Origin: a virus | DNA: 64,000 nt | IMG/VR virus record: IMGVR_UViG_3300044949_001245 | Span: 1 to 64,000 of that record | Reading direction: 5' to 3' (one strand) | Part shown: positions 1 through 64,000 of the stretch, piece by piece | How the letters are laid out: every line of letters begins with the position of its first letter | Numbering within the stretch: position 1 is the stretch's first letter | Translations under genes and position numbers: made by a program | Notes under the pieces: generated by a model | Databases searched by the model: none | The model's input: the letters and a program-made list of their open reading frames with translations, nothing else | Told to the model about the DNA's origin: nothing

Positions 1-211
1 GCTCCGAATCAAAAATTGATATCAAATTGTTCTTGGACGAAATATCTCTGATTTTACTCTCTTTGAATTCCATCACTTTCCTAAAGTATGACTTGTCTTT
101 AGCAGCTGGGTAAATTTTGCTCCGCAGTTCAAAGTAAATATACTCACTTTGTAGAACATTAAAATACTCCAAGATGGAAATGTCTCTGTCTTTTTCTCTA
201 ATTGTGTTCAT
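1..211 (-). CDS. Hypothetical protein, truncated at window edge (MNTIREKDRDISILEYFNVLQSEY...)
   Basis: ATG at 211, immediately downstream of the primase stop; frame stays open to the window edge. Translated by hand. Confidence 0.7.
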   Translation of the reverse strand, partial: MNTIREKDRDISILEYFNVLQSEYIYFELRSKIYPAAKDKSYFRKVMEFKESKIRDISSKNNLISIFDSE

Positions 212-212
212 C

Positions 213-1169
213 TTACAAAACCTTTACAACCTTTTTGTTAAATTCAACAGGATTTTTTAGCCTATCGAAAATTTCAAAAACTTCTGGGCGACTGGACTCA
301 TTTACATCCTTGTTGAAAGTGAATCCAATCTTTACGTTAAAATAGCTGTCTAATATGACACTGTACTTCTTCATTTCCTTGATAGCATCATAGTCATAAA
401 TCAAAACAACATTTTTAACACCCTTTGATTGTAGCTTTAATACCTGAAATTTGCTGATTTTCTTTCCAAATGTGGCGACACACTTGACAGAGTCATCAAT
501 ATCAAGTCCTAAATAATTGTCAATTGTAATTTTATCGAACAAACCCTCAACCACTATCACAGTCTGGGTCTTTGAATTTATTTCATCATATCCAAAAAGC
601 AGATGACTGAAGTTCACGTTTTTGGCATTATTGTAACGTAACTTTTTGCTTTCTTTCGGTATTTGTTTTGTGTACCTAGAAATATACCCCTTACACTCAC
701 CCCCCTCTTCAATTAGAAATATAACATAATTTTTCAATGATGGTACCAAGTTGGTATATCCTATTTTGTATTTTTCAAAATTTGAACTCTTTAACTTTCT
801 ACTTTTCAAATAGGCATCTTCAGAAACACGTTTGAACCCGATGGGTGGCTTGTGTAATTTTACCTCTAGCGTATCAATTTTTTCATCATCACTTTCTAGC
901 TGGAATTCATCTAGTGATTTTATTTTACTTCTATCAACACTCTTGTATTCCCCTAGAATGAACAATTTTCCAAGATGGCTTAACAACCGAACTATGTTGC
1001 CCTCTTCACCGCATTTTTTACAGTCCCAAAGTTGAGTGCTTCGACTTATGTAAAAATGTTTATCCTTACCACAGAACGGACAATCACAAACGTAATGATT
1101 TTTGGAACCAAGTTTGGGATTGGTCAGTAAACTTTTTAGCTCAATGTCATCAATTTTACTATTCTTCAT
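213..1169 (-). CDS. DNA primase (zinc-binding domain plus TOPRIM)
   Basis: N-terminal CPFC...CKKC zinc ribbon; TOPRIM motifs VVEGLFD and YDYD; adjacent to DnaB-like helicase. Confidence 0.9.
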   Translation of the reverse strand: MKNSKIDDIELKSLLTNPKLGSKNHYVCDCPFCGKDKHFYISRSTQLWDCKKCGEEGNIVRLLSHLGKLFILGEYKSVDRSKIKSLDEFQLESDDEKIDTLEVKLHKPPIGFKRVSEDAYLKSRKLKSSNFEKYKIGYTNLVPSLKNYVIFLIEEGGECKGYISRYTKQIPKESKKLRYNNAKNVNFSHLLFGYDEINSKTQTVIVVEGLFDKITIDNYLGLDIDDSVKCVATFGKKISKFQVLKLQSKGVKNVVLIYDYDAIKEMKKYSVILDSYFNVKIGFTFNKDVNESSRPEVFEIFDRLKNPVEFNKKVVKVL

Positions 1170-2523
1170 CTTGGTGGTCTATTACAAGCCTGATAGTTTT
1201 TTGTCTATCATAAAATCTTGACCTTGAAAAATTAGTCACTATGGTGATAGTTCTACCACCCTTGTATTCACGCATTTTATCTTCAAAAATCCTTAACAGT
1301 GGAGCATCTTCTCCACGCTCATCTTTATTGTGTTCCTCATCGAATGTCTGGTTGAAGGTGAAGTGGTAGTCAAATGGTCTTATCTTTCCTTTATCCTCAG
1401 ACAAAAACTCCCTAGTCATAACAAAATTTGGGTCTTTTTTAAGGTCACTTGGTAGGTTGGATGCTTGTGTTGCCGTACATACTACAACATTCTGCTCCAT
1501 CGCCAACTCTTTACAAAACCTAGCAATTTTCTGTTGTCTGAACCTCTCTCCATTCACCCCATAATTAGTGTTATCACCGACCTCTAGCAATTCCAAATAA
1601 TCTATCACAACCAAATCAAAATCGCCATAAAGTTTCCTCATATCAATTAAGCTATTCCGAATGTCATGGATTGTGGCGTTGCCGAATTTTTCAAATGCTT
1701 CTACATAAATCTCACCCCTGATTTTATTCAACACCGACTTTATTTTATCAAGTCTGTTTTTCTCTATGGTAGCATTCTTTACATCATGATATAGTGCTCC
1801 TGTCCAAGCTGAGTCCAACCTATCCATCACCTGACGTTCCGTTCCCTCAATCTGAAATAGGGCAACTCTGCCTCCCCTCCTAGCTGTTTGAACGGCATAA
1901 TGAATCAACGCTTGCGACTTACCACGACCTGACTCCGCTGTGAACAATATACATTCGCCTGTCTCTGGCCCACCTTTAGTATGGTTGTCTAGCTCATCTA
2001 TCATGAACGGCACTTTGTGTCGCCTTTTATCTTCAAGAACTCTTTGTGCTTGCCTCTCTGTGAAGTTAGCAAAAACCTTATTGAAAATTTTATCTTTTAT
2101 GCTAAAGTTTGCTAAATCTTCAGCCCCTTTTATGAAAATGGAGAATGCTTCTTTTTGCTCCCCTCTGTTATATTTCTCACCAGCATTTTCAAAAAGCTCA
2201 ACAAACTTACTTTCTTTTATGAAATTTTGAAATGATTGTATTACAGCATCGGCATCAGCATCGGCTTGTTTAATCTCTGATATGAACTCCTTTACCCTCT
2301 CATCTTTCCTAAATTCTACTTGTACCAACCCCAGTGTCGGCACTTTTTCGTTATTGATATGTAATTCAATACATTTCTTCCAAAATTTCTTTTCGTGCTC
2401 ATGTACCAAATATGAATACTTCAAGTGCTGTCTCAGCAACTCAAATATGTTATTATCATTGAAGGCACAATTAAATAACTCCAGCACAAACTCCGATGAT
2501 AGTTCCTCTTTTTTACTACTCAT
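1159..2523 (-). CDS. Replicative DnaB-like (SF4) helicase
   Basis: Walker A AESGRGKS, FQIEG, LVVIDYLELL, TATQA motifs. Confidence 0.92.
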   Translation of the reverse strand: MSSKKEELSSEFVLELFNCAFNDNNIFELLRQHLKYSYLVHEHEKKFWKKCIELHINNEKVPTLGLVQVEFRKDERVKEFISEIKQADADADAVIQSFQNFIKESKFVELFENAGEKYNRGEQKEAFSIFIKGAEDLANFSIKDKIFNKVFANFTERQAQRVLEDKRRHKVPFMIDELDNHTKGGPETGECILFTAESGRGKSQALIHYAVQTARRGGRVALFQIEGTERQVMDRLDSAWTGALYHDVKNATIEKNRLDKIKSVLNKIRGEIYVEAFEKFGNATIHDIRNSLIDMRKLYGDFDLVVIDYLELLEVGDNTNYGVNGERFRQQKIARFCKELAMEQNVVVCTATQASNLPSDLKKDPNFVMTREFLSEDKGKIRPFDYHFTFNQTFDEEHNKDERGEDAPLLRIFEDKMREYKGGRTITIVTNFSRSRFYDRQKTIRLVIDHQDEE

Positions 2524-3127
2524 TTTTATATCCTCTTAATTTAGAAACGATGGGATATTGCTCTTTCAATTGCTCCTTACACTTGTCTTTATACTTACAC
2601 TCCATACAAAATTTCGACTTGTGATGATAAAGTGTAGTGTTCAGTGTACAATTAACAAATCCTTTCGCTGTGTTAAAAAACATTTCCTTTTCAAACTCTT
2701 CAACTTCACGAACCTCCAACATGGTCTTTGACCACCCCTCATTACGAACTCCATCCAGCTTAAAAACAACCTTTTTCTTCAAATTTTTACGCACAATGAT
2801 ATCGGTTGCCCTCTTGTACTTTTCTGACCTATCGAACCAACGCTTCAAGGCTTTCTTTCCAATTATCCACTCCAACTGTATGCTAGTTCCCTTGCCAAAT
2901 TTACCCTCGTGTTGGAACCAGTGATTAAATTGGAACTCCATAAAACTCTTCAAATAGTCCTCTCCAAGTATGGGTGAGTTGGTCATTTTCTTCATATAAT
3001 CAATGAAATTCAAAGTCATAGTCAATCTAGTTGTAGTCATGTTAAGTCTGAACGACTCATCGCCAGTAACCGCTTTGTAATGGTACTTGAATTTATCAAC
3101 TACAAGTTTGACCTCTTTATTTTTCAT
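2516..3127 (-). CDS. Hypothetical replication-module protein with C-terminal Cys/His cluster
   Basis: 203 aa ORF overlapping both helicase genes; C...HH...CxxC...C cluster. Confidence 0.7.
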   Translation of the reverse strand: MKNKEVKLVVDKFKYHYKAVTGDESFRLNMTTTRLTMTLNFIDYMKKMTNSPILGEDYLKSFMEFQFNHWFQHEGKFGKGTSIQLEWIIGKKALKRWFDRSEKYKRATDIIVRKNLKKKVVFKLDGVRNEGWSKTMLEVREVEEFEKEMFFNTAKGFVNCTLNTTLYHHKSKFCMECKYKDKCKEQLKEQYPIVSKLRGYKNE

Positions 3128-4610
3128 CGAACCATGATTTTATACTTTCTTCAATTTCTCGCATATCCTCATCCTCATAACACTCTATTCTGGAATTGCC
3201 GATGGTTTCCGAATAAACGTCCAATCTATTCAAACTATGTTCCGAAAAGTATTCACTTTCAACATCCATTATATCAATTATCACCGCCCTGTCTTTATTC
3301 TCAACCGCCCCTAGAACACGACCAGTTTTTTGAACTATGCTTGTTCCCTCTAGTCCTCCATCCGCTATTATCAGAACCTCTACTTCAGGCAATGTTATTC
3401 CTTTTTTGAATATGTTACTGGCCAATAGTATCTTGCCCCGACCTCTCAAAAATTTCTCTTTCTCTTCAACCCTCGTTTTTGAATCATCATCGCCACTTAT
3501 GAAAGGCTTTCCACTTGAGTCTGATATCAGATAGCCATGTTGTTTTGAGTTGAATAGTACAAGTGTCTTCCACTTATTCCTATCACACATGTTTATCAAA
3601 TCCAAAATAATTCTGTTCCTGTCTCTGTTCTCATGAATCAGCTTTTTAAGAAATTTGTGGTATTTTTCAGTTCCGACTAAATTCATAAACTGCTTGACTT
3701 TTTTACTATCATGAGTATGGCTTATCAGTATTGCCTTATCCAAGGCTAAATACCCCTCATCTTGTAGTCTGGATTTGGAAACATCATAAACTATGCCGCC
3801 AAAATATCCTTTCATTTTTAGATTGGAAATCAAGTTCCCCATCTGCTTGAATGGAGTGGCGGACAAACCTAGTAAAAAGTCAACGTTTGAACACTTCCTT
3901 ATGAGTTTCATTCTATTGTCGCCCAAGTATTCCTGAACCTCATCCACAATCAGAAAATTAACTTGTTTGAAATACCTCTCTAAATCCCTTGCTTCAGGCT
4001 TTTTTCTGTTGAAGACAGATGTGACTGTCTGAATCATAGCCACTGTTACTTGTTTGGGCTTTATTCCGTATGAATTTATGGTTCCAATTTCATTCTCAGG
4101 AACATTTAAGTATTTGGAAAGTTCCTCTATGGTTTGGTCAAATAAATCCGTTGTATCAACAAAAAACAATATCAAGCTATTCTCTACTTGCTCAATGACG
4201 TGTCTGATAATCTCTCCAGAAATAAATGTTTTGCCGCCACGTGTGGGGACAACCATCAGTCCGTAATTCTTTTCAAAAAAGGCAGACACCCCCTCACGCT
4301 GGTGTGGTCGCAACCGACTATCAAAAGACAAATCTGCTATCTTTACTTTTCTGTAATCTCTTTCAACTATTTGGACTGATATGTCCTCCTTATTCATATG
4401 GTAAACCGCCTCATCAATCAGTCCTATATCAAACCTGTTACTTGCGTCAAAAAGTCTGACGTGTCCATCCCAAATTCCTTTCTTGTACTTATCCGAAAAT
4501 TGTGCGCCATCCACCCAAATAGAAAAACAGTCCTTGAACTTGGAAATTTCTTTTGGTATATCAGAGTGGAACTGATACTGCTTTGCGGACACCCTTTTGA
4601 ACTCAATCAT
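3117..4610 (-). CDS. SF2 DEAD/DEAH-box helicase (UvsW-like)
   Basis: LRPHQ Q-motif, PTRGGKT, VDEVQ, GLSATP, QKTGRVL. Confidence 0.92.
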   Translation of the reverse strand: MIEFKRVSAKQYQFHSDIPKEISKFKDCFSIWVDGAQFSDKYKKGIWDGHVRLFDASNRFDIGLIDEAVYHMNKEDISVQIVERDYRKVKIADLSFDSRLRPHQREGVSAFFEKNYGLMVVPTRGGKTFISGEIIRHVIEQVENSLILFFVDTTDLFDQTIEELSKYLNVPENEIGTINSYGIKPKQVTVAMIQTVTSVFNRKKPEARDLERYFKQVNFLIVDEVQEYLGDNRMKLIRKCSNVDFLLGLSATPFKQMGNLISNLKMKGYFGGIVYDVSKSRLQDEGYLALDKAILISHTHDSKKVKQFMNLVGTEKYHKFLKKLIHENRDRNRIILDLINMCDRNKWKTLVLFNSKQHGYLISDSSGKPFISGDDDSKTRVEEKEKFLRGRGKILLASNIFKKGITLPEVEVLIIADGGLEGTSIVQKTGRVLGAVENKDRAVIIDIMDVESEYFSEHSLNRLDVYSETIGNSRIECYEDEDMREIEESIKSWFDEK

Positions 4611-4652
4611 GCTTTACAAATTAAAAAATTTTTACTCAGAAGCAAAGGTCTC

Positions 4653-4919
4653 AAAATCAAACCCCCTTTCCCCCTAGATGTTTTTACTCATCGCATTAGG
4701 CTGATAGTGCTCACAACCCCCTGAAAAGAACCACTACCATTTATCTCGTTTTTAGGTAACTTTGCTAGTCCACCCATCAACCTACTTATATTTGATTTTT
4801 AGTTTATATTCCTGTCTTGGAGTAAATGTGGTCTAGTTTAATGAGGTGTGCTCAGACTGGACTACCCCACACTCACCCCTACTTCGTCAACCTGCAGCCT
4901 TGTCTCCACTGGATATAAA
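4653..4919 (-). ncRNA. Putative structured non-coding element (RNA or ssDNA) upstream of the replication operon
   Basis: Nested inverted repeats 4803-4815/4908-4919, 4819-4837/4861-4879, 4697-4707/4774-4784 and 4653-4661/4791-4799. Most mismatches become G-U pairs only on the minus strand. No ORF. Confidence 0.5.
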
Positions 4920-4920
4920 T

Positions 4921-4945
4921 AAAAATGCCCCACTATTGCGGGGCA
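4921..4945 (-). terminator. Rho-independent terminator ending the tail operon
   Basis: Minus strand UGCCCCGC-AAUA-GUGGGGCA-UUUUU, about 30 nt after the stop at 4975. Confidence 0.85.
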
Positions 4946-4974
4946 ATTATTAAATAATGGGCTAAATAAATAAA

Positions 4975-5832
4975 TTAAGTAAATGTAAATATGACCTCAA
5001 GACACTCTTCATTGTCTCCATGCTCATCCATTGTGTTCTCATGAAACTCCGTTCCGAACTCCTCATCAAATTTTTTTTCAATTTCAAAACAACCTTTTTC
5101 TTTTGATGACTTCACTTTTCTAGTACACCATAAACCGATGGACTCACCAGGTTTCATTTGTTCAATTAGCAAAACTCCTTCATCTAAAAATCCTGATAAA
5201 TTCACTGGTTGTGATGTAGCTGTTCCAGGTGTTAATATAGAAATTGGGTCACCAGTTGATATCAAAGCCTTTCGCTGAAAGTAAACTTCCGTGTCTGACT
5301 TAAATTCGACATTGAAGTCAGCATTGTTTTCAAAAGCATCAACTAACCCAGAGACAACGTCAATTATTTCATCGCCACCCAAAGTGAAAGTAACTCCTAA
5401 AACACTCAAAACATCGCCAGCAACACCTGGTGTGAGTATTTTTAGGATACCATCCTCTCTCCTGCAATTAGGTTGGAAGAATTCAGCGTTGTACGGCATT
5501 TCATATACATTACCTATTCTTTCAATCAATATATTATCAATTGGTTCAACAGCAGCCCAAGAAAATTCAGCTTGGGCGACATCTTGTCCGAATTTCGTTT
5601 GATGTACCTGTTGTAGAATTACGTTGTTAACAGTGTTGCTTGAGTTATTTCTTAAAAAGAATGCTAGTGTAGTGTCTATTTGTTTATGCTGCTCATAGCA
5701 TCCGATGTCGTCAAACAAGACATTTAGCCTACCATTCGGAACAGGTGTGATTGAAATATAGCCACCAGTTGAGGCAGATACATCACGTTGTTCAGCGTTG
5801 GCGTGTTTGGCTCCTGATAATAAAAGTTCCAT
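4975..5832 (-). CDS. Putative tail/baseplate structural protein
   Basis: 285 aa; last gene of the tail module; beta-rich composition. Confidence 0.6.
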   Translation of the reverse strand: MELLLSGAKHANAEQRDVSASTGGYISITPVPNGRLNVLFDDIGCYEQHKQIDTTLAFFLRNNSSNTVNNVILQQVHQTKFGQDVAQAEFSWAAVEPIDNILIERIGNVYEMPYNAEFFQPNCRREDGILKILTPGVAGDVLSVLGVTFTLGGDEIIDVVSGLVDAFENNADFNVEFKSDTEVYFQRKALISTGDPISILTPGTATSQPVNLSGFLDEGVLLIEQMKPGESIGLWCTRKVKSSKEKGCFEIEKKFDEEFGTEFHENTMDEHGDNEECLEVIFTFT

Positions 5833-5837
5833 CTAAA

Positions 5838-6314
5838 TTATTCTTTTGTTGCTACAATAATGACCAATGTTGCCTTGCTATTGATTGGGACTTGTACGTT
5901 TGATATTCTGATGTCATTCAGCAAATTTTTTACGTTCCCTAGTGAGAAATCACAAGTGGTCGCTAAAACTACATCAACGTCATCTAGTATAACGTCAAAT
6001 CTTATCGGCAATCGGTATGGTTTGGTTGTGGTTGACTCATAACAAAAAACATGAAGACTCACTACATCACCAACCCCTCTTAAAATATCCTGTTGGATAT
6101 TTACATCAAAGTTGTTTCCGTGTTTTAATTCCCATGAGTATTTGTTAGCATTACTTAATTTGAAATCTTTTGTAACTCCGCCATCTTCATTAGGCACAAG
6201 CTCAGCTGAATCACCATCATATGTCCAATCAACACTTCCGCTATTGCCCACTCCAAATGAGGACATACCTGGGTCATCTTGGAACGCTATTTTATTTGTA
6301 ATTTTGATAATCAT
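5838..6314 (-). CDS. Hypothetical tail-module protein
   Basis: ATG at 6314 directly after the fibre stop (the track extends the ORF to 6332). Confidence 0.6.
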   Translation of the reverse strand: MIIKITNKIAFQDDPGMSSFGVGNSGSVDWTYDGDSAELVPNEDGGVTKDFKLSNANKYSWELKHGNNFDVNIQQDILRGVGDVVSLHVFCYESTTTKPYRLPIRFDVILDDVDVVLATTCDFSLGNVKNLLNDIRISNVQVPINSKATLVIIVATKE

Positions 6315-6315
6315 C

Positions 6316-8796
6316 TTACACAAATTTTTCAATGAATATAAATCTTGCCCACTGTGGTCTTATGTCTATTGGAGTTGGAGTTGTAGAACCTCCAGCTGTT
6401 CCTGTTGTGCCACTAAAGGTATGAGAATGCGTATGGTCATCAGTGTTGTTACCACCGCCTAGTGGTGAACCTAAATTTCTTGTGCCCCCTCTACCATATT
6501 CCGCATCCCTATATGATGCGACTGACGTACCGCTGTCTCTCAAGTAAACTCTATGTCCGTGTGTTATTGAATTTGTAGTCCCACTGAACGTATGACTGTG
6601 TGCCGGCAACATGGCTGTCGTGATAGTAACTGAATTTGAACCTCCTGTAGTTCCAGGTGTTCCTGTTACAGTTCCCATCGGAAATCTATCAGTCATATTC
6701 AAAAATCCATCTACGCCATTAAGAACGTGCCAACCCCAAAAACCTTTTTTATTTCCACTTCCTTGTGGGTCAAATGCTGTACTTATATTAAGTGCTTTTG
6801 AACCCAACATACGCACAGTTCCTTTTGGAGTCAAGTCAGTATCAAATCTGGCTATCCAATTTCCTGTATCGTCAAAAGTACAAACGATGAATAGTCCTAA
6901 TCGGTGAGATTGAGTCACATCATCCGATGTGTTATTTCTTGCGTAATAAAGGTCATTCAGTGAAAAATCGTGAATCAATGTAAAGCTAGTTGGATTCACA
7001 TAATCTTGAACCAATCTTAATTTGAAAGTGGATAACGTAATCCATTGGTCAATATGAAGCCAAAACGTGTTCCCCTCTCTAGCACCAGTGGTCTTCAAGT
7101 TGATGAACATATCGGCAGTCATAGTAAGTCCTCCAATGAAGTGTTGATACTTTTTGTCAACACCGACCTCTAGGTTGAGAACTGGCGTTGATGGTGCCAA
7201 GGAAAGTGTGCGCACTCCGAATAAATCACCTGTTATGACATCATCTTGGAAGTTCTGAAATGAGTCTGGTGCTTCACAAACTTTGATAAATCCAAGATTG
7301 GAACTACCTATGTATGGAACTTGAGTTCTATCAATCGGCAATTTTAGGTTTCCATAATCATCGTATGAGTCTTCATCGTAATGACCTATTGGGTCATTCG
7401 GAAATACTAACCAATCAGTGTATGCTTCAAATACGATGTATCGGTACATCAAGTTGTATTTGTAGCATCCATCTAATGCCGGCAACTCAATTCTTGATAG
7501 CTGCGTGTTAATTGGAAATTCAAACGTGTGCTCTAAATTTGGCCAAGGAAACACTTCAGTGGTATTTGTATCTTGGTCTTGGTCATTTGTATCTAAAATT
7601 GCCCCATCACGTCTGGCTCTTATTTCAATTCTTTCATATGGTGGTGCTATAAATAACTCATCGGACAATCCGTAATCATCAGGGTCAAGAACATCTAGTG
7701 TCAGCACTATTTGAGTTCCTGTCTTGATACTTTCTGTAATTGTTCTCCAACTTCCATTTTTAGCATAAAGCCTCCAATTGTCGAAATCTCCTGAATTGAA
7801 GAATGATGTGTCTTTGAATGTACCCCCTAGTCCAATCAAAACAGACACTTTTTTTAGGCTTGGGTCAATAGTATAAACACTAAAACGCATACCCCAAGCC
7901 AGCAGAGCAATATTTTTTGCTCTTGGCTCATTGGGCTGTTGGTACTGAACTCCCTCTACACCTATCAGCTTGTTCACCAAACTCCTATCTACAAAATCAG
8001 TCCACCATTCGCCCCATGGTCTCCACCAATCATTTCTTTTATCTTCAACCAATATTGTAGTTCCATTGCTTTTTATCCTAGCAAGATAAAATTCTTCATT
8101 AGCAAGATAGCTTGGTTTAGTGTTCAAAGTGGTTTCAAGTACCAATTCATATTCAAAGTTGTCATATTGAAAGATGAGTTGGTCTGATACAGGCACTGGA
8201 TATCCTGGCGTGAAAGTCCCCACAACCGCAAATTGTAGATTGCTCTCAGCTGTAAATGAACCTTGTAATATACATGAAGTGTTGTTATTAACCGCCACGA
8301 CTTCATAATCAAGCGCATTGCCTGCCGTGGAGTTCAAAAAACGTATCTTGGAAGGGAAATTTGGTTGTCCACGTAAAATTTTTGTGAACTCCGTTCCAGT
8401 TCCGATGACATTACCTAGTGAATCAATTGAAACTGTTCCTAGTTCCCGAACACTGTATTTGTGTTTAACACGTAACCAATACCAAAGTGAATCAGCTGGT
8501 ATCATTACATCTACTGGGACTTCATTGACTACATAACGACCTCTGATATCAATTATCATCCCTGGATTGATTATCACTTTGTCGTAACAAGCAACTCCAA
8601 ATTTTGAAACATAAAATGCGTCTTTGGTTAGGATTGAACCTGTCTCAGGCAAATCTAAATCCTTTACAATACCATATGTTTTACTATTTGCCAGAACGTG
8701 TCTTCTGTACCCCCATTCGTCCAAAAACTGGTCATTTCGGTTGAGTTCAGCCACCTCCAAAAACAAATTTGAGTTTATCTTCAAATATCCACTCAT
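6316..8796 (-). CDS. Baseplate-attached tail fibre protein
   Basis: C-terminal collar-like segment (NMTDRFPMG...GGSNSVTITTAMLPAHSH) and repeated HSHTFSGTT HxH motifs typical of trimeric T4 gp12/gp37-type tips. Confidence 0.75.
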   Translation of the reverse strand: MSGYLKINSNLFLEVAELNRNDQFLDEWGYRRHVLANSKTYGIVKDLDLPETGSILTKDAFYVSKFGVACYDKVIINPGMIIDIRGRYVVNEVPVDVMIPADSLWYWLRVKHKYSVRELGTVSIDSLGNVIGTGTEFTKILRGQPNFPSKIRFLNSTAGNALDYEVVAVNNNTSCILQGSFTAESNLQFAVVGTFTPGYPVPVSDQLIFQYDNFEYELVLETTLNTKPSYLANEEFYLARIKSNGTTILVEDKRNDWWRPWGEWWTDFVDRSLVNKLIGVEGVQYQQPNEPRAKNIALLAWGMRFSVYTIDPSLKKVSVLIGLGGTFKDTSFFNSGDFDNWRLYAKNGSWRTITESIKTGTQIVLTLDVLDPDDYGLSDELFIAPPYERIEIRARRDGAILDTNDQDQDTNTTEVFPWPNLEHTFEFPINTQLSRIELPALDGCYKYNLMYRYIVFEAYTDWLVFPNDPIGHYDEDSYDDYGNLKLPIDRTQVPYIGSSNLGFIKVCEAPDSFQNFQDDVITGDLFGVRTLSLAPSTPVLNLEVGVDKKYQHFIGGLTMTADMFINLKTTGAREGNTFWLHIDQWITLSTFKLRLVQDYVNPTSFTLIHDFSLNDLYYARNNTSDDVTQSHRLGLFIVCTFDDTGNWIARFDTDLTPKGTVRMLGSKALNISTAFDPQGSGNKKGFWGWHVLNGVDGFLNMTDRFPMGTVTGTPGTTGGSNSVTITTAMLPAHSHTFSGTTNSITHGHRVYLRDSGTSVASYRDAEYGRGGTRNLGSPLGGGNNTDDHTHSHTFSGTTGTAGGSTTPTPIDIRPQWARFIFIEKFV

Positions 8797-8815
8797 GTCT
8801 TTACAATTTTTACTT

Positions 8816-10540
8816 TTATTGAACTAATAGCTGTATATCACTAACATTCTTTGTCAAATAGATTGGAATGAGCTTTTGTTCATACGGCAGTAAGTTCTCT
8901 TGAATTTTGTTTGTTATGTCATTATCACTATAATGGTCATTATTGTTCTTTAACCAATTCATTACCATCACATCACCTTGTACGAATTGTGGATTGACTA
9001 CGAATGGTCTGCGGTTGCGAAATGATAATATGTGTTTGCCTTTGATAAGTGGGCGCATTTTGAAATCATGTATTCTAATCTCCTCACCAGGTGATGCGCC
9101 CCTGAACTGGATGAAAGGCTTCACTAGTTCTATATTCTCAGTTGTGCTAAATTTCAAATTGTTTCCAATAACATTAGTCTTGTGAAATGGTGGTGATACA
9201 CTTGGAGAACCTGCTGAATAGATTATGCCCCTTATACTGTACCATTGACCTTGTATTCTGGTTGTATCATCAAAGCTATCCACAAAAAATCTATCTGAGA
9301 TGACTCCATTATCTATTCGTTGGAACGCTAGTGGTCTATATGCTCCATTTCGGTTGTATCCATGTACCCCGAAATAAAGTGTGCTCATACTCCCCAACTC
9401 TCTTTTTACTTTGAATGTGATTTCATAATCAATCTCTTTATCCACAATTATCAAATCCTCCCAATCAACAAGTGGTGGCGGTGAGTTCCATGGATATCCA
9501 AGTCCATACGTTCCAACTCCATCACTTCCAATAGACATACAATTCCATCCATTTGGGTCAGTGACTATGTTTACATAACTTCCCAATCCTTGTATTTCAT
9601 ACTTGGTTAAATCAACAAAATCATCAGTATTTTCCTCAGTCTTATTTATTTGCTTTGATTTGTAGTTTCCGTTGTATATCGGTGAAGAATGTCCTACGCA
9701 CCATCCATGTTTCTCTTTTTGAACGACATCTACTAAAAATTCATCATACCTATTTCGACACAAAATACGCAACCACTCGCCATCCATCGGCATAACGTAC
9801 CCGTCAAGCATAGTTGTGCCTAATTTTTGGTAAGTCATTTTTGTACCACGTCTGCGAATTTCATCATAAAAGTTCTTTGCTATCTCTTGAAGCTCAGTCA
9901 TCAAGACAGTGTCTTTACAAAACATCGCCCCTCTTTGCTCTAAATCCATTATCAAATACTTTCTTTTGTAAAGTATCTGGTCGAACTCGTTAGCAAAAGC
10001 AGACACAAAAGCCAAGAAACAAGAAACGGCATTCCAAAAACTCACGAAATCAGTATCATTAATTCCTGGCCCACGCTTGATAAATTCAGGCAAAATGCCT
10101 AGATTGTAGATTTTCTTTAGTAAGTTGTTACAGATGGAGGCAGTCAACATATCATTACAAGCCAAGTCTGCGAATATGCTGTCTAAAGTTGTCGTGTTGT
10201 TACAAATTTGGATTATTATGTTTCCGTTCAAAGTAATTCCTCCAAACTCCAACAGACCTGTATTGTCCGTTCCTGCTCTTTCGTATCTAAACTCCAAAAA
10301 CAATAAAGTGGTAACTGTTCCTGTAATGTTAGCCAAATTAGCATTAGTCAGAGCATCCCAGTTGGAGTAATTAACCCCATCCAGAGAATATCTAAATGTC
10401 CTAATGAAATACCTAGTTGGTGTTTCTCCAACTGTTACATCAGTGTATCCTGTTATGTTTACATTGCCGGCAAGTGCGCCTTGTGAGTACACAAAAAGAA
10501 CATCGCCAATCGCTGATAAAGTGTTACCTATTACTGCCAT
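8816..10540 (-). CDS. Baseplate wedge/structural protein
   Basis: 574 aa between baseplate J and the fibre gene; call from synteny. Confidence 0.6.
   Translation of the reverse strand: MAVIGNTLSAIGDVLFVYSQGALAGNVNITGYTDVTVGETPTRYFIRTFRYSLDGVNYSNWDALTNANLANITGTVTTLLFLEFRYERAGTDNTGLLEFGGITLNGNIIIQICNNTTTLDSIFADLACNDMLTASICNNLLKKIYNLGILPEFIKRGPGINDTDFVSFWNAVSCFLAFVSAFANEFDQILYKRKYLIMDLEQRGAMFCKDTVLMTELQEIAKNFYDEIRRRGTKMTYQKLGTTMLDGYVMPMDGEWLRILCRNRYDEFLVDVVQKEKHGWCVGHSSPIYNGNYKSKQINKTEENTDDFVDLTKYEIQGLGSYVNIVTDPNGWNCMSIGSDGVGTYGLGYPWNSPPPLVDWEDLIIVDKEIDYEITFKVKRELGSMSTLYFGVHGYNRNGAYRPLAFQRIDNGVISDRFFVDSFDDTTRIQGQWYSIRGIIYSAGSPSVSPPFHKTNVIGNNLKFSTTENIELVKPFIQFRGASPGEEIRIHDFKMRPLIKGKHILSFRNRRPFVVNPQFVQGDVMVMNWLKNNNDHYSDNDITNKIQENLLPYEQKLIPIYLTKNVSDIQLLVQ
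8825..8837 (-). promoter_or_regulatory. Candidate late promoter motif (ACAGCTATTA)
   Basis: Plus strand TAATAGCTGTATA, 29 nt upstream of the fibre ATG. Confidence 0.5.
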
Positions 10541-10893
10541 TATACAACAAAATTAAATTCTAACTCAGCCATATTGTTTATTTGATAATTATCTGCTTCA
10601 TCAACAATATCACTGATATAAATACTTCCATCAACGTCAACTTCAAAGACAGGTTGAACTCCTTGACTTATCAGCAACTCACACTCTATTCCCTCAATTG
10701 AATTAATGAGTTTACGTTGGTCTAAAATCTCAAGTTGACTAGTCCTTGGGTCTTTTAATTCAACTGGCTCTACACCAACGTTTTGAGTGCTATCAGCGTA
10801 AACTATATCCATAGCAACTACTCCGTTGGTTTGAGCTAGTGAACTGAAGCCAGTTATTGAACTGTTTGTCTTTACTGTTAAATCCTTTTCCAT
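10540..10893 (-). CDS. Hypothetical baseplate-module protein
   Basis: 117 aa; translationally coupled to its neighbours. Confidence 0.6.
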   Translation of the reverse strand: MEKDLTVKTNSSITGFSSLAQTNGVVAMDIVYADSTQNVGVEPVELKDPRTSQLEILDQRKLINSIEGIECELLISQGVQPVFEVDVDGSIYISDIVDEADNYQINNMAELEFNFVV

Positions 10894-10896
10894 TTT

Positions 10897-12093
10897 TTAC
10901 AATCTTCTTAATACAGTTGCTTGATATGCAAAATCGCTTTCCGTTGGATAGTAAAATGGATTCAATGTTCCAGATATATTCTCCAAAACTATCCCTTGAA
11001 TGTTCATCATCACAAACCCTCTAAATCTTGGCAATTGACCTCTTGGAATATCCACATAAGTGTTCGGGAAAAACATATTGTCTATGACACGTCTAACTCC
11101 AGTTACTGCCTTAACCGCATTCACCAAGTCCATATTGTCTATGAAATCCCCATCTTTCCAAAATCTATGGTCTATCAATTTACTCAAATTTATTTGCGCC
11201 TGTTTACGAATTTCGTCAGTTGAAAATCCAGGTTCAATATCTACACGACAGCTAACATCTATGGGAAAGTAAGTCACATTGACGAACTTTATTCCATAGT
11301 TCAAAAGTCCATTCGGTTTGAACTCATTCATGTTTAGCCATTGGTCAGCTTTCAGCAAGAAATCTCCCAACTCTGATGGGGTGAAATTCGCTCCATTAAC
11401 ACTTCCGACACCTAGACATAAATCGCCCACGTTATCCAAGCCATAGTTGTAAACACGCAATACATTAGGATTGGACTTTCTGAGAACTTGTTCCATATAT
11501 TGTAGTGTTCCTCTGGCCAACACATTTATTTCTTCCTTGATGCGCTCTCTAAACATCTCATCATCCTCCGCATCCCTACCGCCAGTTGCCATGTACTCAT
11601 TTATACAGTATTCATGTCCTGATGGAATAGGGGCAACTTTGTTGATTGTCAAAGGATTGACGTTGGTAAATGAACCATTAGGTATGCTAGCAAGTTTCAC
11701 GTATGAAAAACCCTCTTGTGGTATGGTAACCATCTGCTGTACTGCGAAATCTACACCTTGTCCTGTGAATGTATGTATTCCAGGAATGTAAGTTGTACCA
11801 GGTGTGCCGGCAACACGAACATATGTAGAACTTCCTATTGCTGCCATCCTTGGAGCAACCCCCCTTAAATCCGCCATGGTGTCCAAATACGAACCAAACG
11901 CTGAATCAGGAAACAGGTGTGTTTCAATTACTGCGACATCCTTTAACACTTTCTGCGCCAATTTGGCCGCACCAAAAGCTATTCCGTTGAGAACTGAACC
12001 CTCAGACACTTTAGTGACTAGGTTTGTCTGATTGAGCAAAGTTTCTACAAAAATCTGCTTCAATTCATCTACTGGTGTTATTCTTGTAATCAT
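10897..12093 (-). CDS. Baseplate J-like wedge protein
   Basis: SAFGSYLD...RGVAPR, ATGGRDAEDDEMFRERI and VKAVTGVRRV are baseplate J family signatures. Confidence 0.9.
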   Translation of the reverse strand: MITRITPVDELKQIFVETLLNQTNLVTKVSEGSVLNGIAFGAAKLAQKVLKDVAVIETHLFPDSAFGSYLDTMADLRGVAPRMAAIGSSTYVRVAGTPGTTYIPGIHTFTGQGVDFAVQQMVTIPQEGFSYVKLASIPNGSFTNVNPLTINKVAPIPSGHEYCINEYMATGGRDAEDDEMFRERIKEEINVLARGTLQYMEQVLRKSNPNVLRVYNYGLDNVGDLCLGVGSVNGANFTPSELGDFLLKADQWLNMNEFKPNGLLNYGIKFVNVTYFPIDVSCRVDIEPGFSTDEIRKQAQINLSKLIDHRFWKDGDFIDNMDLVNAVKAVTGVRRVIDNMFFPNTYVDIPRGQLPRFRGFVMMNIQGIVLENISGTLNPFYYPTESDFAYQATVLRRL

Positions 12094-13019
12094 ATTGTTA
12101 CGCTATTTACAATGACTAAATCTCTTTTTGTTGATACTTCAAATTCGATGAAGACATCTCCATCTTTGTATTTCACATTTCTCATTTTGAAGTTTTTGAA
12201 TAAGTCATCGGTTTTGAAAATCTTTTCCAATTCTTTACCGATGATTGGAAGATTGGTCATAGCCAAATTACTTCCTGTCCAATAATTTCCATTCGTTCCA
12301 AGCCATGGATACTCAGGCACATCCCTTTTCTTTAGCTGACATAAAATATCAACAGTTTGATACACTGTATCTTTATACCCTAGAACTTTCAAATCATCAT
12401 TTTGAAACGTCAAAAGTCTGTCTACATCCTTTCCATAAATTCTATCGCCTATTGTATAATCAATCATGGAAGTGACTAGTGCCATCTGGAATGAGGTATC
12501 AGTCAACTGGATTTGTGTTCCGCCATCTATATCCCAATCAATCTCTCTCAAATCATTGTCTATGGCTATTTCTTGAGCCTTATTGTGAAAGTTTGCTGAA
12601 CCTAGTTGGTCTATGGCTATGTCCTCAAGTGTCTCATTGGCAGACATTGTGTATTGATAGTTGTACCCAGCCTTTACTTTTCCTTTTATGTAGCTGGAGC
12701 GCAGGTATTTCGGCAAATTTTGCACATATTGAATATGAGTTCTTATGTCCTCAATACCATCCAACAACATCCAAAAATCACAAGTGTTCAATATCTTGCT
12801 GAAGTTCTTAAAAATCGCCAAAATCTTTACACTTTCCTCTTCCAACAAGTCCAGTTCCTTTAGATATTTTTTATCTAAATACTTTGATTTGCCGCTGTAG
12901 AATGCTGATATAATGGGCAGACTAGTTCCAAGGAAATCCTTGGCTCTGAACACAAAACTTCCCAAATCATAATTAGTGATTTTGAAAAATTTATCGTATG
13001 TTTCTTGAGTAACTAGCAT
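12090..13019 (-). CDS. Baseplate wedge protein (LysM-like segment plus gp25-like C-terminus)
   Basis: YTMSANETLEDIA (LysM-like) and KRDVPEYPWLG (gp25-like); directly upstream of baseplate J. Confidence 0.6.
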   Translation of the reverse strand: MLVTQETYDKFFKITNYDLGSFVFRAKDFLGTSLPIISAFYSGKSKYLDKKYLKELDLLEEESVKILAIFKNFSKILNTCDFWMLLDGIEDIRTHIQYVQNLPKYLRSSYIKGKVKAGYNYQYTMSANETLEDIAIDQLGSANFHNKAQEIAIDNDLREIDWDIDGGTQIQLTDTSFQMALVTSMIDYTIGDRIYGKDVDRLLTFQNDDLKVLGYKDTVYQTVDILCQLKKRDVPEYPWLGTNGNYWTGSNLAMTNLPIIGKELEKIFKTDDLFKNFKMRNVKYKDGDVFIEFEVSTKRDLVIVNSVTI

Positions 13020-13029
13020 TGTTTAATTA

Positions 13030-13767
13030 TTAAAATGTAAAACCTCTTTGTAATCCACCCATGGTTAAATTGCTAAATGTACTATTCAACATTTTTTGAA
13101 CCGCTGCTTGAGACACCATATTCTTGATGTTTTTATTATTGTCCACAAAAACATCGGTTGACCCTATGGCTTTTAATTCTATGCTGTAATTCCACATAGC
13201 ATTATTCTCTAGGCTTTGAGAAATTGAATAAGACATGATTTCAACATAGTAACTCTCATTGTAAGCAAAGTTGTAAAAAAGTATTTTGTATGGCTTTTGA
13301 TATTGGTCTAGCTGCGTGCTCTTTTTTAGAACTTTCTCCAAAAGTTTCGTTGCTCCGTACCCAGTTTTGACATTTAAGTCAAAGGTGTCTTTTTTGTAGT
13401 CCTCAGTCTGTTCCTCTTTCTTTTTGGTTTCTTGATTGGCGTGATTATCACGCTGAACAAGCAACCTAAATTTTCTACCAAATGTACCGCTTATGTTGAT
13501 AGTTGGCCCAGAGAATGCCGTGCTAATTGTATCAACATAACCTCTCATGGTCTTTTTTACGTTGACGTGAGGCTTTTTATTTATTTGGATAGCATTAGGC
13601 ATCACAGGGAAATTGAATATGTACTCTATTTCGTCAATGGCATCTACCACTTGAAATGCGCAAGCATAATACTCAAAATCATCAGGTGCCAGTGAATGCA
13701 ATAATGCTCTACCGCCCTCTACCAAGATGTCTTGGACTTTTCTTATTACTAGTTCTTTTCCTGGCAT
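13030..13767 (-). CDS. Baseplate/tail tube initiator-like protein
   Basis: FPVMPNAIQI...TINISGTFG...WNYSIELKA pattern; synteny. Confidence 0.55.
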   Translation of the reverse strand: MPGKELVIRKVQDILVEGGRALLHSLAPDDFEYYACAFQVVDAIDEIEYIFNFPVMPNAIQINKKPHVNVKKTMRGYVDTISTAFSGPTINISGTFGRKFRLLVQRDNHANQETKKKEEQTEDYKKDTFDLNVKTGYGATKLLEKVLKKSTQLDQYQKPYKILFYNFAYNESYYVEIMSYSISQSLENNAMWNYSIELKAIGSTDVFVDNNKNIKNMVSQAAVQKMLNSTFSNLTMGGLQRGFTF

Positions 13768-13768
13768 A

Positions 13769-14227
13769 TCATATCCATGTTAAAGTAATTCCACTTGTAT
13801 TGTTAATAGCTGTACCTGTCTTAAACCATAGGTCTATCATGCTAGAAAGCAATTCTGCTATGGTGGCAGAGTCAGCCCCCGCAAAACCTACCGCAAAAAT
13901 CGGTTCAAATAATGGTGGTGTAACTGGCGGCACTCCTGTGAATGTTGGCGCCATCCCTCCCGCAAGAACAGTTGCGTATTCAATTAGTCCCAATTTGAAG
14001 GCATCTACTCCTAAATTTTCTGCCAAAAGCAATTTAGCCTTTAGTGCTTGCCTAGCTGCTGGCGATGTGGTTGAAGGTGGAGTAACCAGACTAGCGTAAT
14101 TATCAATTGCTATGCTCCAGCGTTCAGCTGCCTCCACCACACTAGATGGGAACTGGGTGAACCCTGAATACTCTTGGTCTATAATAGATTGGATTCCATC
14201 CTTCAATGTCGGTTTGAGTAAAGCCAT
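13769..14227 (-). CDS. Hypothetical baseplate/spike-associated protein
   Basis: 152 aa, Ala/Pro-rich; follows the spike gene. Confidence 0.6.
   Translation of the reverse strand: MALLKPTLKDGIQSIIDQEYSGFTQFPSSVVEAAERWSIAIDNYASLVTPPSTTSPAARQALKAKLLLAENLGVDAFKLGLIEYATVLAGGMAPTFTGVPPVTPPLFEPIFAVGFAGADSATIAELLSSMIDLWFKTGTAINNTSGITLTWI
13804..13816 (-). promoter_or_regulatory. Candidate late promoter motif (ACAGCTATTA)
   Basis: Plus strand TAATAGCTGTACC, 37 nt upstream of ATG 13767. Confidence 0.5.
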
Positions 14228-15210
14228 CAGTCAGTGTTTGTTAGTTCTGATAATATGTCCTTCAACTGTTGTTTGATTTGAATAAAGGTGGCAGAGTTCA
14301 CTGGCGTTCCACTTGGACCAAAAGCAGTTGGAACAGTCAATTGCGTTATTCCATCAATAATTTCTTCCAACTTGCCTACCAATGTATCACCTTTGACCAT
14401 CGGTTCAGCACTATCCTCTTCTCCAAAAATTATTTTTTTTGAGTCCTCAGCTTTTATTTGAATTCTATTTTCATTTATGTAAACTTTATTATTGAATTCA
14501 TCTTCATATAGCAAACGCTCAGTTTCTTCTTCCAGATTGCTGTTTAGAACAACTCTTGCTCTAGTTTTTCGGTCAACACCTGTAACTCCTATTTCAATTT
14601 TATCATTCGATAAAAACACCGCCCTTTTTGAAGCATTCAATAAATACTCGCCATCACTCTCCACTATAAATTGAGCAGTTGGCTCTCCCGCATTACCACT
14701 TGCTCTGAATACTATTCTAGGCACTTTTTCCGCTTGCTCACTCCGAACTGTGATGGTCAAGGTAGCATTCGCTGGATTCATGTCTATATCAACCATGTTG
14801 CCTGTATCAGACACTTTTGTAGTTCTTTTTTGAAACTCTTGAAGAGGATGGAAATCATCCTCATGTTTCAAACAGGCAACCACTATGGGCTCATTGTGTT
14901 TAGGTATGTTTACCCAAACGACTGGTGTTCCATGTTCTCCAGGTTGTGTTGGAAATTTTATTCTTTGTAGAACTTCCCTATCAATAAGCACACTGTGGAA
15001 ATATCCGTGTCCATAACCTCCATAAATCGAACACCTACCTGTCCTGTAACAGTCCTCTTTGTATTCTGTTGGATCAACTCCAGTTGGGATTATCAAAAAA
15101 CCAACTCCAGCAGACAAATTGCCACTAGGTATTTCACGCACGCCAATTTCTTCATCATCTATGCGCTCAGGCAAGTCATTTTCTAAAATCCAAGGCTTGT
15201 TAAAAAACAT
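14227..15210 (-). CDS. Baseplate central spike (gpV/gp5-like)
   Basis: Beta-repeat middle; C-terminal EPMVKGDTL...VPTAFGPSGTPVN typical of contractile-tail spikes. Confidence 0.7.
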   Translation of the reverse strand: MFFNKPWILENDLPERIDDEEIGVREIPSGNLSAGVGFLIIPTGVDPTEYKEDCYRTGRCSIYGGYGHGYFHSVLIDREVLQRIKFPTQPGEHGTPVVWVNIPKHNEPIVVACLKHEDDFHPLQEFQKRTTKVSDTGNMVDIDMNPANATLTITVRSEQAEKVPRIVFRASGNAGEPTAQFIVESDGEYLLNASKRAVFLSNDKIEIGVTGVDRKTRARVVLNSNLEEETERLLYEDEFNNKVYINENRIQIKAEDSKKIIFGEEDSAEPMVKGDTLVGKLEEIIDGITQLTVPTAFGPSGTPVNSATFIQIKQQLKDILSELTNTD

Positions 15211-15214
15211 ATCT

Positions 15215-17266
15215 TTAATCTTTTATTCCACATTTGTTGAATTGTCTTCTCTGAAGAAAGTATTGAAAAACAGGGTCATTCACTCTCCAACCAACACCCT
15301 TCACTTCCTTTTCAATTTCTTTGTCTTTCATCCATTCATCCATTACAAAAAACGCAACCCTTTGATACGCTTTTCTTTTTAGGTCACCTGCTGTCTTGTC
15401 ATCCAAAAAGGCTTTTTTCTCTCGCTCAGTGAATGTTTTAACTCCCCTTGGAATGATGGATATTTTCTTTTCAATTGCTGCTCTATTTTCACTTGGGTGT
15501 TTCTTAATGTATAAATCAACTATGGCAGTCCTTAATGTCTTCGCCCTATTCGTTGGAAGTGTGCTATTATTCACGCCACTGTCTGAGTCTATGTAACCAG
15601 TACATCTAAATGTAGGACAGCTTGGATATTTCTCTATCAAAGAAACAGCATATTCAATTTGTCTATTATTTTGGGCAACTAAATCCGCACGTAATGATGG
15701 AAATGCTTTAATTTGTTTCTCCATTTTTTTATCATCCGTATCTTTAGCTGGTGGCCAAGTTTCATTCAAATCAATCAGATATGGTCTGTCATTATCAAAA
15801 TATACATAAGCAACATCCTGTTCTATTTTTTCCTTTACAATCTCTTTTCTAGGTGGAGGATTGTCAAAAAGTATTAAATTCCAATAATTGAAATCATCAG
15901 TCTTTTCTGGCGCAAGACAGTGTCGTATCTCCATACCTCTCGACACTTGAAGAGTTGTTACCCATTCTTCACTACCATCAACCACAGTATATCTATGACT
16001 AACAGCGTCAACATAGAAAATTTCCATGGTTGGAGCATAGGTTATTTTATGACCTCTTTTTATTCCGAAACAACCTCTCAATACAATGCTCCCCTCCCTA
16101 GTAAATGGAAGATACATATTTGACTCAACCATGTATCTTAAATCCTCCAAGGCTTTCTCTTCCATTATTCTGCCATCGCTGATTTTCACAAAGCTCAAAT
16201 AATTACTGACTTGTGAATTGGGTTTTGAGCCCCAAACTTGAGCATATTCTTCAAAATATACTGCCGTTATGTGAGCAAAAATTTGGTTCTCATCTGAGAT
16301 AAATGAGCCCTTTGGTATTATTTGATACCAGCTATAAATTGGACCATTATACCACTTCAAGTCATCTGATATCACACTAGTTTCATGAATAACACCTTGG
16401 TCCATCAATGAACCCCACCAACCATTGTAATCAAATGGTGCTCTCCTTGTAAAAAAGTAAAATTGGTTTCCAAAAGTGTCTCCATAGAATTGCATCCATG
16501 GGTCTTGTACGACTTTTCTAACAAAATTTATCAAACTGCCCTGATTGGTAGCAAGTGAGCTGTCAGCAATAAGTTGAGAAACGCTCCACCTATCAGACAC
16601 CATCTTTACTATCTGCCATATGCCGACCGCATTAACCTCTTCGACATTCTTGATTGGCTCATTAGGCAAAATCTTTTCTCTTTTGTATTCCTCAACTTTT
16701 ACATCGTATGTTTCTGTTCCAATGTCAGTATTCCAATTGGGATTTTGAACTTGTTGTGATGGCGTGGCTTGATTTGCGTCATCAAGCAGGATGTAACCAT
16801 CAGCATCAAACATTTTAGCCTTCCATCTTCTTTTTACTTCTTTCCAACCTAATCCAAAATGGCAGTCAAAATGGTGTTGCTCATTGGCTATATTCCAGTC
16901 ACCGCCCCAATTCATTCCTAATGCTTTGGCTATTTTAGCCACTTTGCGCATATGCTCTTTATCCCTTGAGAACTCCTTTCCATTCCATGAACGTAAGTCC
17001 ATAGCAAGGCCAATCTCATGTGAACTAAATCCTGGGGGTGACGCTAAAATTCCGTTGTTACGACCAGCCTTATATTCTTTGTATAAATAGTCTTGTTGAG
17101 CATAAGTTCTAAATCCTGAGTACATACGCAACTCCATGCCGACAGCCCTACATTGCGCATCAAATTGTATCATAATAGGTCTGAACTTCGGGTGAAGTGG
17201 GTATCTACGCACTCCATCTACTACTCCCCCATTGATGAATTTCAAATTTCTTTCTAGTTGACTCAT
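15215..17266 (-). CDS. Tail-associated peptidoglycan hydrolase/hub protein (M15 metallopeptidase, hub-like core, OmpA-like segment)
   Basis: M15 motifs SGFRTYAQQ, SSHEIGLAMD, WGGDW..EQHHF; C-terminal VYFDND...GYIDS...LPTNRAKTL...RV resembles OmpA_C. Confidence 0.75.
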   Translation of the reverse strand: MSQLERNLKFINGGVVDGVRRYPLHPKFRPIMIQFDAQCRAVGMELRMYSGFRTYAQQDYLYKEYKAGRNNGILASPPGFSSHEIGLAMDLRSWNGKEFSRDKEHMRKVAKIAKALGMNWGGDWNIANEQHHFDCHFGLGWKEVKRRWKAKMFDADGYILLDDANQATPSQQVQNPNWNTDIGTETYDVKVEEYKREKILPNEPIKNVEEVNAVGIWQIVKMVSDRWSVSQLIADSSLATNQGSLINFVRKVVQDPWMQFYGDTFGNQFYFFTRRAPFDYNGWWGSLMDQGVIHETSVISDDLKWYNGPIYSWYQIIPKGSFISDENQIFAHITAVYFEEYAQVWGSKPNSQVSNYLSFVKISDGRIMEEKALEDLRYMVESNMYLPFTREGSIVLRGCFGIKRGHKITYAPTMEIFYVDAVSHRYTVVDGSEEWVTTLQVSRGMEIRHCLAPEKTDDFNYWNLILFDNPPPRKEIVKEKIEQDVAYVYFDNDRPYLIDLNETWPPAKDTDDKKMEKQIKAFPSLRADLVAQNNRQIEYAVSLIEKYPSCPTFRCTGYIDSDSGVNNSTLPTNRAKTLRTAIVDLYIKKHPSENRAAIEKKISIIPRGVKTFTEREKKAFLDDKTAGDLKRKAYQRVAFFVMDEWMKDKEIEKEVKGVGWRVNDPVFQYFLQRRQFNKCGIKD

Positions 17267-18909
17267 TATTCTGTTATATTTTCATCCTGACCCTCTTTAT
17301 TCTGTACTGGCTCTTCAATCTCTACTTGAAATTTTGTCCTTAAATCTCCGTATGAATCAAAAACTTTAGATTGACAAATTTCAATATTGGAAAGGGTGCT
17401 AATCAATAAATTCATTATGTATCCTACATTTCTTGCTTCTACATTATACATGGATTCAATCATACCTACAGTCAGCAGTCTGTTTACGCCACGCCATCCT
17501 GATTCACTTGCTTTATTGAAAGCATTAACGTCATCCCCACGTCTTGGTAAATCTATGTTGTTAAAGGCAGTTTGAGTTTGTTTTGGATTGGCATAGCTTT
17601 TTTGAAAAAAGAATGAGCCATCTTCTATTAGCAGCTTCATAAGGTCACGGCCAGCTATCTGTATCGTGACGTCAGTATTTTCCGCTGTACATGATAGTGA
17701 ATTAGTGTCCACTAACGCAATTTGCATATTGCTTAATTTAACAATATCATCTACATTTCTAACAAAAGGATGTGCGTATTTTTCCTCATCTGTCCCATAC
17801 TCCAATCCGCCAATAAAAACAATATCATTTTCAGATATCACATTATGAAAGAAAAAATCCTCTCTAAACCACCAAAAACTTCCATATGGTTTAGGTCTAT
17901 CACTTTCATATAGAAATTTATCATAAAGATTGACACGACTATCGAACTGAACTGCCTGCGCCCTTTGTCCATAAGTTTCACGTTGTTTTTCTGATTCAAA
18001 GGCATCTGTTAATTCAATCAACTTTTCCTTATTGGCTTCACTCATCTGCCAATTTATTGTTGATTTGAAAGTGTAGTTTTCAATATTGTTAGACATGAAT
18101 TTGATGTAGCTGGTTTCATCAACCTCCCAAATTCCAGTTGGTAAACCTAAACTACAAGGCAAAGTTCCTATCACTGGCGGCAGAGTAATTGAAAAAGAAC
18201 CAGCTTGCTCCGTTTGATTGACTGATAAATTCATCAGGAATGGGGTCAAATCTATCACTGAGAACTTGTTGAATTCATCTGTCTCAACAGGTGAATCCAT
18301 CTTTCGTATTCCTAGACTTGCTAGTGCTTTACACCAAACCCAAACCCTCAGTCTTTGATATTCTTTATGTACTATTCCCCTAGCGCCAGTGTCTCTCAAG
18401 AATGAACTTGAATTTCCATCATAATACAACCAAGAATTTACATCTAAATTGCCTGTTGTTTCTTTGAGTTGTCTATGTATTCGACCTATTTCGGCTGAAA
18501 ATACAAAATTTTCATTATCCTCATTTCCACCCTCTCCCACTTCTCTTGGTCCAAAATTGTAACCACCACTATCTATCAACAGTAAATTAGATTGGCTGGG
18601 CAAAATATCTCTTTGAAGTTTGCTTGACTCTACATGTAAAATTATTGGCCAACGAACTGGGTGAGCACTCCCTATATCATCAACACTTTTATCGGTTGGC
18701 TCACCCTTTTCGTTTACATACCCCAATCTTTCTTTAGTGGCGTTGTCGTACGCATCTAGGATTTTTTGCTTGTTGGTGACTCCCTTATCATCCTTACTTT
18801 TCAACCAATCATTTACATCTTGGTTTATCTTGTAGAACTTATGTATTTCACCAGCACTAGCATCCCAACCAACTTCGCCATTATATGGTAACTTTATTAT
18901 TTTACTCAT
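17266..18909 (-). CDS. Putative baseplate hub / tail protein
   Basis: 547 aa after tape measure; GSFSITL and IQIAGRDLMKLL are hub-like strands. Confidence 0.55.
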   Translation of the reverse strand: MSKIIKLPYNGEVGWDASAGEIHKFYKINQDVNDWLKSKDDKGVTNKQKILDAYDNATKERLGYVNEKGEPTDKSVDDIGSAHPVRWPIILHVESSKLQRDILPSQSNLLLIDSGGYNFGPREVGEGGNEDNENFVFSAEIGRIHRQLKETTGNLDVNSWLYYDGNSSSFLRDTGARGIVHKEYQRLRVWVWCKALASLGIRKMDSPVETDEFNKFSVIDLTPFLMNLSVNQTEQAGSFSITLPPVIGTLPCSLGLPTGIWEVDETSYIKFMSNNIENYTFKSTINWQMSEANKEKLIELTDAFESEKQRETYGQRAQAVQFDSRVNLYDKFLYESDRPKPYGSFWWFREDFFFHNVISENDIVFIGGLEYGTDEEKYAHPFVRNVDDIVKLSNMQIALVDTNSLSCTAENTDVTIQIAGRDLMKLLIEDGSFFFQKSYANPKQTQTAFNNIDLPRRGDDVNAFNKASESGWRGVNRLLTVGMIESMYNVEARNVGYIMNLLISTLSNIEICQSKVFDSYGDLRTKFQVEIEEPVQNKEGQDENITE

Positions 18910-20816
18910 TTTGAACCATTTTTTCTAACACCTTTGGTCGTTGGACTCACAGGCAAATTTCCATATGAATTAGTAACATTTACTTTTACAGTGTTGTTAG
19001 TCAACCAATTTTCTAGGCTTGTCGATATTGTTCCAATTATGGACTGAAATCCAGATAACATCTCACTCATAGCACTATTCATAGTGCTTGCTTCTGACGC
19101 AGCGAACTCCTTACTCAACGTACCTTTTCGCCCTTTCTGAATTGGCTTCTTTCCAGTCATATAGCCAGAGAAATCACCACTCGTCATGGCTCTTTCATAA
19201 AGCTCCATATCATACTCCGACTGAGGATTGAAGAATGAGTATAAAAGGTCATCCCTAGCCATTTGGTTTCCTTGCGTCCAATCACCCGACATTTTCATGA
19301 ACTGTTCGATGTATTTCGGGTCATCTGAATTAAATCGAACAAATCTGCGTAACTCAGCAGGATTGTATGCTAAATCTGGGTGTGCTCTCTTGGCTGCCTC
19401 ATACTTCATTAACATCAAGTTGTCGCCACCACCCTCTCCTAGTCCTTGAATAGTTTGGGCAAGAAAGTCACCAGATTTTTCTCCTTTTTGAGAAAGTCCT
19501 ATTGATTCAAAAGCAGCCAACATCCTCAATGAAGAGTCAACATCGACAATATCACGTTTGGTACGTTGAATACTCATCAATGTTTGTTGAGTTTGTAACT
19601 TTTCAGTCAAAGTTGCCAAATCACCCTCTTTCAAACTACTTTCGTTGATTGAGGTCAACACATTTAATACGTCAAGTGAAATATCAGTTGCCTCCCTCTG
19701 CTGAGTTGTGAACCTTTCAAATGAGTTAAAAATGCCGGCATCAGCACCGAATGCTTTATTGAATTGTAAATCCTCTAGTGTTCGCCTTAAAATGTCTGGG
19801 CCAGCTATTCCTGTTTCACGACCTTTTATTTCAGCTGCTTTCAAAAAGTCCTGTGGATTCAACCCCATTGACGTGGCCATCCCAGTTCCGTAATTCCCTT
19901 GTGCTTGGTCTATCAGGCTAAACATTTGAGTTGAACCTGAGTAACCACTCCCTCTCAATGAACCAACTCCTTGACCAGCAGCGTAAACTTGGTCACTTTG
20001 ACTTAAAAGGGCATAGGCTGCTGCTATCACCGATGCAGTTGCTGTTGCGCCCTTTGACCCCCCTAGTAATCCACCCGCAGCCCTACCAGTCTGTATGCTG
20101 GTTGCTGCCAAGTTAGCACTGGCTATTGATTGAGCCAACTGTGAGTAATTTATTCCTGTTCCATCCTCACCGCCTTTACCCCCTCTTGCTCCACCGCCAT
20201 CCATCTCACGCATGCGTTCTTTGTTGGCAGCAATCCTTGCGTTTATATCATCTAAATCCTCTTGACTTTGGGCAGTCAATCTTTGTTTTTGTAGGTCTTT
20301 ATTTTCTTGAACTAAAGTTCCATACAAGCCACCTTTACCACCCTCTTCAAACTCTTTCTTATCACGTTGCGACCTCTCCCTGTCTAATTTACGCTTGTCC
20401 ACCATCTCACGGACAATCAAGCGCAAATGCATGTTCATTTCCTTTTCAATTTCAGCCAACTCTTTCTGCTCTTGAGATGTAGCTTCAGATTGTGCTCCTT
20501 CAAAAAGTTCTTTTTGCTTCTTGAATTCTTTTTTGGAAATTTCGCCCCGACTGAATTTTTCCTCTTGCTCCTTGAATTCAGCAAGATTGGATTGACGCAC
20601 TTCAGCGTACTCCGACTTGACTTGCTCTTGTTTTGCTCTCAGTGCACCTTTTGCTTCACGCTCAACTGTAACCTTTTGCTCAGTTGGAGTCATTTCAGAC
20701 AATCGGTTGAGGTCTGTTACATCCCTACCTAGTTGTTGAACCTTTTGGCGCAACGCATCTAGCTGAGAACCCAATCCGTCATCACGACCTCTTATATTTA
20801 CATTAACTTCAGCCAT
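18906..20816 (-). CDS. Tape measure protein (putative)
   Basis: Coiled-coil N-terminus with Gly/Ala-rich helical body; follows tube and chaperone genes. Confidence 0.7.
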   Translation of the reverse strand: MAEVNVNIRGRDDGLGSQLDALRQKVQQLGRDVTDLNRLSEMTPTEQKVTVEREAKGALRAKQEQVKSEYAEVRQSNLAEFKEQEEKFSRGEISKKEFKKQKELFEGAQSEATSQEQKELAEIEKEMNMHLRLIVREMVDKRKLDRERSQRDKKEFEEGGKGGLYGTLVQENKDLQKQRLTAQSQEDLDDINARIAANKERMREMDGGGARGGKGGEDGTGINYSQLAQSIASANLAATSIQTGRAAGGLLGGSKGATATASVIAAAYALLSQSDQVYAAGQGVGSLRGSGYSGSTQMFSLIDQAQGNYGTGMATSMGLNPQDFLKAAEIKGRETGIAGPDILRRTLEDLQFNKAFGADAGIFNSFERFTTQQREATDISLDVLNVLTSINESSLKEGDLATLTEKLQTQQTLMSIQRTKRDIVDVDSSLRMLAAFESIGLSQKGEKSGDFLAQTIQGLGEGGGDNLMLMKYEAAKRAHPDLAYNPAELRRFVRFNSDDPKYIEQFMKMSGDWTQGNQMARDDLLYSFFNPQSEYDMELYERAMTSGDFSGYMTGKKPIQKGRKGTLSKEFAASEASTMNSAMSEMLSGFQSIIGTISTSLENWLTNNTVKVNVTNSYGNLPVSPTTKGVRKNGSK

Positions 20817-21168
20817 CTGCGTTATTATTTTGACCCTTTACTGTATTATATCTGCTGAGGTCTATGTTGTCGAAATCCTTATCAATTTCTTGCTTGGACA
20901 TCTTCTTGCCTTGTTTTGTTTTATACAAGCTGGACTCCAACTCTTGGGTGTCGCCATCCGTACTTTCTTGTGAATACCATTTACGCAAGATTTTCTCTTC
21001 ATAGTATTCATAGTACATCTGTATGAAGTTTGCCTTTCGGTGAGTTTCACTCCCGAATGGAACATTGTACTTTTTGCGCCACCAATAGTCAATTGGCCAC
21101 TGTTTGTTCCAATTTACTATGAACGCATGAACTTGTTCTTTGAGATTATTTTTCCTGTTCTTGTCCAT
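20809..21168 (-). CDS. Tail assembly protein (post-chaperone ORF)
   Basis: Likely ATG at 21168 (MDKNRK); lies between chaperone and tape measure. Confidence 0.6.
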   Translation of the reverse strand: MDKNRKNNLKEQVHAFIVNWNKQWPIDYWWRKKYNVPFGSETHRKANFIQMYYEYYEEKILRKWYSQESTDGDTQELESSLYKTKQGKKMSKQEIDKDFDNIDLSRYNTVKGQNNNADG

Positions 21169-21529
21169 CGCCCTCATCAATTTCATCGGTATCGAAATTG
21201 TAAAGGTCATCGACAATAGGTTTGTACCACTTCAGGAAATTCTGCTTGAAATCTTTAACAATTTGTTTAGCAACAAATGGGTCAACCTCTCGCCAATTTT
21301 TGACCTTCAAATCGTGTTTTAGTTCTGGGACTAACACGCTAAAATAAGCAAGTGCGTCAGCAAGGTCAAGCGCAAAGGCTTGTGTCCTTAATCCACCGAT
21401 GGCCATTTCTACATATCTGCCTCCTGTGATTGCCAACTTGAATGCTTCGATGTCTTGGAGTTGACCTACGTTGGGAAATTCGACATCATAGTCATTTCCG
21501 CAAATGTTTACAATTGTTCTCTTTACCAT
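21146..21529 (-). CDS. Tail assembly chaperone
   Basis: 127 aa; FPNVGQLQDIE motif; synteny. Confidence 0.6.
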   Translation of the reverse strand: MVKRTIVNICGNDYDVEFPNVGQLQDIEAFKLAITGGRYVEMAIGGLRTQAFALDLADALAYFSVLVPELKHDLKVKNWREVDPFVAKQIVKDFKQNFLKWYKPIVDDLYNFDTDEIDEGDGQEQEK

Positions 21530-21555
21530 TTTGTTTAATTTTTACTTTACTAGTT

Positions 21556-21589
21556 AAAAAAGTGGTGGGTCATTAACATACCCACCACT
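21556..21589 (-). terminator. Rho-independent terminator
   Basis: Minus strand AGUGGUGGGU-loop-ACCCACCACU followed by a U-tract. Confidence 0.85.
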
Positions 21590-21620
21590 CATTCCGTTTT
21601 TAAGGCAATCGCCAACTAGA

Positions 21621-21791
21621 TTATTTTTTCTTAATCTTGTCGACAATGCTCCAGATAGTACCAGCGATGGCTATTGCAGCACCGATGATTTCAGATACCA
21701 AACCTGCTTCGGCAACTCCGTAAGCTACCAGCAAACCGCCAACAAAAGTTAGCACGTGCCTTACTGTTCCTAGAACTTGTTCTTGTTTCAT
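21621..21791 (-). CDS. Small two-TM holin-like membrane protein (56 aa, below the ORF-track cutoff)
   Basis: Hand translation: MKQEQVLGTVRHVLTFVGGLLVAYGVAEAGLVSEIIGAAIAIAGTIWSIVDKIKKK. Basic C-terminus; AGGAGG upstream. Confidence 0.75.
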   Translation of the reverse strand: MKQEQVLGTVRHVLTFVGGLLVAYGVAEAGLVSEIIGAAIAIAGTIWSIVDKIKKK

Positions 21792-21812
21792 GATATATTC
21801 CTCCTTTTTTGG

Positions 21813-22184
21813 TTAGATGTTCACGTTGATACTACATCCAGGTGCTACACGACCTACTTGGAACGTGAATTCACGAACTTCGATGCCGTCAGAGAACTCA
21901 GTATTTGGGAAAGCACAAAGTAAACAAACTGAACAAGCACCAACAGGGAAATTTTTGGATTCATTACGCTCCACATAAATGTTCGCTTGGTTGCTGTTAG
22001 TTGTATCAACAATTAACAATCCGTGGTCTGTCTCTGGGATGAGTGAGTACTTGGCTTGGAGGATGTTATTCACATACAACTGAGCCTTGATGTTAGTACA
22101 AGGATTCAAGTTGGTTGGTAAACCATTCTCAATTACTTGTACTGTAATTTTTTTGTCTTCGCCTTGCTTAAATGTCGTTGCCAT
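21813..22184 (-). CDS. Putative virion Ig-like/BppU-like beta protein
   Basis: TFKQGEDKKITVQV N-terminus; follows the tail tube gene. Confidence 0.5.
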   Translation of the reverse strand: MATTFKQGEDKKITVQVIENGLPTNLNPCTNIKAQLYVNNILQAKYSLIPETDHGLLIVDTTNSNQANIYVERNESKNFPVGACSVCLLCAFPNTEFSDGIEVREFTFQVGRVAPGCSINVNI

Positions 22185-22219
22185 TTTTCTTTATTTTTTA
22201 ATTGTTTTTAACTACCATC

Positions 22220-22705
22220 TTAAATCGGGAACAGTATCGGTGTGATGTATTCAAAATCAACATCCCTACCAGAAATCTGACCCTCAGAAATATCAAATCC
22301 CTCTTTAGTTGAGAATGCTCCGATGATGGTAGCAAAAACTTCCAAAAGTGGATAAATAATTCCTGTCGTTGGGTCTTGGTAATCTTTGACTTTTTTCATG
22401 ATGTCAATAGTGATACCAGTTTCCTGAAGAATTACAGTATCAACGAACTCCTGCAGCGTGTTTACATTACGCAGCAAGGCAGTCTTGATTAACTCATCTT
22501 GGTTGTTAAATGTGATGGAATAAAATCCAGCATTCAAAGTTCCGCTCCATTCTAGTGCGGGCACTTCACTTGGTGTCAATTCGCCAATACCTTGAACCCG
22601 ACCACGTCTTATGTTCTCAGTACAGCGAATGTTTTTCATTTTACCTATGGCCACTCCGTTGACTTTGATAATCGCTAGGGGTGCCGTCATTACTTTTACT
22701 GCCAT
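22220..22705 (-). CDS. Tail tube protein
   Basis: 161 aa after sheath; IKVNGVAIG...VQGIGELTPSE is typical of SPO1-like tubes. Confidence 0.85.
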   Translation of the reverse strand: MAVKVMTAPLAIIKVNGVAIGKMKNIRCTENIRRGRVQGIGELTPSEVPALEWSGTLNAGFYSITFNNQDELIKTALLRNVNTLQEFVDTVILQETGITIDIMKKVKDYQDPTTGIIYPLLEVFATIIGAFSTKEGFDISEGQISGRDVDFEYITPILFPI

Positions 22706-22724
22706 TGTTCTCTTTTTTTAATTG

Positions 22725-24683
22725 TTAAGCACTTAAATTAGCATCAAGCATGAACCCTGTAACGAATATCTTATTGATTGGACCATTCGGAACATACGCA
22801 TACTTGACATCGTAATAATCTTGAATCAATCGTACAGTTACATTCTTAAACGTGATAATCAAGTTATCAGTTGAGTCTGTCGCTGTTCTTGAAATCAAAT
22901 AACTCGTCACGAATGATTTTACATCCGCTGGAGTGATTGTTCCGATGTTGTTGCCTATGAATAAAGGTCTCATGTTCAAAATGAGTTCTTTGTTCAGCTG
23001 GGCAGCAATTCGCATAACGGAAATCTCAAATGAAGTCCCATCTGGGTTGATAAGCTGAGTGTTCCGTTGTAGTGAGTTGATTCCTTGATTCACTACGTTC
23101 CCAATTCCTGGTACAAATCGGTTATGGAGAACACCAGCTTGTAGTGCTTTCTCTCTTTCTTTTTGTCCCAAAGGATGAATAAAGTCAGTCCAAGTCAAAT
23201 TCTTAAATGTTATCGGTTGTTGTGGCTCCAAACCTCCTAAACGACCTACCACATTTGCAGCGTGATAGATTGAGTCTAGTTTCTCTACCCCACTTCCTCC
23301 AGCGATGGCTCTTTTAACTCCACTATGAACCACTACAACACTTGTTGTATCGAAAAATTTAGCAATTTCAATAGATGAGTCAGGCACGTTCTCAAATTTA
23401 GTGATATCACTACCGCCTCCAACAATCATGAACTTCGTCATCTCAGCATCAGTCTTAATGTGGTTGAGAATTTTCACGTTTTGAGTTCCTGTTGCTTGAG
23501 AACCCCAGCGGTCAGAAAGGAAAAATGTATTGTCTAGTTCCTTAATGGTTTCCAAAGTGTCATCTAAATCAATCGCACCATAGTTTGTAGTTCCGCCAAA
23601 AGCAAGATTCAAGTTTGTCCAGTTACTCAAATCCACTGCGTCAACCAAACCAGTTCCGTTTATCACCCAGTTATCATCTAGCTTAAATCGTTGATTGAAA
23701 GCAAAATCATTTTTTGCCCACTGAATCAAAGGGTCAATATTGTCAAACTCTACTGATGTAGCAATCAAGATAGGGGCAGATAATTGAGGACTCAAACCTC
23801 CGATGTGGTTTCCAGCCATGTCTAACCCTCTGTACGTTCCCTCATAGAACTTAATCATGAATTTGTTCGGGTCATTATCACCAGGTGTCATTAAAGCAGC
23901 ATATCCTACTGCTAGTTGAGTTCCGTTTACACCTCCAGAAAATTGAGTCACGCTTGTCGTTACTGTACCAGTTGTAGGCGCAGAAATCACCCAGCCGTTA
24001 GCAGCAGCTCCAGATATTGGTCTTGCTACTAAAATAATCTCTCCAGCCTGTTCATATGCGGTGTAGCCAACGTTTGCTGCGTTCAAATCTGATATCAAAA
24101 GTGCTCTCAAATCGGATGGCGATGTTGTAATAGCAGTTGATGTAACTAAAGGAATTGCTCCAGAGCCTTCATCGACAGCTATCGTAACACTTGAACCTAT
24201 CACTATTGGACCACTCACTGAAACTTTACCTTTGGCTAAAATTTCATCCTCATATCCATTCCCACATTGACCCTCATTCTTACACAAGAAATTAACAGAA
24301 CCTCCGTTTGGACCACCTCCAACAAAGCCATAACCTATTTGGGCTGGAGTTGTATTCGCTGCTCTAGTAAGATAAACTGTTTGTGGTCCATTTGCCCCAG
24401 ATGCTGGTGAGAAAATGTATCCTGCTAAATCATACAAAAGTCCGCCACGCACGAAATTTTGGAAATCACTTACATCGGAAAATGAATAAACTGATGAAAG
24501 TCCTTCATCCATAGCTCCATTCATTCCTGAACCGCCTCCATATTTTGCGCCCGAACCAGTGTCGATGATGCAGACATTCCCGAATGAGAATGTGGTTGGC
24601 TGAGGTGGAATACCGCTTTTAACAATCGCATATACTCCAGGCTCAATTATTCTTTTGCCGCCAAAATTTACTATCGTTGCCAT
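22725..24683 (-). CDS. Tail sheath protein
   Basis: IIEPGVY N-terminus; PITFKNL...ALQAGVL...VVNQGIN...EISVMRI sheath C-terminal domain. Confidence 0.92.
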   Translation of the reverse strand: MATIVNFGGKRIIEPGVYAIVKSGIPPQPTTFSFGNVCIIDTGSGAKYGGGSGMNGAMDEGLSSVYSFSDVSDFQNFVRGGLLYDLAGYIFSPASGANGPQTVYLTRAANTTPAQIGYGFVGGGPNGGSVNFLCKNEGQCGNGYEDEILAKGKVSVSGPIVIGSSVTIAVDEGSGAIPLVTSTAITTSPSDLRALLISDLNAANVGYTAYEQAGEIILVARPISGAAANGWVISAPTTGTVTTSVTQFSGGVNGTQLAVGYAALMTPGDNDPNKFMIKFYEGTYRGLDMAGNHIGGLSPQLSAPILIATSVEFDNIDPLIQWAKNDFAFNQRFKLDDNWVINGTGLVDAVDLSNWTNLNLAFGGTTNYGAIDLDDTLETIKELDNTFFLSDRWGSQATGTQNVKILNHIKTDAEMTKFMIVGGGSDITKFENVPDSSIEIAKFFDTTSVVVVHSGVKRAIAGGSGVEKLDSIYHAANVVGRLGGLEPQQPITFKNLTWTDFIHPLGQKEREKALQAGVLHNRFVPGIGNVVNQGINSLQRNTQLINPDGTSFEISVMRIAAQLNKELILNMRPLFIGNNIGTITPADVKSFVTSYLISRTATDSTDNLIITFKNVTVRLIQDYYDVKYAYVPNGPINKIFVTGFMLDANLSA

Positions 24684-24696
24684 TCAGTCTTAATTT

Positions 24697-24933
24697 TTAT
24701 TGTTTGTTATTATTCTCTTCACTTTCTTTTGAAGCCTTGTTTTTCTTTGCCTTTTCTTGCACTTTTTCAAGTTTCTTTATTTTAAGATAGGCTGTATCAT
24801 CAAAGACATACTCAGTCTTCAACTTTTCGTACCATTCATCTTCTGTGAGTTCAATGTTTCCATAAACCTTTTTGGCAACTTCAACATCTTTACCCTTGAA
24901 TGAATACTTTTTCGCAAATTCTACTACAGTCAT
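24697..24933 (-). CDS. Hypothetical protein
   Basis: 78 aa; precedes sheath, as in SPO1-like phages. Confidence 0.7.
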   Translation of the reverse strand: MTVVEFAKKYSFKGKDVEVAKKVYGNIELTEDEWYEKLKTEYVFDDTAYLKIKKLEKVQEKAKKNKASKESEENNNKQ

Positions 24934-25634
24934 GTTGTTTCCGCATTGTTTGATTGAATAATACCTGTTACTTGGAAATCTTTTATCATCCTATTGCGCA
25001 AAATATCAGGCACGTGTACCTCATACTTAAAATTCAAACTCAACGACCTGTGGAATATATGAGGAGGCACTAAATCACCAGCCAACTGTATATCCTGACC
25101 TGATATTTTCGGCAATCTCAATCCAGAAAGTTCTATGTGAGTGTATAAACTTATCAAAGATGCTTTCAGCAAGTTGTAAATCAATAATACCTCCAATGTA
25201 CTCTCTGACGTTATTATCAAGTTGTAAGTTGCGTCAAACATTTCCGTAAAAATCGCTTGGTAGGTGTCTTGATGTTTGTTCTCTTGATATCCGATGTAGT
25301 TTTCATCAGCCCCTATCCCCAGTGGTTGACCGCTTTCAGATGGGAGCAATATATGAATACAAGCAATATCAGACACCTCCATGTTGTATCCTAGATTGAC
25401 TTGAATTTTATTTTTGTGAACGAACAACTCTTTTGCCTGTTCAAAATAGTGGAATGTCTCCCACTTTACATCTTGTCCACATTCATTCTTTGCGAAATAA
25501 TGGTACAGGATTGTATCTTCCACCTGATGTGAATTGAAGTCATTTCTTACTATCTCCAATATGGAATTCAGCGTGTGGTAAAGTACGACCTCTGGCATTA
25601 GCACCGCTGGTGAATCAATTATCTTAACTGCCAT
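24930..25634 (-). CDS. Tail terminator/completion protein
   Basis: 234 aa neck-module gene upstream of sheath; synteny. Confidence 0.6.
   Translation of the reverse strand: MAVKIIDSPAVLMPEVVLYHTLNSILEIVRNDFNSHQVEDTILYHYFAKNECGQDVKWETFHYFEQAKELFVHKNKIQVNLGYNMEVSDIACIHILLPSESGQPLGIGADENYIGYQENKHQDTYQAIFTEMFDATYNLIITSESTLEVLLIYNLLKASLISLYTHIELSGLRLPKISGQDIQLAGDLVPPHIFHRSLSLNFKYEVHVPDILRNRMIKDFQVTGIIQSNNAETT
24959..24971 (-). promoter_or_regulatory. Candidate late promoter (GTAACAGGTATTA)
   Basis: Exact 13-mer also at 30118 and 35930; 26 nt upstream of ATG 24933. Confidence 0.65.
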
Positions 25635-26427
25635 AACCTAAATTTGCTAAAACTTCATCAACTTTATTTTCTACAACTGTATTCACATCGGTGCGACCTA
25701 TTGCTCCACCTAACAAATTGTATGCCTTTATGCCTTGGTGAATCCAAGAAAGTGGGTCACTAGCAGCACCAACTCTCCTAAAAGTCATGTATGTATTTTG
25801 AGTTGTTTTTCCGTATGCTCCGACCTTTTTAACCATTCCCTCAAACATTCCTGACTTATGTTTGTACTCAGGTATGTCGATGTTTTGACTTGGAATCACT
25901 ATTCGTTGTCTTGATTGTGGAATATCGTATGGCGATGGTGTTTCAGATTTTTTTAAGCCTTGATTTGCTGGTTTCGCTTTCATTATCTTGTGAATGCTTT
26001 TAGGCATTATGTTGCTGAAAGCAGCATTCTCCCCTACTATTCCTGGAGTTCCAATCCTAAATGGAATAGTCAAATACCACCTGTACTCAGTTTCGCCAGT
26101 TTCTTTGTTAAAAACAGGTGAATACTTTACATTCTTTGATTTTCTAAATCCCTCTTTCATGTCGAATGGACCAACGCCAGTTTCAATCATGTTATTCAAA
26201 ACACCCCTCAAAACTATCCGTTTGCTGTACCTAGAAACATCCTCTATGTCCAACCCCTCTACATAATTTGTTCTTGTGGATTTGAGCTTGTCTGATGCCT
26301 CTCTTTTCCAGCTCTCATAGATTGACTGGGTAACTTCCATTACACATTGCTCCACTATCGTATCAGCTACATTAGCAGGCAAATTCAGTTCCTGAATTAA
26401 GTCATCTATGTTTAATTGGATATTCAT
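25624..26427 (-). CDS. Neck/tail completion protein
   Basis: NMIETGVGPFDMK...YLTIPFR...YMTFRRV...SWIHQG, as in Herelleviridae-like neck proteins. Confidence 0.7.
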   Translation of the reverse strand: MNIQLNIDDLIQELNLPANVADTIVEQCVMEVTQSIYESWKREASDKLKSTRTNYVEGLDIEDVSRYSKRIVLRGVLNNMIETGVGPFDMKEGFRKSKNVKYSPVFNKETGETEYRWYLTIPFRIGTPGIVGENAAFSNIMPKSIHKIMKAKPANQGLKKSETPSPYDIPQSRQRIVIPSQNIDIPEYKHKSGMFEGMVKKVGAYGKTTQNTYMTFRRVGAASDPLSWIHQGIKAYNLLGGAIGRTDVNTVVENKVDEVLANLGYGS

Positions 26428-27233
26428 TTCGTTGAATTTTCTATTAACCGCCCTTGTTCTTCATATTTCGTGTTATCGAATATGTAGTGTGCCTTTCTAG
26501 CCAAACCACCTATCGGCATATTGGCTAATTGTTCATAACTGTATGAGCAGTCTTTCTCTCTCACTTTCATGATATCCCTATTCATGTCAATCACGTGGTA
26601 TGTAAGACAATGTCTATATCGTATTGATATGGATAAATCATTCATGGAGTTGTAATTGGAATCCAAAACAATCTTGAATCCATCTATGGTAAAATCACTA
26701 CCCTCTTTTAATGGAAGTAAAGGTTGCTTATCATTCTGAAAAAGATATATTGATTCAATCTCTAAAACCTCGTAAATTGTAAAAGCAACTTGTTTGCCTC
26801 CGACTTGTCTAGTGCGTATGACCTCATTGAAATATCCCTCTACTTCACGCAAAATTATCCTATCCATAAAAGCAAGTTTGTCAGTTGCTCTGGCTGTCAC
26901 TTTAGCCATGCCTGTCGTAACTTGACTCCAATTCTCATACTTCACGTCAGCCTTTATCTGCTGAACCGCAATCCTTGTTTCTATTCTGTTTACAAAAATC
27001 CAACCAAGTCCAACACAGTTGTTACAACTCACCAAAGGCTGTCCTGTTCCCTTAACAGTACAAGGACATCTGAGTGCTCTATCAATCCAAACTTCGTACC
27101 CTTTATCAAATACAAGACTATCAAACCTCCATGGTTGAAACCTAACCTGGTGCTCTGTAGTTTCGGGTGGCGTCACTGTCACAACAGGCTTGTTTCTTCC
27201 ATCCGTTTTGATTATGTTCGCTTTCTTATTCAT
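26424..27233 (-). CDS. Head closure/neck protein
   Basis: RALRCPC...CNNCVGLG zinc motif, typical of this position. Confidence 0.7.
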   Translation of the reverse strand: MNKKANIIKTDGRNKPVVTVTPPETTEHQVRFQPWRFDSLVFDKGYEVWIDRALRCPCTVKGTGQPLVSCNNCVGLGWIFVNRIETRIAVQQIKADVKYENWSQVTTGMAKVTARATDKLAFMDRIILREVEGYFNEVIRTRQVGGKQVAFTIYEVLEIESIYLFQNDKQPLLPLKEGSDFTIDGFKIVLDSNYNSMNDLSISIRYRHCLTYHVIDMNRDIMKVREKDCSYSYEQLANMPIGGLARKAHYIFDNTKYEEQGRLIENSTK

Positions 27234-27235
27234 TC

Positions 27236-28027
27236 TTACAGAACATTAAATCTGATTCCATAATACTCTGCTCTCAAATTTTGTAGTTGAACCCCTAGTT
27301 CATCCGCATATTGCTTTATTCTACCTGAGAATGCTCCCCCTCCGCCACTTTTAGTGGTGGAATAAGACTGGCTAATACCATCTATGGATATACTCTGGTT
27401 TCCTACCCCCGCACCATATATCAAATCGCCAGTAATCGCCAGAATTTGGATGGCAGCAGCTTTGGCTACAGCGTCAACTAAATCCGCTGGGCATTTATCC
27501 CAACCTGTACAATATTTCAATCTCCAATAGTTAGGTATAAAATCAGTTCCAAAAAATCCCAAGTGCGGTGTAATGCCCGAAAACACGAACGCATGTTGAC
27601 TCATTTGAGCACCGCCTTTCGTGTTTGGAATCAAATACAAGTTCCTGAACTTCGTTGGGTCATTGCCTCGCTTTATGCTCAACCATTCCTCTGGATAGCT
27701 CACTTGCTTTATGTTGTTTATGTATCCCAAAAGTCCAAGTGGCTCTTTTATCGGGAACACAGTCTTGATGTAACCCCATCTGTAAAACTCATTCCGTATG
27801 AAATCGTGATTTTCCCAGATTATTTGTTTCTTGAGCTTTATGGACAAAAAATTCTCTAGCTGCTTTTGCGCAACTTCAATTTTTTGTTTGATTGTTTCCA
27901 TACTCAATGTGCTTCCATCAGGATAGCAGAGTGGAATGCCTGTTAGGTACAACTCTATTAACGATGAAGGACTGATAACCAGCCCTTCATTTACGTTGTA
28001 CTTTACTTTCAAAGTCATAGTACTCAT
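27236..28027 (-). CDS. Head-tail adaptor protein
   Basis: LKYCTGW...PADL...GAGVGNQSISIDGISQS. Confidence 0.75.
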   Translation of the reverse strand: MSTMTLKVKYNVNEGLVISPSSLIELYLTGIPLCYPDGSTLSMETIKQKIEVAQKQLENFLSIKLKKQIIWENHDFIRNEFYRWGYIKTVFPIKEPLGLLGYINNIKQVSYPEEWLSIKRGNDPTKFRNLYLIPNTKGGAQMSQHAFVFSGITPHLGFFGTDFIPNYWRLKYCTGWDKCPADLVDAVAKAAAIQILAITGDLIYGAGVGNQSISIDGISQSYSTTKSGGGGAFSGRIKQYADELGVQLQNLRAEYYGIRFNVL

Positions 28028-28049
28028 ATTCTCAAAATTTGGCTGCTAA

Positions 28050-28487
28050 TTACTTCGCATTTTTACGCAGAAAGTTTATCATGAGTTTTTTTGACTTGGC
28101 ATATTTTGAATAGTCCTCTTCAGTGAACCCTGCTTGTTCAGCAATCTCTTTTAGCTCACTCAAGGTCATTTCATCCAAGCCATCTTCCTCTTTAGTTTCC
28201 TGTTCTGACGTTTCCTCTTTAATAGATGTTACTTCTTGCTCCTTGACTTCTAAAACGACTTCCTCAGCAAGTTTATCAGCATACAGTTCTTCAGTCACTG
28301 TCGTTCCGTTGCCTTTAACTAACTGGTATGAGTCTGTCTTGGTAAGTAACAATGTTGCTACTGTGTCCTCTACCTCTAGGTTGCCATTTGCTTCCACGAT
28401 TGTTTCTCCGATGGTTGGCAAAATTATTTTGCCGCCCCATAAATTTTTGTTTGTTGCTCTCAACAATACTTTTTCTGATTTTTGCAT
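28050..28487 (-). CDS. Hypothetical protein with C-terminal Rho-N/HeH-like helical motif
   Basis: LDEMTLSELKEIA...SKKLMINFL; follows the capsid gene. Confidence 0.65.
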   Translation of the reverse strand: MQKSEKVLLRATNKNLWGGKIILPTIGETIVEANGNLEVEDTVATLLLTKTDSYQLVKGNGTTVTEELYADKLAEEVVLEVKEQEVTSIKEETSEQETKEEDGLDEMTLSELKEIAEQAGFTEEDYSKYAKSKKLMINFLRKNAK

Positions 28488-28512
28488 GACTTCGTTTTTA
28501 ATTGTTAATACT

Positions 28513-28549
28513 AAAAAGGGTGAGCAGATAAATACCCACCCACCCTTTT
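28513..28549 (-). terminator. Rho-independent terminator after major capsid gene
   Basis: Minus strand GGGUGGGUGGGUA/UAUCUGCUCACCC stem with G-U pairs, then a U-tract. Confidence 0.85.
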
Positions 28550-28575
28550 AACTTTGTATCACAGTTGGTTTCCTA

Positions 28576-30072
28576 TTACAGTGAACCGATGTTAATGAAA
28601 CGAACCATTTTCTTTGGCGCATACAGGAAAGGTGTTCCGTACAGCAAAATCATAAATCGGTACGCTGGACTCAAGATAGCCAAATCCATTTTCATCAGCG
28701 GAGCAAGTTGAGCAAACTCTACAACTTCATTATCCATTTGGAAAAGGATTGCTTGGTCAGTGTTCGGCATAAATCGGTTGCGGTCACGAACTGTACCAGC
28801 AGAAGCACCATCGTAACCCGCAGTGTTCTCAGCTACTGAGACATCAAACAAAGGATAGAAAGTAGCACCCGCAAAAGTGGTAGCATTCTTATTTGACCTG
28901 TAAATTCTGTACGATGTAGCTGGGGTTGTACCACCACCATCGGTAAAGTCAAGGTTAATTGAACCGCCAGCAACTACCGCAGCAGGAGCAGTTCCAATTT
29001 GTGTTAGGGCAGTTTCTCCGTATCTGTTCACGGCTGATACCGCATAGATGTAGTTTCCAGCGTCAGTTGTACTCCATTTAGAACTAGCATCAACAGCCAC
29101 AGGGGTCAAAGATACTGAAGTCACTGGGTTTGGCGCACTAGGTGATGTTGCCGAAGATGTTGAAGTTTTTGAAGGCAACTTCTTGAAGAAAATATCGTAA
29201 TTCAAACCAATTCGACCAAATTGTGAATCGAATGATTGAACACGCTGACCCATTACACCAGCTGAGGTCATTTCGGTGTTCGGCTGGATGAACTTGTTTC
29301 CATAGAACCCTTTAACGAAATCAGACATCACTTTTGGCGGAGCAAAAAGCTGGTTACCCAAACCAAAGTTTTCAACGATGCCATTCGCACCTGTTTCGAT
29401 GCTCTCCTCATCTAGTGCTGCGCCACGAAGGTCAACAACCACTTCTGAGTTCATGTATGAATCAAGGTTCAACCAGTTGTCGTTACGCTGATGTTGCGCC
29501 AAAAATCCGTTGAATTCTTGCGGAACCAAAGCCTCATCACCGAAATAAAGTGATTGGTTGATTTTACGCAAAATCCACATAGTTCCGTTCTTGATTTCAC
29601 GCTCCACGATGTTACCAACCATGTTGTTAACAAGTGTCATCGGATGAGTAACACTTTTTGTTACACCCAAGAACTTCACTAATTGCGCACGTCTGATGTA
29701 CAATGAGTCCTCTTCATTCGGCAATTCGCCCTCGTTGTAGAAACCACCTCTGTTAGTACCATAAGAGGACAATTGGTTGTATTCTTCAACAGTGTTGAAA
29801 GCAGACTTTTTCGGCACAACTTTCCATAGTGCGATGTCGCTTTCCTTAAATGTGAGGTGTTTCAAAGTCTTGTCCAGACTTTCAACTTTTAACGGAGCAC
29901 CCGATGCTGTCGACAAGTCTGTTGTTTCACGACCTGTAATCTGACCAGCTTCAAGTGCTTTGTTCAACTGGTTCAATTCTTCCATGTTTGAACCACCGAA
30001 AACTGCTCCCTGGCCGTTACCAGCATTCGCAGCAGCATTGGCATAATCTGCCAAATTTAATCCTAAACTCAT
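28576..30072 (-). CDS. Major capsid protein
   Basis: GAPLKVESLDKTLKHLT, TVEEYNQ, FYNEG, KFLGVTKSV, LFYGD-like and FNG motifs of SPO1/Twort-like capsids; strongly biased codon usage. Confidence 0.93.
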   Translation of the reverse strand: MSLGLNLADYANAAANAGNGQGAVFGGSNMEELNQLNKALEAGQITGRETTDLSTASGAPLKVESLDKTLKHLTFKESDIALWKVVPKKSAFNTVEEYNQLSSYGTNRGGFYNEGELPNEEDSLYIRRAQLVKFLGVTKSVTHPMTLVNNMVGNIVEREIKNGTMWILRKINQSLYFGDEALVPQEFNGFLAQHQRNDNWLNLDSYMNSEVVVDLRGAALDEESIETGANGIVENFGLGNQLFAPPKVMSDFVKGFYGNKFIQPNTEMTSAGVMGQRVQSFDSQFGRIGLNYDIFFKKLPSKTSTSSATSPSAPNPVTSVSLTPVAVDASSKWSTTDAGNYIYAVSAVNRYGETALTQIGTAPAAVVAGGSINLDFTDGGGTTPATSYRIYRSNKNATTFAGATFYPLFDVSVAENTAGYDGASAGTVRDRNRFMPNTDQAILFQMDNEVVEFAQLAPLMKMDLAILSPAYRFMILLYGTPFLYAPKKMVRFINIGSL

Positions 30073-30117
30073 AGCTCTGTTTTTTAATTGTTTGTTAAAA
30101 CTCTTTAATTGTTTGTA

Positions 30118-30130
30118 TAATACCTGTTAC
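30118..30130 (-). promoter_or_regulatory. Candidate late promoter (GTAACAGGTATTA) for the major capsid gene
   Basis: Exact 13-mer, 46 nt upstream of the capsid ATG. Confidence 0.65.
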
Positions 30131-31707
30131 TGTACAATGTTTACGTTATGCTCTGATTTTAATCTCGCAATCACATTGTTACTCAGCGGTGAACCAGCCT
30201 CAAAACTCATCAAGGCTTTGGCAAATTCTTCATCATAACCGCCTTTTGCGATTGTAGCAGCATCAAGTACATTAAGGATTGCCCCTCTGTGTTCGCTGGT
30301 ATGAAGAGTGGCATTGCCGGCAGCACGACCTCCTTTTTCAAGATTGTCCGCTCCAAAGTTGCGCTCAACATAACCTTTAGTGATAGACTTGCGTCCAGTG
30401 GGCTGTGTAGAAAGTTCCTCTACTAATTCAAGTGCTTTTTGTAAGTCCTCTCTAGTAGCACGCAACTCTCTTTCTTGGCGCCACATTTTGCCTTTTAGCA
30501 ATTCTGTAGCATCCATCTGTGCCTTTACTAATTGTGCAAGGGCACGTACATTTTGCGTATTTGAACTTGTTGACTCGTTGATAGCTTTGATAATGTCAGT
30601 TTGGAAAGATTTTTTCACATACTTCATCCCCTTTTCTTCATTGTCCTCATCTTCATCTTGCTCCCCCTCTTCAGAGTTCATTTCATCTTCATTGTGAGAA
30701 TCAACGTCAATGTGAATTTCTTTTTTCAGACCTTTGCCTTTTTTCATTTCGTCATCGGCAGCATCTTTTTTCTTTTTCTTGGCATCATAACCATACTGCT
30801 CTTTCATGACTTTTGCAGCAACCTCTTCATCTGACTCTTCGTCATCTTCATCGGCATCATTGCTTTTTGGCTTTCCCATGGACTTTTTCGCTTTCTCCAA
30901 AAATGGATTTTCGTCCATATTTTCCAAACCCAGAGCACTCATGGCTTTCTGAAGGTCTTTGGTTTCGATTGTTTTTCCTTTTAACATTGCTTGTTCTATT
31001 TTAATTAACAGATTGTTGAATTGTTCTGCTTTTTCAATACTAATACCTGGGAATGTGTCAAAAATTTTATCATACCTTTGCTCCTCAGTCATATTCTTCA
31101 CCTTGTACCCATCTACGCTGGCGGGCATTAGCGCACGACCATCGCCTGTATCTAGTGTCTTTTTTGTATCAACATCATCCTCTTCATTCTTCTCCATATC
31201 GTAATCACACCCCTTTCCTTTAATAATATCAGCGAATGTTTGAGGATTTTTAGGCATGTGTGTAATAGCCAATCCTGTTATCTTTGCTTGCTTTACTATT
31301 TTAGGATTGGTAACGTCACGCTCAATAACAGTTCCCTCAATACTGTACCCTAGTCTGCGTGTCTTTGAGTCTTTCTGGAGAACTTCCGCAAGTTGATAAA
31401 CCTCTTTGGCTAAATCACTATTTGGATACAAATCAGTTTCTACATAAAACCCATCCTTGCGAATTTCTGCTTTGCATGGCTCACCTATGATTGTGGCTGG
31501 GCTGTTCTTGGCTTGGTGATGCCAATTCACAACTCCTGACTTTTTGAAATCTGAAATGTCAAACCCAGATGGGTCAAGAAATTCACCATCAGCATCTTTA
31601 TCCATAGTGGAGGCAATACCCCCTAGTCTCATCACTTCCTTTCCATTCTTGTCTTTCCCCTTACTTATTTCAACAGGGCACCAGAACTTAAATTTTTGCT
31701 CAGCCAT
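30127..31707 (-). CDS. Prohead protease with fused scaffold-like C-terminus
   Basis: GIAST..KDADGE, VNWHH, LGYSIEG, AITHMPKNP; long acidic and coiled-coil tail. Confidence 0.9.
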   Translation of the reverse strand: MAEQKFKFWCPVEISKGKDKNGKEVMRLGGIASTMDKDADGEFLDPSGFDISDFKKSGVVNWHHQAKNSPATIIGEPCKAEIRKDGFYVETDLYPNSDLAKEVYQLAEVLQKDSKTRRLGYSIEGTVIERDVTNPKIVKQAKITGLAITHMPKNPQTFADIIKGKGCDYDMEKNEEDDVDTKKTLDTGDGRALMPASVDGYKVKNMTEEQRYDKIFDTFPGISIEKAEQFNNLLIKIEQAMLKGKTIETKDLQKAMSALGLENMDENPFLEKAKKSMGKPKSNDADEDDEESDEEVAAKVMKEQYGYDAKKKKKDAADDEMKKGKGLKKEIHIDVDSHNEDEMNSEEGEQDEDEDNEEKGMKYVKKSFQTDIIKAINESTSSNTQNVRALAQLVKAQMDATELLKGKMWRQERELRATREDLQKALELVEELSTQPTGRKSITKGYVERNFGADNLEKGGRAAGNATLHTSEHRGAILNVLDAATIAKGGYDEEFAKALMSFEAGSPLSNNVIARLKSEHNVNIVQ

Positions 31708-31718
31708 TTTGTTATTTA

Positions 31719-32129
31719 TTAAATTTCTAAAATTCCAATATCAAGTTTGTTGGCAAACAAGAAATCATAAAGTATGTCTTGCTTGGTCTTTGGATTTTTG
31801 CCCTTAAAATCTGCGTGGGACATCGCTATGGAAGCAAGATAGTCACAAAACGCATTATGAAAGAACAAAATCTTTTCAGCTTTTTTGGTAGTCAATTTTA
31901 TATCATCAGGACAATCTTTGAAATAATGTGCTTTCATAGTCCTATCTAAAAAATTCTTTTGGTCATTGACATCAACCAACGGAAATTTGCCTTTGAATGG
32001 TAACAGCTCACTTGGCTTATTTTCATAAAGCACTGATGTTACCTTTCCAATTCTAATAGATGTGAACTGGTTTCTGTATAACTGCTCCTCAGCGTCACCG
32101 CCAGCTTTCTCTTGTATGAACCATTCCAT
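31719..32129 (-). CDS. Hypothetical head-module protein
   Basis: 136 aa; begins FIQEKA. Confidence 0.7.
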   Translation of the reverse strand: MEWFIQEKAGGDAEEQLYRNQFTSIRIGKVTSVLYENKPSELLPFKGKFPLVDVNDQKNFLDRTMKAHYFKDCPDDIKLTTKKAEKILFFHNAFCDYLASIAMSHADFKGKNPKTKQDILYDFLFANKLDIGILEI

Positions 32130-32131
32130 TA

Positions 32132-34378
32132 CTACTTACTTTTATTGTTTTTTCTAACTTTCAATTTGCTTCTGTTTAGCACAATCGCAAAATCCGTACT
32201 ACCGCCCCAACCATTCTTTTGAATTATCATGTCGTAACCCTTTATTGCCGCATAAAACCCTCTGAACTCTCCATTAGGTCTTTTAGCAATGTCTGCCATT
32301 ATATGGTGTAGTGAAGAACTGCCCTGACCTCTCAACTTATTGACCTCGTCAGCTACAGCACGTAATTTATCTTGCGCATCTTTTGCTTCCTTTTTAACAG
32401 CTTCAATTTTGTCAGAATTTTTCAACTCTTTTTCAATCTCTTTATTTATCACACCATAGTGATTTTCTATCACGAAATCTCGCAACCTAGAATAGTGGTG
32501 ATTGTATTTTTTAGTGTTTGAATTTTTCTGCTTTACACTCCTATCTGCCACACCCTCATTCAACATGAATTTTTCTGATGAGAGTGGCAACTCTATCTCT
32601 AAAGTTCTGCCATTATCATGTTCCGTAATTTTCGCCCCTAGTGATTTCACAAGTGCTTGATAGTACCTTTTAACCTTACCAAATGAGTGAACCTCTGGGT
32701 CAGCGTAAACTATATCAGCCCTTGAATTAAGTGCGTCCAAAGCCTTTTGATTCCAACCCATATTATCCTTTACATCTTGAGCAATAATTTTTTCGATGTT
32801 CCTAGCTTTATCATTTAGCTTATCAACCTCATTTTTCAGGTCATCATACTCTTTTTTCTTTTCCTTAAACTCTTCTCCAAAGAACTCCTCATTCATCATC
32901 TCATCCAACTCTTGCGCATCAATTATGCGGACATCTTTATCTATGGCTATATCTATAACGTGACTTGAGTCTTGGCCAGCATAATCTAGTGCTATGCTGT
33001 AATCTGAATTTGGCGGTGGAGGATTTTTCTTGGTCTTGTTTACAGCAGCGTAAATTCCAGCTCCATACATTCCAACCATTCCATAAAAGCAATCATCTTT
33101 CTCCTTGAAATTCCTTATCCAAGTTTGAGCACTCACTCCTGAAGTTCCTGTTAGTCCACGCTGGATTAACTTTACATCGTCATCTTCTAGCAATTTGTCG
33201 AATTTTTTATCATCCAACAATTCAGGCTTTTTATCAAACCCACGCATCTTACAAATTTCAGACAAGAACATCCAACCAACCTTACTGTTTTGGTTAGTAA
33301 TCTTGCCCCCAGCTTTCTTTAATGCTTTTTCAATTTCTTTTTCTGTTAATTCTCTGTATGGGTCTTCATTTTCATAGTCATCATCTTCCAACCTAGTTTG
33401 TAGGTCAAAAAATCTTTTGGCCATCTTTATTTTCAAGTCTTTGTCTTCAATCAAAGACAAAATGGCTTTCTCTTTACTCAACAAATCTTTTATTTGATTG
33501 TTGATATCCTTTTGGGTCAAGTCATGAGTAATGGCTAAATTTTGCGACACCATTGAGTCCAATTCATCAACCTCATCGGTAAATGACGCCCCCTTATCAC
33601 GACCAGTGGCTGAGAACCTTAAAGAACCACCATTATCCACCCTATAAACCAGTCCGTCATCCTTATTGACTAGTATGTTATCATTCTTATACGCATCCCA
33701 ATTAGCCAGCAAACAATCAGCAACGTACCCTTTAAGAATTTCTTGTTTGAGGTTGTCGTCCAAGATATTATTCGCTGCCTCTGTATTCTCCATGTACTCA
33801 GACAGGATTGCTACGTTTGAAGTTCCCTTTTCGTAAATTTGCATTCTTGGAACAGTCAATCCAATCTCTTCATAGATTTTGGTAGCAAGATATTCCTCTT
33901 CAACGTGAGCTGGTGACGCACCCCTCTTCATTACATACTTCTTGCCTGTTGCTGGGTCTTCCAATAGCTTTGCTCCTGTGGAACCACCTAGTGTTTTATT
34001 AACAGGCACAAGTTTACTTATATCATCAGGAAAGTCATCGTAATCATCTGTTGCTTTTTTCTTTGGTTGTTTTACAGCTTTCCTCCAATCCAACTTCCCC
34101 CCTTTGGTCTTTTTTACGACATAAAGGACACCATTCTTTACTTTCTGTTCCCCCTCACGCAAAGCCTTAAAAAGATTTTCATCTGGCTCCAGTCCGTTGA
34201 GATAGTCATTGAATGTTTTAGCCTTAATCAACTCATGTTGTGTGTCGGACACCCAGCCAGTCTTTTCCCTAACTGACTCAAGTGCCTTTACCAGCGTGAA
34301 ATCGTCCAATAAGCCATCTTCATTAGCTTTAACAATTCGCTGGAACGAATTTTCAATATCAATGAAATTCTCCGACAT
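32132..34378 (-). CDS. Putative capsid-internal effector: HipA/PI-kinase-like domain plus ADP-ribosyltransferase-like domain
   Basis: Kinase-like motifs LGGSTGA..KYVMK..EEEYLA..DCLLANWD..NIL..RVDNGGSL; ART-like motifs IQRG..GMYGAGIY..ALDYA..KGYDMI..IVLNRS. Confidence 0.7.
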   Translation of the reverse strand: MSENFIDIENSFQRIVKANEDGLLDDFTLVKALESVREKTGWVSDTQHELIKAKTFNDYLNGLEPDENLFKALREGEQKVKNGVLYVVKKTKGGKLDWRKAVKQPKKKATDDYDDFPDDISKLVPVNKTLGGSTGAKLLEDPATGKKYVMKRGASPAHVEEEYLATKIYEEIGLTVPRMQIYEKGTSNVAILSEYMENTEAANNILDDNLKQEILKGYVADCLLANWDAYKNDNILVNKDDGLVYRVDNGGSLRFSATGRDKGASFTDEVDELDSMVSQNLAITHDLTQKDINNQIKDLLSKEKAILSLIEDKDLKIKMAKRFFDLQTRLEDDDYENEDPYRELTEKEIEKALKKAGGKITNQNSKVGWMFLSEICKMRGFDKKPELLDDKKFDKLLEDDDVKLIQRGLTGTSGVSAQTWIRNFKEKDDCFYGMVGMYGAGIYAAVNKTKKNPPPPNSDYSIALDYAGQDSSHVIDIAIDKDVRIIDAQELDEMMNEEFFGEEFKEKKKEYDDLKNEVDKLNDKARNIEKIIAQDVKDNMGWNQKALDALNSRADIVYADPEVHSFGKVKRYYQALVKSLGAKITEHDNGRTLEIELPLSSEKFMLNEGVADRSVKQKNSNTKKYNHHYSRLRDFVIENHYGVINKEIEKELKNSDKIEAVKKEAKDAQDKLRAVADEVNKLRGQGSSSLHHIMADIAKRPNGEFRGFYAAIKGYDMIIQKNGWGGSTDFAIVLNRSKLKVRKNNKSK

Positions 34379-34386
34379 AGTTTTTA

Positions 34387-35901
34387 TTACATTAGGTCAA
34401 GATGAGCCAAAGCCTTCATCAATTCATTACGCTCATCTTCTTTACGACCTTTGGTCAAAAATTTAGCAACCTCTGGCTCCCACTCTTTGACATCTCCAAA
34501 TAGCAATCTAGCTGTCGTTGGGTCAGCTTCAATAAGCTCATTTGCGTTATCTATTGACCTTTTAATCTCTAGTGCCTCTTTGAAAGTCCTTGAGCTAAAT
34601 TTAGCTGGGTCCATCTTACCAATGTTCTTTTTAATCAAATCGAACACCGCTTCACGTTCTGCTACATCGTCAGCCTTATTCTCCAATCTTGGAACACCTG
34701 TGAAGTTCATCTTGTGTTTAAGATGCTCCATCATGTCAAGTTTTTCTGACTTGGTGAATTGAATATCTTGTTTTAATGCTCTCGTGTAAACTGCGTTGAT
34801 ATGCTCATCTGCCGTCAAGTCATGTTGGTCCATGTTAGTCAAGAACAAAATCTTACCATTGAACTCAAATGGGTCTATATTGGCATTTTTGTTAGTGGAT
34901 TTTTTACCGACTATTCTCTTGCCTGAAGATGCGGTTGCTTTCTTCATAATGCCCATTGTTTCATCTTTTTTAAGAACTTCATCGGCATCGTCAAATACAA
35001 TGATTTTTCCGTTATGCTCTTTCAAAATTTGCGCCAGCTGAACAGGTGAGGTGATTTCAGGTGCCTCTACATAATCATAATCACTATCTCCAGGCTCATC
35101 AGTTTCAGGATTGAATGCCTTCTTTCCTAAATGCTCCGCAATCATGTGCATATTGAATGTTTTACCGACACCAGCACCGCCTGAAGCAATCATTAATGGA
35201 GAGTCAGTCCTAAAAAATTGTGCGTAAGTTTTATTGAGGTTGAAGATGTGTTGTTGTGGCTCTTCATAATCAGCGTCAGATGTCTTCATCTTATGTATAA
35301 AGGCATCCGCATCAATACGTTGTTGTTTAGTTTTTAAGCCACCAAATTTCTTTTTAATATAGGCTGGATTGGTCCACTCTTTACCCTCTTCCACATCCCC
35401 ATCTATTCCATCAAGTGTGTCACTTTCTCCATCGCCAGATGTATCGTCAGCATCGGTATCTGCAACTTGCTTTGTCTTTTTGTTGGCAGTTCCTGTTCCG
35501 AACATTTCTTTCATCTTCTTGAATTTTCCTGTATTCAAGTTGATGTCTGAAACATCTTCGCCACGTTTAACAAGCTCATCGTATGCCTCTTGTCGCAGCG
35601 TTGGGTCATTGTTAGGATTTTTAGCAAATGTCTTTATCTTATCTGCGTCTTGGGTCAACAAGAATGCTCTCAATTTTTGAACTTTGTTGCCATCGCCCTT
35701 ACCAGCTACATTTCCTGTAGTTCCTGTAATCTGCTTTTTGCCTTGTTGTGGCTTTCCTTTTCGCCAATCGAATTTTCCTGGCTTGATTTCAGTCCAGTAC
35801 CTAGTGATGCCGTCACTTCCGACTTTTGAATCACCGACTTGTCTAGCCTTGACCAAGTCTTCATTAAGTATGCTCTCTAAAACAGATGATGTCCTATTCA
35901 T
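34387..35901 (-). CDS. Putative capsid-internal AAA+ ATPase with N-terminal targeting-like modules
   Basis: Walker A GGAGVGKT, Walker B IIVFDDAD, FNGKILFLTN. ATG 35901 preferred over the GTG at 35928. Confidence 0.8.
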   Translation of the reverse strand: MNRTSSVLESILNEDLVKARQVGDSKVGSDGITRYWTEIKPGKFDWRKGKPQQGKKQITGTTGNVAGKGDGNKVQKLRAFLLTQDADKIKTFAKNPNNDPTLRQEAYDELVKRGEDVSDINLNTGKFKKMKEMFGTGTANKKTKQVADTDADDTSGDGESDTLDGIDGDVEEGKEWTNPAYIKKKFGGLKTKQQRIDADAFIHKMKTSDADYEEPQQHIFNLNKTYAQFFRTDSPLMIASGGAGVGKTFNMHMIAEHLGKKAFNPETDEPGDSDYDYVEAPEITSPVQLAQILKEHNGKIIVFDDADEVLKKDETMGIMKKATASSGKRIVGKKSTNKNANIDPFEFNGKILFLTNMDQHDLTADEHINAVYTRALKQDIQFTKSEKLDMMEHLKHKMNFTGVPRLENKADDVAEREAVFDLIKKNIGKMDPAKFSSRTFKEALEIKRSIDNANELIEADPTTARLLFGDVKEWEPEVAKFLTKGRKEDERNELMKALAHLDLM

Positions 35902-35929
35902 AGTGATAAATTTGATTTCATTTATCACT

Positions 35930-35942
35930 TAATACCTGTTAC
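35930..35942 (-). promoter_or_regulatory. Candidate late promoter (GTAACAGGTATTA)
   Basis: Exact 13-mer, 29 nt upstream of ATG 35901. Confidence 0.65.
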
Positions 35943-35951
35943 ATCATCATT

Positions 35952-37379
35952 TCATCGTTGCCATTTGATAGGCACAGAACATCCGAAAAATTCAGTCATC
36001 ATTTTTTCACTTTCCTTAATGACTTCGCTTGAGTTTTCACCTTTGGCTAGTTTACTTAACCTCTTGTTATCCATAGAATTATCAATGACCCTCTTCATGT
36101 TTTTCACTGGGTCAAACAACAATTTTGCTAATTCAAAGTTATGTTTCACATCACGTAAATATTGAGAATTTTTCATTTTTAGCGCATCATTTAGGTATCC
36201 AGCGAACTGTTTTGGAGTAACATCCCATGGAACATAAATTGCCCGCAACTCATCACGAATTATATCGTCAATTTCACATTTTGGCTCAATAAGTCCTCTA
36301 GTATCTCTCAAAACAGGATATGAACCATTGATGATTGCTTCGATGGTAAATCCATTAAGATGCGTGTTAGAATACTGCGCATAATGTTTACTGAACGATG
36401 GGTCAATACTAAACTTGGCATTTTTCTGAACCATATAGACATCTTCATTAGACATGAAGCCCATATGTTCCATTCCGTATTTCAAGGCACGCTCCCAAAG
36501 ACTCATTCCTATATCACCCGCATCGCAATCTGGGTCAGTGCTTTTAGAAACAGTATATCTTGACTTAAACTTGTCTTTGTCTTGAGTGGTCATATAGTAC
36601 AACTCTATCCCTGACCCCCCTATCCACATGCTTGACCCCTTATCTAAATGAGGCATCAACGCCAACAAGTCCTCCATCTTTTTCATAGACTTGAAAACGT
36701 GAGCTGCGAAAAAGTCCACTGGTCTTTTCGTCATCGGTGTAAGGTGTAATTTCTCAGGTATGTATCTTGAGGCAAAATTTAATTGTCTAGGTATCGAAAA
36801 ATTTTCGCAACAGTTGTAAGCTGACAAGTGTACACAATCTAACAACGTGATTTTATCCTCCAAATACCTTATCCAGCTGTTCCGAATGTCGAAATAACCA
36901 TCATGTACTGCCATGACTTGCTTGACGCTAGATGGTAGGTCAAAAAACTTGGGCCAAAAATCTAGTCCTTTTGCCTCTTTGGTTTTGGTTGGCGTAAAAC
37001 TCCAGAACACTAAATCAACACCCTCCATAGCCTTGTGCCAAAGCTCAAGTGCATTATCCGCAAAAATCGGTATTCTGTTTGTATATGGAGGCAATATCCA
37101 ACCATAGTACGAATTTCTCCAATAGCCAGTAACCTCTGATTTTGTGTACCCCCCAGCTTGCGACCTGTTGTCTTGCTTACTTTGAAAATCTCCACTTTCA
37201 AGTTCCGCCAGTTTCTTTTCATATGAACCAGCTGGTATGGACTTATTGTAGGTGAGGAAAATGATGTCGACATCGTGACCCATTTCCTTAAACGCTTGAA
37301 CTCTACTTTCGACATTTTTTACAATGCCTCCGTATTTTGCGATGTCAAACGTACAAATTCTGATTTTTAATTTCTTCAT
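35952..37379 (-). CDS. Glycosyltransferase (GT-B fold)
   Basis: YGGIVKNV...FKEMGHDVDII, AVHDG, KSMKKMEDLL, MGFMSNEDV, GFTIEAIINGSYPV. Confidence 0.8.
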   Translation of the reverse strand: MKKLKIRICTFDIAKYGGIVKNVESRVQAFKEMGHDVDIIFLTYNKSIPAGSYEKKLAELESGDFQSKQDNRSQAGGYTKSEVTGYWRNSYYGWILPPYTNRIPIFADNALELWHKAMEGVDLVFWSFTPTKTKEAKGLDFWPKFFDLPSSVKQVMAVHDGYFDIRNSWIRYLEDKITLLDCVHLSAYNCCENFSIPRQLNFASRYIPEKLHLTPMTKRPVDFFAAHVFKSMKKMEDLLALMPHLDKGSSMWIGGSGIELYYMTTQDKDKFKSRYTVSKSTDPDCDAGDIGMSLWERALKYGMEHMGFMSNEDVYMVQKNAKFSIDPSFSKHYAQYSNTHLNGFTIEAIINGSYPVLRDTRGLIEPKCEIDDIIRDELRAIYVPWDVTPKQFAGYLNDALKMKNSQYLRDVKHNFELAKLLFDPVKNMKRVIDNSMDNKRLSKLAKGENSSEVIKESEKMMTEFFGCSVPIKWQR

Positions 37380-38029
37380 AACTTGATATAAAATTCTTCT
37401 GGTAACTGTTTATTGATATAACCTTGTTCAAAAAATAAAAAGCCACTTTGGGTCTTGTAATATTGTTTGAACAACGCAATTTTATCAACATGTTTCTCAC
37501 CAAAGGTGAACTCCAGATTGAACTTTGAATTTACCAAGCCATTAAGATACGCTTGATTGCGTCTTTTATATGAATGAGGAAAATCTCTATAAAACACATC
37601 TGCGACATCCTCCGTAACTACTCTGGTGAGCCAGTGGAACGGATGACCCACCCCCAAGCAAGTCACAATCAAGTACCCCTTTTTCTTGTACTGACTCACT
37701 ACAGTTTCCAATTCATCTACAACTGCTGCCAGATTTTCTTTCCCCATCATCCTTTGGCAGAACTTCATCGCTGTTTTGTCGTCCATCTCAGCGTGTTCCT
37801 TGTAGTACAACTTATGAAAATCCGTTGAGTCAGCCCTCGTTTCTAGCCTAGACAAACTTGCTCCGAAATGGTTACAAATTTCTTGGTCTTCAAGTAACCG
37901 CTTTGGATTGTTCTCTACTGTCAAAATGACCTTGTCACTGAAGTCCTTGCTATACAAATAGTGGCTAGCACTCAAAATTATGTCATCCGAATGAGGCTGG
38001 ATGAGCAATACCTTTTTTCCCATATTCAA
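37376..38029 (-). CDS. PIG-L/LmbE family N-acetyl-sugar deacetylase
   Basis: LIQPHSDDIILS, GVGHPFH, FYRDFPHS, K..LFKQYYKTQ; stop overlaps the GT start (ATGA). Confidence 0.85.
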   Translation of the reverse strand: MNMGKKVLLIQPHSDDIILSASHYLYSKDFSDKVILTVENNPKRLLEDQEICNHFGASLSRLETRADSTDFHKLYYKEHAEMDDKTAMKFCQRMMGKENLAAVVDELETVVSQYKKKGYLIVTCLGVGHPFHWLTRVVTEDVADVFYRDFPHSYKRRNQAYLNGLVNSKFNLEFTFGEKHVDKIALFKQYYKTQSGFLFFEQGYINKQLPEEFYIKL

Positions 38030-38036
38030 ATTAAAT

Positions 38037-38945
38037 TTAAGGTGTTATGGTAACTTTAACTTTGGAAGTTCTCTTGACTCCATGCGTAACACGCTGAACC
38101 ACGAAATCTTTTTTGTTATCATCCCATACACTATTTGGCGGAACAACATGAAGTATTGACCTTGCCCAAGGATGAGCTGGCCCAACGACTGGTAGTTGGT
38201 CTTTTCGCCCTATATTGTTTCCGTTTGCTATTAAATCCTGAATTTCATATATCACAGGCTTTTCACCAGGTGTTCCGTAATTCTTTTCACAATGCTTACA
38301 AACTCCTGGAAAAGTTTGTTTATACACTTTAGCATCTGACCCATAGTCATCTAAAATTTGCTGTGCCCTCCCAAATCCATATGCTTCTTGTAAGGTGTAA
38401 TCAGCAATCCTTGAAAAATCCCTAGCCCAGTCTTGTGTTAATTTTCTCAACTCACTAGCCAACCATTGTTTGCCTTTGTTTTTTTCAAAAGCCTCAATTG
38501 TCTTTTTGCTTATTATTTTACGAATTTTTGCTTGTTCAGCAGCACTCGCTGTTAATATGCGTTGACTGAAATTGTTCGCTATTTTATTGCCCAAGCCTGA
38601 TAAGTCCGTATATGCCCTGTTTTTCAAAAATTGTAACCCCGCAATCCTAGTTTTACTCTGTGGCCTTACTAACTCATTAGCAAACCACTCATCAAAATCC
38701 TTTCTCTTTACCTTAAAAGATTTTTTGCCGCCTAGAATTTGAGCCATTATTCCGAAATAATACGCACGCTCAATCTCTCCAATCCCTCCAAAAAGAACTT
38801 TATCATCAGGGTCAATCCCATGCGTTTGTAACAATATCTTGTCATATGGAGACAAATAAGACATACCCAATTGAGTTCCGATGAACAAAACTTGATTGAG
38901 TTTTATCATATCTATCATTTTCCATATGTCCTGTATGCTAAACAT
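38037..38945 (-). CDS. Head morphogenesis protein (MuF/SPP1 gp7-like)
   Basis: RDFSRIA..TLQEA, CKHC, GPAHPWARS (HPxCR-like). Confidence 0.75.
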   Translation of the reverse strand: MFSIQDIWKMIDMIKLNQVLFIGTQLGMSYLSPYDKILLQTHGIDPDDKVLFGGIGEIERAYYFGIMAQILGGKKSFKVKRKDFDEWFANELVRPQSKTRIAGLQFLKNRAYTDLSGLGNKIANNFSQRILTASAAEQAKIRKIISKKTIEAFEKNKGKQWLASELRKLTQDWARDFSRIADYTLQEAYGFGRAQQILDDYGSDAKVYKQTFPGVCKHCEKNYGTPGEKPVIYEIQDLIANGNNIGRKDQLPVVGPAHPWARSILHVVPPNSVWDDNKKDFVVQRVTHGVKRTSKVKVTITP

Positions 38946-39165
38946 TGTCTTTCAAAAATTTTAGGATATCAGTCATGGATTTGCCGACAACTTTCTTGGC
39001 GTAATTGCTCTGGAACTCCGCTACAATCTCATCAAGTACAGGCTCATTTTTCTCCTTGACGTGTCGCTGTTCTTTTTCCTTTATGGTATTCTTTATGAAC
39101 TTACCATTGAAAATCTCAACTTGTTTTTGAGCTTTCTGAATTTCTTCATAATTACTTAACTCCAT
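38938..39165 (-). CDS. Hypothetical protein
   Basis: 75 aa coupled ORF; EEIQKA motif. Confidence 0.65.
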   Translation of the reverse strand: MELSNYEEIQKAQKQVEIFNGKFIKNTIKEKEQRHVKEKNEPVLDEIVAEFQSNYAKKVVGKSMTDILKFLKDNV

Positions 39166-39883
39166 AAATCACTGCGGTTGTGAGAATGGAACCAGTGGCT
39201 GTACCTAACAGGAAATTAAACCAAGGCTTGCTCCAAATACTCTTTTTCTCAATAACTTTGATATTGTTCAATCCGTTAATGGTAGTATATGGATTTTCAC
39301 TTTGAACCTCAACGAATGATTTTAGTGGCTTAAATATGCCCTCTCTCCTTTCGCCCACAGTAATAGTAAACTTATTATTAAAACTCAAAGAGTCCATTGA
39401 CAAACCACCTTTTTCGATTGTTCCTGCAAAATTATACCACTGGTCATAAGCCTTCACCCTAGTTCCAAATCTGACTCCTATCGGAACAGGAATGGTGTCG
39501 TGGATAGTATCGGTTGAATAAACATAAATTGGCTCTCCAGCCTTTGCTTCATATTCCGCAATTATGTTCTTTATTTTCGTTTCAAAATTTATTTTGATTT
39601 GTGAATTCAACTTTTTCAAATTAGAATTTTCCAAAAGCTGTTTCTCAATCTCTTTGTCTTTAGAAATAATCACTTGTTCTTGCTCCACTATCTGCCTACC
39701 TAGTTTATCACGCTCAGTCTTGAACTTTTGCGTTTCGCTCAAATATGTGTCAGCAAGTAACTTATTGTTTTGTGACTCTATTTGTGAATTTCTACAACTT
39801 CTGAAAGTCAATAAGATTATTACAATCAGCACCACCTGGCTACCGACTAGTAATTTTATGATTGAATTTTTATCCATTTTCAA
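39152..39883 (-). CDS. Putative spanin (N-terminal hydrophobic helix ending in SC, coiled coil, C-terminal TM)
   Basis: VVLIVIILLTFRSC; WFNFLLGTATGSILTTAVIYGVK; directly after endolysin. Confidence 0.6.
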   Translation of the reverse strand: MKMDKNSIIKLLVGSQVVLIVIILLTFRSCRNSQIESQNNKLLADTYLSETQKFKTERDKLGRQIVEQEQVIISKDKEIEKQLLENSNLKKLNSQIKINFETKIKNIIAEYEAKAGEPIYVYSTDTIHDTIPVPIGVRFGTRVKAYDQWYNFAGTIEKGGLSMDSLSFNNKFTITVGERREGIFKPLKSFVEVQSENPYTTINGLNNIKVIEKKSIWSKPWFNFLLGTATGSILTTAVIYGVK

Positions 39884-39894
39884 TTTATTTTTTG

Positions 39895-40770
39895 TTAAAG
39901 TGAAAGTAACATGTCGATGAGTTCTTGTTGAGGGAACATATCAACTTTGTCCTTTCTAACATTAGTGTGGTTCCAAAGTCCTGGAGTGTTCTCGCACATT
40001 TTTATGTCGAACACATCAAACGCATCAACCCCCTTTTGTCTTATCAAATCAGGCAACCCCTTGCGAACATCAATATTGTCTCTGTTCGCTATGAATAAAA
40101 TCAAATCTTTCAACGCATCAATCTGCTTGTCCGAATATCTATGCCAAACGCTGAAACCTCTAAATGGCTTTTTCAAAGTAACTATTTGGCTTGGGTGTAC
40201 CGCAGTTCCAACATACGTTTTTCCGCTCACCACTTGTCCGAAATTACAAACTTCAATCCCTACGCTATTTCTATGGATTGGAGCATTGCCTGTTCCTAAA
40301 TGCCATGCGTAACCGCCAGCTGGAAATGCTTGTACTACTTCTCCATCATGCTTGGCATCACCATTAGTAACTTTTTGACCACCTAAAACAAACTCAGTCG
40401 CAATAGCACCCCTCGTGTCTTTCGCCCAATTATTTACAGTGTTGTAAGGATTTTCCCAACCAGCTGTATGATGTAAAAACAACCAATTCTTTTTAGTTGG
40501 TCCATCAAAATACTCCCCTTTTGGAAGATAGTGTTGTTTAATCATCACAGTATCAGAAATCTTACTTTGGTCTGACGCATCAGTTGTAGCCAATCCCATA
40601 GCATTCCAAGTTTGTCTGCCTACGATGCCATCTACAACCAACCTATTTTCTTGTTGCCATTTTTTTACGGCAGCATCCGTTTTTGGACCAAAGACACCAT
40701 CATCATTCAATCCAAGAAATCTCTGGAGTTGCTTGACTTGCTCCCCCTTACTTCCAATTTTAAGTATCAT
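39895..40770 (-). CDS. Endolysin: PG-binding domain plus N-acetylmuramoyl-L-alanine amidase (Amidase_2)
   Basis: DGVFGPKT..AVKKWQ..DGIVG PG_binding_1 repeats; LHHTAG, AWHLG, SVGIEVCN, HTNVRKDKVD. Confidence 0.92.
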   Translation of the reverse strand: MILKIGSKGEQVKQLQRFLGLNDDGVFGPKTDAAVKKWQQENRLVVDGIVGRQTWNAMGLATTDASDQSKISDTVMIKQHYLPKGEYFDGPTKKNWLFLHHTAGWENPYNTVNNWAKDTRGAIATEFVLGGQKVTNGDAKHDGEVVQAFPAGGYAWHLGTGNAPIHRNSVGIEVCNFGQVVSGKTYVGTAVHPSQIVTLKKPFRGFSVWHRYSDKQIDALKDLILFIANRDNIDVRKGLPDLIRQKGVDAFDVFDIKMCENTPGLWNHTNVRKDKVDMFPQQELIDMLLSL

Positions 40771-40783
40771 ATCAAAAACAAAT

Positions 40784-40960
40784 TTACTCTTTTGGTAATC
40801 CTATCAAGCTGTCCTTGGAGCGCAATAACAATCCTGCCATTCCGAAAAATCCAATCAAACTGTCCCACTCAGCCCCTTTGTGGTGAGCATAAATAGTGTA
40901 CCCCAAAATTGCTAATCCAAGCAAAGTGGTAACATAATTTTTGAAAAGCCTATTTTTCAT
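40784..40960 (-). CDS. Putative holin (58 aa, two TM; below the ORF-track cutoff)
   Basis: Hand translation: MKNRLFKNYVTTLLGLAILGYTIYAHHKGAEWDSLIGFFGMAGLLLRSKDSLIGLPKE. Fills the gap before endolysin with an ATGA overlap upstream. Confidence 0.7.
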   Translation of the reverse strand: MKNRLFKNYVTTLLGLAILGYTIYAHHKGAEWDSLIGFFGMAGLLLRSKDSLIGLPKE

Positions 40961-41340
40961 GATTTATTTTTTAATAGTTTAACAAGTTCAGAAATGGCAG
41001 CCATTTCTTCATTTCTTGCGGCTGTTATCGCATTCTTAATTTCATCCAACGATGTCTTTTGATAGTTCATATGGATATTGACCGCTTCAAAATTTTTCCT
41101 AGTTTCTGCTGACAACAGTTCCAAGTCCTTTCGGAGCAATTCTGTTTCGCCTTTTCGCTTTCCTAGTTCCGCACGAATGTACGTCAAATCCTTTTCGGTG
41201 TCTTCCTTGTGCTTTTGGAAATCCGTTCTATTCTCCTTTTCAGCATCTTTGACTTGGCTAATCCACTGCTTAATAAAAAAGCTGGCCACCCCTAGTAATG
41301 TTGAATTCACGCCAAGTAATGCCCATGTTTCTACTGTCAT
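40957..41340 (-). CDS. Membrane-anchored coiled-coil lysis protein (holin/antiholin-like)
   Basis: Single N-terminal TM followed by coiled coil; first gene of the lysis cassette. Confidence 0.6.
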   Translation of the reverse strand: MTVETWALLGVNSTLLGVASFFIKQWISQVKDAEKENRTDFQKHKEDTEKDLTYIRAELGKRKGETELLRKDLELLSAETRKNFEAVNIHMNYQKTSLDEIKNAITAARNEEMAAISELVKLLKNKS

Positions 41341-41367
41341 ACTAACTAATTTTTTTACTTTTACACT

Positions 41368-41380
41368 CTATAACTGTAAC
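41368..41380 (-). promoter_or_regulatory. Degenerate late promoter motif (GTTACAGTTATAG) upstream of lysis cassette
   Basis: 9/13 match to the consensus; 28 nt upstream of ATG 41340. Confidence 0.4.
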
Positions 41381-41397
41381 AACTTAAAAATATGCAA

Positions 41398-42237
41398 TCA
41401 CCTCTGATTGTTTACCACTTCCTCCATTAATTGTCTAATTGTAAATTTGCTATCTAAAGACATTTTAGAACGCAATAAAATTTCATCGGCTTTTGCTCGT
41501 GGTGCGTACCTATAATGATAAAATGTAGCGTTCATCAATAGCTGGCGAACTGCGAACCAAGGTTCAAGTTCAACATCACCACCAACAGATTGAGTCACCA
41601 AAGATGCTCTGCGATATGTTGGTGAACTGAATACATAGCCATAGTCTTTGGGAAATCCACTCACAGGATTTGGCTCTACTGGCTCTACTGGCTTTGGTGG
41701 CTCTACTGGCGTAATTACGCCAATCGTGTCAGCCTCATCCATTTTATCCTTAACATTTTCATAAAATCCTCCTATGAAAATTACTAATAAATTATCTTCA
41801 CCATTGTAAACAAACATCTCTTCACTAGTGAAATCAAAATATGTTTGCGTTTCTCCCCCACCGCCCTTGTTTAAGATGAATGGCTCTTGTTTATGTACCC
41901 AAGTCAAATCCTTTATTTCAAGTTCCATATCTGGGGTGAATGGGTCAGGAAATTCCGACTCACTTATGTGTCCTAGTGCAATTTGAACAAAATCGAATTG
42001 ATAATCAGCAACGTATTCATACAAATTTAACTCCATTCCAACCATGTACTTCTCACCAGCAAAATCTTTAGAAAGTTCTGCCCTGTCGTATAAATTGGCG
42101 GAAAGTGTTTGTGGTCTAAACTCACCATAAATAGGCATTGCGTAATCACGGACAGTTCCTGTTCCTATTGAAGTTGCTCCAGTGAATACCTTTATTGTAG
42201 GTGAATCATTTAATGCTCTGAAAATGGATGTCTTCAT
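41398..42237 (-). CDS. Hypothetical (virion?) protein with PVEP repeats
   Basis: 279 aa; PVEPPKPVEPVEPNP linker encoded by 9-bp repeats near 41671-41710. Confidence 0.7.
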   Translation of the reverse strand: MKTSIFRALNDSPTIKVFTGATSIGTGTVRDYAMPIYGEFRPQTLSANLYDRAELSKDFAGEKYMVGMELNLYEYVADYQFDFVQIALGHISESEFPDPFTPDMELEIKDLTWVHKQEPFILNKGGGGETQTYFDFTSEEMFVYNGEDNLLVIFIGGFYENVKDKMDEADTIGVITPVEPPKPVEPVEPNPVSGFPKDYGYVFSSPTYRRASLVTQSVGGDVELEPWFAVRQLLMNATFYHYRYAPRAKADEILLRSKMSLDSKFTIRQLMEEVVNNQR

Positions 42238-42239
42238 AA

Positions 42240-42968
42240 TTACCCCTTTACTATTGGAATTACACTGCTACCTCCTAATGGTTCATAAAACTGTCCGTAA
42301 GTCCAATAAAATGTATTGCCATCAAAAACCCAAGTCCAAATATCTACTGATTGTGGTGACGTTGGAATAAATGAAATCTTGGAAACGGCTTGCTCCACCG
42401 CTGCTTTCTGAAGATTGTCAACTTCTTGTTCCAGTAAATTTTCAAATTGAAACCGCCTGTTACCATTTATTACACGACTGTTTATTGGTGGGGAAATACT
42501 GTATGTGTCACCTTTAGTTTGTCTCCCATCAATTATCAAGGTTCCATAGTCCCCATCCGATGCGTTGTTTATGTCAAGCTGGTAGTTGAAAATCTCATCA
42601 TCATCTTGAAAAATAATTTTAGCATTGTACCCTAGATAGTAACTCCAAGTGTATAAACCAACTCTATCTACATTTATTGACTGGAGTTGTAGTATCTGGA
42701 AAGCCTTTGGTATGACTGCCGGCACTTGTGACTCACAAACATTAAACCACTTACCAATAAACATACCCTGAAACGACATTGATGTTTCATCCATCGGTGC
42801 GGCAGTTGTAATTATTGCTTGATAGCATCTACTCAACCCCTCAGTATTTCGCACGGCTGAAAAATTTGAACCATTAATATCAGTGGCCCATCTTATGTAG
42901 GTGAATGCTTGTTTAACTACAGTTTCCGTACAAGGACAACCACAATCCTTTTGTCTAGTTTCTGCCAT
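42240..42968 (-). CDS. Putative virion protein with fibre-type YIRWA.D..G..F repeat
   Basis: FTYIRWATDINGSNFS; homologous to segments of the upstream ORF. Confidence 0.65.
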   Translation of the reverse strand: MAETRQKDCGCPCTETVVKQAFTYIRWATDINGSNFSAVRNTEGLSRCYQAIITTAAPMDETSMSFQGMFIGKWFNVCESQVPAVIPKAFQILQLQSINVDRVGLYTWSYYLGYNAKIIFQDDDEIFNYQLDINNASDGDYGTLIIDGRQTKGDTYSISPPINSRVINGNRRFQFENLLEQEVDNLQKAAVEQAVSKISFIPTSPQSVDIWTWVFDGNTFYWTYGQFYEPLGGSSVIPIVKG

Positions 42969-42996
42969 ATATTTTGTTTTTATCTAGTTTTGTTTT

Positions 42997-44568
42997 TTAA
43001 TCTAGTGGTCTGCCCTCTAGTGCAGTAATTCTCGCCTCATGCTCAATTATGACTGCTTTTGTTTCATTCAAATCTTCATTAAACGCATCTATATTTGATT
43101 CCACTGTTGCAAACCCTTCGTTCATTTTCTGTTTTATTTGATTATCTCCTGTCTCAATAACTACCAAAGTGCTATCTTTGTCAGGCTGATAAACTTCTAC
43201 CACCCACTTATCTATCTCATCACGCACAATATCTGATACGACAGGCTCAAGACCACCAGGTGTCGTTGCTTCGCAACATTGCTCCAATTTATTCTCCAAC
43301 GCTAGCAACCTAGTGTCGTAATAAGTCTGCATTTGAGTTATTGCAGTATTCAAAGTGGCATTTTGTTTTATCAATTCTTGAATTTGAAGAGTCATTGATG
43401 TACAACACCTCTCCGCATAATCTTTCAGCTCTTGATAATTAAATGTTAATTGTTCAATCTGAAGTGTCACCTTGCTTTCTAGTTGAGCAATGATTTCATA
43501 AAGGCTTGATATTTGCGCTTCAAGTTGTTTACAGCAATCATCCGTTCCTCCTGAAGTTCCTCCGCAACCACAATCGCAAGAAATTGGTAACCAAAGCCTT
43601 TTTGAACAAATGTAGTCAGCAAGTTGCTCTTCATTTAGTTCTACATCGCTGACTACTATGCTCCAATACTTTCTACATTTCCAACAAACTTCTCCAATAG
43701 TTCCTGAGGCACAACCTGGTGTTCCTAGCTTTATACTTATCACACCGCTGATGGTTTCCGCTACACCAGTGGAATCAACTCGCAATCTAATGAGGTTGTC
43801 TGGATTGGAATTTATATGGGTTGAGAAATTATCAACCATCCCTCCCACTATGGATAAACTGTCGACATCATTCCCTAAATCCAGCGAAATCACCCCCTGT
43901 GACAATACTGATGTTACCTTTACTGCGTAAGTTGCGAGTGGAGTGAGTGAGTTTGAGTTTATTTTAGGTTCAATGAAATAAACCTCTCCAGCAGATGCGT
44001 TTGATATTGTAACATCTATTCCACCATCGGCATTTGGTGCGTAACTTATTACATTAGATTGACTTTGGGGCTGATACGCATCTGCCCAAGTACAGTCAGC
44101 ACAAGGCACTTCATATTTTGGGTCTGTAAATATATCCCCCTCACAATCGCAATCATCAGCAAAACGCAAATAAACAAATTGAGGCTTTCCTTTCTCATCA
44201 CATCTACAGAACTCAGTCCATAAGTCCGTAAATAACTCTGGCCTCAATTGTACATTAGGTATTGCTACACTAGATGTTATCACCGCCCAATAGCAATGTA
44301 TTGAAGCATCGAAATTCATTGTGAACCCCGAACCGCTACAATCAGTAGCAAATGCTATGTACGTGTACCCTCCAGCAGAACTCGCTGCTCCGATGAGTGG
44401 ATACCAGTCCGCCAATATAACGTCATAGTAATAATGAACCTTTGCTGGTCCAGTTGTATATGGCGTATTAGCATCGTTGTACCAAAGTATTTTCGTATTC
44501 AGTGGAGGATTGACGCCCACGTGAATAGCTTTGATTAGTCCTAGATTTTTTGTTCCAATTATTGGCAT
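42997..44568 (-). CDS. Cys-rich putative fibre/whisker protein with C-terminal coiled coil
   Basis: YTYIAFATDCSGSGF and FVYLRFADDCDCEG repeats; CC pairs; heptads ending EHEARITALE. Confidence 0.6.
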   Translation of the reverse strand: MPIIGTKNLGLIKAIHVGVNPPLNTKILWYNDANTPYTTGPAKVHYYYDVILADWYPLIGAASSAGGYTYIAFATDCSGSGFTMNFDASIHCYWAVITSSVAIPNVQLRPELFTDLWTEFCRCDEKGKPQFVYLRFADDCDCEGDIFTDPKYEVPCADCTWADAYQPQSQSNVISYAPNADGGIDVTISNASAGEVYFIEPKINSNSLTPLATYAVKVTSVLSQGVISLDLGNDVDSLSIVGGMVDNFSTHINSNPDNLIRLRVDSTGVAETISGVISIKLGTPGCASGTIGEVCWKCRKYWSIVVSDVELNEEQLADYICSKRLWLPISCDCGCGGTSGGTDDCCKQLEAQISSLYEIIAQLESKVTLQIEQLTFNYQELKDYAERCCTSMTLQIQELIKQNATLNTAITQMQTYYDTRLLALENKLEQCCEATTPGGLEPVVSDIVRDEIDKWVVEVYQPDKDSTLVVIETGDNQIKQKMNEGFATVESNIDAFNEDLNETKAVIIEHEARITALEGRPLD

Positions 44569-44570
44569 TT

Positions 44571-46205
44571 CTATCTTTTTAACATGTTATTCAAAAACGA
44601 CTTTACAAATGGATTGTCATCTGACTCCCCCGACATAAATGGATTTTCCTCATCCATTGGCTCTCCTAGAAATTGGTTTATGTCGAAATCCTCATCACCG
44701 CCCCCCTCTTGACCAGACATCCCCATCCCTCCAGCTTGTTGTGCCTGTTGTTGCTTCATCATCAGCTGTTGTGAATAGGTTGGGTTCAAAATTATATCAC
44801 CGCCCTCTACTGGCTCCAATGCGTACTTTTTACGAATTTCGTTCACAGTTTGGAAATTGGCTAATTTCTTAACCTCAACGTCAAGTTCCTCTTGAATCGT
44901 CATACCATTTAAGCCCACGAAACAAAACTCATAGTCTGGGTCTATTTGCGCTATGATGTACTTGTTTATCTTTCTCTGGATGAACTTCAAAAGTGGATAT
45001 AAACCCTTGTCTTTTGAGTGCTTCAACTGCCCCTCGTTATTACTCTCAAACAATGACTTCGTTCCTGGTGTAGTGGAAATGTTAAACCCAATTTCATTTG
45101 GGTCAATCGCATAGATTGCGCAAGACAACTTGATGAGATATTCAGTCCATGAGTTGTACTCCATATCTCTATTCGACTTTTGTAAGTCAATCCAATCTAT
45201 ATCCGCATCAACTATCGGTGTTTTCCAAGATTGCTGAACGCCAGTAATCATAGACAACCATTCCTGTCTAAATGCCTGTAGTTGCTTTTCGTTTACATTC
45301 CCCTTTACTCTTAATAAACCCTTTGGAGCTGACCCCTGACTGAAGAAACGCTTGTTGTATTCGTCAGCCCATAGCATGGATGTTACTGTGCTCACTAGTT
45401 CCTCCAACTCACTCATTCCGTACCCTTGATTGTGTAGGTTGGTGGATGGGTTGCGAACTCCGAAACACAACTCCCATGGATAAAAGACACTTTTGACACT
45501 TCCTTGGTATATCTGTACATAAGATGGGTAATGGCCATTAACCATTTCCCTCTCATCACCTTGGTACATGTCGTCATCGTATGAGTCAGCCAGTCTGAAA
45601 GTAGCAGCATCCGTTGCGAAAAATTCATACAACTTTCCTTTCCTATCTCTTACAATCTCAAAGGTCATTTGGTCATATATGAGTGAGTCTTCAACCATTT
45701 TTCGGATGAATGTTTCAAAGTCATCTGTATGCCATCCTGAAGTAACTCCGCAATTCAAAATTGTGTCTTGAAGTTCTTCAATCTTTGTCCATTCCTCTGG
45801 AGTATTGTCACGCTCTGGTTCGCCCAACTTTCTCTTTTTGCGAATGATGAACCCAGTTGAGTATTTGTCCGCTTGCGGTTCAGCAAAGTCAGCAATCTGA
45901 TTTTTCCTAGTCTTCAGGATTGCGTTGATAATCGGTGTTTTGGACATCCGCTTGAGTGTAGTGTAACTCAGTGAAAATGGTTTGTCCTTGTAGCCAAAGT
46001 TGTGATTGAATTCAAGTGGGTCTATCAAAAAACTCTTTTTCTTACCAGAGTTGACTGCGTCATTTTCCTCTAGTATCTGCTTTGCTCTTATTAAATCCCC
46101 AGGTGAATTACCAGTCATGGCTTTTTCCAAAAGCATCATCTTTTTCACCGCTAGTTTTTGTTCTAGCGATGAAATTGAATCTAGCTTATTTTTGATTGAA
46201 CCCAT
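44571..46205 (-). CDS. Portal protein
   Basis: EDSLIYDQMTFE, GYGMSELE, NKRFFSQGSAPKG, RDMEY, IDPNEIG, KDKGLYPLL, TVNEIR. Confidence 0.93.
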   Translation of the reverse strand: MGSIKNKLDSISSLEQKLAVKKMMLLEKAMTGNSPGDLIRAKQILEENDAVNSGKKKSFLIDPLEFNHNFGYKDKPFSLSYTTLKRMSKTPIINAILKTRKNQIADFAEPQADKYSTGFIIRKKRKLGEPERDNTPEEWTKIEELQDTILNCGVTSGWHTDDFETFIRKMVEDSLIYDQMTFEIVRDRKGKLYEFFATDAATFRLADSYDDDMYQGDEREMVNGHYPSYVQIYQGSVKSVFYPWELCFGVRNPSTNLHNQGYGMSELEELVSTVTSMLWADEYNKRFFSQGSAPKGLLRVKGNVNEKQLQAFRQEWLSMITGVQQSWKTPIVDADIDWIDLQKSNRDMEYNSWTEYLIKLSCAIYAIDPNEIGFNISTTPGTKSLFESNNEGQLKHSKDKGLYPLLKFIQRKINKYIIAQIDPDYEFCFVGLNGMTIQEELDVEVKKLANFQTVNEIRKKYALEPVEGGDIILNPTYSQQLMMKQQQAQQAGGMGMSGQEGGGDEDFDINQFLGEPMDEENPFMSGESDDNPFVKSFLNNMLKR

Positions 46206-46227
46206 ATCTAATTATTCACAGTTTGAA

Positions 46228-47592
46228 TTATTGTCCTTTTTGATATCTAGTGAATGAATCAAATGCTTCTTTCATCATTGCAACTAGTGTCTTTTTATGT
46301 TTTGGACTTAATGAATTAAATTCTTGTTCTTGGTCTCTGCCATCCATTCCTAAATCATTCTCCATAATGTAATCATTTATGTCCTCTACAAATCCATCAC
46401 CACCCTCTTCATACATCTGGTAGTACGCATCGAAAAAGTCATCGCCATTTGAGAAATCCTTTTGACTTTCTTTGGAATCAACTTTGTTATCTGCACTTTC
46501 TTGCTCCGTTTCTTCAGAGTCATTAAATGATGCTCTGTCTTGTGCTTGCTCTTTAGTATTTCCAGGATTGATAAAATCATCTTCCTCAGAGTCATTAGAT
46601 GATGCTCTGTCTTCACCTAGAATTGCTTCCATGGCATAATCCCAATCCTCTTTCATCCCCTCTTTTTCTTCATCGCTCATATTAGGAAATTCCCAAGCAC
46701 TTGGAGCAACTTTATCCTCAATATCTTTATCAGACATTCCTAAATCTTTCAGAGCCATGTATTTTTTGAAAAGTTCTGCAGTGTCCATTTTGCCTTGAGA
46801 ATTGAATATGCCTTCAGCAAGGTCATCAATCATAGCATCTACATCTGAATCATCGCCTGAAAAATCTCCCCCATCATCCTCGTTTCTCTGTTGTGTTTCT
46901 GGGTGACCAGTTTTTTCTTTCAAAGAATTGAGTGAGTTTTGAGCCTCATCAATCGCAGCATGAGTTTCCGAATTATCTTGTTTTGTAGCATCGTGTAGCT
47001 TCATAGCTTGTCCAATTGGAACTCCGTGAGTGATTGCGAAATCAATAATCGCATCCTTGTCTGCGTGAGCATCTAAAGCAAACTTTACGCTATCTGGGTT
47101 GTCATAATCCATTGGCTCTTCATAATCGCCATCCAACTCACCTCTTTTTTGTAACTCTTCACGGGCAGCTTGAGCCATCTCATCATCGCCATCTACGAAT
47201 TTCATCAATACAGATGACTCAGTCTTGGAAGCATGGTTTGCTAGTTTTTCCAAATTGCTATCTTTAGCATATTTCTCAACCTCTTGTTTACCCTCTTCAC
47301 CTGGCTTTGTTCCGACCTCTTTTTTATCCTCTTGTTCCTCTGGTTTAGATGAGTCCTTACTGCCTTTCTCATCTTCTCCTTGGCGTACCCAACGACTAGT
47401 TTTGCGCCCCATCTTATCGGTGATTTGCTTTTTTACCAATCCTTGCTTTCCACCACCACCGCCTGATGAAGCATCAGGTCTTTGGTCTCCAAAGTCCATA
47501 TGACCCTTTGTTACTTCTTCTACTTCTTTGAAGCCTTTGAGGATTGTTAATTTTCTGAGCGCAATCTGCTCTTGTATTTTCTTATCAATCAT
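46228..47592 (-). CDS. Acidic putative capsid-internal protein
   Basis: LKG/TKG motifs; GLVKKQITDKMGRKTSRWVR; A..EL.KRGE module shared with 34387..35901. Confidence 0.65.
   Translation of the reverse strand: MIDKKIQEQIALRKLTILKGFKEVEEVTKGHMDFGDQRPDASSGGGGGKQGLVKKQITDKMGRKTSRWVRQGEDEKGSKDSSKPEEQEDKKEVGTKPGEEGKQEVEKYAKDSNLEKLANHASKTESSVLMKFVDGDDEMAQAAREELQKRGELDGDYEEPMDYDNPDSVKFALDAHADKDAIIDFAITHGVPIGQAMKLHDATKQDNSETHAAIDEAQNSLNSLKEKTGHPETQQRNEDDGGDFSGDDSDVDAMIDDLAEGIFNSQGKMDTAELFKKYMALKDLGMSDKDIEDKVAPSAWEFPNMSDEEKEGMKEDWDYAMEAILGEDRASSNDSEEDDFINPGNTKEQAQDRASFNDSEETEQESADNKVDSKESQKDFSNGDDFFDAYYQMYEEGGDGFVEDINDYIMENDLGMDGRDQEQEFNSLSPKHKKTLVAMMKEAFDSFTRYQKGQ
46515..46613. repeat. Internal duplication (about 27 bp unit, 72 bp apart) encoding DRAS[SF]NDSEE
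   Basis: tcagagtcattaaatgatgctctgtct and tcagagtcattagatgatgctctgtct. Confidence 0.75.
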
Positions 47593-47613
47593 AATTAATG
47601 ACTTTTGGATTTT

Positions 47614-48048
47614 TCAATTTTGTTTATCTAATAACTGTCGCTTGAACTTATTTATGTGCTTGTTGATGAAAGTTATTTCGATGTCGTCATCAGATGAATG
47701 ATGAATGAAAATGCGCCATGATTTCATTTTCACTATCATTTCATTTTCACCGCCTGAACTATCTGGTATTGAGTACGTTTCAGATGATTTTGATGAGTAA
47801 ATGAAATTGACTACATCCATGAAACACTCTACATCATCTTGCTCCGAAAATGAAAAAGTGACTAAACTGTTAACATCAGTGTTCAACAATTCAGCCACTC
47901 TAGTGTAATGTTCTACTTCCGTATTGGTCAGACTAAATTCACTTACTGCTTTGTAACGTAAACTTCTGTTGTTTGCGGACTGAACACACTCCGTTGCTTT
48001 CCCTCTCCAATTTTCATCTTCCAATACTTCTGGAACTCGCATAGCCAC
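47614..48048 (-). CDS. Hypothetical protein
   Basis: 144 aa; the start overlaps the upstream gene by about 100 nt and is uncertain. Confidence 0.55.
   Translation of the reverse strand: MAMRVPEVLEDENWRGKATECVQSANNRSLRYKAVSEFSLTNTEVEHYTRVAELLNTDVNSLVTFSFSEQDDVECFMDVVNFIYSSKSSETYSIPDSSGGENEMIVKMKSWRIFIHHSSDDDIEITFINKHINKFKRQLLDKQN
47629..47641 (-). promoter_or_regulatory. Candidate late promoter motif (ACAGTTATTA)
   Basis: Plus strand TAATAACTGTCGC, 37 nt upstream of ATG 47592, at the start of the portal operon. Confidence 0.5.
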
Positions 48049-48983
48049 ATTTCTATTTGGTGTAATGTAATTTTACCCTCTTTTGGTGTAACTATTTTAT
48101 ATTTGTTATTTTCTTTATCCCAATCCAAGTATTTGAAATCACCTATCTCAGCAAGTTTAGCCTTGGCCATGTCACGCAACATGTAAATTCCTTTTATCTG
48201 TTCGCCCTTACTTAATGACGGAAAAATTAACCGAATGCCGATGGAAGCACCTGGTCCAACATTCGTAAAATCATCTTGGTCAAACTTCATCAGTTGTATT
48301 CCTGAATATCTTGGCGCATATGTAAAGTCCTGATAAAATTCATGAGCAATAAAATCAGCAACTGCCGGCAATGTTTTCAAATAGCTTATTAACTCCTTTG
48401 GCTCTTTTGCGCTCAATAGCAGTTTGTTTATTTTTGGGATAGCAGAATGTATTGACGGAACAACTACTTGCGTGTAGCACCAATCTCTTTTCGCACCAGG
48501 ACAAGCCTGTGAATTTATCAGATACGCATTTGTATAAGGATTGTTTCCAGTTTCTCTGTATCCGTATATCAACTCAGCCCACTCACCCTTATCGTACTGG
48601 TCATAGCTTGGAAACATACCATCAAAAGATTTTTTCTGGCTACCTATCCACTCAAATGTTTCAGGGCAGTTAAATATCCTAAAAAGCATGATTTTCCAAA
48701 CCAAGTCCTTTCGACTATTTGGCTCCATCAAAACGTGCTTTATTTGCCACTGCGAATGTCTGTCCAGTTCCCGAAAAACATTTGTGAATTTATGATTGGA
48801 CATAAATGGGTCTTGGCTCCATGGTCTTGATTCATTCTTTACAAATCTGCGGTGCCATATTTCTTGTCGCTCAAACATGGTTTGAAAAAATAAACCTAGA
48901 TTTTCATCATCCACTTCCTTGTCCGATGATGGTAGGGCATTCCCCCAAGACTTCATACCATAAGCTGTTCTAAATTCTTCCAT
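47943..48983 (-). CDS. Alpha-glutamyl/putrescinyl thymine pyrophosphorylase clade 1-like (amino acid:DNA transferase superfamily) DNA hypermodification protein
   Basis: ERQEIWHRR..PWSQDP...KFTNVFRELDR, FRIFN, YTNAY, FIAHEFYQD, VGPGA..GI, IEMWLCEFQKY. Confidence 0.85.
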   Translation of the reverse strand: MEEFRTAYGMKSWGNALPSSDKEVDDENLGLFFQTMFERQEIWHRRFVKNESRPWSQDPFMSNHKFTNVFRELDRHSQWQIKHVLMEPNSRKDLVWKIMLFRIFNCPETFEWIGSQKKSFDGMFPSYDQYDKGEWAELIYGYRETGNNPYTNAYLINSQACPGAKRDWCYTQVVVPSIHSAIPKINKLLLSAKEPKELISYLKTLPAVADFIAHEFYQDFTYAPRYSGIQLMKFDQDDFTNVGPGASIGIRLIFPSLSKGEQIKGIYMLRDMAKAKLAEIGDFKYLDWDKENNKYKIVTPKEGKITLHQIEMWLCEFQKYWKMKIGEGKQRSVFSPQTTEVYVTKQ

Positions 48984-49461
48984 TGATGATTTTTTTTAAT
49001 TTCTCCACATAAACTTTGTCAGAGGCATATACAGATTGTAGCTTTCCGAAATACTCATCTTGAGTCAACCCTTTGGCGTACCTACATTGCCAAATAAGAT
49101 AGTCCATCATACATTCTTTCCAGCTAGTATAAATCGCATAGCCATCTTTCTTACCAATAGCTGTAGTTGGTCTTTGAGCAGCCAATCTCATCCCGACTAA
49201 ATTGTTGTTGTTTTTAGCAACAGATGATTTCAAGTTTCCGCTTTCTAGCATAACCTGAGCTACAACTACCTCTGGGTGCTCAAACTTACAACGCTTTACA
49301 AACTTTTCTACATTCTCTATCGTCAAGGTGTCTTCATCGCAAGTGATGTTGAGTTCATAACTTACATTTTGCTTTACTGTCTTTCTCAACTTTAGCGAAA
49401 CGCCAAGCGCAACAACAGCAAGTATCAAGGCTGTGATGCTAGTTACATTTTTGAAATTCAT
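48970..49461 (-). CDS. Glucosaminidase (GH73-like) domain protein with N-terminal signal anchor
   Basis: AQVMLESG..S...NNNLVGM, YAIYTSW, YASDKVY; TM ITALILAVVALGVSL. Confidence 0.85.
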   Translation of the reverse strand: MNFKNVTSITALILAVVALGVSLKLRKTVKQNVSYELNITCDEDTLTIENVEKFVKRCKFEHPEVVVAQVMLESGNLKSSVAKNNNNLVGMRLAAQRPTTAIGKKDGYAIYTSWKECMMDYLIWQCRYAKGLTQDEYFGKLQSVYASDKVYVEKLKKIINGRI

Positions 49462-49464
49462 AAT

Positions 49465-49719
49465 TTACAATTTTAGAAAGTTTAACAATTTCGCTCCATA
49501 GTTAATCAGTATCAACCTCGTGGTTTCTTTACCGACTTTCTGAGGAACAAATCTCACTCTAGTGTACTGCGCTCTACCTGATGAGTACACTAACTTAAAC
49601 TCTGTATCTCCATCCAAAAGAATGTTACAAAGTTCCTTCAAGTTGCTTCCTATACAATGTTGTTTAGTTGCTTCCTTGAGTTGCTTCTGAATTGCTAGTT
49701 TCCACGTTTCCATCTTCAA
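49465..49719 (-). CDS. Hypothetical protein
   Basis: 84 aa; fills the gap; overlaps the upstream ORF. Confidence 0.55.
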   Translation of the reverse strand: MKMETWKLAIQKQLKEATKQHCIGSNLKELCNILLDGDTEFKLVYSSGRAQYTRVRFVPQKVGKETTRLILINYGAKLLNFLKL

Positions 49720-50152
49720 ACTTTATTTTATATTCATACAAATAGCGGAAAATGGTTCGTCCATCCTCCGCTTTATTCTCATCATTTACATTCACCACCA
49801 ACTCAACCTTAATTCCCTCAGGCAAATTCATAGACTTGATTTGCTGTTCTGTCAGTTGTTTGAAATCTAGGTATCTGAGAGTGACGAAATAGTCCTCATC
49901 ATCCAGCGTCAGTTTACAATCAGACCACGCCATTCTGGAGTAATCTTTAATACACCTCTCCACCAACTCATACAGGTCTATGTCGCCAGCATCTACATCC
50001 TTATATCCATCCCCTCCGCATTCCTCACATTCGTGAGTTTCATAACATCCGCCACAACACATAGACATCGGCTTGAAGCATGTTGGTCCAACTTCTACTT
50101 TTCCCTCACCGCCACATTCAGGGCAGTCTAGCCTTATATTCATTTGTGCCAT
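49664..50152 (-). CDS. Hypothetical protein with DnaJ-type CxxCxGxG zinc-finger motifs
   Basis: CPECGGEG...CCGGC...CEECGGDG. Confidence 0.7.
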   Translation of the reverse strand: MAQMNIRLDCPECGGEGKVEVGPTCFKPMSMCCGGCYETHECEECGGDGYKDVDAGDIDLYELVERCIKDYSRMAWSDCKLTLDDEDYFVTLRYLDFKQLTEQQIKSMNLPEGIKVELVVNVNDENKAEDGRTIFRYLYEYKIKFEDGNVETSNSEATQGSN

Positions 50153-50154
50153 GG

Positions 50155-50511
50155 TTACCAAGTTTTGGGATATTTGTCTAAAATGTGTTGAGGATACAAT
50201 CTGCCCCCTCCGTTACCAAGCACATCTTCCCACCATCTTATTCCAGCCTGAAGTCTTGGTACGGCAAACTTCGTTACATCCTCATCATGCACAAAGAAAA
50301 ATAAATCATTTCGGTTGCCTGTATCGGGCACCGCCACTCCGTACATATCTTGGTCAGGCAAGGTCTTAACTTCCTCTGCCATCTTGATACGAACTCCGTT
50401 AAATTTTTCCGCAATCCAGTTCTCAAATTCTTGGAAACTGAACTGTCCATCTTCATCAGCCAGTATTACACCAGGCCATACGCAAAGCTGCTTAAAATTT
50501 TCCATTTTCAA
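50155..50511 (-). CDS. Hypothetical protein
   Basis: 118 aa; ATG with A-rich leader. Confidence 0.75.
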   Translation of the reverse strand: MKMENFKQLCVWPGVILADEDGQFSFQEFENWIAEKFNGVRIKMAEEVKTLPDQDMYGVAVPDTGNRNDLFFFVHDEDVTKFAVPRLQAGIRWWEDVLGNGGGRLYPQHILDKYPKTW

Positions 50512-50535
50512 ATTGTTTTAGTTATTAACTTTGTT

Positions 50536-50565
50536 AAAAAAAATGGGGGGCATTTCACCCCCCTT
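50536..50565 (-). terminator. Rho-independent terminator
   Basis: Minus strand GGGGGG-UGAAAUG-CCCCCC-A-UUUUUUUU right after the stop at 50570. Confidence 0.85.
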
Positions 50566-50569
50566 TGTT

Positions 50570-50932
50570 TTATTCTTGTTCGTTGTTACTTGGTAGTAAC
50601 TCCCTGATTGCGCTGTAGCATTCTACATTAGTCAGCGTGGGAAATCTCCTACTCATGAAGTCATAGGTCTTGCAAGATAGCTTCCAAACCATAGTATCGT
50701 CACAAGGAACATCCGTGCGCCCTAGCTGTCTAGCAACCCATCCCTTAACTAATGAGATGTTGTCAAGGTGAGCTACAAATCCTTGCTCCACTATATCCTT
50801 GTGGAACTTTCTTTTACCCAGTTGTTCCATTTCTAGTACAACAAGGTCATTTTCCAATCCTAGAAAGGTTGCCATTCTTCCATCCTTTTTACTCTGGATT
50901 GCTTTTGCGGTGATTAAGTCTGCTAGTGTCAT
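50570..50932 (-). CDS. Hypothetical early protein
   Basis: ATG 50932 (MTLADL) downstream of a host-type promoter; monocistronic unit with its own terminator. Confidence 0.75.
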   Translation of the reverse strand: MTLADLITAKAIQSKKDGRMATFLGLENDLVVLEMEQLGKRKFHKDIVEQGFVAHLDNISLVKGWVARQLGRTDVPCDDTMVWKLSCKTYDFMSRRFPTLTNVECYSAIRELLPSNNEQE

Positions 50933-50942
50933 GTTTTTGAAA

Positions 50943-51002
50943 TTTTTTAAGTTTAACAATCAATTCTGAAGTAAAGGTAAATGTAAATTTACAATCTACA
51001 AA
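50943..51002 (-). promoter_or_regulatory. Bacteroidota-type (early) promoter and leader, copy 1
   Basis: TTTG (50999-51002), N19, TACCTTTA (50972-50979). 37 bp (50943-50979) identical to 55938-55974. Confidence 0.8.
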
Positions 51003-51029
51003 ATTTTTTTCAAACTTTTTTTGAAAAAA

Positions 51030-51281
51030 TCATGAAATAATTTTTTTCAGCTCATTTTTAACACGTTTCGCAACTTCCCCTCTCCAAGTTGCTGCGTTGG
51101 ATAGGAAATATCTCACGATGGAATCACCTGTGTCCATTCCGTAATTATCCCCGACCTGATTCAAACTAGACATCGCATCTAGGTATGGTTCAGCGCCAAA
51201 ATATACCTTTTTCCAATCCGACCTGACTTCAGCCGCAATTTCGTAAAGTGGTCTGTGTGGTTTACTTTCGTTTCTAGCCAT
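51030..51281 (-). CDS. Conserved-looking phage hypothetical protein
   Basis: 83 aa; RPLYEIAAE..SDW..VYFGAEPYL..YFLSNAATWRGE. Confidence 0.8.
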   Translation of the reverse strand: MARNESKPHRPLYEIAAEVRSDWKKVYFGAEPYLDAMSSLNQVGDNYGMDTGDSIVRYFLSNAATWRGEVAKRVKNELKKIIS

Positions 51282-51294
51282 TTTTATTCCGTTT

Positions 51295-52239
51295 TTAATT
51301 AACTGTACTAGTCATAGCATAAACAGCCATATCTCGCCAATCCTCTCCATTCTCTGGGTCAACTCGCATACTAATGACTTTTATCAAAGTCCTAAAATTC
51401 AAGTCACCACAACTTTTATGATATTCCTCTATCAAATCAAGACATTCCTCTTTCTCTTCAATCGACACATCTGGTCTGATGTGTCCTAGTATTGCCCTCA
51501 TCCTTTCAATTTTAACAGGATTGGTCATCGTCAAATCAATACTCATTGACCTAGATAGAATTGCTTGGTCAATTTTCTCTTGCGGTAAATTGCTGATGAA
51601 GATTATTCGCCCCTCAAATACAAAATCAGATGGCAAATCAGGCAACTCTTTACTAGTTATCCAATGTATTCTGCGCTCATCGTATGAGTCCAGAGCACCT
51701 TTCAATAAATTTTTTGCCGTTGGGTCTTTCAAAACTTCATCGCAATCATCAAAAACAATCAGCTTGTCTGAATTTTCATAAAGTGTTCTATACAATCCAC
51801 GTGGCGTTGAGTACCCTTTGACGATGATGAAATCATAGTCCTCAACTAATTGCTTTTTGAGAATTTCTTGTTTTACAGTGTAGGATTTTCCCAAACCGCC
51901 CTCGCCAGTGATTATCATAGACACGGCTGTCTTCTTGATTACCATTTTAATCATGTTCTCAAGAAATCTAAACTTGTCATTGATGTTGAATTGACTTGGT
52001 GGCGTCAAAGGAACAACTTGCTCTCCGATGTCAGTTGTTGTTTGATTGCCTACCACTTGAATATCATCTGGAGAAACAAATTTGATTTTGTTCATTTGTC
52101 GGTCAAACTTCCGACCATCCGCTGTTTCAATGGTGTGATATCCGTTTCTGCCAGCCTTGACATATTTTCCGAATAAAACTTCACCATCCCTTGACCTGAT
52201 TGATACAGGTGTTCCTGCTTTAATAGCAATGTCCATCAT
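51295..52239 (-). CDS. AAA+ ATPase
   Basis: GEGGLGKS, LIVFDDCDEVL, LLKGALDS, FEGRIIFISN, AILSRS. Confidence 0.88.
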   Translation of the reverse strand: MMDIAIKAGTPVSIRSRDGEVLFGKYVKAGRNGYHTIETADGRKFDRQMNKIKFVSPDDIQVVGNQTTTDIGEQVVPLTPPSQFNINDKFRFLENMIKMVIKKTAVSMIITGEGGLGKSYTVKQEILKKQLVEDYDFIIVKGYSTPRGLYRTLYENSDKLIVFDDCDEVLKDPTAKNLLKGALDSYDERRIHWITSKELPDLPSDFVFEGRIIFISNLPQEKIDQAILSRSMSIDLTMTNPVKIERMRAILGHIRPDVSIEEKEECLDLIEEYHKSCGDLNFRTLIKVISMRVDPENGEDWRDMAVYAMTSTVN

Positions 52240-52289
52240 AATTTTGAAATGTTTACAATTTTGAAAGTAACATACTAAACTTTGTAAAT

Positions 52290-53309
52290 TTAGTATGTTC
52301 TATGAAGTGTAAAATTCTTACATTGGATTGAGTCATGTATTTCAGTCTGACCCCATTGCGCTGTTATTGACAAGGTATTTGGAATTGTTGTATCCAAAGC
52401 TTCAACGCTGCTAAACATCATCCCTTTTAGTTGTCCTTGGTTATCGGTGTATAATATAGAACCAAAACAACTGATTTTCCCAGACACACCTAATTCATTG
52501 ATTGTAAATGACATTCTAATCTGAAATGTTCCATTAGTGGCATGACTCATTGACATTTCACCACTACTAGCCAAAAGTTGCGTGCCCGATGTTATGTTTA
52601 TTTTAAGTAAATGTCCGTTTTGAGTTGACAATATTCCGCTCAAAATTGCTTCAAATGAATCACCGACCTTAAATCCATCTGCCCGCACGTACAAACTCCC
52701 TACCCCTGCCCCAATCAGTTCGCCCGCAACTGTAGTGTTAGCAATTATTTGACCATCTGTTGTTTGAGCAAAAAGTCCTGTGTTTAGTGAGTTCAGAAAA
52801 TGCCAACCCTTATTTCCAAAAGCATCGGTTGAATATACTTTATTTGGGTCTGGCAATTCCTCATCAGCAACCAGCTGTATGTACCCTCCATCATCCTGAA
52901 TAGAATTTTTTTGAGCAGTGACGTCACGCTTGTTTTGCCACAAATCTGTAATGTCGGCTACAATTTGACTTATCAAACGCTCATCAGGAATGTATGGCTT
53001 ATTAAAAACTTGATTATTTCCATCTGTTGAATTCCAATCAACAGGCTGCTCTTTTAATGAATATCCAACACCTAGACTGCGCCAATAACTTGCGTCTGTT
53101 GGTGGTATTGAATCATTGTTCGCTATACAAACATAAATCTGTCCTCTGTACCAAACTAAATCCCCGATGAGATATGGGTTGCCAGTAGCATCTGAATGGT
53201 CAGCTGAAAATGGAAGTGCGGTCAGAACGACAGTACCACCGCCACCGCCACCGCCATCTGACTCATCTTTTAATCGCAATCTGTTTAACAGATAGTCAAA
53301 AAATATCAT
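52290..53309 (-). CDS. Putative virion protein with carbohydrate-binding (CBM5/12-like) motif
   Basis: Poly-Gly linker, then YLIGDLVWYRGQIYVC...PP...YW. Confidence 0.6.
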   Translation of the reverse strand: MIFFDYLLNRLRLKDESDGGGGGGGTVVLTALPFSADHSDATGNPYLIGDLVWYRGQIYVCIANNDSIPPTDASYWRSLGVGYSLKEQPVDWNSTDGNNQVFNKPYIPDERLISQIVADITDLWQNKRDVTAQKNSIQDDGGYIQLVADEELPDPNKVYSTDAFGNKGWHFLNSLNTGLFAQTTDGQIIANTTVAGELIGAGVGSLYVRADGFKVGDSFEAILSGILSTQNGHLLKINITSGTQLLASSGEMSMSHATNGTFQIRMSFTINELGVSGKISCFGSILYTDNQGQLKGMMFSSVEALDTTIPNTLSITAQWGQTEIHDSIQCKNFTLHRTY

Positions 53310-53560
53310 CGTGAATATGTTAATGAAGTCCTATTTGACCATGCGCTTTCAAATGTTGATTTTCCGTTGGCATACTCTGGTCTAGTCAGACCACCAACTA
53401 CAGTGATACGAATGATTAACCATTTCGGCTCACTCTCTCTCACTCCTAAATCCTCTGTGTATCCTACATAAGTAACTCCGCCACCGACATCATCCGTAAT
53501 CGGCATAGGTAATGAGTTCAGATATTCTTGAACTACAGCTGCTCTTTTGCTAGCAATCAT
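53306..53560 (-). CDS. Small putative virion protein
   Basis: 84 aa; TYVGY...WLIIRI...ANG..FESAWSNRTSLTYS. Confidence 0.65.
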   Translation of the reverse strand: MIASKRAAVVQEYLNSLPMPITDDVGGGVTYVGYTEDLGVRESEPKWLIIRITVVGGLTRPEYANGKSTFESAWSNRTSLTYSR

Positions 53561-53581
53561 CGCTTTATCTTTTGTTAGTTA

Positions 53582-54388
53582 TTAAAATTTCAAAGCCAAC
53601 ATTTGGTCTGGCGTCAACTCATACGTTTTGTTCTCTTGGATGTGATTTTCGTACAATTCCAGAGTCAAAATTTCAGCACAGTTATCAATCCAATCGTGAA
53701 CCAGTCTGTTGTATTTTGCGTTGGTATCTGCTTCCTCTTGACTATTACAAGGTTGACAATCAGAGCCTGACTCTCCACAGATTGTTGCTTTGCCCTCGCC
53801 AGTCTGGTTTGAGTAATAAGTTTGGTTCCAGTTAAACAACTTGTATGGCACCTTAACACGTTCCTTTACTCCGTACAAATATGGCTTTTCTGTCGGCATG
53901 GTTGTGAAGTGTTCCTGACACTCCGAAATTTGTTTTTCAATACCCATGTTCTCTTTTTCAATTCTGTTTTTTTCATCCATCACTTTCATGATGATGTCTT
54001 TTCCAGATTTTGAAAATTTGAAAGCATTCGTTCCGTATGAAAACGCATCAGTCACATGAGACTTCTCCAAAACGTAAACATGCTTGAAAGAACCAAGTCC
54101 ATCAGCCACCTTTACTTTCGCCATCTGGCTCATAGTTTCTTTAGCCTTTAGAACAAGGTCATTTGCTTCTTGTGTGTCGTTGAAACCGCCTTTGACGATG
54201 GTTCCACCAACAGTGTCGTTCACTTTCTTAATGTAGGCTTCAATAGAACTTTTTTCAAAAACCAAATATGCCTCAGATGGATATTTCTTTTGAAAATCCT
54301 TCATCGTCATTCCCTTTTCGATATTGGTAAAACCAGACAAATTTATTTTGCCGTCAAAGTCCTCTGCTGTTAGAAATTCTTTTGTCAT
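53582..54388 (-). CDS. Putative capsid-internal protein (multiple xKG/KA/KS motifs)
   Basis: ATG 54388 (MTKEFL); NIEKG, TIVKG, VLKA, VLEKS; late motif upstream. Confidence 0.65.
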   Translation of the reverse strand: MTKEFLTAEDFDGKINLSGFTNIEKGMTMKDFQKKYPSEAYLVFEKSSIEAYIKKVNDTVGGTIVKGGFNDTQEANDLVLKAKETMSQMAKVKVADGLGSFKHVYVLEKSHVTDAFSYGTNAFKFSKSGKDIIMKVMDEKNRIEKENMGIEKQISECQEHFTTMPTEKPYLYGVKERVKVPYKLFNWNQTYYSNQTGEGKATICGESGSDCQPCNSQEEADTNAKYNRLVHDWIDNCAEILTLELYENHIQENKTYELTPDQMLALKF

Positions 54389-54416
54389 ATTTTCTAAATG
54401 TTTTTGCTTTATCAAG

Positions 54417-54429
54417 TAATAGCTGTTAA
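54417..54429 (-). promoter_or_regulatory. Candidate late promoter motif (TAACAGCTATTA)
   Basis: 11/13 match; 29 nt upstream of ATG 54388, just past the terminator. Confidence 0.55.
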
Positions 54430-54433
54430 TCAT

Positions 54434-54467
54434 AAAAAAGATAGGGTGACCTTTCAGCCACCCTATC
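54434..54467 (-). terminator. Rho-independent terminator of the early cassette
   Basis: Minus strand GAUAGGGUGGCU-GAAA-GGUCACCCUAUC-UUUUUU. Confidence 0.9.
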
Positions 54468-54502
54468 ACCGCAGAATTGATTGAAACTAAAATGTTCCAA
54501 GC

Positions 54503-55234
54503 TCAGTTGAGCATCTTTCTAGTAACTGGTTTTGAAGTTCCTGTTACCGCTTTATTTATTGTCACGCTTTTGCCAGTTTCCTTTCCTGAACTATATGCGC
54601 CACCCGCACTTGAATAGTTAGTTTTACGACCAGTTCCGCTACCACCCCAAGTCATAGTGACGTAATCGGAAATCACCACCTCATTCGTTCTGATAATAGC
54701 TGTAGAACTCTCATTAGCTTTTTCAAACTCTTCACGCTCTGATTTGAATTTTGAATAAAGCCCATCCGCACAACCTTTCAAGAAAGTTCTCATAAAGGTA
54801 TCTTGACCGACCGCAGTTGGATTATGTCTAGCATATTCCTTGTACTTTTCCTTTCCGACCTTTAGGAACACAGGCATCACAACTGTGTGAATGTATTTAC
54901 ATACTTCGATGTTATCTGGACTGCCTACAATAATCATTTTGTTTTCGCTAGCATTCCCCATCGTGTAAGCCTTACACCAATTAAACTTGGCTACAACGCT
55001 CATTACGTCAAAACTACTCCGACCTCCAATTCCAGGCACTTTCAGAGGCATCGTGTCGTGTATTATTTCAGCACGCACTTCATCCTCCGTCAAATCTGCT
55101 TTACTCAGATTGTATTCGTTGAGCAACTGTTGTACCTTTCTGGCGTAAATTTCTGCCTCTGCTATTGAGCCCATTGCTCTAGCTGACTCCGCATGAGCCA
55201 ATACTTTTCTGATTTTGTCAATTACTTTTTCCAT
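54503..55234 (-). CDS. DUF2786-domain protein
   Basis: IDKIRKVLAHAES...EAEIYARKVQQLLNEYNLS N-terminus; AYSSGKETG C-terminus. Confidence 0.8.
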   Translation of the reverse strand: MEKVIDKIRKVLAHAESARAMGSIAEAEIYARKVQQLLNEYNLSKADLTEDEVRAEIIHDTMPLKVPGIGGRSSFDVMSVVAKFNWCKAYTMGNASENKMIIVGSPDNIEVCKYIHTVVMPVFLKVGKEKYKEYARHNPTAVGQDTFMRTFLKGCADGLYSKFKSEREEFEKANESSTAIIRTNEVVISDYVTMTWGGSGTGRKTNYSSAGGAYSSGKETGKSVTINKAVTGTSKPVTRKMLN

Positions 55235-55238
55235 GTTC

Positions 55239-55457
55239 TTAATTTTTTACAGTTTCATAATTACCCTCTGGATTGAAGTTCTTCATCCATAAAGACACGA
55301 TGCGTCTTGCCTCACCTTTATTGAGTCCGAACTCATCCTCAACATATGGTGCTGCTCCGAACATATTAGTCACTCCTGACTCTCTCAAGTCATTCAAATA
55401 CTCACAAACATTTTTTTCTAGTTCTGTGGTTGGTCTTGTTTCTTGTGTTGTTTCCAT
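55239..55457 (-). CDS. Hypothetical phage protein
   Basis: YLNDLRESGVTNMFGAAPYV. Confidence 0.8.
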   Translation of the reverse strand: METTQETRPTTELEKNVCEYLNDLRESGVTNMFGAAPYVEDEFGLNKGEARRIVSLWMKNFNPEGNYETVKN

Positions 55458-55460
55458 CTT

Positions 55461-55718
55461 TTAATTTTTTACAGTTAAATAAAAATACAAATAATCATAA
55501 CGCTGAATAAAGTGGGTCAGCTGTTCCCTTAACTCTTGCGGTGTTTTTTCCGATGTTACCCATAGGCTAAAAATCCTTGCTCTGTTGTCCCAATGCTTCT
55601 CATAGTGTTGGAACGCTGACTTATCAAACCTCTTGATAACTCTGAAGGCAGCATCTATGGTGTTCCCCGAAATCATCCCAAAGTTGCTCTTGAATTCTAT
55701 GTGCATTCTTCTACTCAT
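55461..55718 (-). CDS. Hypothetical protein
   Basis: 85 aa; coupled by ATGA overlap. Confidence 0.7.
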   Translation of the reverse strand: MSRRMHIEFKSNFGMISGNTIDAAFRVIKRFDKSAFQHYEKHWDNRARIFSLWVTSEKTPQELREQLTHFIQRYDYLYFYLTVKN

Positions 55719-55930
55719 AACACCGCCCTCCTTACTGAATACCCATTACTACTGTAATCATCCATTACTACTCTGTAGCCATATATCACACTGCCTACAA
55801 GTTCCCCTAGATAGTCCACCCAACTGATTACATCCTCAGCGTGAGCTTTACTGTTCCACTTGGACCAGTCCTGTCTTGCCATTTGATACCACTCTTGGGC
55901 ATCTTTTGCGATTTTTTTCTTGGTTGCCAT
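55715..55930 (-). CDS. Hypothetical early protein
   Basis: ATG 55930 (MATKKK) after the promoter. Confidence 0.7.
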   Translation of the reverse strand: MATKKKIAKDAQEWYQMARQDWSKWNSKAHAEDVISWVDYLGELVGSVIYGYRVVMDDYSSNGYSVRRAVL

Positions 55931-55937
55931 TTGTCGT

Positions 55938-55997
55938 TTTTTTAAGTTTAACAATCAATTCTGAAGTAAAGGTATGTAAAAATTTACAAACGACAAA
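55938..55997 (-). promoter_or_regulatory. Bacteroidota-type (early) promoter and leader, copy 2
   Basis: TTTG (55994-55997), N19, TACCTTTA (55967-55974); leader identical to copy 1. Confidence 0.8.
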
Positions 55998-56002
55998 ATT
56001 TT

Positions 56003-56236
56003 TTAACAATTTTCTTTGAAAAATTTTGAGTTGGGCTGGTGCGAATTTATGAAATCCTCCAGTTTTTTCTGGGAAATCTCCAGTGTTTTTATGTGATTTT
56101 CAAGTTCCTTTTCGACCTCTTCCAGCCTTTCTTTCAGCTCAATAGCCTTTCTCATAGCATTTTCAACATTGCTTTCAGCTATAATTTTGGTCAATTTTAG
56201 CTTTTGATATAGTTCCTCTCCATGAGATAGCTTCAT
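56003..56236 (-). CDS. Coiled-coil hypothetical protein
   Basis: 77 aa with heptad pattern. Confidence 0.65.
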   Translation of the reverse strand: MKLSHGEELYQKLKLTKIIAESNVENAMRKAIELKERLEEVEKELENHIKTLEISQKKLEDFINSHQPNSKFFKENC

Positions 56237-56261
56237 GAACTAATTAACTATGAAATACTTA

Positions 56262-57944
56262 CTAAAGAAATTTGAACTTGAATCCAGTGGTGACTTTTTT
56301 CGCTGCTATTGATGTAAGCCATAACGCCATAGCTTGGTCATCGTGTTCTCCGACACCCTCCAATCCTTTATCAGTCCATGTAACAGATGAAAGTTCCATA
56401 GCAAGTGAATCAGAAATGTCTATTGACTCCTGATTGCCTCTTGGTATCCGTATTTTGCCACGCTCAAACAAAATTGCTAGTCCAGGCAATCCTGCCTTTA
56501 GGTCATATTTGTTGCTTCCTGTCGTATGACCCTCGACAGGCAATCCAGCCCTCTCTGACTCTTGTACAAAAATCTGTTGGAATACGTTATTCTCCATTAC
56601 CATTATATCAGGCTGAAACGATGCGTTGATTTGTTTTATGACTGCTAGTTGTTCAGCAAAAGACTTGCCCCGAAATCTAGTAACATTCATCAACCACATA
56701 TTCTCATTCTCATCTACTCCAGCGGTGATGATGACTGTGTAGTCAGCCCCAACTGAGCTGGAAATCGAAAAGTCAATACCAGTCACCACCCTATCGAATT
56801 TCATTTTGTAAGCTGTTCTAGCACGTACAAATGTGTAGTCCTCCATCCTCACATATGCCCTTTCAATTACATCTTGAGGGAAAATTGATGACTCATTGGT
56901 AACTGGCCTACATAAATTTTCCCTTGAAAAGATTATGTTGCCCTGTGTTGACCTCTTTTCCATCAACTCCTTAAATCCCCAACGCTCACGCCATAGTATG
57001 ACTCCATTCGGAAATATGGCTGGATATTCCCTCACGTGCCACCCCTCCTTGCTTTTCAAATCTCCATATAGGTCATTAGCGTGGAATGGAGTTCCAACCA
57101 CTATAACTTGACCTTTGGGCACAATCATATTCATGATTACAGCGTGAAAATAATCTATGGACTTTTTTCTTTGAACCGAACTGTAAATCACGTTGTCCTT
57201 TAATCCATCATCAACCACAATATATCCAGGGTGAGCACCACGTACTGATGAACCAAAGCCTTTGGTTGTTATCCTTGCTCCGTTTTTACAAACTATATCA
57301 GTTTTTGCCCATCCATCGTTCCGACCTGGAAATAATCTTTCACGCAAATCATCATTTTCTTCAATCGTGCTTTTCAAAATATCCAAAAGGTCAACCGCCT
57401 GTTGTAATGAAAATGAAAATAGAAATCCACGCTTGGATAATGCTAAATCATGGCGTGGTCTGGAGAACCCTGTGACTGGCTGGTATCGGTATAACTTCCA
57501 AGCCAGATACGCATTACTCCAATAGAATGATTTTCCGTGGTCACGTGCGGCAATTACGTTGAGTTTGTTGTAACGCATCGCCATATCTCCCCATTCCAGA
57601 TGGTGCCAGTTCATTTCAAACTGCGGCATTTTACTCAAAATGAAATAGGTCAGATTTTCAATACACAAAGTTTCCTCTATGGTCTTTGTGAGTGTATCGA
57701 AATAGCCTAGTTTGAGCTGTAGTTGGTTTTGCTTTCCGTAAATTACATTGAAAACCTCTTCCAAGATTATGGAATAAATCTCATCCACATCCTTTTCGTA
57801 ACCTCCAAACAACTCCTTGGTGCCGGCATCATCCAAGTTGTTGATAATCTCATCCACAATACGAAATGCCTCATCAATTTTTTCAAACGACAAGGCATTT
57901 TGGTATTTGGAAATGATTTTTAAGTCCTCTTGTGATATGTTCAT
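56262..57944 (-). CDS. terL: Terminase large subunit
   Basis: AARDHGKS, VRGAHPGYIVVDD, VVGTPF; nuclease motifs GIDFS, DYTV, HDDQAMALW. Confidence 0.95.
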   Translation of the reverse strand: MNISQEDLKIISKYQNALSFEKIDEAFRIVDEIINNLDDAGTKELFGGYEKDVDEIYSIILEEVFNVIYGKQNQLQLKLGYFDTLTKTIEETLCIENLTYFILSKMPQFEMNWHHLEWGDMAMRYNKLNVIAARDHGKSFYWSNAYLAWKLYRYQPVTGFSRPRHDLALSKRGFLFSFSLQQAVDLLDILKSTIEENDDLRERLFPGRNDGWAKTDIVCKNGARITTKGFGSSVRGAHPGYIVVDDGLKDNVIYSSVQRKKSIDYFHAVIMNMIVPKGQVIVVGTPFHANDLYGDLKSKEGWHVREYPAIFPNGVILWRERWGFKELMEKRSTQGNIIFSRENLCRPVTNESSIFPQDVIERAYVRMEDYTFVRARTAYKMKFDRVVTGIDFSISSSVGADYTVIITAGVDENENMWLMNVTRFRGKSFAEQLAVIKQINASFQPDIMVMENNVFQQIFVQESERAGLPVEGHTTGSNKYDLKAGLPGLAILFERGKIRIPRGNQESIDISDSLAMELSSVTWTDKGLEGVGEHDDQAMALWLTSIAAKKVTTGFKFKFL

Positions 57945-58495
57945 ACGCTGATAACCATTCGTTTTTTCATCGTTTCCAACTTGTCGATGTCTTTTTGATT
58001 GGTTAGAAATTTCTGATAATCAATCAACTTCCCCTTTATTACATCAAGGTGTAGTTGTATTTCACGTCTTTTGTTCGCCTTTATTTCACTTTGGTCCATG
58101 ATGACCTTTAATGCCTTTCTTTGCTCATCTTCCCAAGAAATGAACCCGAACATATCCAGCGTTGCGATTATGTTGTTAAACTTGCTCCAACTGAAGTTTG
58201 TCATTTTCTTCATTTCGCTAATTTTAACAAATCCCTCGCTGAACTCTTGCTCCCAACGGATGAAGAACTGGCGGGCAATCTCTTTAGCCTGTGCCTTGTT
58301 CTGCTCATCCTCAAGAAATCCTACCACTACCTCATCGCTGACTTTGTCTGCTCGCCTTCCAGCTAGATAGGACATTTCATTGTTGTCCAATTCGTAAATT
58401 ATGGCCTCAGGTGCTTTTTCTTGTAATGCTTCCATTACCGCCTTGGCCATTTCTGGGTCATTGCCCCCAATCATGATGTACTTTTTACTGTCCAT
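57941..58495 (-). CDS. Hypothetical protein upstream of terL
   Basis: 184 aa; ATGA-coupled to terL; possible winged helix. Confidence 0.65.
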   Translation of the reverse strand: MDSKKYIMIGGNDPEMAKAVMEALQEKAPEAIIYELDNNEMSYLAGRRADKVSDEVVVGFLEDEQNKAQAKEIARQFFIRWEQEFSEGFVKISEMKKMTNFSWSKFNNIIATLDMFGFISWEDEQRKALKVIMDQSEIKANKRREIQLHLDVIKGKLIDYQKFLTNQKDIDKLETMKKRMVISV

Positions 58496-58498
58496 ATA

Positions 58499-59128
58499 TT
58501 AAAATTGAAATTTTACTCTTGATTTTACCACTTTATCTTTGGCAGAACTGCCTGAACTCTTTTCCGAACTCCGTAACATCGACACATACTGCTTCAGCAA
58601 ATCTGTGGTGGCTATAACGTCAGGCATTGCGCTGTGCGCATTCTTTAGGACTATCCCAAACTCAGCACAAGCAATCTCCAACTTCAGCCTTTCCGTTTTT
58701 CCGTACATCTTCGTCAAAGCCATCGTATCAATCTGCGTTGGATTAACATAATCAAAAACATTTTTCGACAACGTGTTAAAAATGTAGTTCAAAAATCCCA
58801 TGTCGAACTGAACATTGTGTCCTACCAAGACTGGTCTGTTCTCTGGTCGGCTGTTCGGTGCTGACTCCTTAAAATAAGTTATCAAACTATTCACCAAATC
58901 CTTTTTACTCAACCCCGCATTTATATCCGCCATTTTTAAGCCTGTAGTGTTCAATGCCTCTTTCGTAATTTCTAGGTCATCATAAGGCTTGACGAATGTT
59001 TCCCATCTGTTAATTTCTTTCAGGCTGTCTCCATCAACAGTCAACAAAGCTATCTGAGTGATGGGATTTTTCATTGGCTCCAGACCGCCTGTCTCGCAAT
59101 CAAAAACAATATAGTGAGCATTCTTCAT
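58499..59128 (-). CDS. DEDDh 3'-5' exonuclease (DnaQ-like)
   Basis: VFDCETGG, VGHNVQFD, IDTM, AHSAMPDV. Confidence 0.92.
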   Translation of the reverse strand: MKNAHYIVFDCETGGLEPMKNPITQIALLTVDGDSLKEINRWETFVKPYDDLEITKEALNTTGLKMADINAGLSKKDLVNSLITYFKESAPNSRPENRPVLVGHNVQFDMGFLNYIFNTLSKNVFDYVNPTQIDTMALTKMYGKTERLKLEIACAEFGIVLKNAHSAMPDVIATTDLLKQYVSMLRSSEKSSGSSAKDKVVKSRVKFQF

Positions 59129-59662
59129 TTACGCATCTTTTTTTCTTATCGAAATAAACGCTGTACTGTAGTCCAATAGATTGTCCGAAAATGCTCCTGA
59201 GTTTGGAATTTTTACTTTTTGCTTTGTCCAAATCTGTTCCAACTCCCTTTCGGAAAAAAATCCATCTGGGAACATATCCACTGAAAGGTGAAAGCATGTA
59301 ACGTGAGTAATGGATTTTTCTCTACATTTGTAAGCTATGAATGTTGCGTACATGACCGCCCTTGCTGGCGTGGACAATGTAGTTGCTAGGAACAATGACG
59401 CAGATTTTGAAAGTGTTATTCCGAACTCCGACAACCTCTGCTCTAGTATCATCAAACCTAGCGAATGCGACCTCATTCTAGCATAGAAATCATCCAGCTC
59501 TTTATTTGGCTCAATTTCTTTCTCTTCCAAAAGTCCGATGATAAGATATTTGGACTGAACTTCAGTCATTTTGTAATCCATGCTACAAGCCAGCATAGCT
59601 TTTATTACATATTGCTCTACAGCGTCAGGTTGTTCCGTAACTTCGTATGGTAAATAATCCAT
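59129..59662 (-). CDS. Hypothetical protein
   Basis: 177 aa tiled ORF. Confidence 0.7.
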   Translation of the reverse strand: MDYLPYEVTEQPDAVEQYVIKAMLACSMDYKMTEVQSKYLIIGLLEEKEIEPNKELDDFYARMRSHSLGLMILEQRLSEFGITLSKSASLFLATTLSTPARAVMYATFIAYKCREKSITHVTCFHLSVDMFPDGFFSERELEQIWTKQKVKIPNSGAFSDNLLDYSTAFISIRKKDA

Positions 59663-59663
59663 T

Positions 59664-60179
59664 TTAGTATGATGTGTTTGTCATGATTATGTATCTAGCC
59701 TTATTTGCCAAGTCAGCCAGACTTTCCTCTGCTGTCATAAATGTCTTTCCTTGTAGCTTAATCACCCCCAAGTCATATTTTCTGTAATTGTATTCCTTAA
59801 TCTTTTGAATGAACATTTTGGCTATATCAGAAAATGTTGGTTGAGTTGACTGGACGTGCCTCCGATGCGCTACAAATTGATTGTTGGTTTTGTCCTCACG
59901 AATTACCAAGTGTGGAGTGGACATTTTTTCAACCACTGTTCCGAATTTCGTTTCACGCATTCCCTCGTCATAAAATGACACGTGAGTTCCATCGGTGATT
60001 TTTCCGTTTTGTTCTAGCAAATCGTGCGTTGCCCCCGAAAAGATAATGTCTGATACATCTTGGTGCATCAACTCATCTACGTCAGACTCAAAAATTGCCT
60101 TATCATCGTACAAGTAAATGTCGAAATGTTGACCTGAGTGACTGTTTGTTCTTAATCTGATTGGATTTTTCATTTTCAA
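59664..60179 (-). CDS. Hypothetical protein
   Basis: 171 aa tiled ORF. Confidence 0.7.
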   Translation of the reverse strand: MKMKNPIRLRTNSHSGQHFDIYLYDDKAIFESDVDELMHQDVSDIIFSGATHDLLEQNGKITDGTHVSFYDEGMRETKFGTVVEKMSTPHLVIREDKTNNQFVAHRRHVQSTQPTFSDIAKMFIQKIKEYNYRKYDLGVIKLQGKTFMTAEESLADLANKARYIIMTNTSY

Positions 60180-60394
60180 AAAACTTTTATTACATTAAAT
60201 GGATTCAGACAAAAACAATCGCCATCATCCTTGCGTATTAAATAGATGTCTTGTGGCGAAACAAATAGCACATCTCCATTTTTATCAAATACTCTGTCTG
60301 TTGATTGTACTTTGTCTAACACTACACCTGTTCCCTCTACTCTTTCATTTTCAATGTAGTATGAAAATGCTATTTTCTTTCCGATGATGCTCAT
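60176..60394 (-). CDS. Hypothetical protein
   Basis: 72 aa; ATGA-coupled. Confidence 0.65.
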   Translation of the reverse strand: MSIIGKKIAFSYYIENERVEGTGVVLDKVQSTDRVFDKNGDVLFVSPQDIYLIRKDDGDCFCLNPFNVIKVF

Positions 60395-60858
60395 ATGTTT
60401 GATGTTTTAGTTTGTTGTTCCGTATTGGTATCAGTGCTTCCAAATCCACCCTCACCTCTTTCGCTTTCCTCTAGTTCTTCAACTTCCTCAAGCTCAATAA
60501 ATGGTATCGGTTGGATGATTATTTGACCGACTTTCTCCCCTACCTTGTAGATGTCTTTACCATGTAGGTTTGCTCCTGTGACTTGAAAGCGCAAGCAAAT
60601 TTCTCCCCTATATCCTGAGTCAATTACTCCTACGCAGTTTTTCAAAATCAAATCTTTTTTTGTTACTGAACTTCTTGCGTAAAGCAACCCAACATACCCC
60701 TCTGGAATTTCCATAGCCAGACCAGTGTGGTACTGAACGAACTTTCCGTTTGAGTCCATATGAATTTGGATAGCTGTTAAGTCCATGCCGGCATCGCCCT
60801 TTTTAGCATAGGTTGGTATCACCGCCCTATCATCTAGTTTTTTAATTTTTATTTTCAT
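60391..60858 (-). CDS. dut: Trimeric dUTPase
   Basis: DAGMDL, TGLAMEIP, RSS, GVIDSGYRGEI, ERGEGGFGSTD; start at ATG 60858 (MKIKIKK). Confidence 0.96.
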   Translation of the reverse strand: MKIKIKKLDDRAVIPTYAKKGDAGMDLTAIQIHMDSNGKFVQYHTGLAMEIPEGYVGLLYARSSVTKKDLILKNCVGVIDSGYRGEICLRFQVTGANLHGKDIYKVGEKVGQIIIQPIPFIELEEVEELEESERGEGGFGSTDTNTEQQTKTSNI

Positions 60859-61130
60859 CTCAGATATTTTTTGTCTAACACTACCGCATTGCCTACAATA
60901 CAATCATTGAACCTCCGTGTCTTTTCATAGAACACTTGCGTGGCTATTTCATTGAGTGGTTTGTTCAACAATTTTCCCTCTTCATTAACCACCATTAGGG
61001 TGTTCTCATCAAGCCAAACTATTTCGATGTATCCATCGACAGCCTTTTGAAGAAATTCCAGTGATGCTTCTTTGTCGTCATTTTTTACGACCTCGACACT
61101 TCCGTCAGTTTTGATAATTTTTGCTTCCAT
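60855..61130 (-). CDS. DUF3846-like protein
   Basis: LEFLQKAVDGYIE...VVNEEGKL...LNEIAT...IVGNAV. Confidence 0.8.
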   Translation of the reverse strand: MEAKIIKTDGSVEVVKNDDKEASLEFLQKAVDGYIEIVWLDENTLMVVNEEGKLLNKPLNEIATQVFYEKTRRFNDCIVGNAVVLDKKYLR

Positions 61131-61132
61131 TT

Positions 61133-61384
61133 TCAGAGAATGTTTATGTGTTCTAATTGCGCCATTTTGTTTTTTAGTTCAGCAAATTTCTTATCTCTCA
61201 ACTCCTGTGTCCTGAACGGAAACACCCAATCTTTCAAAACGAACTTCTCAGGCAAATCCTCATTCAGCACTATACAAAAATCTATTTGCTCAGATTGTTC
61301 GTTCCAAATCTGTTTCCTAGTAACTCTGAAAACTGCCATAACGTCAAACAGTTCCCCTTCAAACTCCAAAAGTGTCTTTGCCAT
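61133..61384 (-). CDS. Hypothetical protein
   Basis: 83 aa tiled ORF. Confidence 0.7.
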   Translation of the reverse strand: MAKTLLEFEGELFDVMAVFRVTRKQIWNEQSEQIDFCIVLNEDLPEKFVLKDWVFPFRTQELRDKKFAELKNKMAQLEHINIL

Positions 61385-61703
61385 CTTGATTGTTTTTTAT
61401 TTGTTCTTTAGAATTTTTGTTGAAATCATCGGTATGATTTTTATTGAAAGTATCAACAAACCAAGCGCAATCCTTTTTGTCGCTTTGGTCACAACCGCTA
61501 TGCTGGTCTGGGCCAGTTTGTCTATTACAACGCTTACAAATTTTATTCATGTTATCGGTATTTTTTTCATGTATCATAGAAATCCTTGCCGGCAAAACTT
61601 CGATTAAATTACATTCATCGCAACATTCACCCTCTTCCATAACTGGCTCTGGGTTGTTCCCATATCCACTCATTTCCTTATTACAAATACAGCACTTATA
61701 CAT
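61359..61703 (-). CDS. Cys-rich (zinc-binding) hypothetical protein
   Basis: CCIC...GNNPEP...CCDECN...CKRC. Confidence 0.7.
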   Translation of the reverse strand: MYKCCICNKEMSGYGNNPEPVMEEGECCDECNLIEVLPARISMIHEKNTDNMNKICKRCNRQTGPDQHSGCDQSDKKDCAWFVDTFNKNHTDDFNKNSKEQIKNNQDGKDTFGV

Positions 61704-62046
61704 TTGATTTTGTTTTTCGGTTTCTCTTTAATAATTCTGCCCTAGTTATTGCTTCCAGATTGGAAATATCGTCATTGTATCTATTTCCATCTATATGATA
61801 CAACACATATCCTTTCGGCAACTTTCCGTTTGTTTTTTCCCAAATTACCTTTGGTCTGCGCTGCCTTTCTTTGTTTCCTATCCATACGTGTACGCAATCA
61901 TTTTTTATGACTTGTACTCCACCTTTCCATGATGGATGATTTTCGCCAACATGATTTTCTCCGCTTTTGAATTGTGTTTGTGGTGATGGATTGAATCCAC
62001 TCAAACCCTTATTCCAAGGAACATCGCCTTTGTTAAATTTTCCCAT
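61696..62046 (-). CDS. HNH endonuclease-like protein (NUMOD-type N-terminus)
   Basis: KGDVPWNKG, GENHPSWKGG, HIDGNRYNDDISNL. Confidence 0.85.
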   Translation of the reverse strand: MGKFNKGDVPWNKGLSGFNPSPQTQFKSGENHVGENHPSWKGGVQVIKNDCVHVWIGNKERQRRPKVIWEKTNGKLPKGYVLYHIDGNRYNDDISNLEAITRAELLKRNRKTKSNV

Positions 62047-62047
62047 A

Positions 62048-62452
62048 TCAATAAAATTTGAACTTTAATACTTTATCAGGCATACGTTCAACCTCTTCCA
62101 ATTTACGCATCCGCAACCTTGGCAGACTGCTTATGTTATCTCTCCTAGAACAATCTGATATCATTCCGTTCCCCTCGTAAATTGCAAAATGAACCCTAGC
62201 CCAAACATCCATTATTGTAAGCAATCCGTTTTTGTCTATGGCAACCGCCATTTCGGCTTGATGAGCATTAGCATCCCATAGAACTATGTCGCCATATTCC
62301 AATTTATCTATGGAGGAAAATGATGATATATCAAATCCCTTATCTATGTTCTCATACTGGTACAAAGATGGACTAATGCCCGACCTCTTTAGAACATAGG
62401 TCAGGCACGTGTCTGTTTTGTTAATCTGAACTTGGCAAAGCCTCACTATCAT
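62048..62452 (-). CDS. Hypothetical protein, NlpC/P60-like motif arrangement
   Basis: DTCLTYV...GDIVLW...HFAIYEGNGM. Confidence 0.55.
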   Translation of the reverse strand: MIVRLCQVQINKTDTCLTYVLKRSGISPSLYQYENIDKGFDISSFSSIDKLEYGDIVLWDANAHQAEMAVAIDKNGLLTIMDVWARVHFAIYEGNGMISDCSRRDNISSLPRLRMRKLEEVERMPDKVLKFKFY

Positions 62453-62461
62453 AATTTTAAT

Positions 62462-62710
62462 TTATTCTCCAAAAACACTTTCTTTAGGATAAACCCACAT
62501 GGCTCCATCACCGCTGACAATAACTCTGTACTCATCTATTCCATCAATGACTTCTATGGTTGTGCCCTCGCTAGTTTTGTACATTTTTGAGGACACTGAC
62601 TTGTACTGATTTTCCGACTTGGCTTTGATGTCGTATCTACTCGTGATGTAAACATATCCCATGATGGTGATGATGAATGTTATTAATGCTACAAAAATTT
62701 TGCTCCACAT
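62462..62710 (-). CDS. Membrane-anchored hypothetical protein
   Basis: N-terminal TM helix. Confidence 0.7.
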   Translation of the reverse strand: MWSKIFVALITFIITIMGYVYITSRYDIKAKSENQYKSVSSKMYKTSEGTTIEVIDGIDEYRVIVSGDGAMWVYPKESVFGE

Positions 62711-62715
62711 GACTC

Positions 62716-63471
62716 TTAATTTTTATTCAAGTTGATAATTACTTCCCAAAACGATGCCGGCAATTTTACGTTGCTCATCACAATACAATCCCTAAACATC
62801 GGTGCTATTTGTTCTGGCGTGTATCCAGCTATTCCGCAGCCTATCGCTGTGACTAGAAATGTCTTGCCTGTATTGGTTCTGGCGAACTCCTTAAACCTAT
62901 GCACGAACACCGAAATGTCCTCCAGAGACATTTGATTTTTGGTAGTCAAATCTACAGTGGGTATGGCGTATGTGTTTCCAGACATCCCCTCTTCCAAACC
63001 CCATTCTGCTCCGAAATCTTCATGCGCTATTCTTGCCGCTCCACCTAGATGATGACCTTGAAGATTGGAGCCAAAAACGAATACCTCATTAACATCCAAC
63101 TCCGTAATTTCATCAGAAACAATCCTGTCGTCATTAGCGAACAAATTCAAATCCATCTTCCGTAAATTGTACGGAACAGCATCCAAGTACCAGTCTATGG
63201 TGTAACCGACCTTTTCCAATTCCTTTTGAAGTTTGGCGCATCCCTCATAGGTTTCTATGTCCTCTTCACTGAACCGCTCCAGAACTTTACTAACCACGTC
63301 AGGTATGGCCTCAGGGCACTCAAATAAATCGTGCCCTATGACCTTGAAATCTACATTCGTCAAATCGTAAACTTGACCCTCAATAACTTCGCCCTCCACG
63401 TGCGTTACCACTTCTGTTTCTGTCCTGCCATCTAGGCTGAACTCAACTATATCTCCGACTTGTGCTCTCAT
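62716..63471 (-). CDS. Protein with C-terminal macrodomain-like (A1S_2505-type) domain
   Basis: VFVFGSNLQGHHLGGAARIA...YAIPT...FLVTAIGCGIAG. Confidence 0.8.
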   Translation of the reverse strand: MRAQVGDIVEFSLDGRTETEVVTHVEGEVIEGQVYDLTNVDFKVIGHDLFECPEAIPDVVSKVLERFSEEDIETYEGCAKLQKELEKVGYTIDWYLDAVPYNLRKMDLNLFANDDRIVSDEITELDVNEVFVFGSNLQGHHLGGAARIAHEDFGAEWGLEEGMSGNTYAIPTVDLTTKNQMSLEDISVFVHRFKEFARTNTGKTFLVTAIGCGIAGYTPEQIAPMFRDCIVMSNVKLPASFWEVIINLNKN

Positions 63472-63806
63472 GATTTTTTGAAAATTTTATTAAACAATTG
63501 GTCAACATCAAAACCATCTACGTGGTACTCCAGTCCGTTCAGGAAATATCTACAGTTGACATCCCCTCCGTTGTAATTTGATAGTCCGTGACCGACCTGA
63601 ATCAATGTCTTTCCGAAATCCTTTTTGTTCGGTATGTATAACTCATACATTGATGCGCCATAATACCCTCCTGACCTATCGGTATGCCCCGAACCACTCA
63701 CGTGTAGGGCAAGAACTTTAGTTGTGTTCTTTATCTCAAATTGCGTTCCGTAATAGTTTATGACGTACTCATTCGCCTTTAGTGTCTTTACTTGTGTCGT
63801 TTCCAT
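63468..63806 (-). CDS. Hypothetical protein
   Basis: 112 aa; ATGA-coupled. Confidence 0.7.
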   Translation of the reverse strand: METTQVKTLKANEYVINYYGTQFEIKNTTKVLALHVSGSGHTDRSGGYYGASMYELYIPNKKDFGKTLIQVGHGLSNYNGGDVNCRYFLNGLEYHVDGFDVDQLFNKIFKKS

Positions 63807-63820
63807 GGCTATTTTAGTTT

Positions 63821-64000
63821 TTAGTGGTTGATAACTGCTCTCCTAGTATAACGCTGGCTAATTCAGGATACCATCCTCTAATGAGCTGTAAAGCACGCTC
63901 AACATCTATCACCTGAACATCTACCATCGCCTTGCGTCTGGTCCAATTCTTGTCGATGAACTCCCGACCCATGGTCACCCCTCGTTTCTCAACCCTCTGG
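63821..64000 (-). CDS. Partial hypothetical protein (C-terminal end)
   Basis: Frame open from the window edge to TAA at 63821 (...ELASVILGRAVINH). Confidence 0.5.

Follow-up and report, generated by a model that had tools for sequence, protein, structure and literature searches.

Two phage T4 replication genes are preceded by translational operators, a pseudoknot with A/U-rich repeats for gene 32 and a hairpin operator for gene 43. R-loop or G-quadruplex primer elements include mitochondrial CSB II, ColE1 RNA II and the T4 origin ori(uvsY), which sits upstream of uvsW. The nut sites of phage lambda and the boxA-boxC sequences of rrn operons are antitermination signals. Excerpts of one source describe putL and putR of phage HK022 as cis-acting antiterminator RNAs of about 70 nt with two stem-loops, located downstream of PL and PR (PMC9378689).

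Comparative sequence analysis of an uncultured myovirus points, with about even chances by our reckoning, to a putative cis-acting structured 5′ leader RNA of the replication operon, some 130-170 nt in extent (about 4764-4629, minus strand). It would resemble the T4 operators in that a structured leader directly precedes the start of a replication gene and a single-stranded A/U-rich motif is repeated close to where the ribosome lands. The gene that follows differs, being a UvsW-like helicase or a small ORF, and no homology of sequence or structure is claimed. The likeness to the put RNAs would be one of architecture; no likeness of sequence was seen. As far as the excerpts describe them, these too are phage-encoded, have two stem-loops and act in cis at the head of an early operon, and putL carries a -10-like sequence (PMC9378689). 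The present element is longer, has a G-run in a loop and duplicated boxes, and occurs once per genome, whereas put occurs twice in that description.

The virus record, called G000, is 88.6 kb long, and its positions 1-64000 are the window, that is, the whole stretch of 64,000 nt under analysis. The phage is a myovirus, encoding a tail sheath, a baseplate wedge, a portal, a major head protein and a large terminase. A crAss-like affiliation, suggested by gut contigs of ~97 kb, was dismissed on account of the tail sheath and baseplate wedge encoded in the window. DNA of the phage has been detected in lake, freshwater, sludge and bioreactor metagenomes. Nearly all ORFs of at least 150 aa in G000 lie on the minus strand, the exceptions being two short plus-strand ORFs that overlap minus-strand genes, and GC skew is negative in every 1-kb bin without a turning point. 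The layout is one-directional and T7-like; since the skew is monotonic over the whole of this one-directional genome, it says nothing on an origin, either way.

The helicase (UvsW_N at 41.6 bits against a cut-off of 25.3, with ResIII, DEAD and Helicase_C, in Pfam) opens the replication module and is followed by a 203-aa ORF, a DnaB-like helicase and a primase. Upstream of the non-coding gap stands a 285-aa ORF, for which PHROG and Pfam searches gave no match, so that 'tail terminator', its name in the initial annotation, is a tentative one, and further upstream, preceding it, an 826-aa ORF with tail-fibre matches. By the ORF map the gap is the largest ORF-free stretch in the window, as had been noted in the initial annotation; the runner-up (47593-47942) measures 350 nt. 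A G+C-rich hairpin with a T-run, as in an intrinsic terminator, was found in the gap only at 4945-4926, and not in the conserved element. Against a phage collection the helicase protein matched only UvsW-type relatives of <30% identity, so that no annotated close relative was at hand; blastn against that collection gave no match for window 4400-5100 or for the element of a distant relative. Excerpts of a study of Cellulophaga phage phi14:2 state that it makes abundant early intergenic RNAs (bioRxiv 10.1101/2020.03.07.982082). These cannot be linked to the element, because neither the helicase nor the G-motif was found in phi14:2.

The conserved part of the gap comprises about 130 nt beside the helicase gene (4747-4627, minus strand; Table 1). 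In the closest relative fetched, whose helicase is 74% identical, the equivalent gap is 368 nt long and only its helicase-proximal ~150 nt align. Helicase homologues with 68-94% identity (P0001, P0002 and P0004-P0010) were found as well. The loop of P1, UUUUCAGGGGGUUGU, contains a G-run, and GCC separates P1 from BOX1; in P3 the partners of the G-block are a pyrimidine run and ACC. An ATG in BOX1 opens a frame of five codons (4691-4674, minus strand), stopped by TAG just before the G-block. Relatives have frames of 2-15 codons at this position, conserved neither in length nor in sequence, and the short frame is probably not a leader peptide.

Table 1. Features of the helicase-proximal gap and its surroundings (window positions unless G000 is named).
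Feature	Position	Strand	Remarks
UvsW-like SF2 helicase, 497 aa	3117-4610	minus	identified with PHROGs and Pfam; ATG at 4610
Non-coding gap, 364 nt	4611-4974		between the 285-aa ORF and the helicase
BOX2 TGAGTAAAAA, an A-rich tail	4638-4629	minus	followed by 18 nt of A/T-rich sequence, then helicase ATG 4610
P3 hairpin, G-U-rich	4675-4638	minus	4675-4671/4642-4638 and 4669-4665/4648-4644
G-block GGGGGAAAGGGGG (G5-AAA-G5)	4674-4662	minus	5′ arm of P3
P2, small variable hairpin	GATG 4692-4689/CATC 4680-4677	minus	
BOX1 TGAGTAAAAA	4690-4681	minus	overlaps 5′ arm of P2
P1 hairpin	4739-4702	minus	TGGTAGT 4739-4733/ACTATCA 4708-4702; GTTC 4731-4728/GAGC 4712-4709
P0, candidate small hairpin	TAGGT 4784-4780 with ACCTA 4757-4753	minus	read by eye only
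CAAAGTTA motif	4764-4757	minus	in loop of candidate hairpin P0
CAAAGTTA copies	4757-4764, 28549-28556, 50526-50533; G000 81647-81654		also in G003-G005
Large hairpin with outer stem	4803-4919, core 4819-4879	minus	stable against shuffles; lineage-specific
Intrinsic terminator-like hairpin	4926-4945	minus	8-bp stem, 6 G-C pairs, then TTTTTATTTA; closes the upstream tail-module operon
285-aa ORF upstream of gap	4975-5832	minus	family not recognised

The initial annotation had placed a structured element in this gap, before the replication genes. A conserved, covarying, coding-strand-only element does adjoin the helicase, but the structure then proposed is largely a non-conserved one. Its main hairpin (4879-4861 with 4837-4819, minus strand) appears as described in the MFE structure, with 13 + 4 pairs including 3 G-U. 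Folded alone, these 69 nt reach -27.0 kcal/mol (z -3.54; 2 of 200 shuffles as good) on the minus strand and -21.9 (z -2.07) on the plus strand. The outer stem, 4908-4919/4803-4815, is likewise present in the MFE structure (z -2.06 for 4803-4919). The main hairpin has no alignable counterpart in the closest relative fetched (L001); it is real in this genome but lineage-specific. Of the second domain proposed, the bases of the pairing 4784-4774/4707-4697 exist, but the pairing forms only when that piece is taken by itself (z -0.86; 31 of 200 shuffles as good), and it competes with P1 because it uses bases 4709-4702 of that covariation-supported stem. A long-range stem, 4791-4799/4653-4661, is missing from the whole-gap MFE structure. 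The G-rich tract that had been singled out is exact and unique in the window, and so does the 10-nt direct repeat at 4629-4638 and 4681-4690 stand: none of 200 shuffles gave a common substring that long.

Over its full length the gap does not fold better than shuffled sequence, z being -1.19 for the minus strand and -0.85 for the plus strand. Of the energy and covariation that had been proposed as a check, covariation proved strong, but the energy of the conserved core is ordinary (z +0.18). The lesson for method is that the thermodynamically striking hairpin is the non-conserved part, and the conserved part is thermodynamically ordinary. The Rfam comparison suggested at the same time yielded no family above threshold for window 4000-5600 (Rfam 15), and no likeness to its families was found. 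The best was GcvB, whose 22.7 bits fall short of the gathering score of 42 and in which only the terminator hairpin 4926-4945 aligned well; ten relatives' loci had no Rfam 15 match at E <= 0.1. ARAGORN found no tRNA or tmRNA gene in the whole window.

The distribution of the element was followed in 160 loci around helicase homologues, drawn from viral and metagenome collections. Of these loci, 75 have G5-N0-6-G5 upstream of the helicase on the coding strand, and none has it on the other. All 18 loci inspected have co-directional upstream genes and, ahead of the helicase or of a small ORF plus the helicase, a non-coding gap. A covariance model built from eight window-clade sequences (R1) has one match in the window, 4627-4747, at E 2e-21. 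It recovers the element in 11 relatives' loci at E <= 6e-7, all on the helicase strand; these include three from outside the seed, namely L007, L008 and L085, the last a near-duplicate of L005 from another collection. Two further loci score E 0.024 and 0.046. Searches with the models found the element nowhere else in the 88.6-kb genome, and a marginal R1 match at G000 69979-70118 (E 0.89) was dismissed, as it showed no likeness on inspection.

A second model (R2), built from 26 distant sequences, recovers 46 more distant loci with the same architecture at E <= 3e-9. It also matches the window-clade loci L005, L085 and L011 at the right place (E 3e-4 to 1e-3), and the window itself at the right place at E 0.43 only. 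Applied with filters off to 16 distant loci, R1 gave nothing significant (best E 0.076, at the right place). Because R2 scores the window at only E 0.43 and there is no direct significant match, the window clade and the distant clade would be joined indirectly, via intermediates and shared architecture. A scan of bacterial and archaeal genomes with a degenerate G-block pattern was swamped by chance matches of high G+C content, and R1 matched none of 80 fetched loci. One R2 match from that scan, L236, was dismissed as a gene end with a terminator-like tract.

In many distant relatives an ORF of 110-123 aa lies between element and helicase (L055 1990-2361, and its equivalents in L031, L074, L076 and L083). 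It belongs to no Pfam family and begins directly behind BOX2; this position makes it a candidate for a partner of the element. Three fragmentary contigs of relatives, L045, L078 and L080 (53%, 76% and 94% complete), break off at or near the element. The breaks fall inside it, 185 nt away, or between element and helicase (G001 52413-52560, G002 74693-74846, G003 start), and may mark genome ends or an assembly-breaking variable region at the junction of late and early genes. In the metagenome contig L142, positions 1-20 are joined directly to the G-block; the sequence resembles what we take to be a random-amplification primer and is probably an adaptor artefact.

P1 shows strong covariation in the window clade and the distant clade alike. 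In the window clade, all 11 pairs have changed on both sides and 90% of cells are paired; the covariation score, 0.62 against 0.10-0.15 for slid controls, is reached by none of 500 shuffles. In the distant clade, 97% of cells are paired in an unfitted MAFFT alignment of 26 sequences. The same 26 sequences hold 51 compensatory cells, against 13.4 +/- 2.6 in shuffles, and a count on 52 distinct rows of this clade gave 98 against 27. Among non-Watson-Crick cells the ratios of G-U to A-C are 12:2 and 3:1. A structure supported by compensatory changes, on the coding strand only, is what a leader RNA calls for, and P1 provides it. In the window, L004 and L012 the P1 loop has GUUCUUUU in its 5′ part, a boxA-like sequence followed by a G/U-rich stretch, as in lambda nut and rrn boxA; unlike these signals, it is partly base-paired, and other members carry degenerate forms (UUGUUUUU, CACUUUUU, UACCUUU).

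Support for pairing in P3 is weaker than in P1. In the window clade 94-95% of its cells are paired, with G-U in 46 of 102, and changes are one-sided only (G-U, G-C, A-U). In L007 and L008, AAGA takes the place of the first G-run and pairs with UCUU. In each of the 34 sequences compared, the sense strand gives a more stable P3 than the antisense strand, yet the energy of P3 in the window is not better than that of shuffles (z -0.88), and across the window clade the hairpin is weak (-4 to -13 kcal/mol, z mostly near 0). Distant-clade sequences show complementarity between the G-run spacer and the bases that precede the C-run (for example AGUAG/CUACU, AUU/AAU, GAUU/AAUC). This spacer pairs better with its own box-2 flank than with the flanks of other phages (23 of 1000 permutations as good).

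The box that follows P1 recurs after P3 in each phage, at +19 to +28 from the G-block. Its sequence is identical within a phage and differs between phages (TGAGTAAAAA, CCCAAGTAAT, CCCTAATAATGTT, CTGAAAAAGAG, CGCAAATATTGTAAAA), and the repeat is individually significant in 19 of 46 representatives. This pattern of identity within and divergence between phages points to a co-evolving reader. None of the pairings tried accounts for the duplication. A switch in which the G-block alternates between the box-1 and box-2 flanks was dismissed, as the box-1 flank has no lineage-specific complementarity to it (358 of 1000 permutations as good). The position of the element is constrained with respect to the start codon, as in a leader RNA: in 27 of 39 lineages the next ORF, whether helicase or small ORF, starts 30-57 nt after the G-block, and BOX2 lies 8-20 nt from the ATG. 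On the upstream side, the stop codon is anywhere from 106 to 842 nt away.

The G-runs and the boxes could also belong to a replication origin or primer region. A transcript over the non-template G5-N3-G5 would then form an R-loop or an RNA-DNA hybrid G-quadruplex and prime DNA synthesis, and the boxes would be initiator-binding repeats beside an A/T-rich stretch. Such an element would be well placed directly upstream of the UvsW-like helicase, the DnaB-like helicase and the primase, with two non-template-strand G-runs beside replication genes, as in the primer elements introduced above; the layout recalls CSB II, and ori(uvsY) has a similar place in T4. The confinement of the G-block to the coding (non-template) strand (75 loci vs 0), repeats that change from phage to phage like initiator-repeat pairs, and three fragmentary contigs ending at or within about 200 nt of the element all suit it as well. 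In CSB II-like elements at least two long non-template G-runs would be kept as such. Here they form a hairpin arm with a conserved pyrimidine partner, and L007 and L008 retain the pairing with AAGA and without the first run, so that the G-runs are not conserved as G-tracts. Covarying stems that tolerate G-U suit RNA hairpins better than sites in duplex DNA, and the tight spacing to a start codon is not what an origin would lead one to expect. Iteron-type origins have at least three direct repeats of ~17-22 bp by an A/T-rich region; here there are two repeats, of 10 nt. An origin at this place seems to us rather unlikely.

A promoter with a short 5′ untranslated region would also account for the spacing to the start codon. 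The element would in that case be duplex DNA, with tandem promoter or operator modules running from G-run to box, in which -10-like boxes are read by RNA polymerase and a phage-specific factor and the mRNA starts just after BOX2 with a very short leader. The modules are in fact imperfect direct repeats over about 40-45 nt that change together between phages, many boxes are A/T-rich and -10-like (TAATAAT, AGTAAT, GTAAAA), a fixed 8-20 nt between BOX2 and the ATG would suit a promoter, and no other promoter was found in the gap. Compensatory changes in P1 (11/11 pairs; 51 cells) are nevertheless unexpected in a duplex protein-binding site, as is the lineage-specific pairing in P3. No sigma-70-type promoter (-35/-10, 16-18 nt spacing) was found in 4400-5200, where shuffles give 2.2 sites. 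As a genome-wide motif the box was dismissed, as it has one further exact copy only, inside a gene; its not being reused argues against a general phage promoter. We regard the duplex-DNA explanation as improbable.

Another motif of the region, CAAAGTTA, may itself be a phage promoter or leader motif. Its exact reverse complement is TAnnTTTG, the -7 promoter box of Bacteroidota, which is not present on the coding strand of the gap (4611-4974). In four related genomes the coding-strand bias of CAAAGTTA is 9:1, 9:1, 14:4 and 9:1, and that of a reversed control pattern 3:3, 6:1, 7:4 and 6:5. Three of the nine copies in G000 fall in the 4.5% of the genome that is non-coding, and one intergenic copy there follows a terminator, 22 nt before an ATG. 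CAAAGTT or CAGAGTT occurs between terminator and P1 in 24 of the 35 lineages displayed. Coding-strand TAnnTTTG itself lies in five intergenic gaps (G000 about 68189, 69949, 70455 and 73049; window 40779), and the copy at G000 about 69949-69956 is a few bases before an ATG. These boxes hint at a Bacteroidota host and at very short leaders for the small-gene cluster at 68-73 kb.

Contigs from two metatranscriptome libraries of a bioreactor study, which contain only a small share of the window, cover only 4972-5400 of this region and leave the gap without RNA cover; they have 95-99% identity to the 285-aa gene, and DNA carry-over is a possible source of them. One of these contigs stops at 4972, beside the stop codon of that gene. 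The element might also be an independent, trans-acting small non-coding RNA, such as a decoy or mimic of a host RNA or of a CRISPR repeat, and not the leader of the helicase mRNA. It is structured, conserved, strand-specific and absent from Rfam, and its two repeat-like units lie about 50-75 nt apart, all of which would be in keeping with such a gene. No terminator was found after P3 or BOX2, however, and a conserved tight spacing to a start codon is unexpected for a free-standing RNA gene. No host counterpart came to light in the sole genome-collection scan, itself swamped by chance matches. A free-standing RNA gene is in our view very improbable.

Taken together, the start-codon spacing, the tolerance of G-U on the coding strand only and the covarying stems favour a leader RNA that acts in cis and has its second module next to the region where translation starts. 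This leader RNA would consist of two modules, each a hairpin followed by a single-stranded tail. In module A, P1, with a stem of 11-12 bp, would show a U-flanked G-run in its loop and be followed by BOX1; in module B, P3, with the G5-AAA-G5 block as its 5′ arm, would be followed by BOX2. The A-rich BOX2, ending 18 nt before the helicase AUG, would be the ribosome landing place on an mRNA without a Shine-Dalgarno sequence. A trans-acting factor, most simply a phage protein, would read the repeated hairpin-plus-box modules. Binding to module B, or folding of P3, would set how open the landing region is, and its openness would set when, or how strongly, the first replication gene is translated. 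The preferred mechanism is a translational operator read by a phage factor; in a sub-variant the two hairpins would take part in processive antitermination, as put does.

The clade that carries the element is a large one of uncultured myoviruses of ~90-110 kb from freshwater, rumen and human-gut samples, with many gut contigs of about 100 kb among its members. A search of the full-text literature for the motif strings returned unrelated papers only. To our knowledge, little is known of the timing of gene expression in such phages. If transcribed, the element would be a structured RNA not yet described, as far as Rfam 15 and the full-text literature search go, at the head of the replication module in a phage clade that is widespread and uncultured. 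A bolder reading, to which we give only a slim chance, is that it represents a new class of phage riboregulator, in which the box pair co-varies with a phage-encoded reader as a lineage-specific 'address'. If that were true, the address would tie the onset of early or replication genes, or replication priming, to one phage, and would insulate it from related co-infecting phages, as promoter-polymerase pairs do in T7-like phages.

Follow-up and report, generated by a model that had tools for sequence, protein, structure and literature searches.

Within the stretch of phage DNA analyzed here (IMGVR_UViG_3300044949_001245, positions 1 to 64,000 of a whole phage record of 88,603 bp; these 64,000 nt are termed the window), every occurrence of CCGG lies inside a single 8-bp palindrome, TGCCGGCA, and this octamer is itself present in large excess. 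We favor a joint reading, which we regard as probable though well short of certain, in which CCGG is restricted, TGCCGGCA is shielded by thymines modified in TG steps, and the octamer is additionally subject to positive selection.

Census of the octamer and of CCGG

The window contains exactly 12 copies of TGCCGGCA, at the twelve positions given in the initial annotation. Dinucleotide shuffling gives a mean of 0.31 and a maximum of 2, and 12 copies were reached in 0/100 shuffles. By the same null CCGG is depleted (12 vs 58.4 expected) and GCCGGC is enriched (12 vs 2.06). All 12 CCGG and all 12 GCCGGC are within the octamer, with none outside it, as the initial annotation had noted for CCGG; the GC content is 38.9%, where it had estimated 36%.

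The whole record holds 17 copies of TGCCGGCA, 17 of GCCGGC and 18 of CCGG. T precedes and A follows all 17 GCCGGC, and 17/18 CCGG are inside the octamer, the sole exception lying at 85185 within TGCCCGGCA. Codon-preserving shuffles, proposed in the initial annotation, give an expectation of 0.69 for TGCCGGCA (maximum 3, n = 200), 4.8 for GCCGGC and 80.4 for CCGG, and a separate set of 300 codon shuffles, using an ORF set that leaves one site outside, gives 1.64 for the octamer. The nine remaining NCCGGN classes each occur once or not at all in the record, compared with about 75 expected from codon shuffles. The product of the half-sites predicts 1.68 octamers. TGCCGGCA is the top over-represented 8-mer of the whole phage genome and the single outlier among all G/C runs taken with their flanks (17 vs 0.78). 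The excess is 10- to 25-fold, with a density of about one site per 5.2 kb. Chance and composition are excluded as the cause by the dinucleotide and codon shuffles, the half-site product and the G/C-run census.

All 17 sites are coding and occupy two reading frames, in agreement with the initial annotation, which had placed the sites in genes and in two frames. Six of those in the window read nnT GCC GGC Ann (Ala-Gly) and six read nTG CCG GCA (Leu/Val-Pro-Ala). The sites are:

6601..6608, in ORF 6316-8796 (minus strand), tail-fibre-like: TTG CCG GCA (Leu-Pro-Ala)
7477..7484, in ORF 6316-8796 (minus strand), tail-fibre-like: TTG CCG GCA (Leu-Pro-Ala)
10465..10472, in ORF 8816-10540 (minus strand): CTT GCC GGC AAT (Leu-Ala-Gly-Asn)
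11805..11812, in ORF 10897-12093 (minus strand): GTT GCC GGC ACA (Val-Ala-Gly-Thr)
19733..19740, in ORF 18906-20816 (minus strand): GAT GCC GGC ATT (Asp-Ala-Gly-Ile)
30315..30322, in ORF 30127-31707 (minus strand): GCT GCC GGC AAT (Ala-Ala-Gly-Asn)
42717..42724, in ORF 42240-42968 (minus strand): GTG CCG GCA GTC (Val-Pro-Ala-Val)
48363..48370, inside the 5-hmdU DNA kinase gene 47943..48983 (minus strand): TTG CCG GCA GTT
57821..57828, in the large terminase gene 56262-57944 (minus strand): GAT GCC GGC ACC (Asp-Ala-Gly-Thr)
60786..60793, in the dUTPase gene 60391-60903 (minus strand): GAT GCC GGC ATG
61587..61594, in a small Cys-rich ORF 61359-61703 (minus strand), ..EVLPAR..: coding, not intergenic
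62755..62762, in ORF 62716-63471 (minus strand), A1S_2505-family non-structural protein: TTG CCG GCA TCG
Genome positions 67705, 69386, 76943, 82213 and 87950: five sites beyond the window

The initial annotation had discounted a protein motif as the origin of the octamer, and both the codon shuffles and codon-context tables bear this out. Ala-Gly dipeptides in a T..A setting are encoded GCC GGC in 10/17 cases and elsewhere in 0/87; Pro-Ala after ..TG is encoded CCG GCA in 6/9 cases and elsewhere in 0/34. A seventh CCG GCA site is in an ORF beyond those of the 6/9 count. The flanks of the sites share no sequence beyond the 8 bp, which rules out a repeat or mobile element carrying the octamer, and no positional pattern of sites within genes was found.

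Thymidine modification genes and the contexts of surviving words

Purging of CCGG by restriction, as suggested in the initial annotation, fits the wider pattern of word usage in the phage, where GATC (1 vs 244 expected from codon shuffles), CGCG (0 vs 71) and TTTAAA (0 vs 57) are also depleted. Many palindromes of 4 and 6 bp are strongly depleted relative to a codon-preserving null, a property shared with ordinary restriction-site avoidance in phages. In contrast to that, avoidance in the window phage depends on context, in that words beside or containing TG are exempt and one word is enriched 25-fold. Of the palindromic hexamers lacking TG, 38/48 have an observed/expected ratio below 0.4, and 16 hexamers contain TG. 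In the window phage (G000) and two relatives (G001 and G002) the median ratio is 0.91, 0.87 and 1.01 for the TG hexamers, compared with 0.14, 0.28 and 0.49 for those without TG (Mann-Whitney p = 1.9e-4, 1.7e-3 and 3.3e-4 respectively). No exemption by TC, TA or TT was seen in palindromic hexamers. TG is nevertheless not a universal shield, since TGCA (44 vs 233) and TGATCA (0 vs 23) are avoided although both contain or abut TG.

The same rule governs the flanks of shorter words. Every GGCC of the window phage has T on its 5′ side or A on its 3′ side (40/40), where 39.8 of 110 expected would have neither, and the same is true of 82/86 GCGC. T-flanking is complete for GGCC (36/36) and GCGC (40/40) in G001 and for GGCC in G002 (22/22). 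Of 19 clade loci from metagenomes in which GGCC occurs, 17 have it T-flanked throughout (27/27 in L050, for example), the exceptions being L059 (0/1) and L060 (5/6). Clade-wide, nearly all GGCC and GCGC that remain are TGGCC and TGCGC. The avoided words themselves vary among relatives: TTTAAA is absent from the window phage and occurs 125 times in G001, and GATC occurs 1, 9 and 107 times in G000, G001 and G002.

A 5-hmdU DNA kinase together with a thymidylate-synthase-family enzyme forms the core of thymidine hypermodification. Both are encoded by the phage:

47943..48983, minus strand: 5-hmdU DNA kinase (5-HMUDK), Pfam PF18723 HMUDK_hel, E 9.6e-51
Genome 85237-86490, outside the window: thymidylate-synthase-family gene, 417 aa, PF00303, E 1.8e-23, a match that does not separate hydroxymethylase from methylase activity

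The kinase scores 173 bits for PF18723 against a cut-off of 25, with a six-frame match at E 2.1e-52, and 0/14 control cellular genomes match this family. It was found in 8/9 clade records searched, and its tblastn relatives comprise 419 phage records that include ViI-like and M6-like phages. Nucleotide-pool genes are represented by a dUTPase and an HD 5'-deoxynucleotidase-like protein (Pfam). In a search for a downstream transferase no family was assigned to the ORFs beside the kinase (46228-47592 and 47614-48048), nor did a putative glycosyltransferase pair at 35952-38029 match any family. The window phage probably modifies its thymines chemically.

Thymidine hypermodification by the 5-HMUDK pathway is known from phages M6, ViI, phiW-14 and SP10 (PMC8989533, PMC6449724), and the window phage resembles these in encoding both core enzymes. 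It differs from them in being an uncultured, probably Bacteroidota-infecting myovirus. According to Flodman et al. 2019 (PMC6449724), the sites that resist digestion in the DNA of M6, ViI and phiW-14 are rich in TG/TC, and phiW-14 DNA withstands NaeI and NgoMIV fully or in part. As a flank effect these authors give 'tGCCGGC with a TG dinucleotide', and they refer to unpublished results in which the M6 kinase modifies TG. The TG/TC bias and the 'tGCCGGC' remark match the pattern in the window-phage genome. O'Toole et al. 2026 (PMC13229309) show that thymine dioxygenases of phages prefer NTC or NTG. In the sections considered of PMC6449724, PMC8989533 and PMC13229309, no footprint of modification specificity across a genome sequence is described.

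The mechanism that we propose is as follows. Thymine would probably be replaced by 5-hydroxymethyluracil in the phage DNA, and the 5-HMUDK pathway would lead to hypermodification of a sequence-defined subset, the bases in 5'-TG-3' steps; we infer that the kinase sets which thymine-derived bases become hypermodified. Restriction of CCGG by the host would remove the word from every context except one. On each strand of T-GCCGGC-A the GCCGGC core adjoins a TG step, and a modified base at position -1 of GCCGGC (-2 of CCGG) on each side would block the nuclease. TGCCGGCA would therefore be the only symmetric shielded context for CCGG. It counts against this mechanism that a need for shielding on both sides of CCGG must be assumed, one-sided TGCCGG having zero occurrences in the window phage although one-sided TGGCC is tolerated. 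The flanking T would be modified, and this modification would confer the protection.

The initial annotation had proposed that surviving CCGG are protected, by overlapping methylation for example. Protection is retained here as the best reading, and methylation is not. No phage-encoded methylase was found, there being no match to PF00145 (C5-methylase) in six frames of the genome, and Pfam scans of 60 ORFs, a set that leaves about 40 mostly small or structural ones, likewise gave neither a methylase nor a Vsr family, whereas the 5-hmdU DNA kinase is present.

A natural comparison is provided by two Bacillus phages with an identical host name on record. YungSlug has the kinase (E 1.1e-54), and its GGCC are T-flanked in 52/52 cases in 100 kb. 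Eyuki has no kinase match, and contains no GGCC in 41 kb where 65 would be expected from base composition. If the shielding reading holds, the pair constitutes a clean natural experiment. Eyuki also shows that context-limited CCGG can arise without a kinase, since its CCGG are T-flanked in 42/42 cases and its CCNGG and RCCGGY words are all zero, so that avoidance of CCNGG and RCCGGY type is sufficient.

This raises the alternative that restriction specificities alone (CCGG, WCCGGW, CCSGG, RCCGGY and others) together spare TGCCGGCA with no base modification. A second case that fits it is the sister phage G004 (the IMG/VR record behind L008), which belongs to the same clade and has the kinase. 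There 146/147 CCGG read TCCGG on one strand or both, no palindromic hexamer ranks above TCCGGA (92 vs 26.9 expected) and CCCGGA is absent (0 vs 14.3), contexts that fit avoidance of RCCGGY and CCSGG. We had considered TCCGGA a parallel case of shielding, and have downgraded it since the kinase-less control phage has a similar CCGG pattern; it may need no shielding. It also differs from TGCCGGCA: the T stands immediately next to CCGG, it may be present on one side only, and the over-representation reaches no more than 3.4-fold. Applied to the window phage, however, this alternative meets several difficulties. RCCGGY avoidance would remove GCCGGC itself. GCCGGA is depleted (0 vs 13.1), and to our knowledge is covered by none of WCCGGW, CCSGG and RCCGGY, so a plain CCGG cutter is needed, which would also cut TGCCGGCA. 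The TG exemption across 16 hexamers, the 52/52 vs 0 GGCC of YungSlug and Eyuki, and the excess of the octamer are all left unexplained. We consider it improbable.

Proposed selection for the octamer, and its lineage

Shielding would account for where CCGG survives, but it does not account for the number of octamers. Tolerance predicts about 1 site, not 17, and escape from restriction leaves the excess unexplained. Given the 10- to 25-fold excess and the use of the octamer at most synonymous opportunities, we infer positive selection on the 8-bp DNA word itself in the lineage of the window phage. Our leading guess is that a dimeric DNA-binding factor would recognize the octamer.

GCCGGC is absent from 24/24 related loci and from 5/5 whole relative genomes, and on these comparisons the motif is therefore a gain specific to the lineage of the window phage. 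The closest loci in scans of IMG/VR and JGI have 89-90% terminase identity. G001 has a kinase 83% identical to that of the window phage, yet lacks TGCCGGCA; shielding by itself is therefore not enough to give rise to the motif. At the 10465 site G001 has CTA GCT GGA ACT, from which the motif is reached by three synonymous changes, including one in the flank; at the 48363 site it has CCC for Pro and is one synonymous change short. A protein of 96% identity, P0001, was also found, and a strain in run X5 is roughly 97% identical, with 616 tabulated differences; a contig of that run carries a replacement of the region of ORF 52290-53309.

The phage is a myovirus of 88.6 kb, encountered in metagenomes from lakes, freshwater and sludge. 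The nearest cultured relatives by terminase are Bacteroides phages (35%) and the endolysin relatives are mostly in Bacteroidota MAGs, and the phage probably infects Bacteroidota. The idea that the octamer might serve as a host fingerprint loses force, since the motif is wholly absent from close relatives.

Selection might instead be the main story, with the octamer chiefly a functional site bound by a homodimeric protein of phage or host and created by selection for about one site per 5 kb, and the purge of CCGG a separate matter. The protein could be a regulator, a nicking or recombination enzyme, a loader of the modification machinery or a titrated host factor. This partly overlaps the selection layer of our favored reading. 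It would accommodate the 25-fold excess over codon shuffles, the use of most synonymous opportunities in two frames, the confinement of the octamer to one lineage and its place as sole outlier among G/C runs. It would also fit the several changes, including flank and amino-acid changes, that built sites relative to G001. Against this, no candidate binder emerged, the genome-specific ORFs being an endolysin, a tail-fibre-like protein or without match. The 339-aa ORF 52290-53309 was rejected for this role, as it resembles tail-fibre/receptor-binding proteins; it has no match in Pfam, PHROGs or NCBIfam. Conservation stops at the 8 bp, sites have no position preferred in genes, and relatives with an equal gene set have zero sites. 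The T..A flanks of every GCCGGC and the TGGCC/TGCGC flank rule would be unexplained. We think it rather unlikely that such a site is the chief explanation.

Comparison with iterated palindromes and significance

HIP1, GCGATCGC, is the highly iterated palindrome of cyanobacteria, and genomes with HIP1-like palindromes also encode the cognate DNA methyltransferase. TGCCGGCA resembles HIP1 in that both are GC-rich palindromes of 8 bp built around a restriction-type core of 6 bp, and both are scattered in coding DNA at an excess of at least an order of magnitude. TGCCGGCA differs in occurring in a phage, at about one per 5.2 kb, rather than in a cell. Moreover no cognate methyltransferase was found (PF00145 in six frames; 60 ORFs with Pfam), there is no excess in the sample of the candidate host phylum, and close relatives lack the motif. 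Chi-like recombination signals are oriented, strand-biased and abundant in the host, whereas a palindrome such as TGCCGGCA cannot be oriented. For a packaging or recombination signal, which the initial annotation had also raised, the data speak neither in favor nor against.

A HIP1-like drive, raised in the initial annotation, would require a GCCGGC- or octamer-specific methyltransferase with repair of the very-short-patch type turning near-cognate words into the palindrome. The hugely over-represented GC-rich octamer, spread over coding DNA in at least two frames as HIP1 is, would suit this, as would the absence of the deamination neighbors TGCTGGCA/TGCCAGCA from the window phage (0 vs 2.2). 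These neighbors are however also missing from motif-free G001 (0 vs 2.1), and the transition neighbors of TCCGGA in G004 are not depleted (79 vs 65.9). The searches for C5-methylase in six frames and for methylase or Vsr families in 60 ORFs were negative. Across 401 Bacteroidota genomes TGCCGGCA makes up at most about 38% of GCCGGC, the highest share being 28/73 in G035 against 100% in the phage; these ratios were read by eye from two tables, not computed, and the true host may fall outside the sample. Octamer densities in Bacteroidota track GC content and total CCGG. The densest genome, G277, has 177 TGCCGGCA per Mb at 55% GC, and only 7/418 CCGG inside the octamer in a 32-kb sample, so its density reflects GC content and abundant CCGG and not enrichment in a host genome. 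The proposal of a HIP1-like drive is not supported, and we regard it as very improbable.

A literature search on over-represented palindromes in phages gave nothing on such a motif, and among the full-text matches listed no paper treats TGCCGGCA as an iterated motif, those matches being primers, cohesive ends and the like.

If the shielding reading holds, DNA modification and its dinucleotide context could be deduced from sequence alone in uncultured phages, the diagnostic sign being avoided palindromes that survive only beside TG. Metagenomic phages could then be screened for the type and specificity of modification without chemistry, and the specificity of base modification in a phage would be readable from the restriction-type words that its genome tolerates. 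We suggest tentatively, as a possibility and not as our expectation, that TGCCGGCA is a positively selected, modification-dependent element, the phage's own iterated palindrome, acting as a self-mark, a loading site or a protein-titrating site. Without the flanking modified bases, which hide its restriction-type core, such an element could not exist. If true, a modification-dependent, phage-borne iterated palindrome would count as a genomic signal of a new kind, and might bear on the unsolved accumulation of HIP-type palindromes.

Occurrence and coding context of the octamer

The 8-bp palindrome TGCCGGCA (the octamer) occurs 12 times in the window, at 6601, 7477, 10465, 11805, 19733, 30315, 42717, 48363, 57821, 60786, 61587 and 62755, compared with a mean of 0.31 and a maximum of 2 in the dinucleotide-shuffled window. 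There are also 12 copies of GCCGGC (2.06 expected) and 12 of CCGG (58.4 expected), and thus each CCGG lies inside the octamer. The initial annotation had placed the 12 copies at these positions and had seen no CCGG elsewhere in the window, which proved exact on counting. The whole 88,603-bp record contains 17 octamers, 17 GCCGGC and 18 CCGG, the sole CCGG outside an octamer lying at genome position 85185 in the context TGCCCGGCA. A codon-preserving shuffle had been proposed as a check. In 200 such shuffles, with protein sequence and codon usage fixed, the octamer averages 0.69 (largest 3) against the 17 observed, and 80.4 CCGG are expected against 18. The octamer is the top over-represented 8-mer of the whole genome. 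In a census of all maximal G/C runs and the bases beside them it again stands out, at 17 against 0.78, with the runners-up enriched 2- to 6-fold.

All 17 octamers lie within coding sequence, in unrelated genes (tail proteins, terminase, dUTPase, DNA polymerase, sigma factor and kinase). Ten sites read nnT GCC GGC Ann (Ala-Gly) and seven nTG CCG GCA (Leu/Val-Pro-Ala). The 17 sites show no pattern in their placement within genes, and no conservation around them past the 8 bp. Ala-Gly dipeptides with T before and A after are encoded by GCC GGC in 10 of 17 cases, compared with none of the other 87, while Pro-Ala following ..TG is CCG GCA in 6 of 9, a codon pair absent from all other Pro-Ala. Otherwise GCC is used at ~17% after T and before G, and GGC at ~16% between C and A, so GCC GGC is expected in ~3% of cases; 59% is seen. 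Codon choice at the sites shows the pull of the octamer word.

The phage, its probable host and its putative thymidine pathway

The IMG/VR virus record, of which the window is the initial 64 kb, is classed as linear, and CheckV puts its completeness at 89%; 99 of 101 ORFs in our set lie on the minus strand. Comparison with PHROGs and Pfam identified the following products, together with the genes of a putative thymidine pathway.

Tail sheath, large terminase, portal protein, large DNA polymerase, SbcC/Rad50-like protein
Mre11-type phosphoesterase, RecA-like protein, DnaB-, UvsW- and UvrD-type helicases, primase, RNase H
dUTPase, sigma-factor region-2 protein, two cell-wall hydrolases
Window 47943-48983: 5-hmdU DNA kinase (Pfam PF18723 HMUDK_hel, E 9.6e-51)
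Genome 85237-86490: thymidylate-synthase-family protein, 417 aa
HD 5'-deoxynucleotidase-like protein

The closest cultured relatives of the terminase are from Bacteroides phages (35% identity), and the genome-specific endolysin has relatives (46-60%) chiefly in MAGs of Bacteroidota, which account for 6 of 8 loci judged by the titles of their records. These similarities point to a member of the Bacteroidota as the probable host. Runs labelled lake water, freshwater, bioreactor, sludge and wastewater contain near-identical DNA (24 rows from 20 studies, the source sample possibly among them).

The endolysin, the first of the two hydrolases, has PG_binding_1 and Amidase_2 domains and is absent from the relatives G001 and G002; the second, a glucosaminidase-domain protein, adjoins the kinase gene. 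The pair spans window 39895-40770 and 48970-49461. A ~97%-identical strain in a bioreactor run, one of four runs aligned to the window, has ~1 kb of other sequence in place of window 51352-53246. Within this stretch lies a genome-specific 339-aa ORF (52290-53309) resembling tail-fibre or receptor-binding proteins, and the stretch may be a host-range cassette. A 116-aa ORF (window 61696-62046) carries an HNH-endonuclease-like motif, ..YHIDGNRYNDDISNLE.., seen in its translation; it is directly upstream of a small Cys-rich ORF (61359-61703) containing one octamer, and is no more than partly conserved in G001. Four terminase relatives of ~890-907 aa (P0036, P0043, P0056 and P0065) match the homing-endonuclease/intein families PF05204, PF05203 and PF14528, and are intein-bearing terminases of this phage clade.

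The kinase, the thymidylate-synthase-family protein, the dUTPase and the deoxynucleotidase-like protein would make up the upstream part of the hypermodification pathway known from phages M6, ViI, phiW-14 and SP10 (PMC8989533). No downstream transferase was recognised in family searches that covered the ORFs next to the kinase gene. The kinase is found in the relatives G001, G002, G004 and G005 and in three gut-metagenome clade members, and is absent from the most distant clade member searched. Some GenBank phage records name its homologues aGPT-Pplase1 or 'alpha-glutamyl/putrescinyl thymine pyrophosphorylase clade 1'; this label and HMUDK_hel appear to name one family.

Flanking thymines and palindrome avoidance

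Other G/C palindromes of the studied genome are also bordered by thymine, with expectations taken from codon shuffles. All 40 GGCC have T on the 5' side or A on the 3' side, compared with an expected 39.8 of 110 having neither. GCGC is T-flanked in 82 of 86 cases, and CCGG contexts besides GCCGGC each number 0 or 1. T flanks GGCC in 36/36 cases and GCGC in 40/40 in G001, and GGCC in 22/22 in G002. Seventeen of the 19 clade metagenome loci that contain GGCC have it T-flanked throughout (27/27 in L050, for example); the two that break the rule are L059 (0/1) and L060 (5/6).

The exemption is specific to TG. The 16 palindromic hexamers containing TG have median observed/expected ratios of 0.91, 0.87 and 1.01 in the studied genome, G001 and G002, respectively, compared with 0.14, 0.28 and 0.49 for the other 48 of the 64 (p = 1.9e-4, 1.7e-3 and 3.3e-4). 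TC, TA and TT confer no exemption in the same three genomes. Exceptions are the TGCA-core words and TGATCA, which are avoided in the studied genome and G001. TGCA, with TG on both strands, occurs 44 times genome-wide against 233 expected (39 sites in the window), and GATC once against 244, its lone window site being at 15072; G002 tolerates both (235 and 107). This avoidance would reflect either a nuclease insensitive to the modification or a modification-dependent one. Non-palindromic GCCG follows a T in 49 of its 53 plus-strand occurrences (21 of 29 in G001), and runs of at least 7 G/C are depleted; T-capping of G/C runs thus reaches past restriction-type palindromes.

Published digests of M6, ViI and phiW-14 DNA with many enzymes found TG and TC over-represented in resistant sites (Flodman et al. 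2019, PMC6449724). The same report describes resistance or partial resistance of phiW-14 DNA to NaeI and NgoMIV, names flanking TG, "e.g., tGCCGGC", as a possible contributor, and cites unpublished evidence that the M6 kinase acts on TG. A preference for NTC or NTG has been shown for other thymine-modifying enzymes of phages (O'Toole et al. 2026, PMC13229309).

Two Bacillus phages whose records name B. thuringiensis kurstaki as host provided a control. YungSlug has the kinase (E 1.1e-54) and 52 GGCC in 100 kb, all 52 T-flanked and 35 of them in TGGCCA. A search of Eyuki for the kinase gave no match; this phage encodes ThyX, and has no GGCC in 41 kb against 65 expected from base composition. 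The contrast is as predicted by shielding from a modified T beside the site. The same Eyuki sequence (NC_028944.1, 18728-60068) has zero GGCC, GATC, CCAGG, CCTGG, CCCGG and CCGGG, with CCGG confined to TCCGG/CCGGA (42/42), so that several restriction specificities of the host have left a clear imprint.

A T placed immediately before CCGG gives a TC step, not TG, and the closest TG-type shield would be TG-CCGG. Its sole symmetric form is TGCCGGCA, which on each strand also places a T just before the NaeI/NgoMIV-type hexamer (position -1). One-sided TGCCGG is absent from the studied genome while one-sided TGGCC occurs, and a two-sided shield has therefore to be assumed for the CCGG core. On balance we favor shielding by flanking hypermodified thymine as the account of the pattern. 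The purge of CCGG and the protection of surviving sites, as the initial annotation had read them, are thus retained, with thymine hypermodification as the favored protector in place of methylation.

Origin and excess of the octamer

GCCGGC is absent from all 24 related IMG/VR loci (~20 kb each, found by terminase at 45-89% identity) and from five whole relative records (60-99 kb); CCGG is wholly absent from 19 of the 24. Terminase proteins P0001-P0009 show identities of 96-83%. G001, which is collinear with the studied genome (66-78% nucleotide identity), lacks CCGG throughout its 90 kb. Eleven of the 17 octamer positions can be aligned to it, and there G001 differs from the motif by one to several bases. 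At 10465 it reads CTA GCT GGA for CTT GCC GGC, three synonymous changes of which one supplies the flanking T, and at 48363 one synonymous change, CCC to CCG, yields the octamer; at other sites amino acids are altered too. The octamer was therefore acquired within this lineage, in a genome from which CCGG had already been purged.

The product of half-site counts gives 1.7 expected octamers, the motif's own copies included, against 17 present. Tolerance alone predicts a roughly neutral number of sites (0.7-1.7), not the 17 seen, which makes the excess a phenomenon separate from shielding. A HIP1-like drive, in which a methyltransferase or Vsr-type repair produces an iterated palindrome, would fit the absence of the transition neighbours TGCTGGCA/TGCCAGCA from the studied genome (2.2 expected), but these are equally absent from motif-free G001 (2.1 expected). 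Nor are the neighbours of TCCGGA depleted in G004 (79 against 65.9), and neither methylase nor Vsr was found among 60 ORFs of the studied phage compared with Pfam, nor a C5-methylase in a six-frame search. The octamer makes up 0.13-0.19 of GCCGGC in five genomes holding endolysin relatives, and its top share among 401 Bacteroidota genomes is 28/73 (tables read by eye), while the count in the densest genome is due to 55% GC. The HIP1-like explanation is thus weakened.

The sister phage G004 has 147 CCGG, 146 of them TCCGG on at least one strand, with TCCGGA 92 against 26.9 expected and CCCGGA 0 against 14.3. Though at first read as a parallel case of shielding, it was downgraded, since CCNGG and RCCGGY avoidance gives a comparable CCGG pattern in Eyuki, which has no kinase hit, with survivors ~2-fold over dinucleotide expectation; with CCCGGA missing as well, G004 may need no shielding. 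Wherever avoidance is limited by context, a 2- to 3-fold excess of the contexts that survive may be a general side effect. The octamer, in 25-fold excess, lies well outside that range.

It is conceivable, though we hold it only tentatively, that the octamer is a selected, modification-dependent functional element. The kinds of system involved (restriction avoidance, thymidine hypermodification and iterated palindromes) are all known. Within the limits of the literature searched, two features looked new: in phages with the kinase, an exemption from palindrome avoidance that is specific to TG and extends across the genome, and a lineage-specific octamer enriched inside that exemption.

Follow-up and report, generated by a model that had tools for sequence, protein, structure and literature searches.

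In an uncultured freshwater phage, a conserved gene adjoining the capsid genes specifies a 748-aa protein in which a clear atypical kinase domain is followed by a probable, unusually built ADP-ribosyltransferase (ART)-like domain. We put at about one in two the probability that the product is a late-made, two-enzyme effector, which would probably be loaded into the prohead, be released into the host with the DNA, and there modify host proteins. That one phage head protein can carry several effector enzymes is an idea already in print, and the 748-aa protein would be a variant of this polyvalent, head-packaged theme, with presumed activity and delivery. The argument builds on features computed here: the ORF, the conservation of its motifs, the kinase fold, the anatomy of a domain with an insertion, a tag common to a neighboring protein, synteny, and recurrence on MuF and portal proteins. 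The ORF has its ATG at 34378 and its stop at 32132-32134 on the minus strand of the window (the whole 64,000-nucleotide stretch of DNA that was analyzed), and is divided as follows.

32132..34378, minus strand: whole ORF (P0001), the kinase + ART-like gene, 748 aa plus stop
34199..34378, minus strand: N-terminal three-helix region, residues 1-60 (AF2 helices)
34067..34195, minus strand: portable ~40-aa beta-meander module, residues ~62-104, also present in the AAA neighbor
33374..34039, minus strand: atypical protein-kinase-like domain, residues ~114-335 (bilobal fold and catalytic residues)
32912..33286, minus strand: ART-like domain, N-terminal half, residues ~365-489 (AF2, phmmer, Atlas)
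32279..32911, minus strand: lineage-specific insertion, residues ~490-700 (AF2)
32135..32278, minus strand: ART-like domain, C-terminal half, residues ~701-748 (conservation, hhalign block)

All 11 of the motifs by which an earlier note on this DNA had recognized a kinase-like and an ART-like block are where it placed them, each occurring once except NIL (twice). They start at residues 130 (LGGSTGA), 148 (YVMK), 160 (EEEYLA), 224 (LANWD), 234 (NIL), and 247 (VDNG) in the kinase block, and at 406 (QRG), 436 (GMYGAGIY), 463 (ALDYA), 714 (GYD), and 732 (IVLNRS) in the ART-like block. In an alignment of 46 full-length relatives (26-68% identity), K151, E162, D221, N226, D228, and N234 are invariant in the N-terminal/kinase part, as are R407, G408, G441, Y443, Y466, Y715, D716, N735, and R736 in the C-terminal part; the C-terminal set is unchanged in 105 of 105 sequences. 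Invariance at this degree of divergence indicates that the quoted motifs are not due to chance. More than 100 full-length relatives, 700-844 aa in length, were found, and 135 stretches in IMG/VR viral contigs are related to the ORF. No cultured phage with a full-length homolog was found by tblastn against 50,697 phage records, none of which covered at least 80% of the query. The whole protein yielded nothing significant against Pfam, PHROGs, or NCBIfam, and phmmer and the family profile matched only coiled-coil noise among PDB sequences (e.g., haemagglutinin HA2 and spike HR1).

The two folds that the earlier note had read from this protein fared differently in structure prediction and fold searches: a kinase fold was found, but the C-terminal model gave no significant ART match. 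In its predicted structure, the region of residues ~114-335 is clearly an atypical kinase domain of the CtkA/CotH/PI4KII/actin-fragmin-kinase/HipA type, with the bilobal fold of an atypical branch of the protein-kinase-like superfamily and best fold matches to CtkA, CotH, and PI4KII. The elements of an ATP site and catalytic center are present, namely a Gly-rich loop (130-136), a strand-3 Lys (K151), a helix-C Glu (E162), an Asp/Asn catalytic loop (D221..N226-W-D228..N232-D233-N234), and a metal-binding Asp (D248-N-G-G), these roles being assigned by sequence order and secondary structure rather than by residue-level superposition. GGSTGA (131-136) and D248-N-G-G are at least 90% conserved in the 46 sequences. 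In style, its catalytic loop (D..N.D...NDN) and metal loop (D-N-G) are like those of PI3/4 kinases and HipA. Sequence identity to CtkA (H. pylori), CotH (Bacillus), PI4KIIalpha, actin-fragmin kinase, and HipA/HipT is 12-20%. The Pfam HipA_C model (PF07804) was not reached (E 0.09; 12.9 bits against a cut-off of 30.5; residues 141-186 only), PF00454 (PI3_PI4_kinase) was absent among the protein's matches at E<=1, and Pfam, PHROGs, and NCBIfam are as silent on the kinase family as on the ART-like one. The domain is presumably catalytically active; the class of its substrate (protein, lipid, or other) is not readable from the fold.

The C-terminal part, residues ~365-748, is, in the AF2 model (pLDDT 95.3; model numbering plus 334 gives the protein residue), a single domain into which ~210 aa, made up of coiled coil and an alpha/beta unit, are inserted. 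Its N-terminal half comprises a strand ending in R407-G408, the G-x-G-I-Y443 strand, the Y466 helix, and two more strands; its C-terminal half comprises a helix, G-Y-D716 before a strand, and L-N735-R736. The long coiled-coil insertion that had been proposed from the sequence is real, taking the form of antiparallel long helices (~502-539 and ~627-684) with a small alpha/beta unit (~544-614), and the description of one ART-like block split in two is anatomically right: compact relatives join both halves, with a gap of 22-104 aa in 33 compact relatives versus 198-321 aa in the long-insert, family-type forms. The insertion may bind a target or oligomerize.

Several signals suggest that this domain is probably a divergent member of the ART superfamily near the ART-PolyVal/PARP (H-Y-[ED]) clade, with an ART fold and NAD+ use that we infer. 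The AF2 element order, strand(R-G)-helix-strand(GxGxY)-helix(Y)-strand-strand-[insert]-helix-(GYD)strand-strand-strand, agrees with a published account of ARTs as a split sheet carrying inserts (PMC9503650). R407 lies at a strand end, Y443 (along with Y466, in its helix) in a strand, and D716 just before a strand, and conservation of R407, Y443, Y466, and D716 reaches at least 90% across 40 remoter relatives. For residues 345-495, the seven named clusters that Atlas listed were ART-PolyVal (0.81, 0.80, and 0.79), Arr-ms (0.77), Exotoxin A (0.76), PARP (0.76), and one with no common family (0.78), scores that, being below 0.9, serve as leads only. For the compact homolog P0179, 13 of 30 Atlas matches fell in a set whose best cluster has PF18760 (ART-PolyVal) on 20% of its members, and the best score in that set was 0.93, the count being given for matches that score 0.9 or more. 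When Pfam was run on 40 relatives, ART-PolyVal appeared in four (best E 2.3e-5; 25.6 bits against a cut-off of 31.2) and PARP in three (best E 0.0024), the PARP match in P0181 spanning the GxGxY...Y motif. Aligned by hhalign with the GYD[AG] block of PF18760 proteins, the GYDA block scored 19.8, which none of 100 column shuffles reached, whereas the Tyr block was weak, 6 of 100 shuffles reaching its score; the blocks were picked by the analyst, and the block-wise test gives motif-level support alone. Weak ART matches also appeared in Foldseek searches of the PDB (PARP14 3goy_D, E 2.8; PARP 4hhy_A, E 2.9) and of BFVD ('PolyVal ADP-Ribosyltransferase', E 0.96; 'ART-PolyVal-like', E 1.2), and a NUDIX domain adjoins the ART-like domain in 4 of the 40 relatives.

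An alternative reading is that only the kinase is an effector enzyme and that the C-terminal domain is an unrelated, uncharacterized fold serving, for example, to bind targets, oligomerize, or anchor the protein to the capsid, in which case the conservation of R, Y, D, and N-R would serve some other chemistry or a structural role. Consistent with this reading, neither structure nor profile searches matched the domain significantly to an ART. In the PDB, Foldseek gave no match to the C-terminal model at E<=1e-3; both VIA searches returned, among the 50 matches listed for each, coiled-coil matches to model residues ~165-353 alone, and the PARP chains present in the Foldseek list were absent from those 50 rows. 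Matches to the coiled-coil insertion thus swamped the fold searches. A PDB search with a profile of the 40 remoter relatives yielded no matches, and when the full domain was compared by hhalign with a PF18760 subfamily of 25 sequences, both the default and the permissive settings gave a negative result (probability 0.7%). The PF18760 model had no match in the protein at E<=1 and none in the genome at E<=10, and a comparison of the family with proteins P0108 and P0121 reported the kinase match alone. Nothing for the domain came from Pfam, PHROGs, or NCBIfam, nor did anything emerge when PHROGs was run on its compact homologs and Aeromonas phage ST4 gp109, or Pfam on Gordonia phage GodonK gp67 and ST4 gp109. 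The large insertion also suggests a structural role. Counting against an ART as well, the R-Y-D set is neither of the canonical ART triads (H-Y-[EDQ] or R-S-E), and the S-T-S and E-x-E motifs are absent. Against this reading, independent weak signals (Atlas, the GYDA block, secondary-structure order, and NUDIX adjacency) converge on the ART superfamily, the sub-threshold ART-PolyVal and PARP matches are in the correct motif register, and the absolute invariance of the polar residues (105 of 105 sequences) argues for catalysis. We regard a kinase-only effector as a rather unlikely alternative.

Both domains recur on other phage proteins. With the ART-like domain as query, phmmer recovered 79 representatives at E<=1e-3, including compact forms and forms fused to MuF, portal, and NUDIX domains; the partners among the 40 relatives were Phage_Mu_F (10), Phage_min_cap2 (4), NUDIX (4), Zeta toxin (2), and portal (1). 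Elsewhere, the kinase module shares a chain with MuF, Portal_Mu, RelA_SpoT, NUDIX, ART-PolyVal, and ADPrib_exo_Tox; in all, three other ART families, besides RelA/SpoT and NUDIX, have it as a fusion partner. It occurs with PF18760 in at least 10 proteins (P0108, P0121, P0187-P0190, P0272, P0274, P0280, and P0283), PF18760 being on record for nine of these, with P0272 added from a PF18760-region search. The 748-aa protein accordingly carries, in one chain, two effector domains that both come from the pool found on MuF and portal fusions; a MuF or portal anchoring domain is absent from it, and a different N-terminal module stands there. A specific coupling of the kinase to ARTs was considered and rejected: among 15 kinase-bearing proteins from outside the family, 3 have a recognized ART, 2 RelA/SpoT, and 2 NUDIX, and with such mixed partners the pairing looks like ordinary polyvalent shuffling.

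The placement of the gene in a head module, as the earlier note had it, holds: the protease/scaffold and MCP genes are directly downstream on the same strand, in a head-morphogenesis cluster of the kind in which polyvalent and MuF-type effectors are found.

22725-24683: tail sheath
28576-30072, minus strand: major capsid protein (MCP; phrog_752, E 2.5e-84)
30127-31707, minus strand: head maturation protease/scaffold (phrog_1028, E 2.4e-38)
31719..32129, minus strand: orf136, a small gene that starts 2 nt past the stop of the 748-aa ORF
34387..35928, minus strand: upstream AAA-type ATPase with the beta-meander module at its residues ~22-60 (PF00004, E 2.3e-4; phrog_1250, E 2.9e-20)
44571-46205: SPO1-like portal

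Most of the 79 related viral loci that were compared preserve the order AAA, 748-aa gene, orf136, protease/scaffold, MCP, the AAA gene being retained upstream in 77, orf136 directly downstream in 76, the protease in 74, and the MCP in 67. The 748-aa gene belongs to the fixed core of a large clade of freshwater myoviruses with genomes of ~100 kb, and what it does is therefore probably central to the start of infection. In RNA-library contigs, the MCP gene was fully covered, and the 748-aa gene was represented by three short pieces from one run (X22), which may be DNA carry-over and are not proof of transcription, just as the parts without coverage carry no information.

As a rule, structural and morphogenetic genes show such strict core-gene conservation more than accessory effectors do, which counts against the effector reading. 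The protein could instead be a morphogenetic or structural core component of the head, standing in for MuF-type minor head proteins, with enzymes that act inside the infected cell on the capsid, the scaffold, or the phage's modified DNA rather than on host targets after injection. Its core-gene behavior and fixed place between the portal-side genes and the protease/MCP (74-77 of 79 loci, down to 29% identity) would fit such a role, as would a genome without MuF and a nearby candidate DNA-modification gene (ORF 47943-48983, which has ViI-like and M6-like phage relatives). However, the 20 phage records matched by tblastn include none of the ViI-like, M6-like, or SP10-like type; they come from Gordonia, Pseudomonas, Escherichia, Enterobacter, Morganella, Actinomycetia, Yersinia, and Aeromonas phages. 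The gene is also absent from Chryseobacterium phage MA9V-3, the closest cultured relative by MCP and portal, and is thus dispensable for building this capsid type; an equivalent effector in MA9V-3 was sought and rejected, the slot holding an unrelated 1459-aa protein. Moreover, both domains turn up as interchangeable cargo at the C-terminus of MuF, portal, and minor-capsid proteins, beside Zeta toxin, RelA/SpoT, and NUDIX, which is the pattern of injected effectors in the available text of PMC5512222. A purely morphogenetic role appears quite improbable.

Delivery of the two-enzyme effector at infection is suggested by analogy, from the position of the gene and from the occurrence of the same domains on MuF, portal, and minor-capsid proteins elsewhere. 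MuF (PF04233) is absent at E<=1 from the protein and from the 88.6-kb record, which leaves packaging without a direct sequence marker. A candidate capsid-addressing tag is the ~40-aa beta-meander module (pattern K-A..G..KV..G..Y....G..DWR; AF2 strands 78-81, 84-90, and 96-100); a blastp alignment with the AAA protein has 24 of 61 positions identical (E 2e-5). Among the 537 ORFs of the genome, an HMM of the module matched only its own ORF (1.8e-19) and the AAA ORF (2.2e-9). A word-limited search for it among proteins shorter than 411 aa gave one candidate and none that scored, which does not imply absence. The preceding three-helix region (AF2 helices 3-20, 26-40, and 46-60; pLDDT blocks 88-96) has no family match. 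In the mechanism that we propose, residues 1-~105 would be the addressing part, having in common with the adjacent AAA ATPase its ~40-aa module, and a disordered linker would separate this part from the kinase. The protein would be made late and loaded into the prohead; on entry, it would modify host proteins through its kinase, at the expense of ATP, and through its ART-like domain, at the expense of NAD+, in the service of takeover or of blunting defenses. The targets, the ejection, and the catalytic activity of the ART-like domain are all presumptive here.

The small downstream gene raises a further alternative. A small immunity gene typically comes after the gene of a MuF toxin, and orf136, which begins 2 nt past the stop and is kept in 76 of 79 loci, is a candidate partner (immunity protein, chaperone, or regulator) of the 748-aa protein. 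The 748-aa protein could be a toxin that orf136 neutralizes in the producing cell, a toxin-immunity-like arrangement resembling that of MuF polymorphic toxins, which would exclude competitors or superinfecting phages rather than effect takeover, and relatives of both the kinase and the ART-like domain do occur on MuF proteins. We consider this very unlikely: the phage looks lytic and myoviral, having a tail sheath, orf136 matches no recognizable family, and the proposal overlaps the main effector reading rather than excluding it.

The view in the earlier note that kinases and ARTs are known only as separate phage proteins does not hold, since a computational study had already described polyvalent phage proteins in which ARTs, kinases, and other enzymes share a chain (Iyer et al. 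2017, PMC5512222). As far as the available text of that paper goes, these proteins of phages and conjugative elements, which include ART-PolyVal (PF18760, of the Tox-ART-HYD2 clade), resemble the present one in having several effector enzymes per chain and genes that lie next to those of the head, and in that packaging and injection are predicted for them. ART-PolyVal and the present ART-like domain appear to agree in a Tyr in strand 2 and an Asp in strand 5, and a GYD[AG] block occurs in both, but ART-PolyVal has in strand 1 a His (PMC5512222, available text) that an Arg replaces here, and the PF18760 model is not reached. The 748-aa protein also differs in having two enzyme domains only, with no MuF, peptidase, or LPD modules. 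The polyvalent kinases are described in that text as Ser/Thr/Tyr kinases lacking the C-terminal subdomain and having a His..Asp phosphotransfer pair, a description that sets them apart from the present kinase, with its N-W-D loop and its best fold matches to CtkA, CotH, and PI4KII.

Among characterized phage enzymes, T4 Alt, a late-made, head-carried ADP-ribosyltransferase that acts on host proteins at entry (PMC5512222 and PMC9503650, available text), is the functional model for the proposed packaged effector, for which packaging is presumed. However, Alt belongs to the R-S-E (Alt/VIP2) clade, whereas the present domain lacks S-T-S and E-x-E, and Alt has no kinase domain. T7 gp0.7 is a phage Ser/Thr kinase with many host proteins among its targets and, according to the available text of a recent report, disarms defenses broadly (PMC13645617), but it is an early, newly synthesized protein and not a virion component; it gave no sequence or fold match to the 748-aa protein in the searches run. 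A literature search found no description of the 748-aa family, of a CtkA/CotH-like kinase in phage heads, or of an R-Y-D ART.

A more ambitious joint reading, which we think rather unlikely, holds that the C-terminal domain founds a new hybrid ART clade, its active site mixing an Arg as in R-S-E toxins with a Tyr and an Asp as in the H-Y-D clade; that this clade is a widespread head-delivered effector, occurring stand-alone and on MuF, portal, and NUDIX fusions, and would be hard-wired to an atypical kinase in the present phage clade; that the repeated, independent pairing of the kinase with four ART families means that the two activities would cooperate on one host target; and that the K-A..G..KV..G..DWR module, as a portable capsid-addressing signal independent of MuF, would load unrelated enzymes (kinase-ART and AAA ATPase) into the head. 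If the two-enzyme effector reading is true, unannotated ART-like and atypical-kinase families would join the enzymes that phages bring into cells, and there would be a MuF-independent route for loading effector cargo into the head. A cultured system carrying both domains is provided by Gordonia phage GodonK, whose gp67, encoded after the portal gene, has the kinase at residues 93-276 (E 1e-28) and the ART-like domain at 1088-1216 (E 3.6e-20). GodonK gp67 and Phendrix gp66, 1479-aa hypothetical proteins, are the only cultured-phage proteins found with both domains in one chain; they are twice as long, have ~800 aa of other sequence between the domains and a compact ART-like domain without the coiled-coil insertion, and come from actinobacteriophages with genomes unrelated to that of the present phage. 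A Foldseek search of BFVD links their ART-like part to the present domain (E 0.085, probability 0.99) over 133 columns with an rmsd of 3.4 A.

The viral record containing the window spans 88.6 kb, is estimated to be 89% complete, and carries essentially all of its long ORFs on the minus strand. The kinase-ART gene lies among these genes:

31719-32129 (-), orf136, 136 aa, starting 2 nt past the kinase-ART stop codon, downstream
32132-34378 (-), kinase-ART gene, 748 aa
34387-35928 (-), AAA-type ATPase, 513 aa, upstream (PF00004, E 2.3e-4; phrog_1250)
44571-46205 (-), portal, SPO1/Herelleviridae type (40-41% identical to its Bacillus phage counterparts)
downstream of orf136 (-), head maturation protease/scaffold (phrog_1028, E 2.4e-38)
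downstream (-), major capsid protein, MCP (phrog_752, E 2.5e-84)
farther downstream, beyond the MCP (-), tail sheath (phrog_279)

Placement of the gene in a head module, proposed in an earlier note, was confirmed by the protease/scaffold and MCP genes downstream on the same strand, and every motif listed there was found at its position in the 748-aa protein. The MCP and portal are closest to those of Bacteroides phages DAC/SJC (48% identity for the MCP), Chryseobacterium phage MA9V-3 (41-42%; 42.5% for the portal), and SPO1/SP-10-like Bacillus phages; from these capsid relatives only, our guess would be a Bacteroidota host. Near-identical DNA is present in lake and freshwater metagenomes of several studies.

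A word-indexed search with the 748-aa protein returned 151 proteins at E<=1e-3. Roughly 105 are full-length relatives (678-906 aa, 25-93% identity), encoded on contigs as long as 126 kb, and no precomputed Pfam domain is attached to any of them. Among 50,697 phage records, no cultured phage encodes a full-length homolog at a coverage of at least 80%. In IMG/VR, 135 stretches encode a relative, and neighbor order and strand are the same across the 79 loci retained for counting: AAA (77/79), orf136 (76/79, directly downstream), protease/scaffold (74/79), and MCP (67/79), with absences mostly where a contig ends. Because these neighbors are kept, the kinase-ART gene belongs to the core of the head module across a broad clade. 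Such core-gene behavior would also suit a head morphogenesis protein whose targets are phage components, a reading we regard as unlikely; against it, the closest cultured relative by MCP and portal, MA9V-3, lacks the gene, and both domains are swappable elsewhere. orf136, which matched no family, is a candidate partner of the kinase-ART protein (immunity, chaperone, or regulator); that the two genes form a toxin-immunity-like pair appears highly improbable, and this idea overlaps our main reading of a probable head-delivered effector with kinase-like and ART-like domains. In MA9V-3, an unrelated 1459-aa protein (5217-9596 (-) of its record) stands in place of the AAA and kinase-ART genes; what precedes the protease gene seems to differ from clade to clade.

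The AF2 model of the N-terminal half (120 aligned sequences; pLDDT 91.9) begins with three helices (residues 3-60), followed by a meander of three strands (78-100), a disordered linker (pLDDT <50 at 104-108), and a kinase-like domain (~114-335). The earlier note's kinase-like block proved to have a kinase fold, with 169 Foldseek matches in the PDB at E<=1e-3, the top rows including PI3Kalpha (3.2e-5), actin-fragmin kinase (1cja, 4.0e-5), CtkA (3akj, 6.5e-5), HipT (8ezs, 1.3e-4), and PI4KIIIbeta. When 48,161 chains were compared with the domain by VIA-align, the ranking was CtkA (14.0; 3.7; 202), CotH (12.9; 3.5; 206), PI4KIIalpha (12.2; 4.3; 210), actin-fragmin kinase (12.0; 4.2; 205), HipA (11.7; 3.9; 187), MavQ (11.5; 4.4; 205), and Rio kinases (~11; 3.7-3.9; 159-163). 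The protein scored 12.9 bits against Pfam HipA_C (cut-off, 30.5), and belongs neither to that family nor to PI3_PI4_kinase. Residues K151, E162, Y169, D221, N226, D228, and N234 are invariant in 46 relatives; with the Gly loop, K151, E162, the D/N catalytic loop, and D248 all conserved, phosphotransferase activity of the domain is very likely, on a substrate that cannot be read from the fold.

This kinase module (residues ~114-330) is mobile, recurring at 36-51% identity in other multi-domain proteins together with RelA_SpoT, ART-PolyVal, ADPrib_exo_Tox plus Phage_Mu_F, Phage_Mu_F alone, Portal_Mu, or NUDIX. A local HMM located it in eight more of the proteins that a search with the PF18760 region had returned (seven with PF18760 on record), in Aeromonas phage ST4 gp109, annotated 'ADP-ribosyltransferase', and in Gordonia phage GodonK gp67, encoded after the portal gene. 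The polyvalent-protein kinases of Iyer et al. (2017; PMC5512222) are described there as Ser/Thr/Tyr kinases without a C-terminal subdomain that keep a His..Asp pair; compared by description, our module shows no obvious fit to that account. GodonK gp67 (5692-10131 (+) of its record), a cultured actinobacteriophage protein annotated only as hypothetical, combines the kinase module (aa 93-276) with an ART-like domain of the compact form (aa 1088-1216), and might serve as an experimental handle.

The AF2 model of the C-terminal half (105 sequences; pLDDT 95.3) contains, by residue:

386-388, short strand, with a helix before it
403-408, strand with R407-G408 at its end
417-426, helix
442-447, strand with G-I-Y443
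458-466, helix with Y466
474-479 and 485-487, two strands
502-684, inside the insertion: long helices (502-539), small alpha/beta unit (544-614), long helices (627-684)
705-712, helix
717-720, strand preceded by G-Y-D716, then strands 730-733 and 739-742

Searched exhaustively with phmmer, residues 345-495 matched 79 representatives at E<=1e-3, about half from the kinase-ART family and the remainder stand-alone 185-390 aa proteins or long multi-domain proteins. The gap between the first half and the GYD..NR half is 198-321 aa in long-insert, family-type forms and only 22-104 aa in 33 relatives; therefore, the two halves are one domain, interrupted by an insertion specific to this lineage, and the coiled-coil-split anatomy described in the earlier note was correct. 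Among 40 non-family relatives, Pfam detected Phage_Mu_F (10), Phage_min_cap2 (4), NUDIX (4), ART-PolyVal (4; best E 2.3e-5, under the cut-off), PARP (3; best E 0.0024), Zeta_toxin (2), lambda-type portal (1), and ADPrib_exo_Tox (1). One 1540-aa protein, P0124, matched query positions 61-98 (residues 405-442, before a proline run) through 19 short stretches at E 1e-25, with odd Pfam matches; this is probably a low-complexity artefact, and it was left out of all counts.

Is this domain an ART? Section 3.3.1 of PMC9503650 describes ARTs as a split-sheet core with inserts, and the strand/helix order here fits. R407, G408, G433, G441, Y443, Y466, G707, Y709, G714, Y715, D716, N735, and R736 are invariant in the 46 relatives, and the set holds in 105/105 sequences; the polar members include an R ending strand 1, a Y in strand 2, a Y in the next helix, and a D before strand 5. 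The resulting non-canonical R-Y-D triad occupies the three places (strands 1, 2, and 5) where ART-PolyVal, as described by Iyer et al. (PMC5512222), has H-Y-D. By hand count, R407 to Y443 is 36 residues, and His to the strand-2 aromatic is 35 in PF18760 proteins. The shared GYDA[IL]IQ block scored 19.8 in hhalign, a value reached by 0/100 column shuffles. Language-model neighbors of residues 345-495 were ART-PolyVal, Arr-ms, Exotoxin A, and PARP clusters (0.76-0.81), and 13/30 Atlas matches of compact homolog P0179 fell in a set topped by a cluster (0.93) with PF18760 on 20% of its members. Among other relatives, P0181 has a weak PARP match (E 0.05) exactly over GxGxY...Y, P0131 and P0158 have weak PF18760 matches over the homologous region, and NUDIX adjoins the ART-like domain, which fits NAD/ADP-ribose chemistry. 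Each of these signals is non-significant taken singly. Several results speak against an ART: full-domain hhalign against PF18760 gave a probability of 0.7%, the PF18760 model matched nothing in the genome, the Tyr block score was equalled by 6/100 shuffles, R-Y-D is no canonical triad, and in VIA searches with the C-terminal model the coiled coil took every row listed. That the domain is not an ART is a minority reading, and unlikely. We place membership of the ART superfamily at a probability of roughly 0.7; the domain is not a member of PF18760. Of the ART-like block proposed earlier, the motif positions and the single split domain stood; Foldseek added weak rows in its favor (PARP14, PARP, 'PolyVal ADP-Ribosyltransferase', and 'ART-PolyVal-like' proteins).

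Packaging of the putative kinase-ART enzyme would follow the delivery model described for T4 Alt and polyvalent proteins. The analogy draws on the gene's position within the head operon, on MuF, portal, and minor-capsid proteins in which both domains recur as cargo, and on GodonK gp67, which carries both and adjoins its portal. This phage genome encodes no MuF. The adjacent AAA protein matches residues 51-108 of the kinase-ART protein over its own residues 5-65 (24/61 identical, E 2e-5). When an HMM covering residues 62-104 was made from kinase-ART family sequences only, it matched the kinase-ART ORF (1.8e-19), the AAA ORF (2.2e-9), and none other of the 537 genome ORFs. The ~40-aa module, K-A..G..KV..G......G..DWR, lies at 34067-34195 (-) in the kinase-ART gene and at residues ~22-60 of the AAA protein; by eye, the remote relative P0178 has a similar N-terminal string before an ART-like domain alone. 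The module may plausibly act as a portable tag for addressing or anchoring, perhaps one that directs proteins to the capsid.

Multi-enzyme, head-delivered phage proteins are already known as a class, and fusions of the kinase module to ARTs already occur in other proteins. What appears new in the searched literature is this fixed architecture, kept as a core gene throughout a large uncultured clade, together with an R-Y-D ART-like family that is unclassified and has an insertion of variable length, and the small shared N-terminal module instead of MuF.

Elsewhere in the window, a 346-aa ORF (47943-48983 (-)) has relatives in 236 phage records, including ViI-like Salmonella and M6-like Pseudomonas phages and Bacillus phage YungSlug, groups with thymidine hypermodification. 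At positions 28000-36000, a ~94-95% identical relative occurs in two metatranscriptome-library runs of one bioreactor study, with long contigs over its MCP gene and short pieces only over the kinase-ART and AAA genes.
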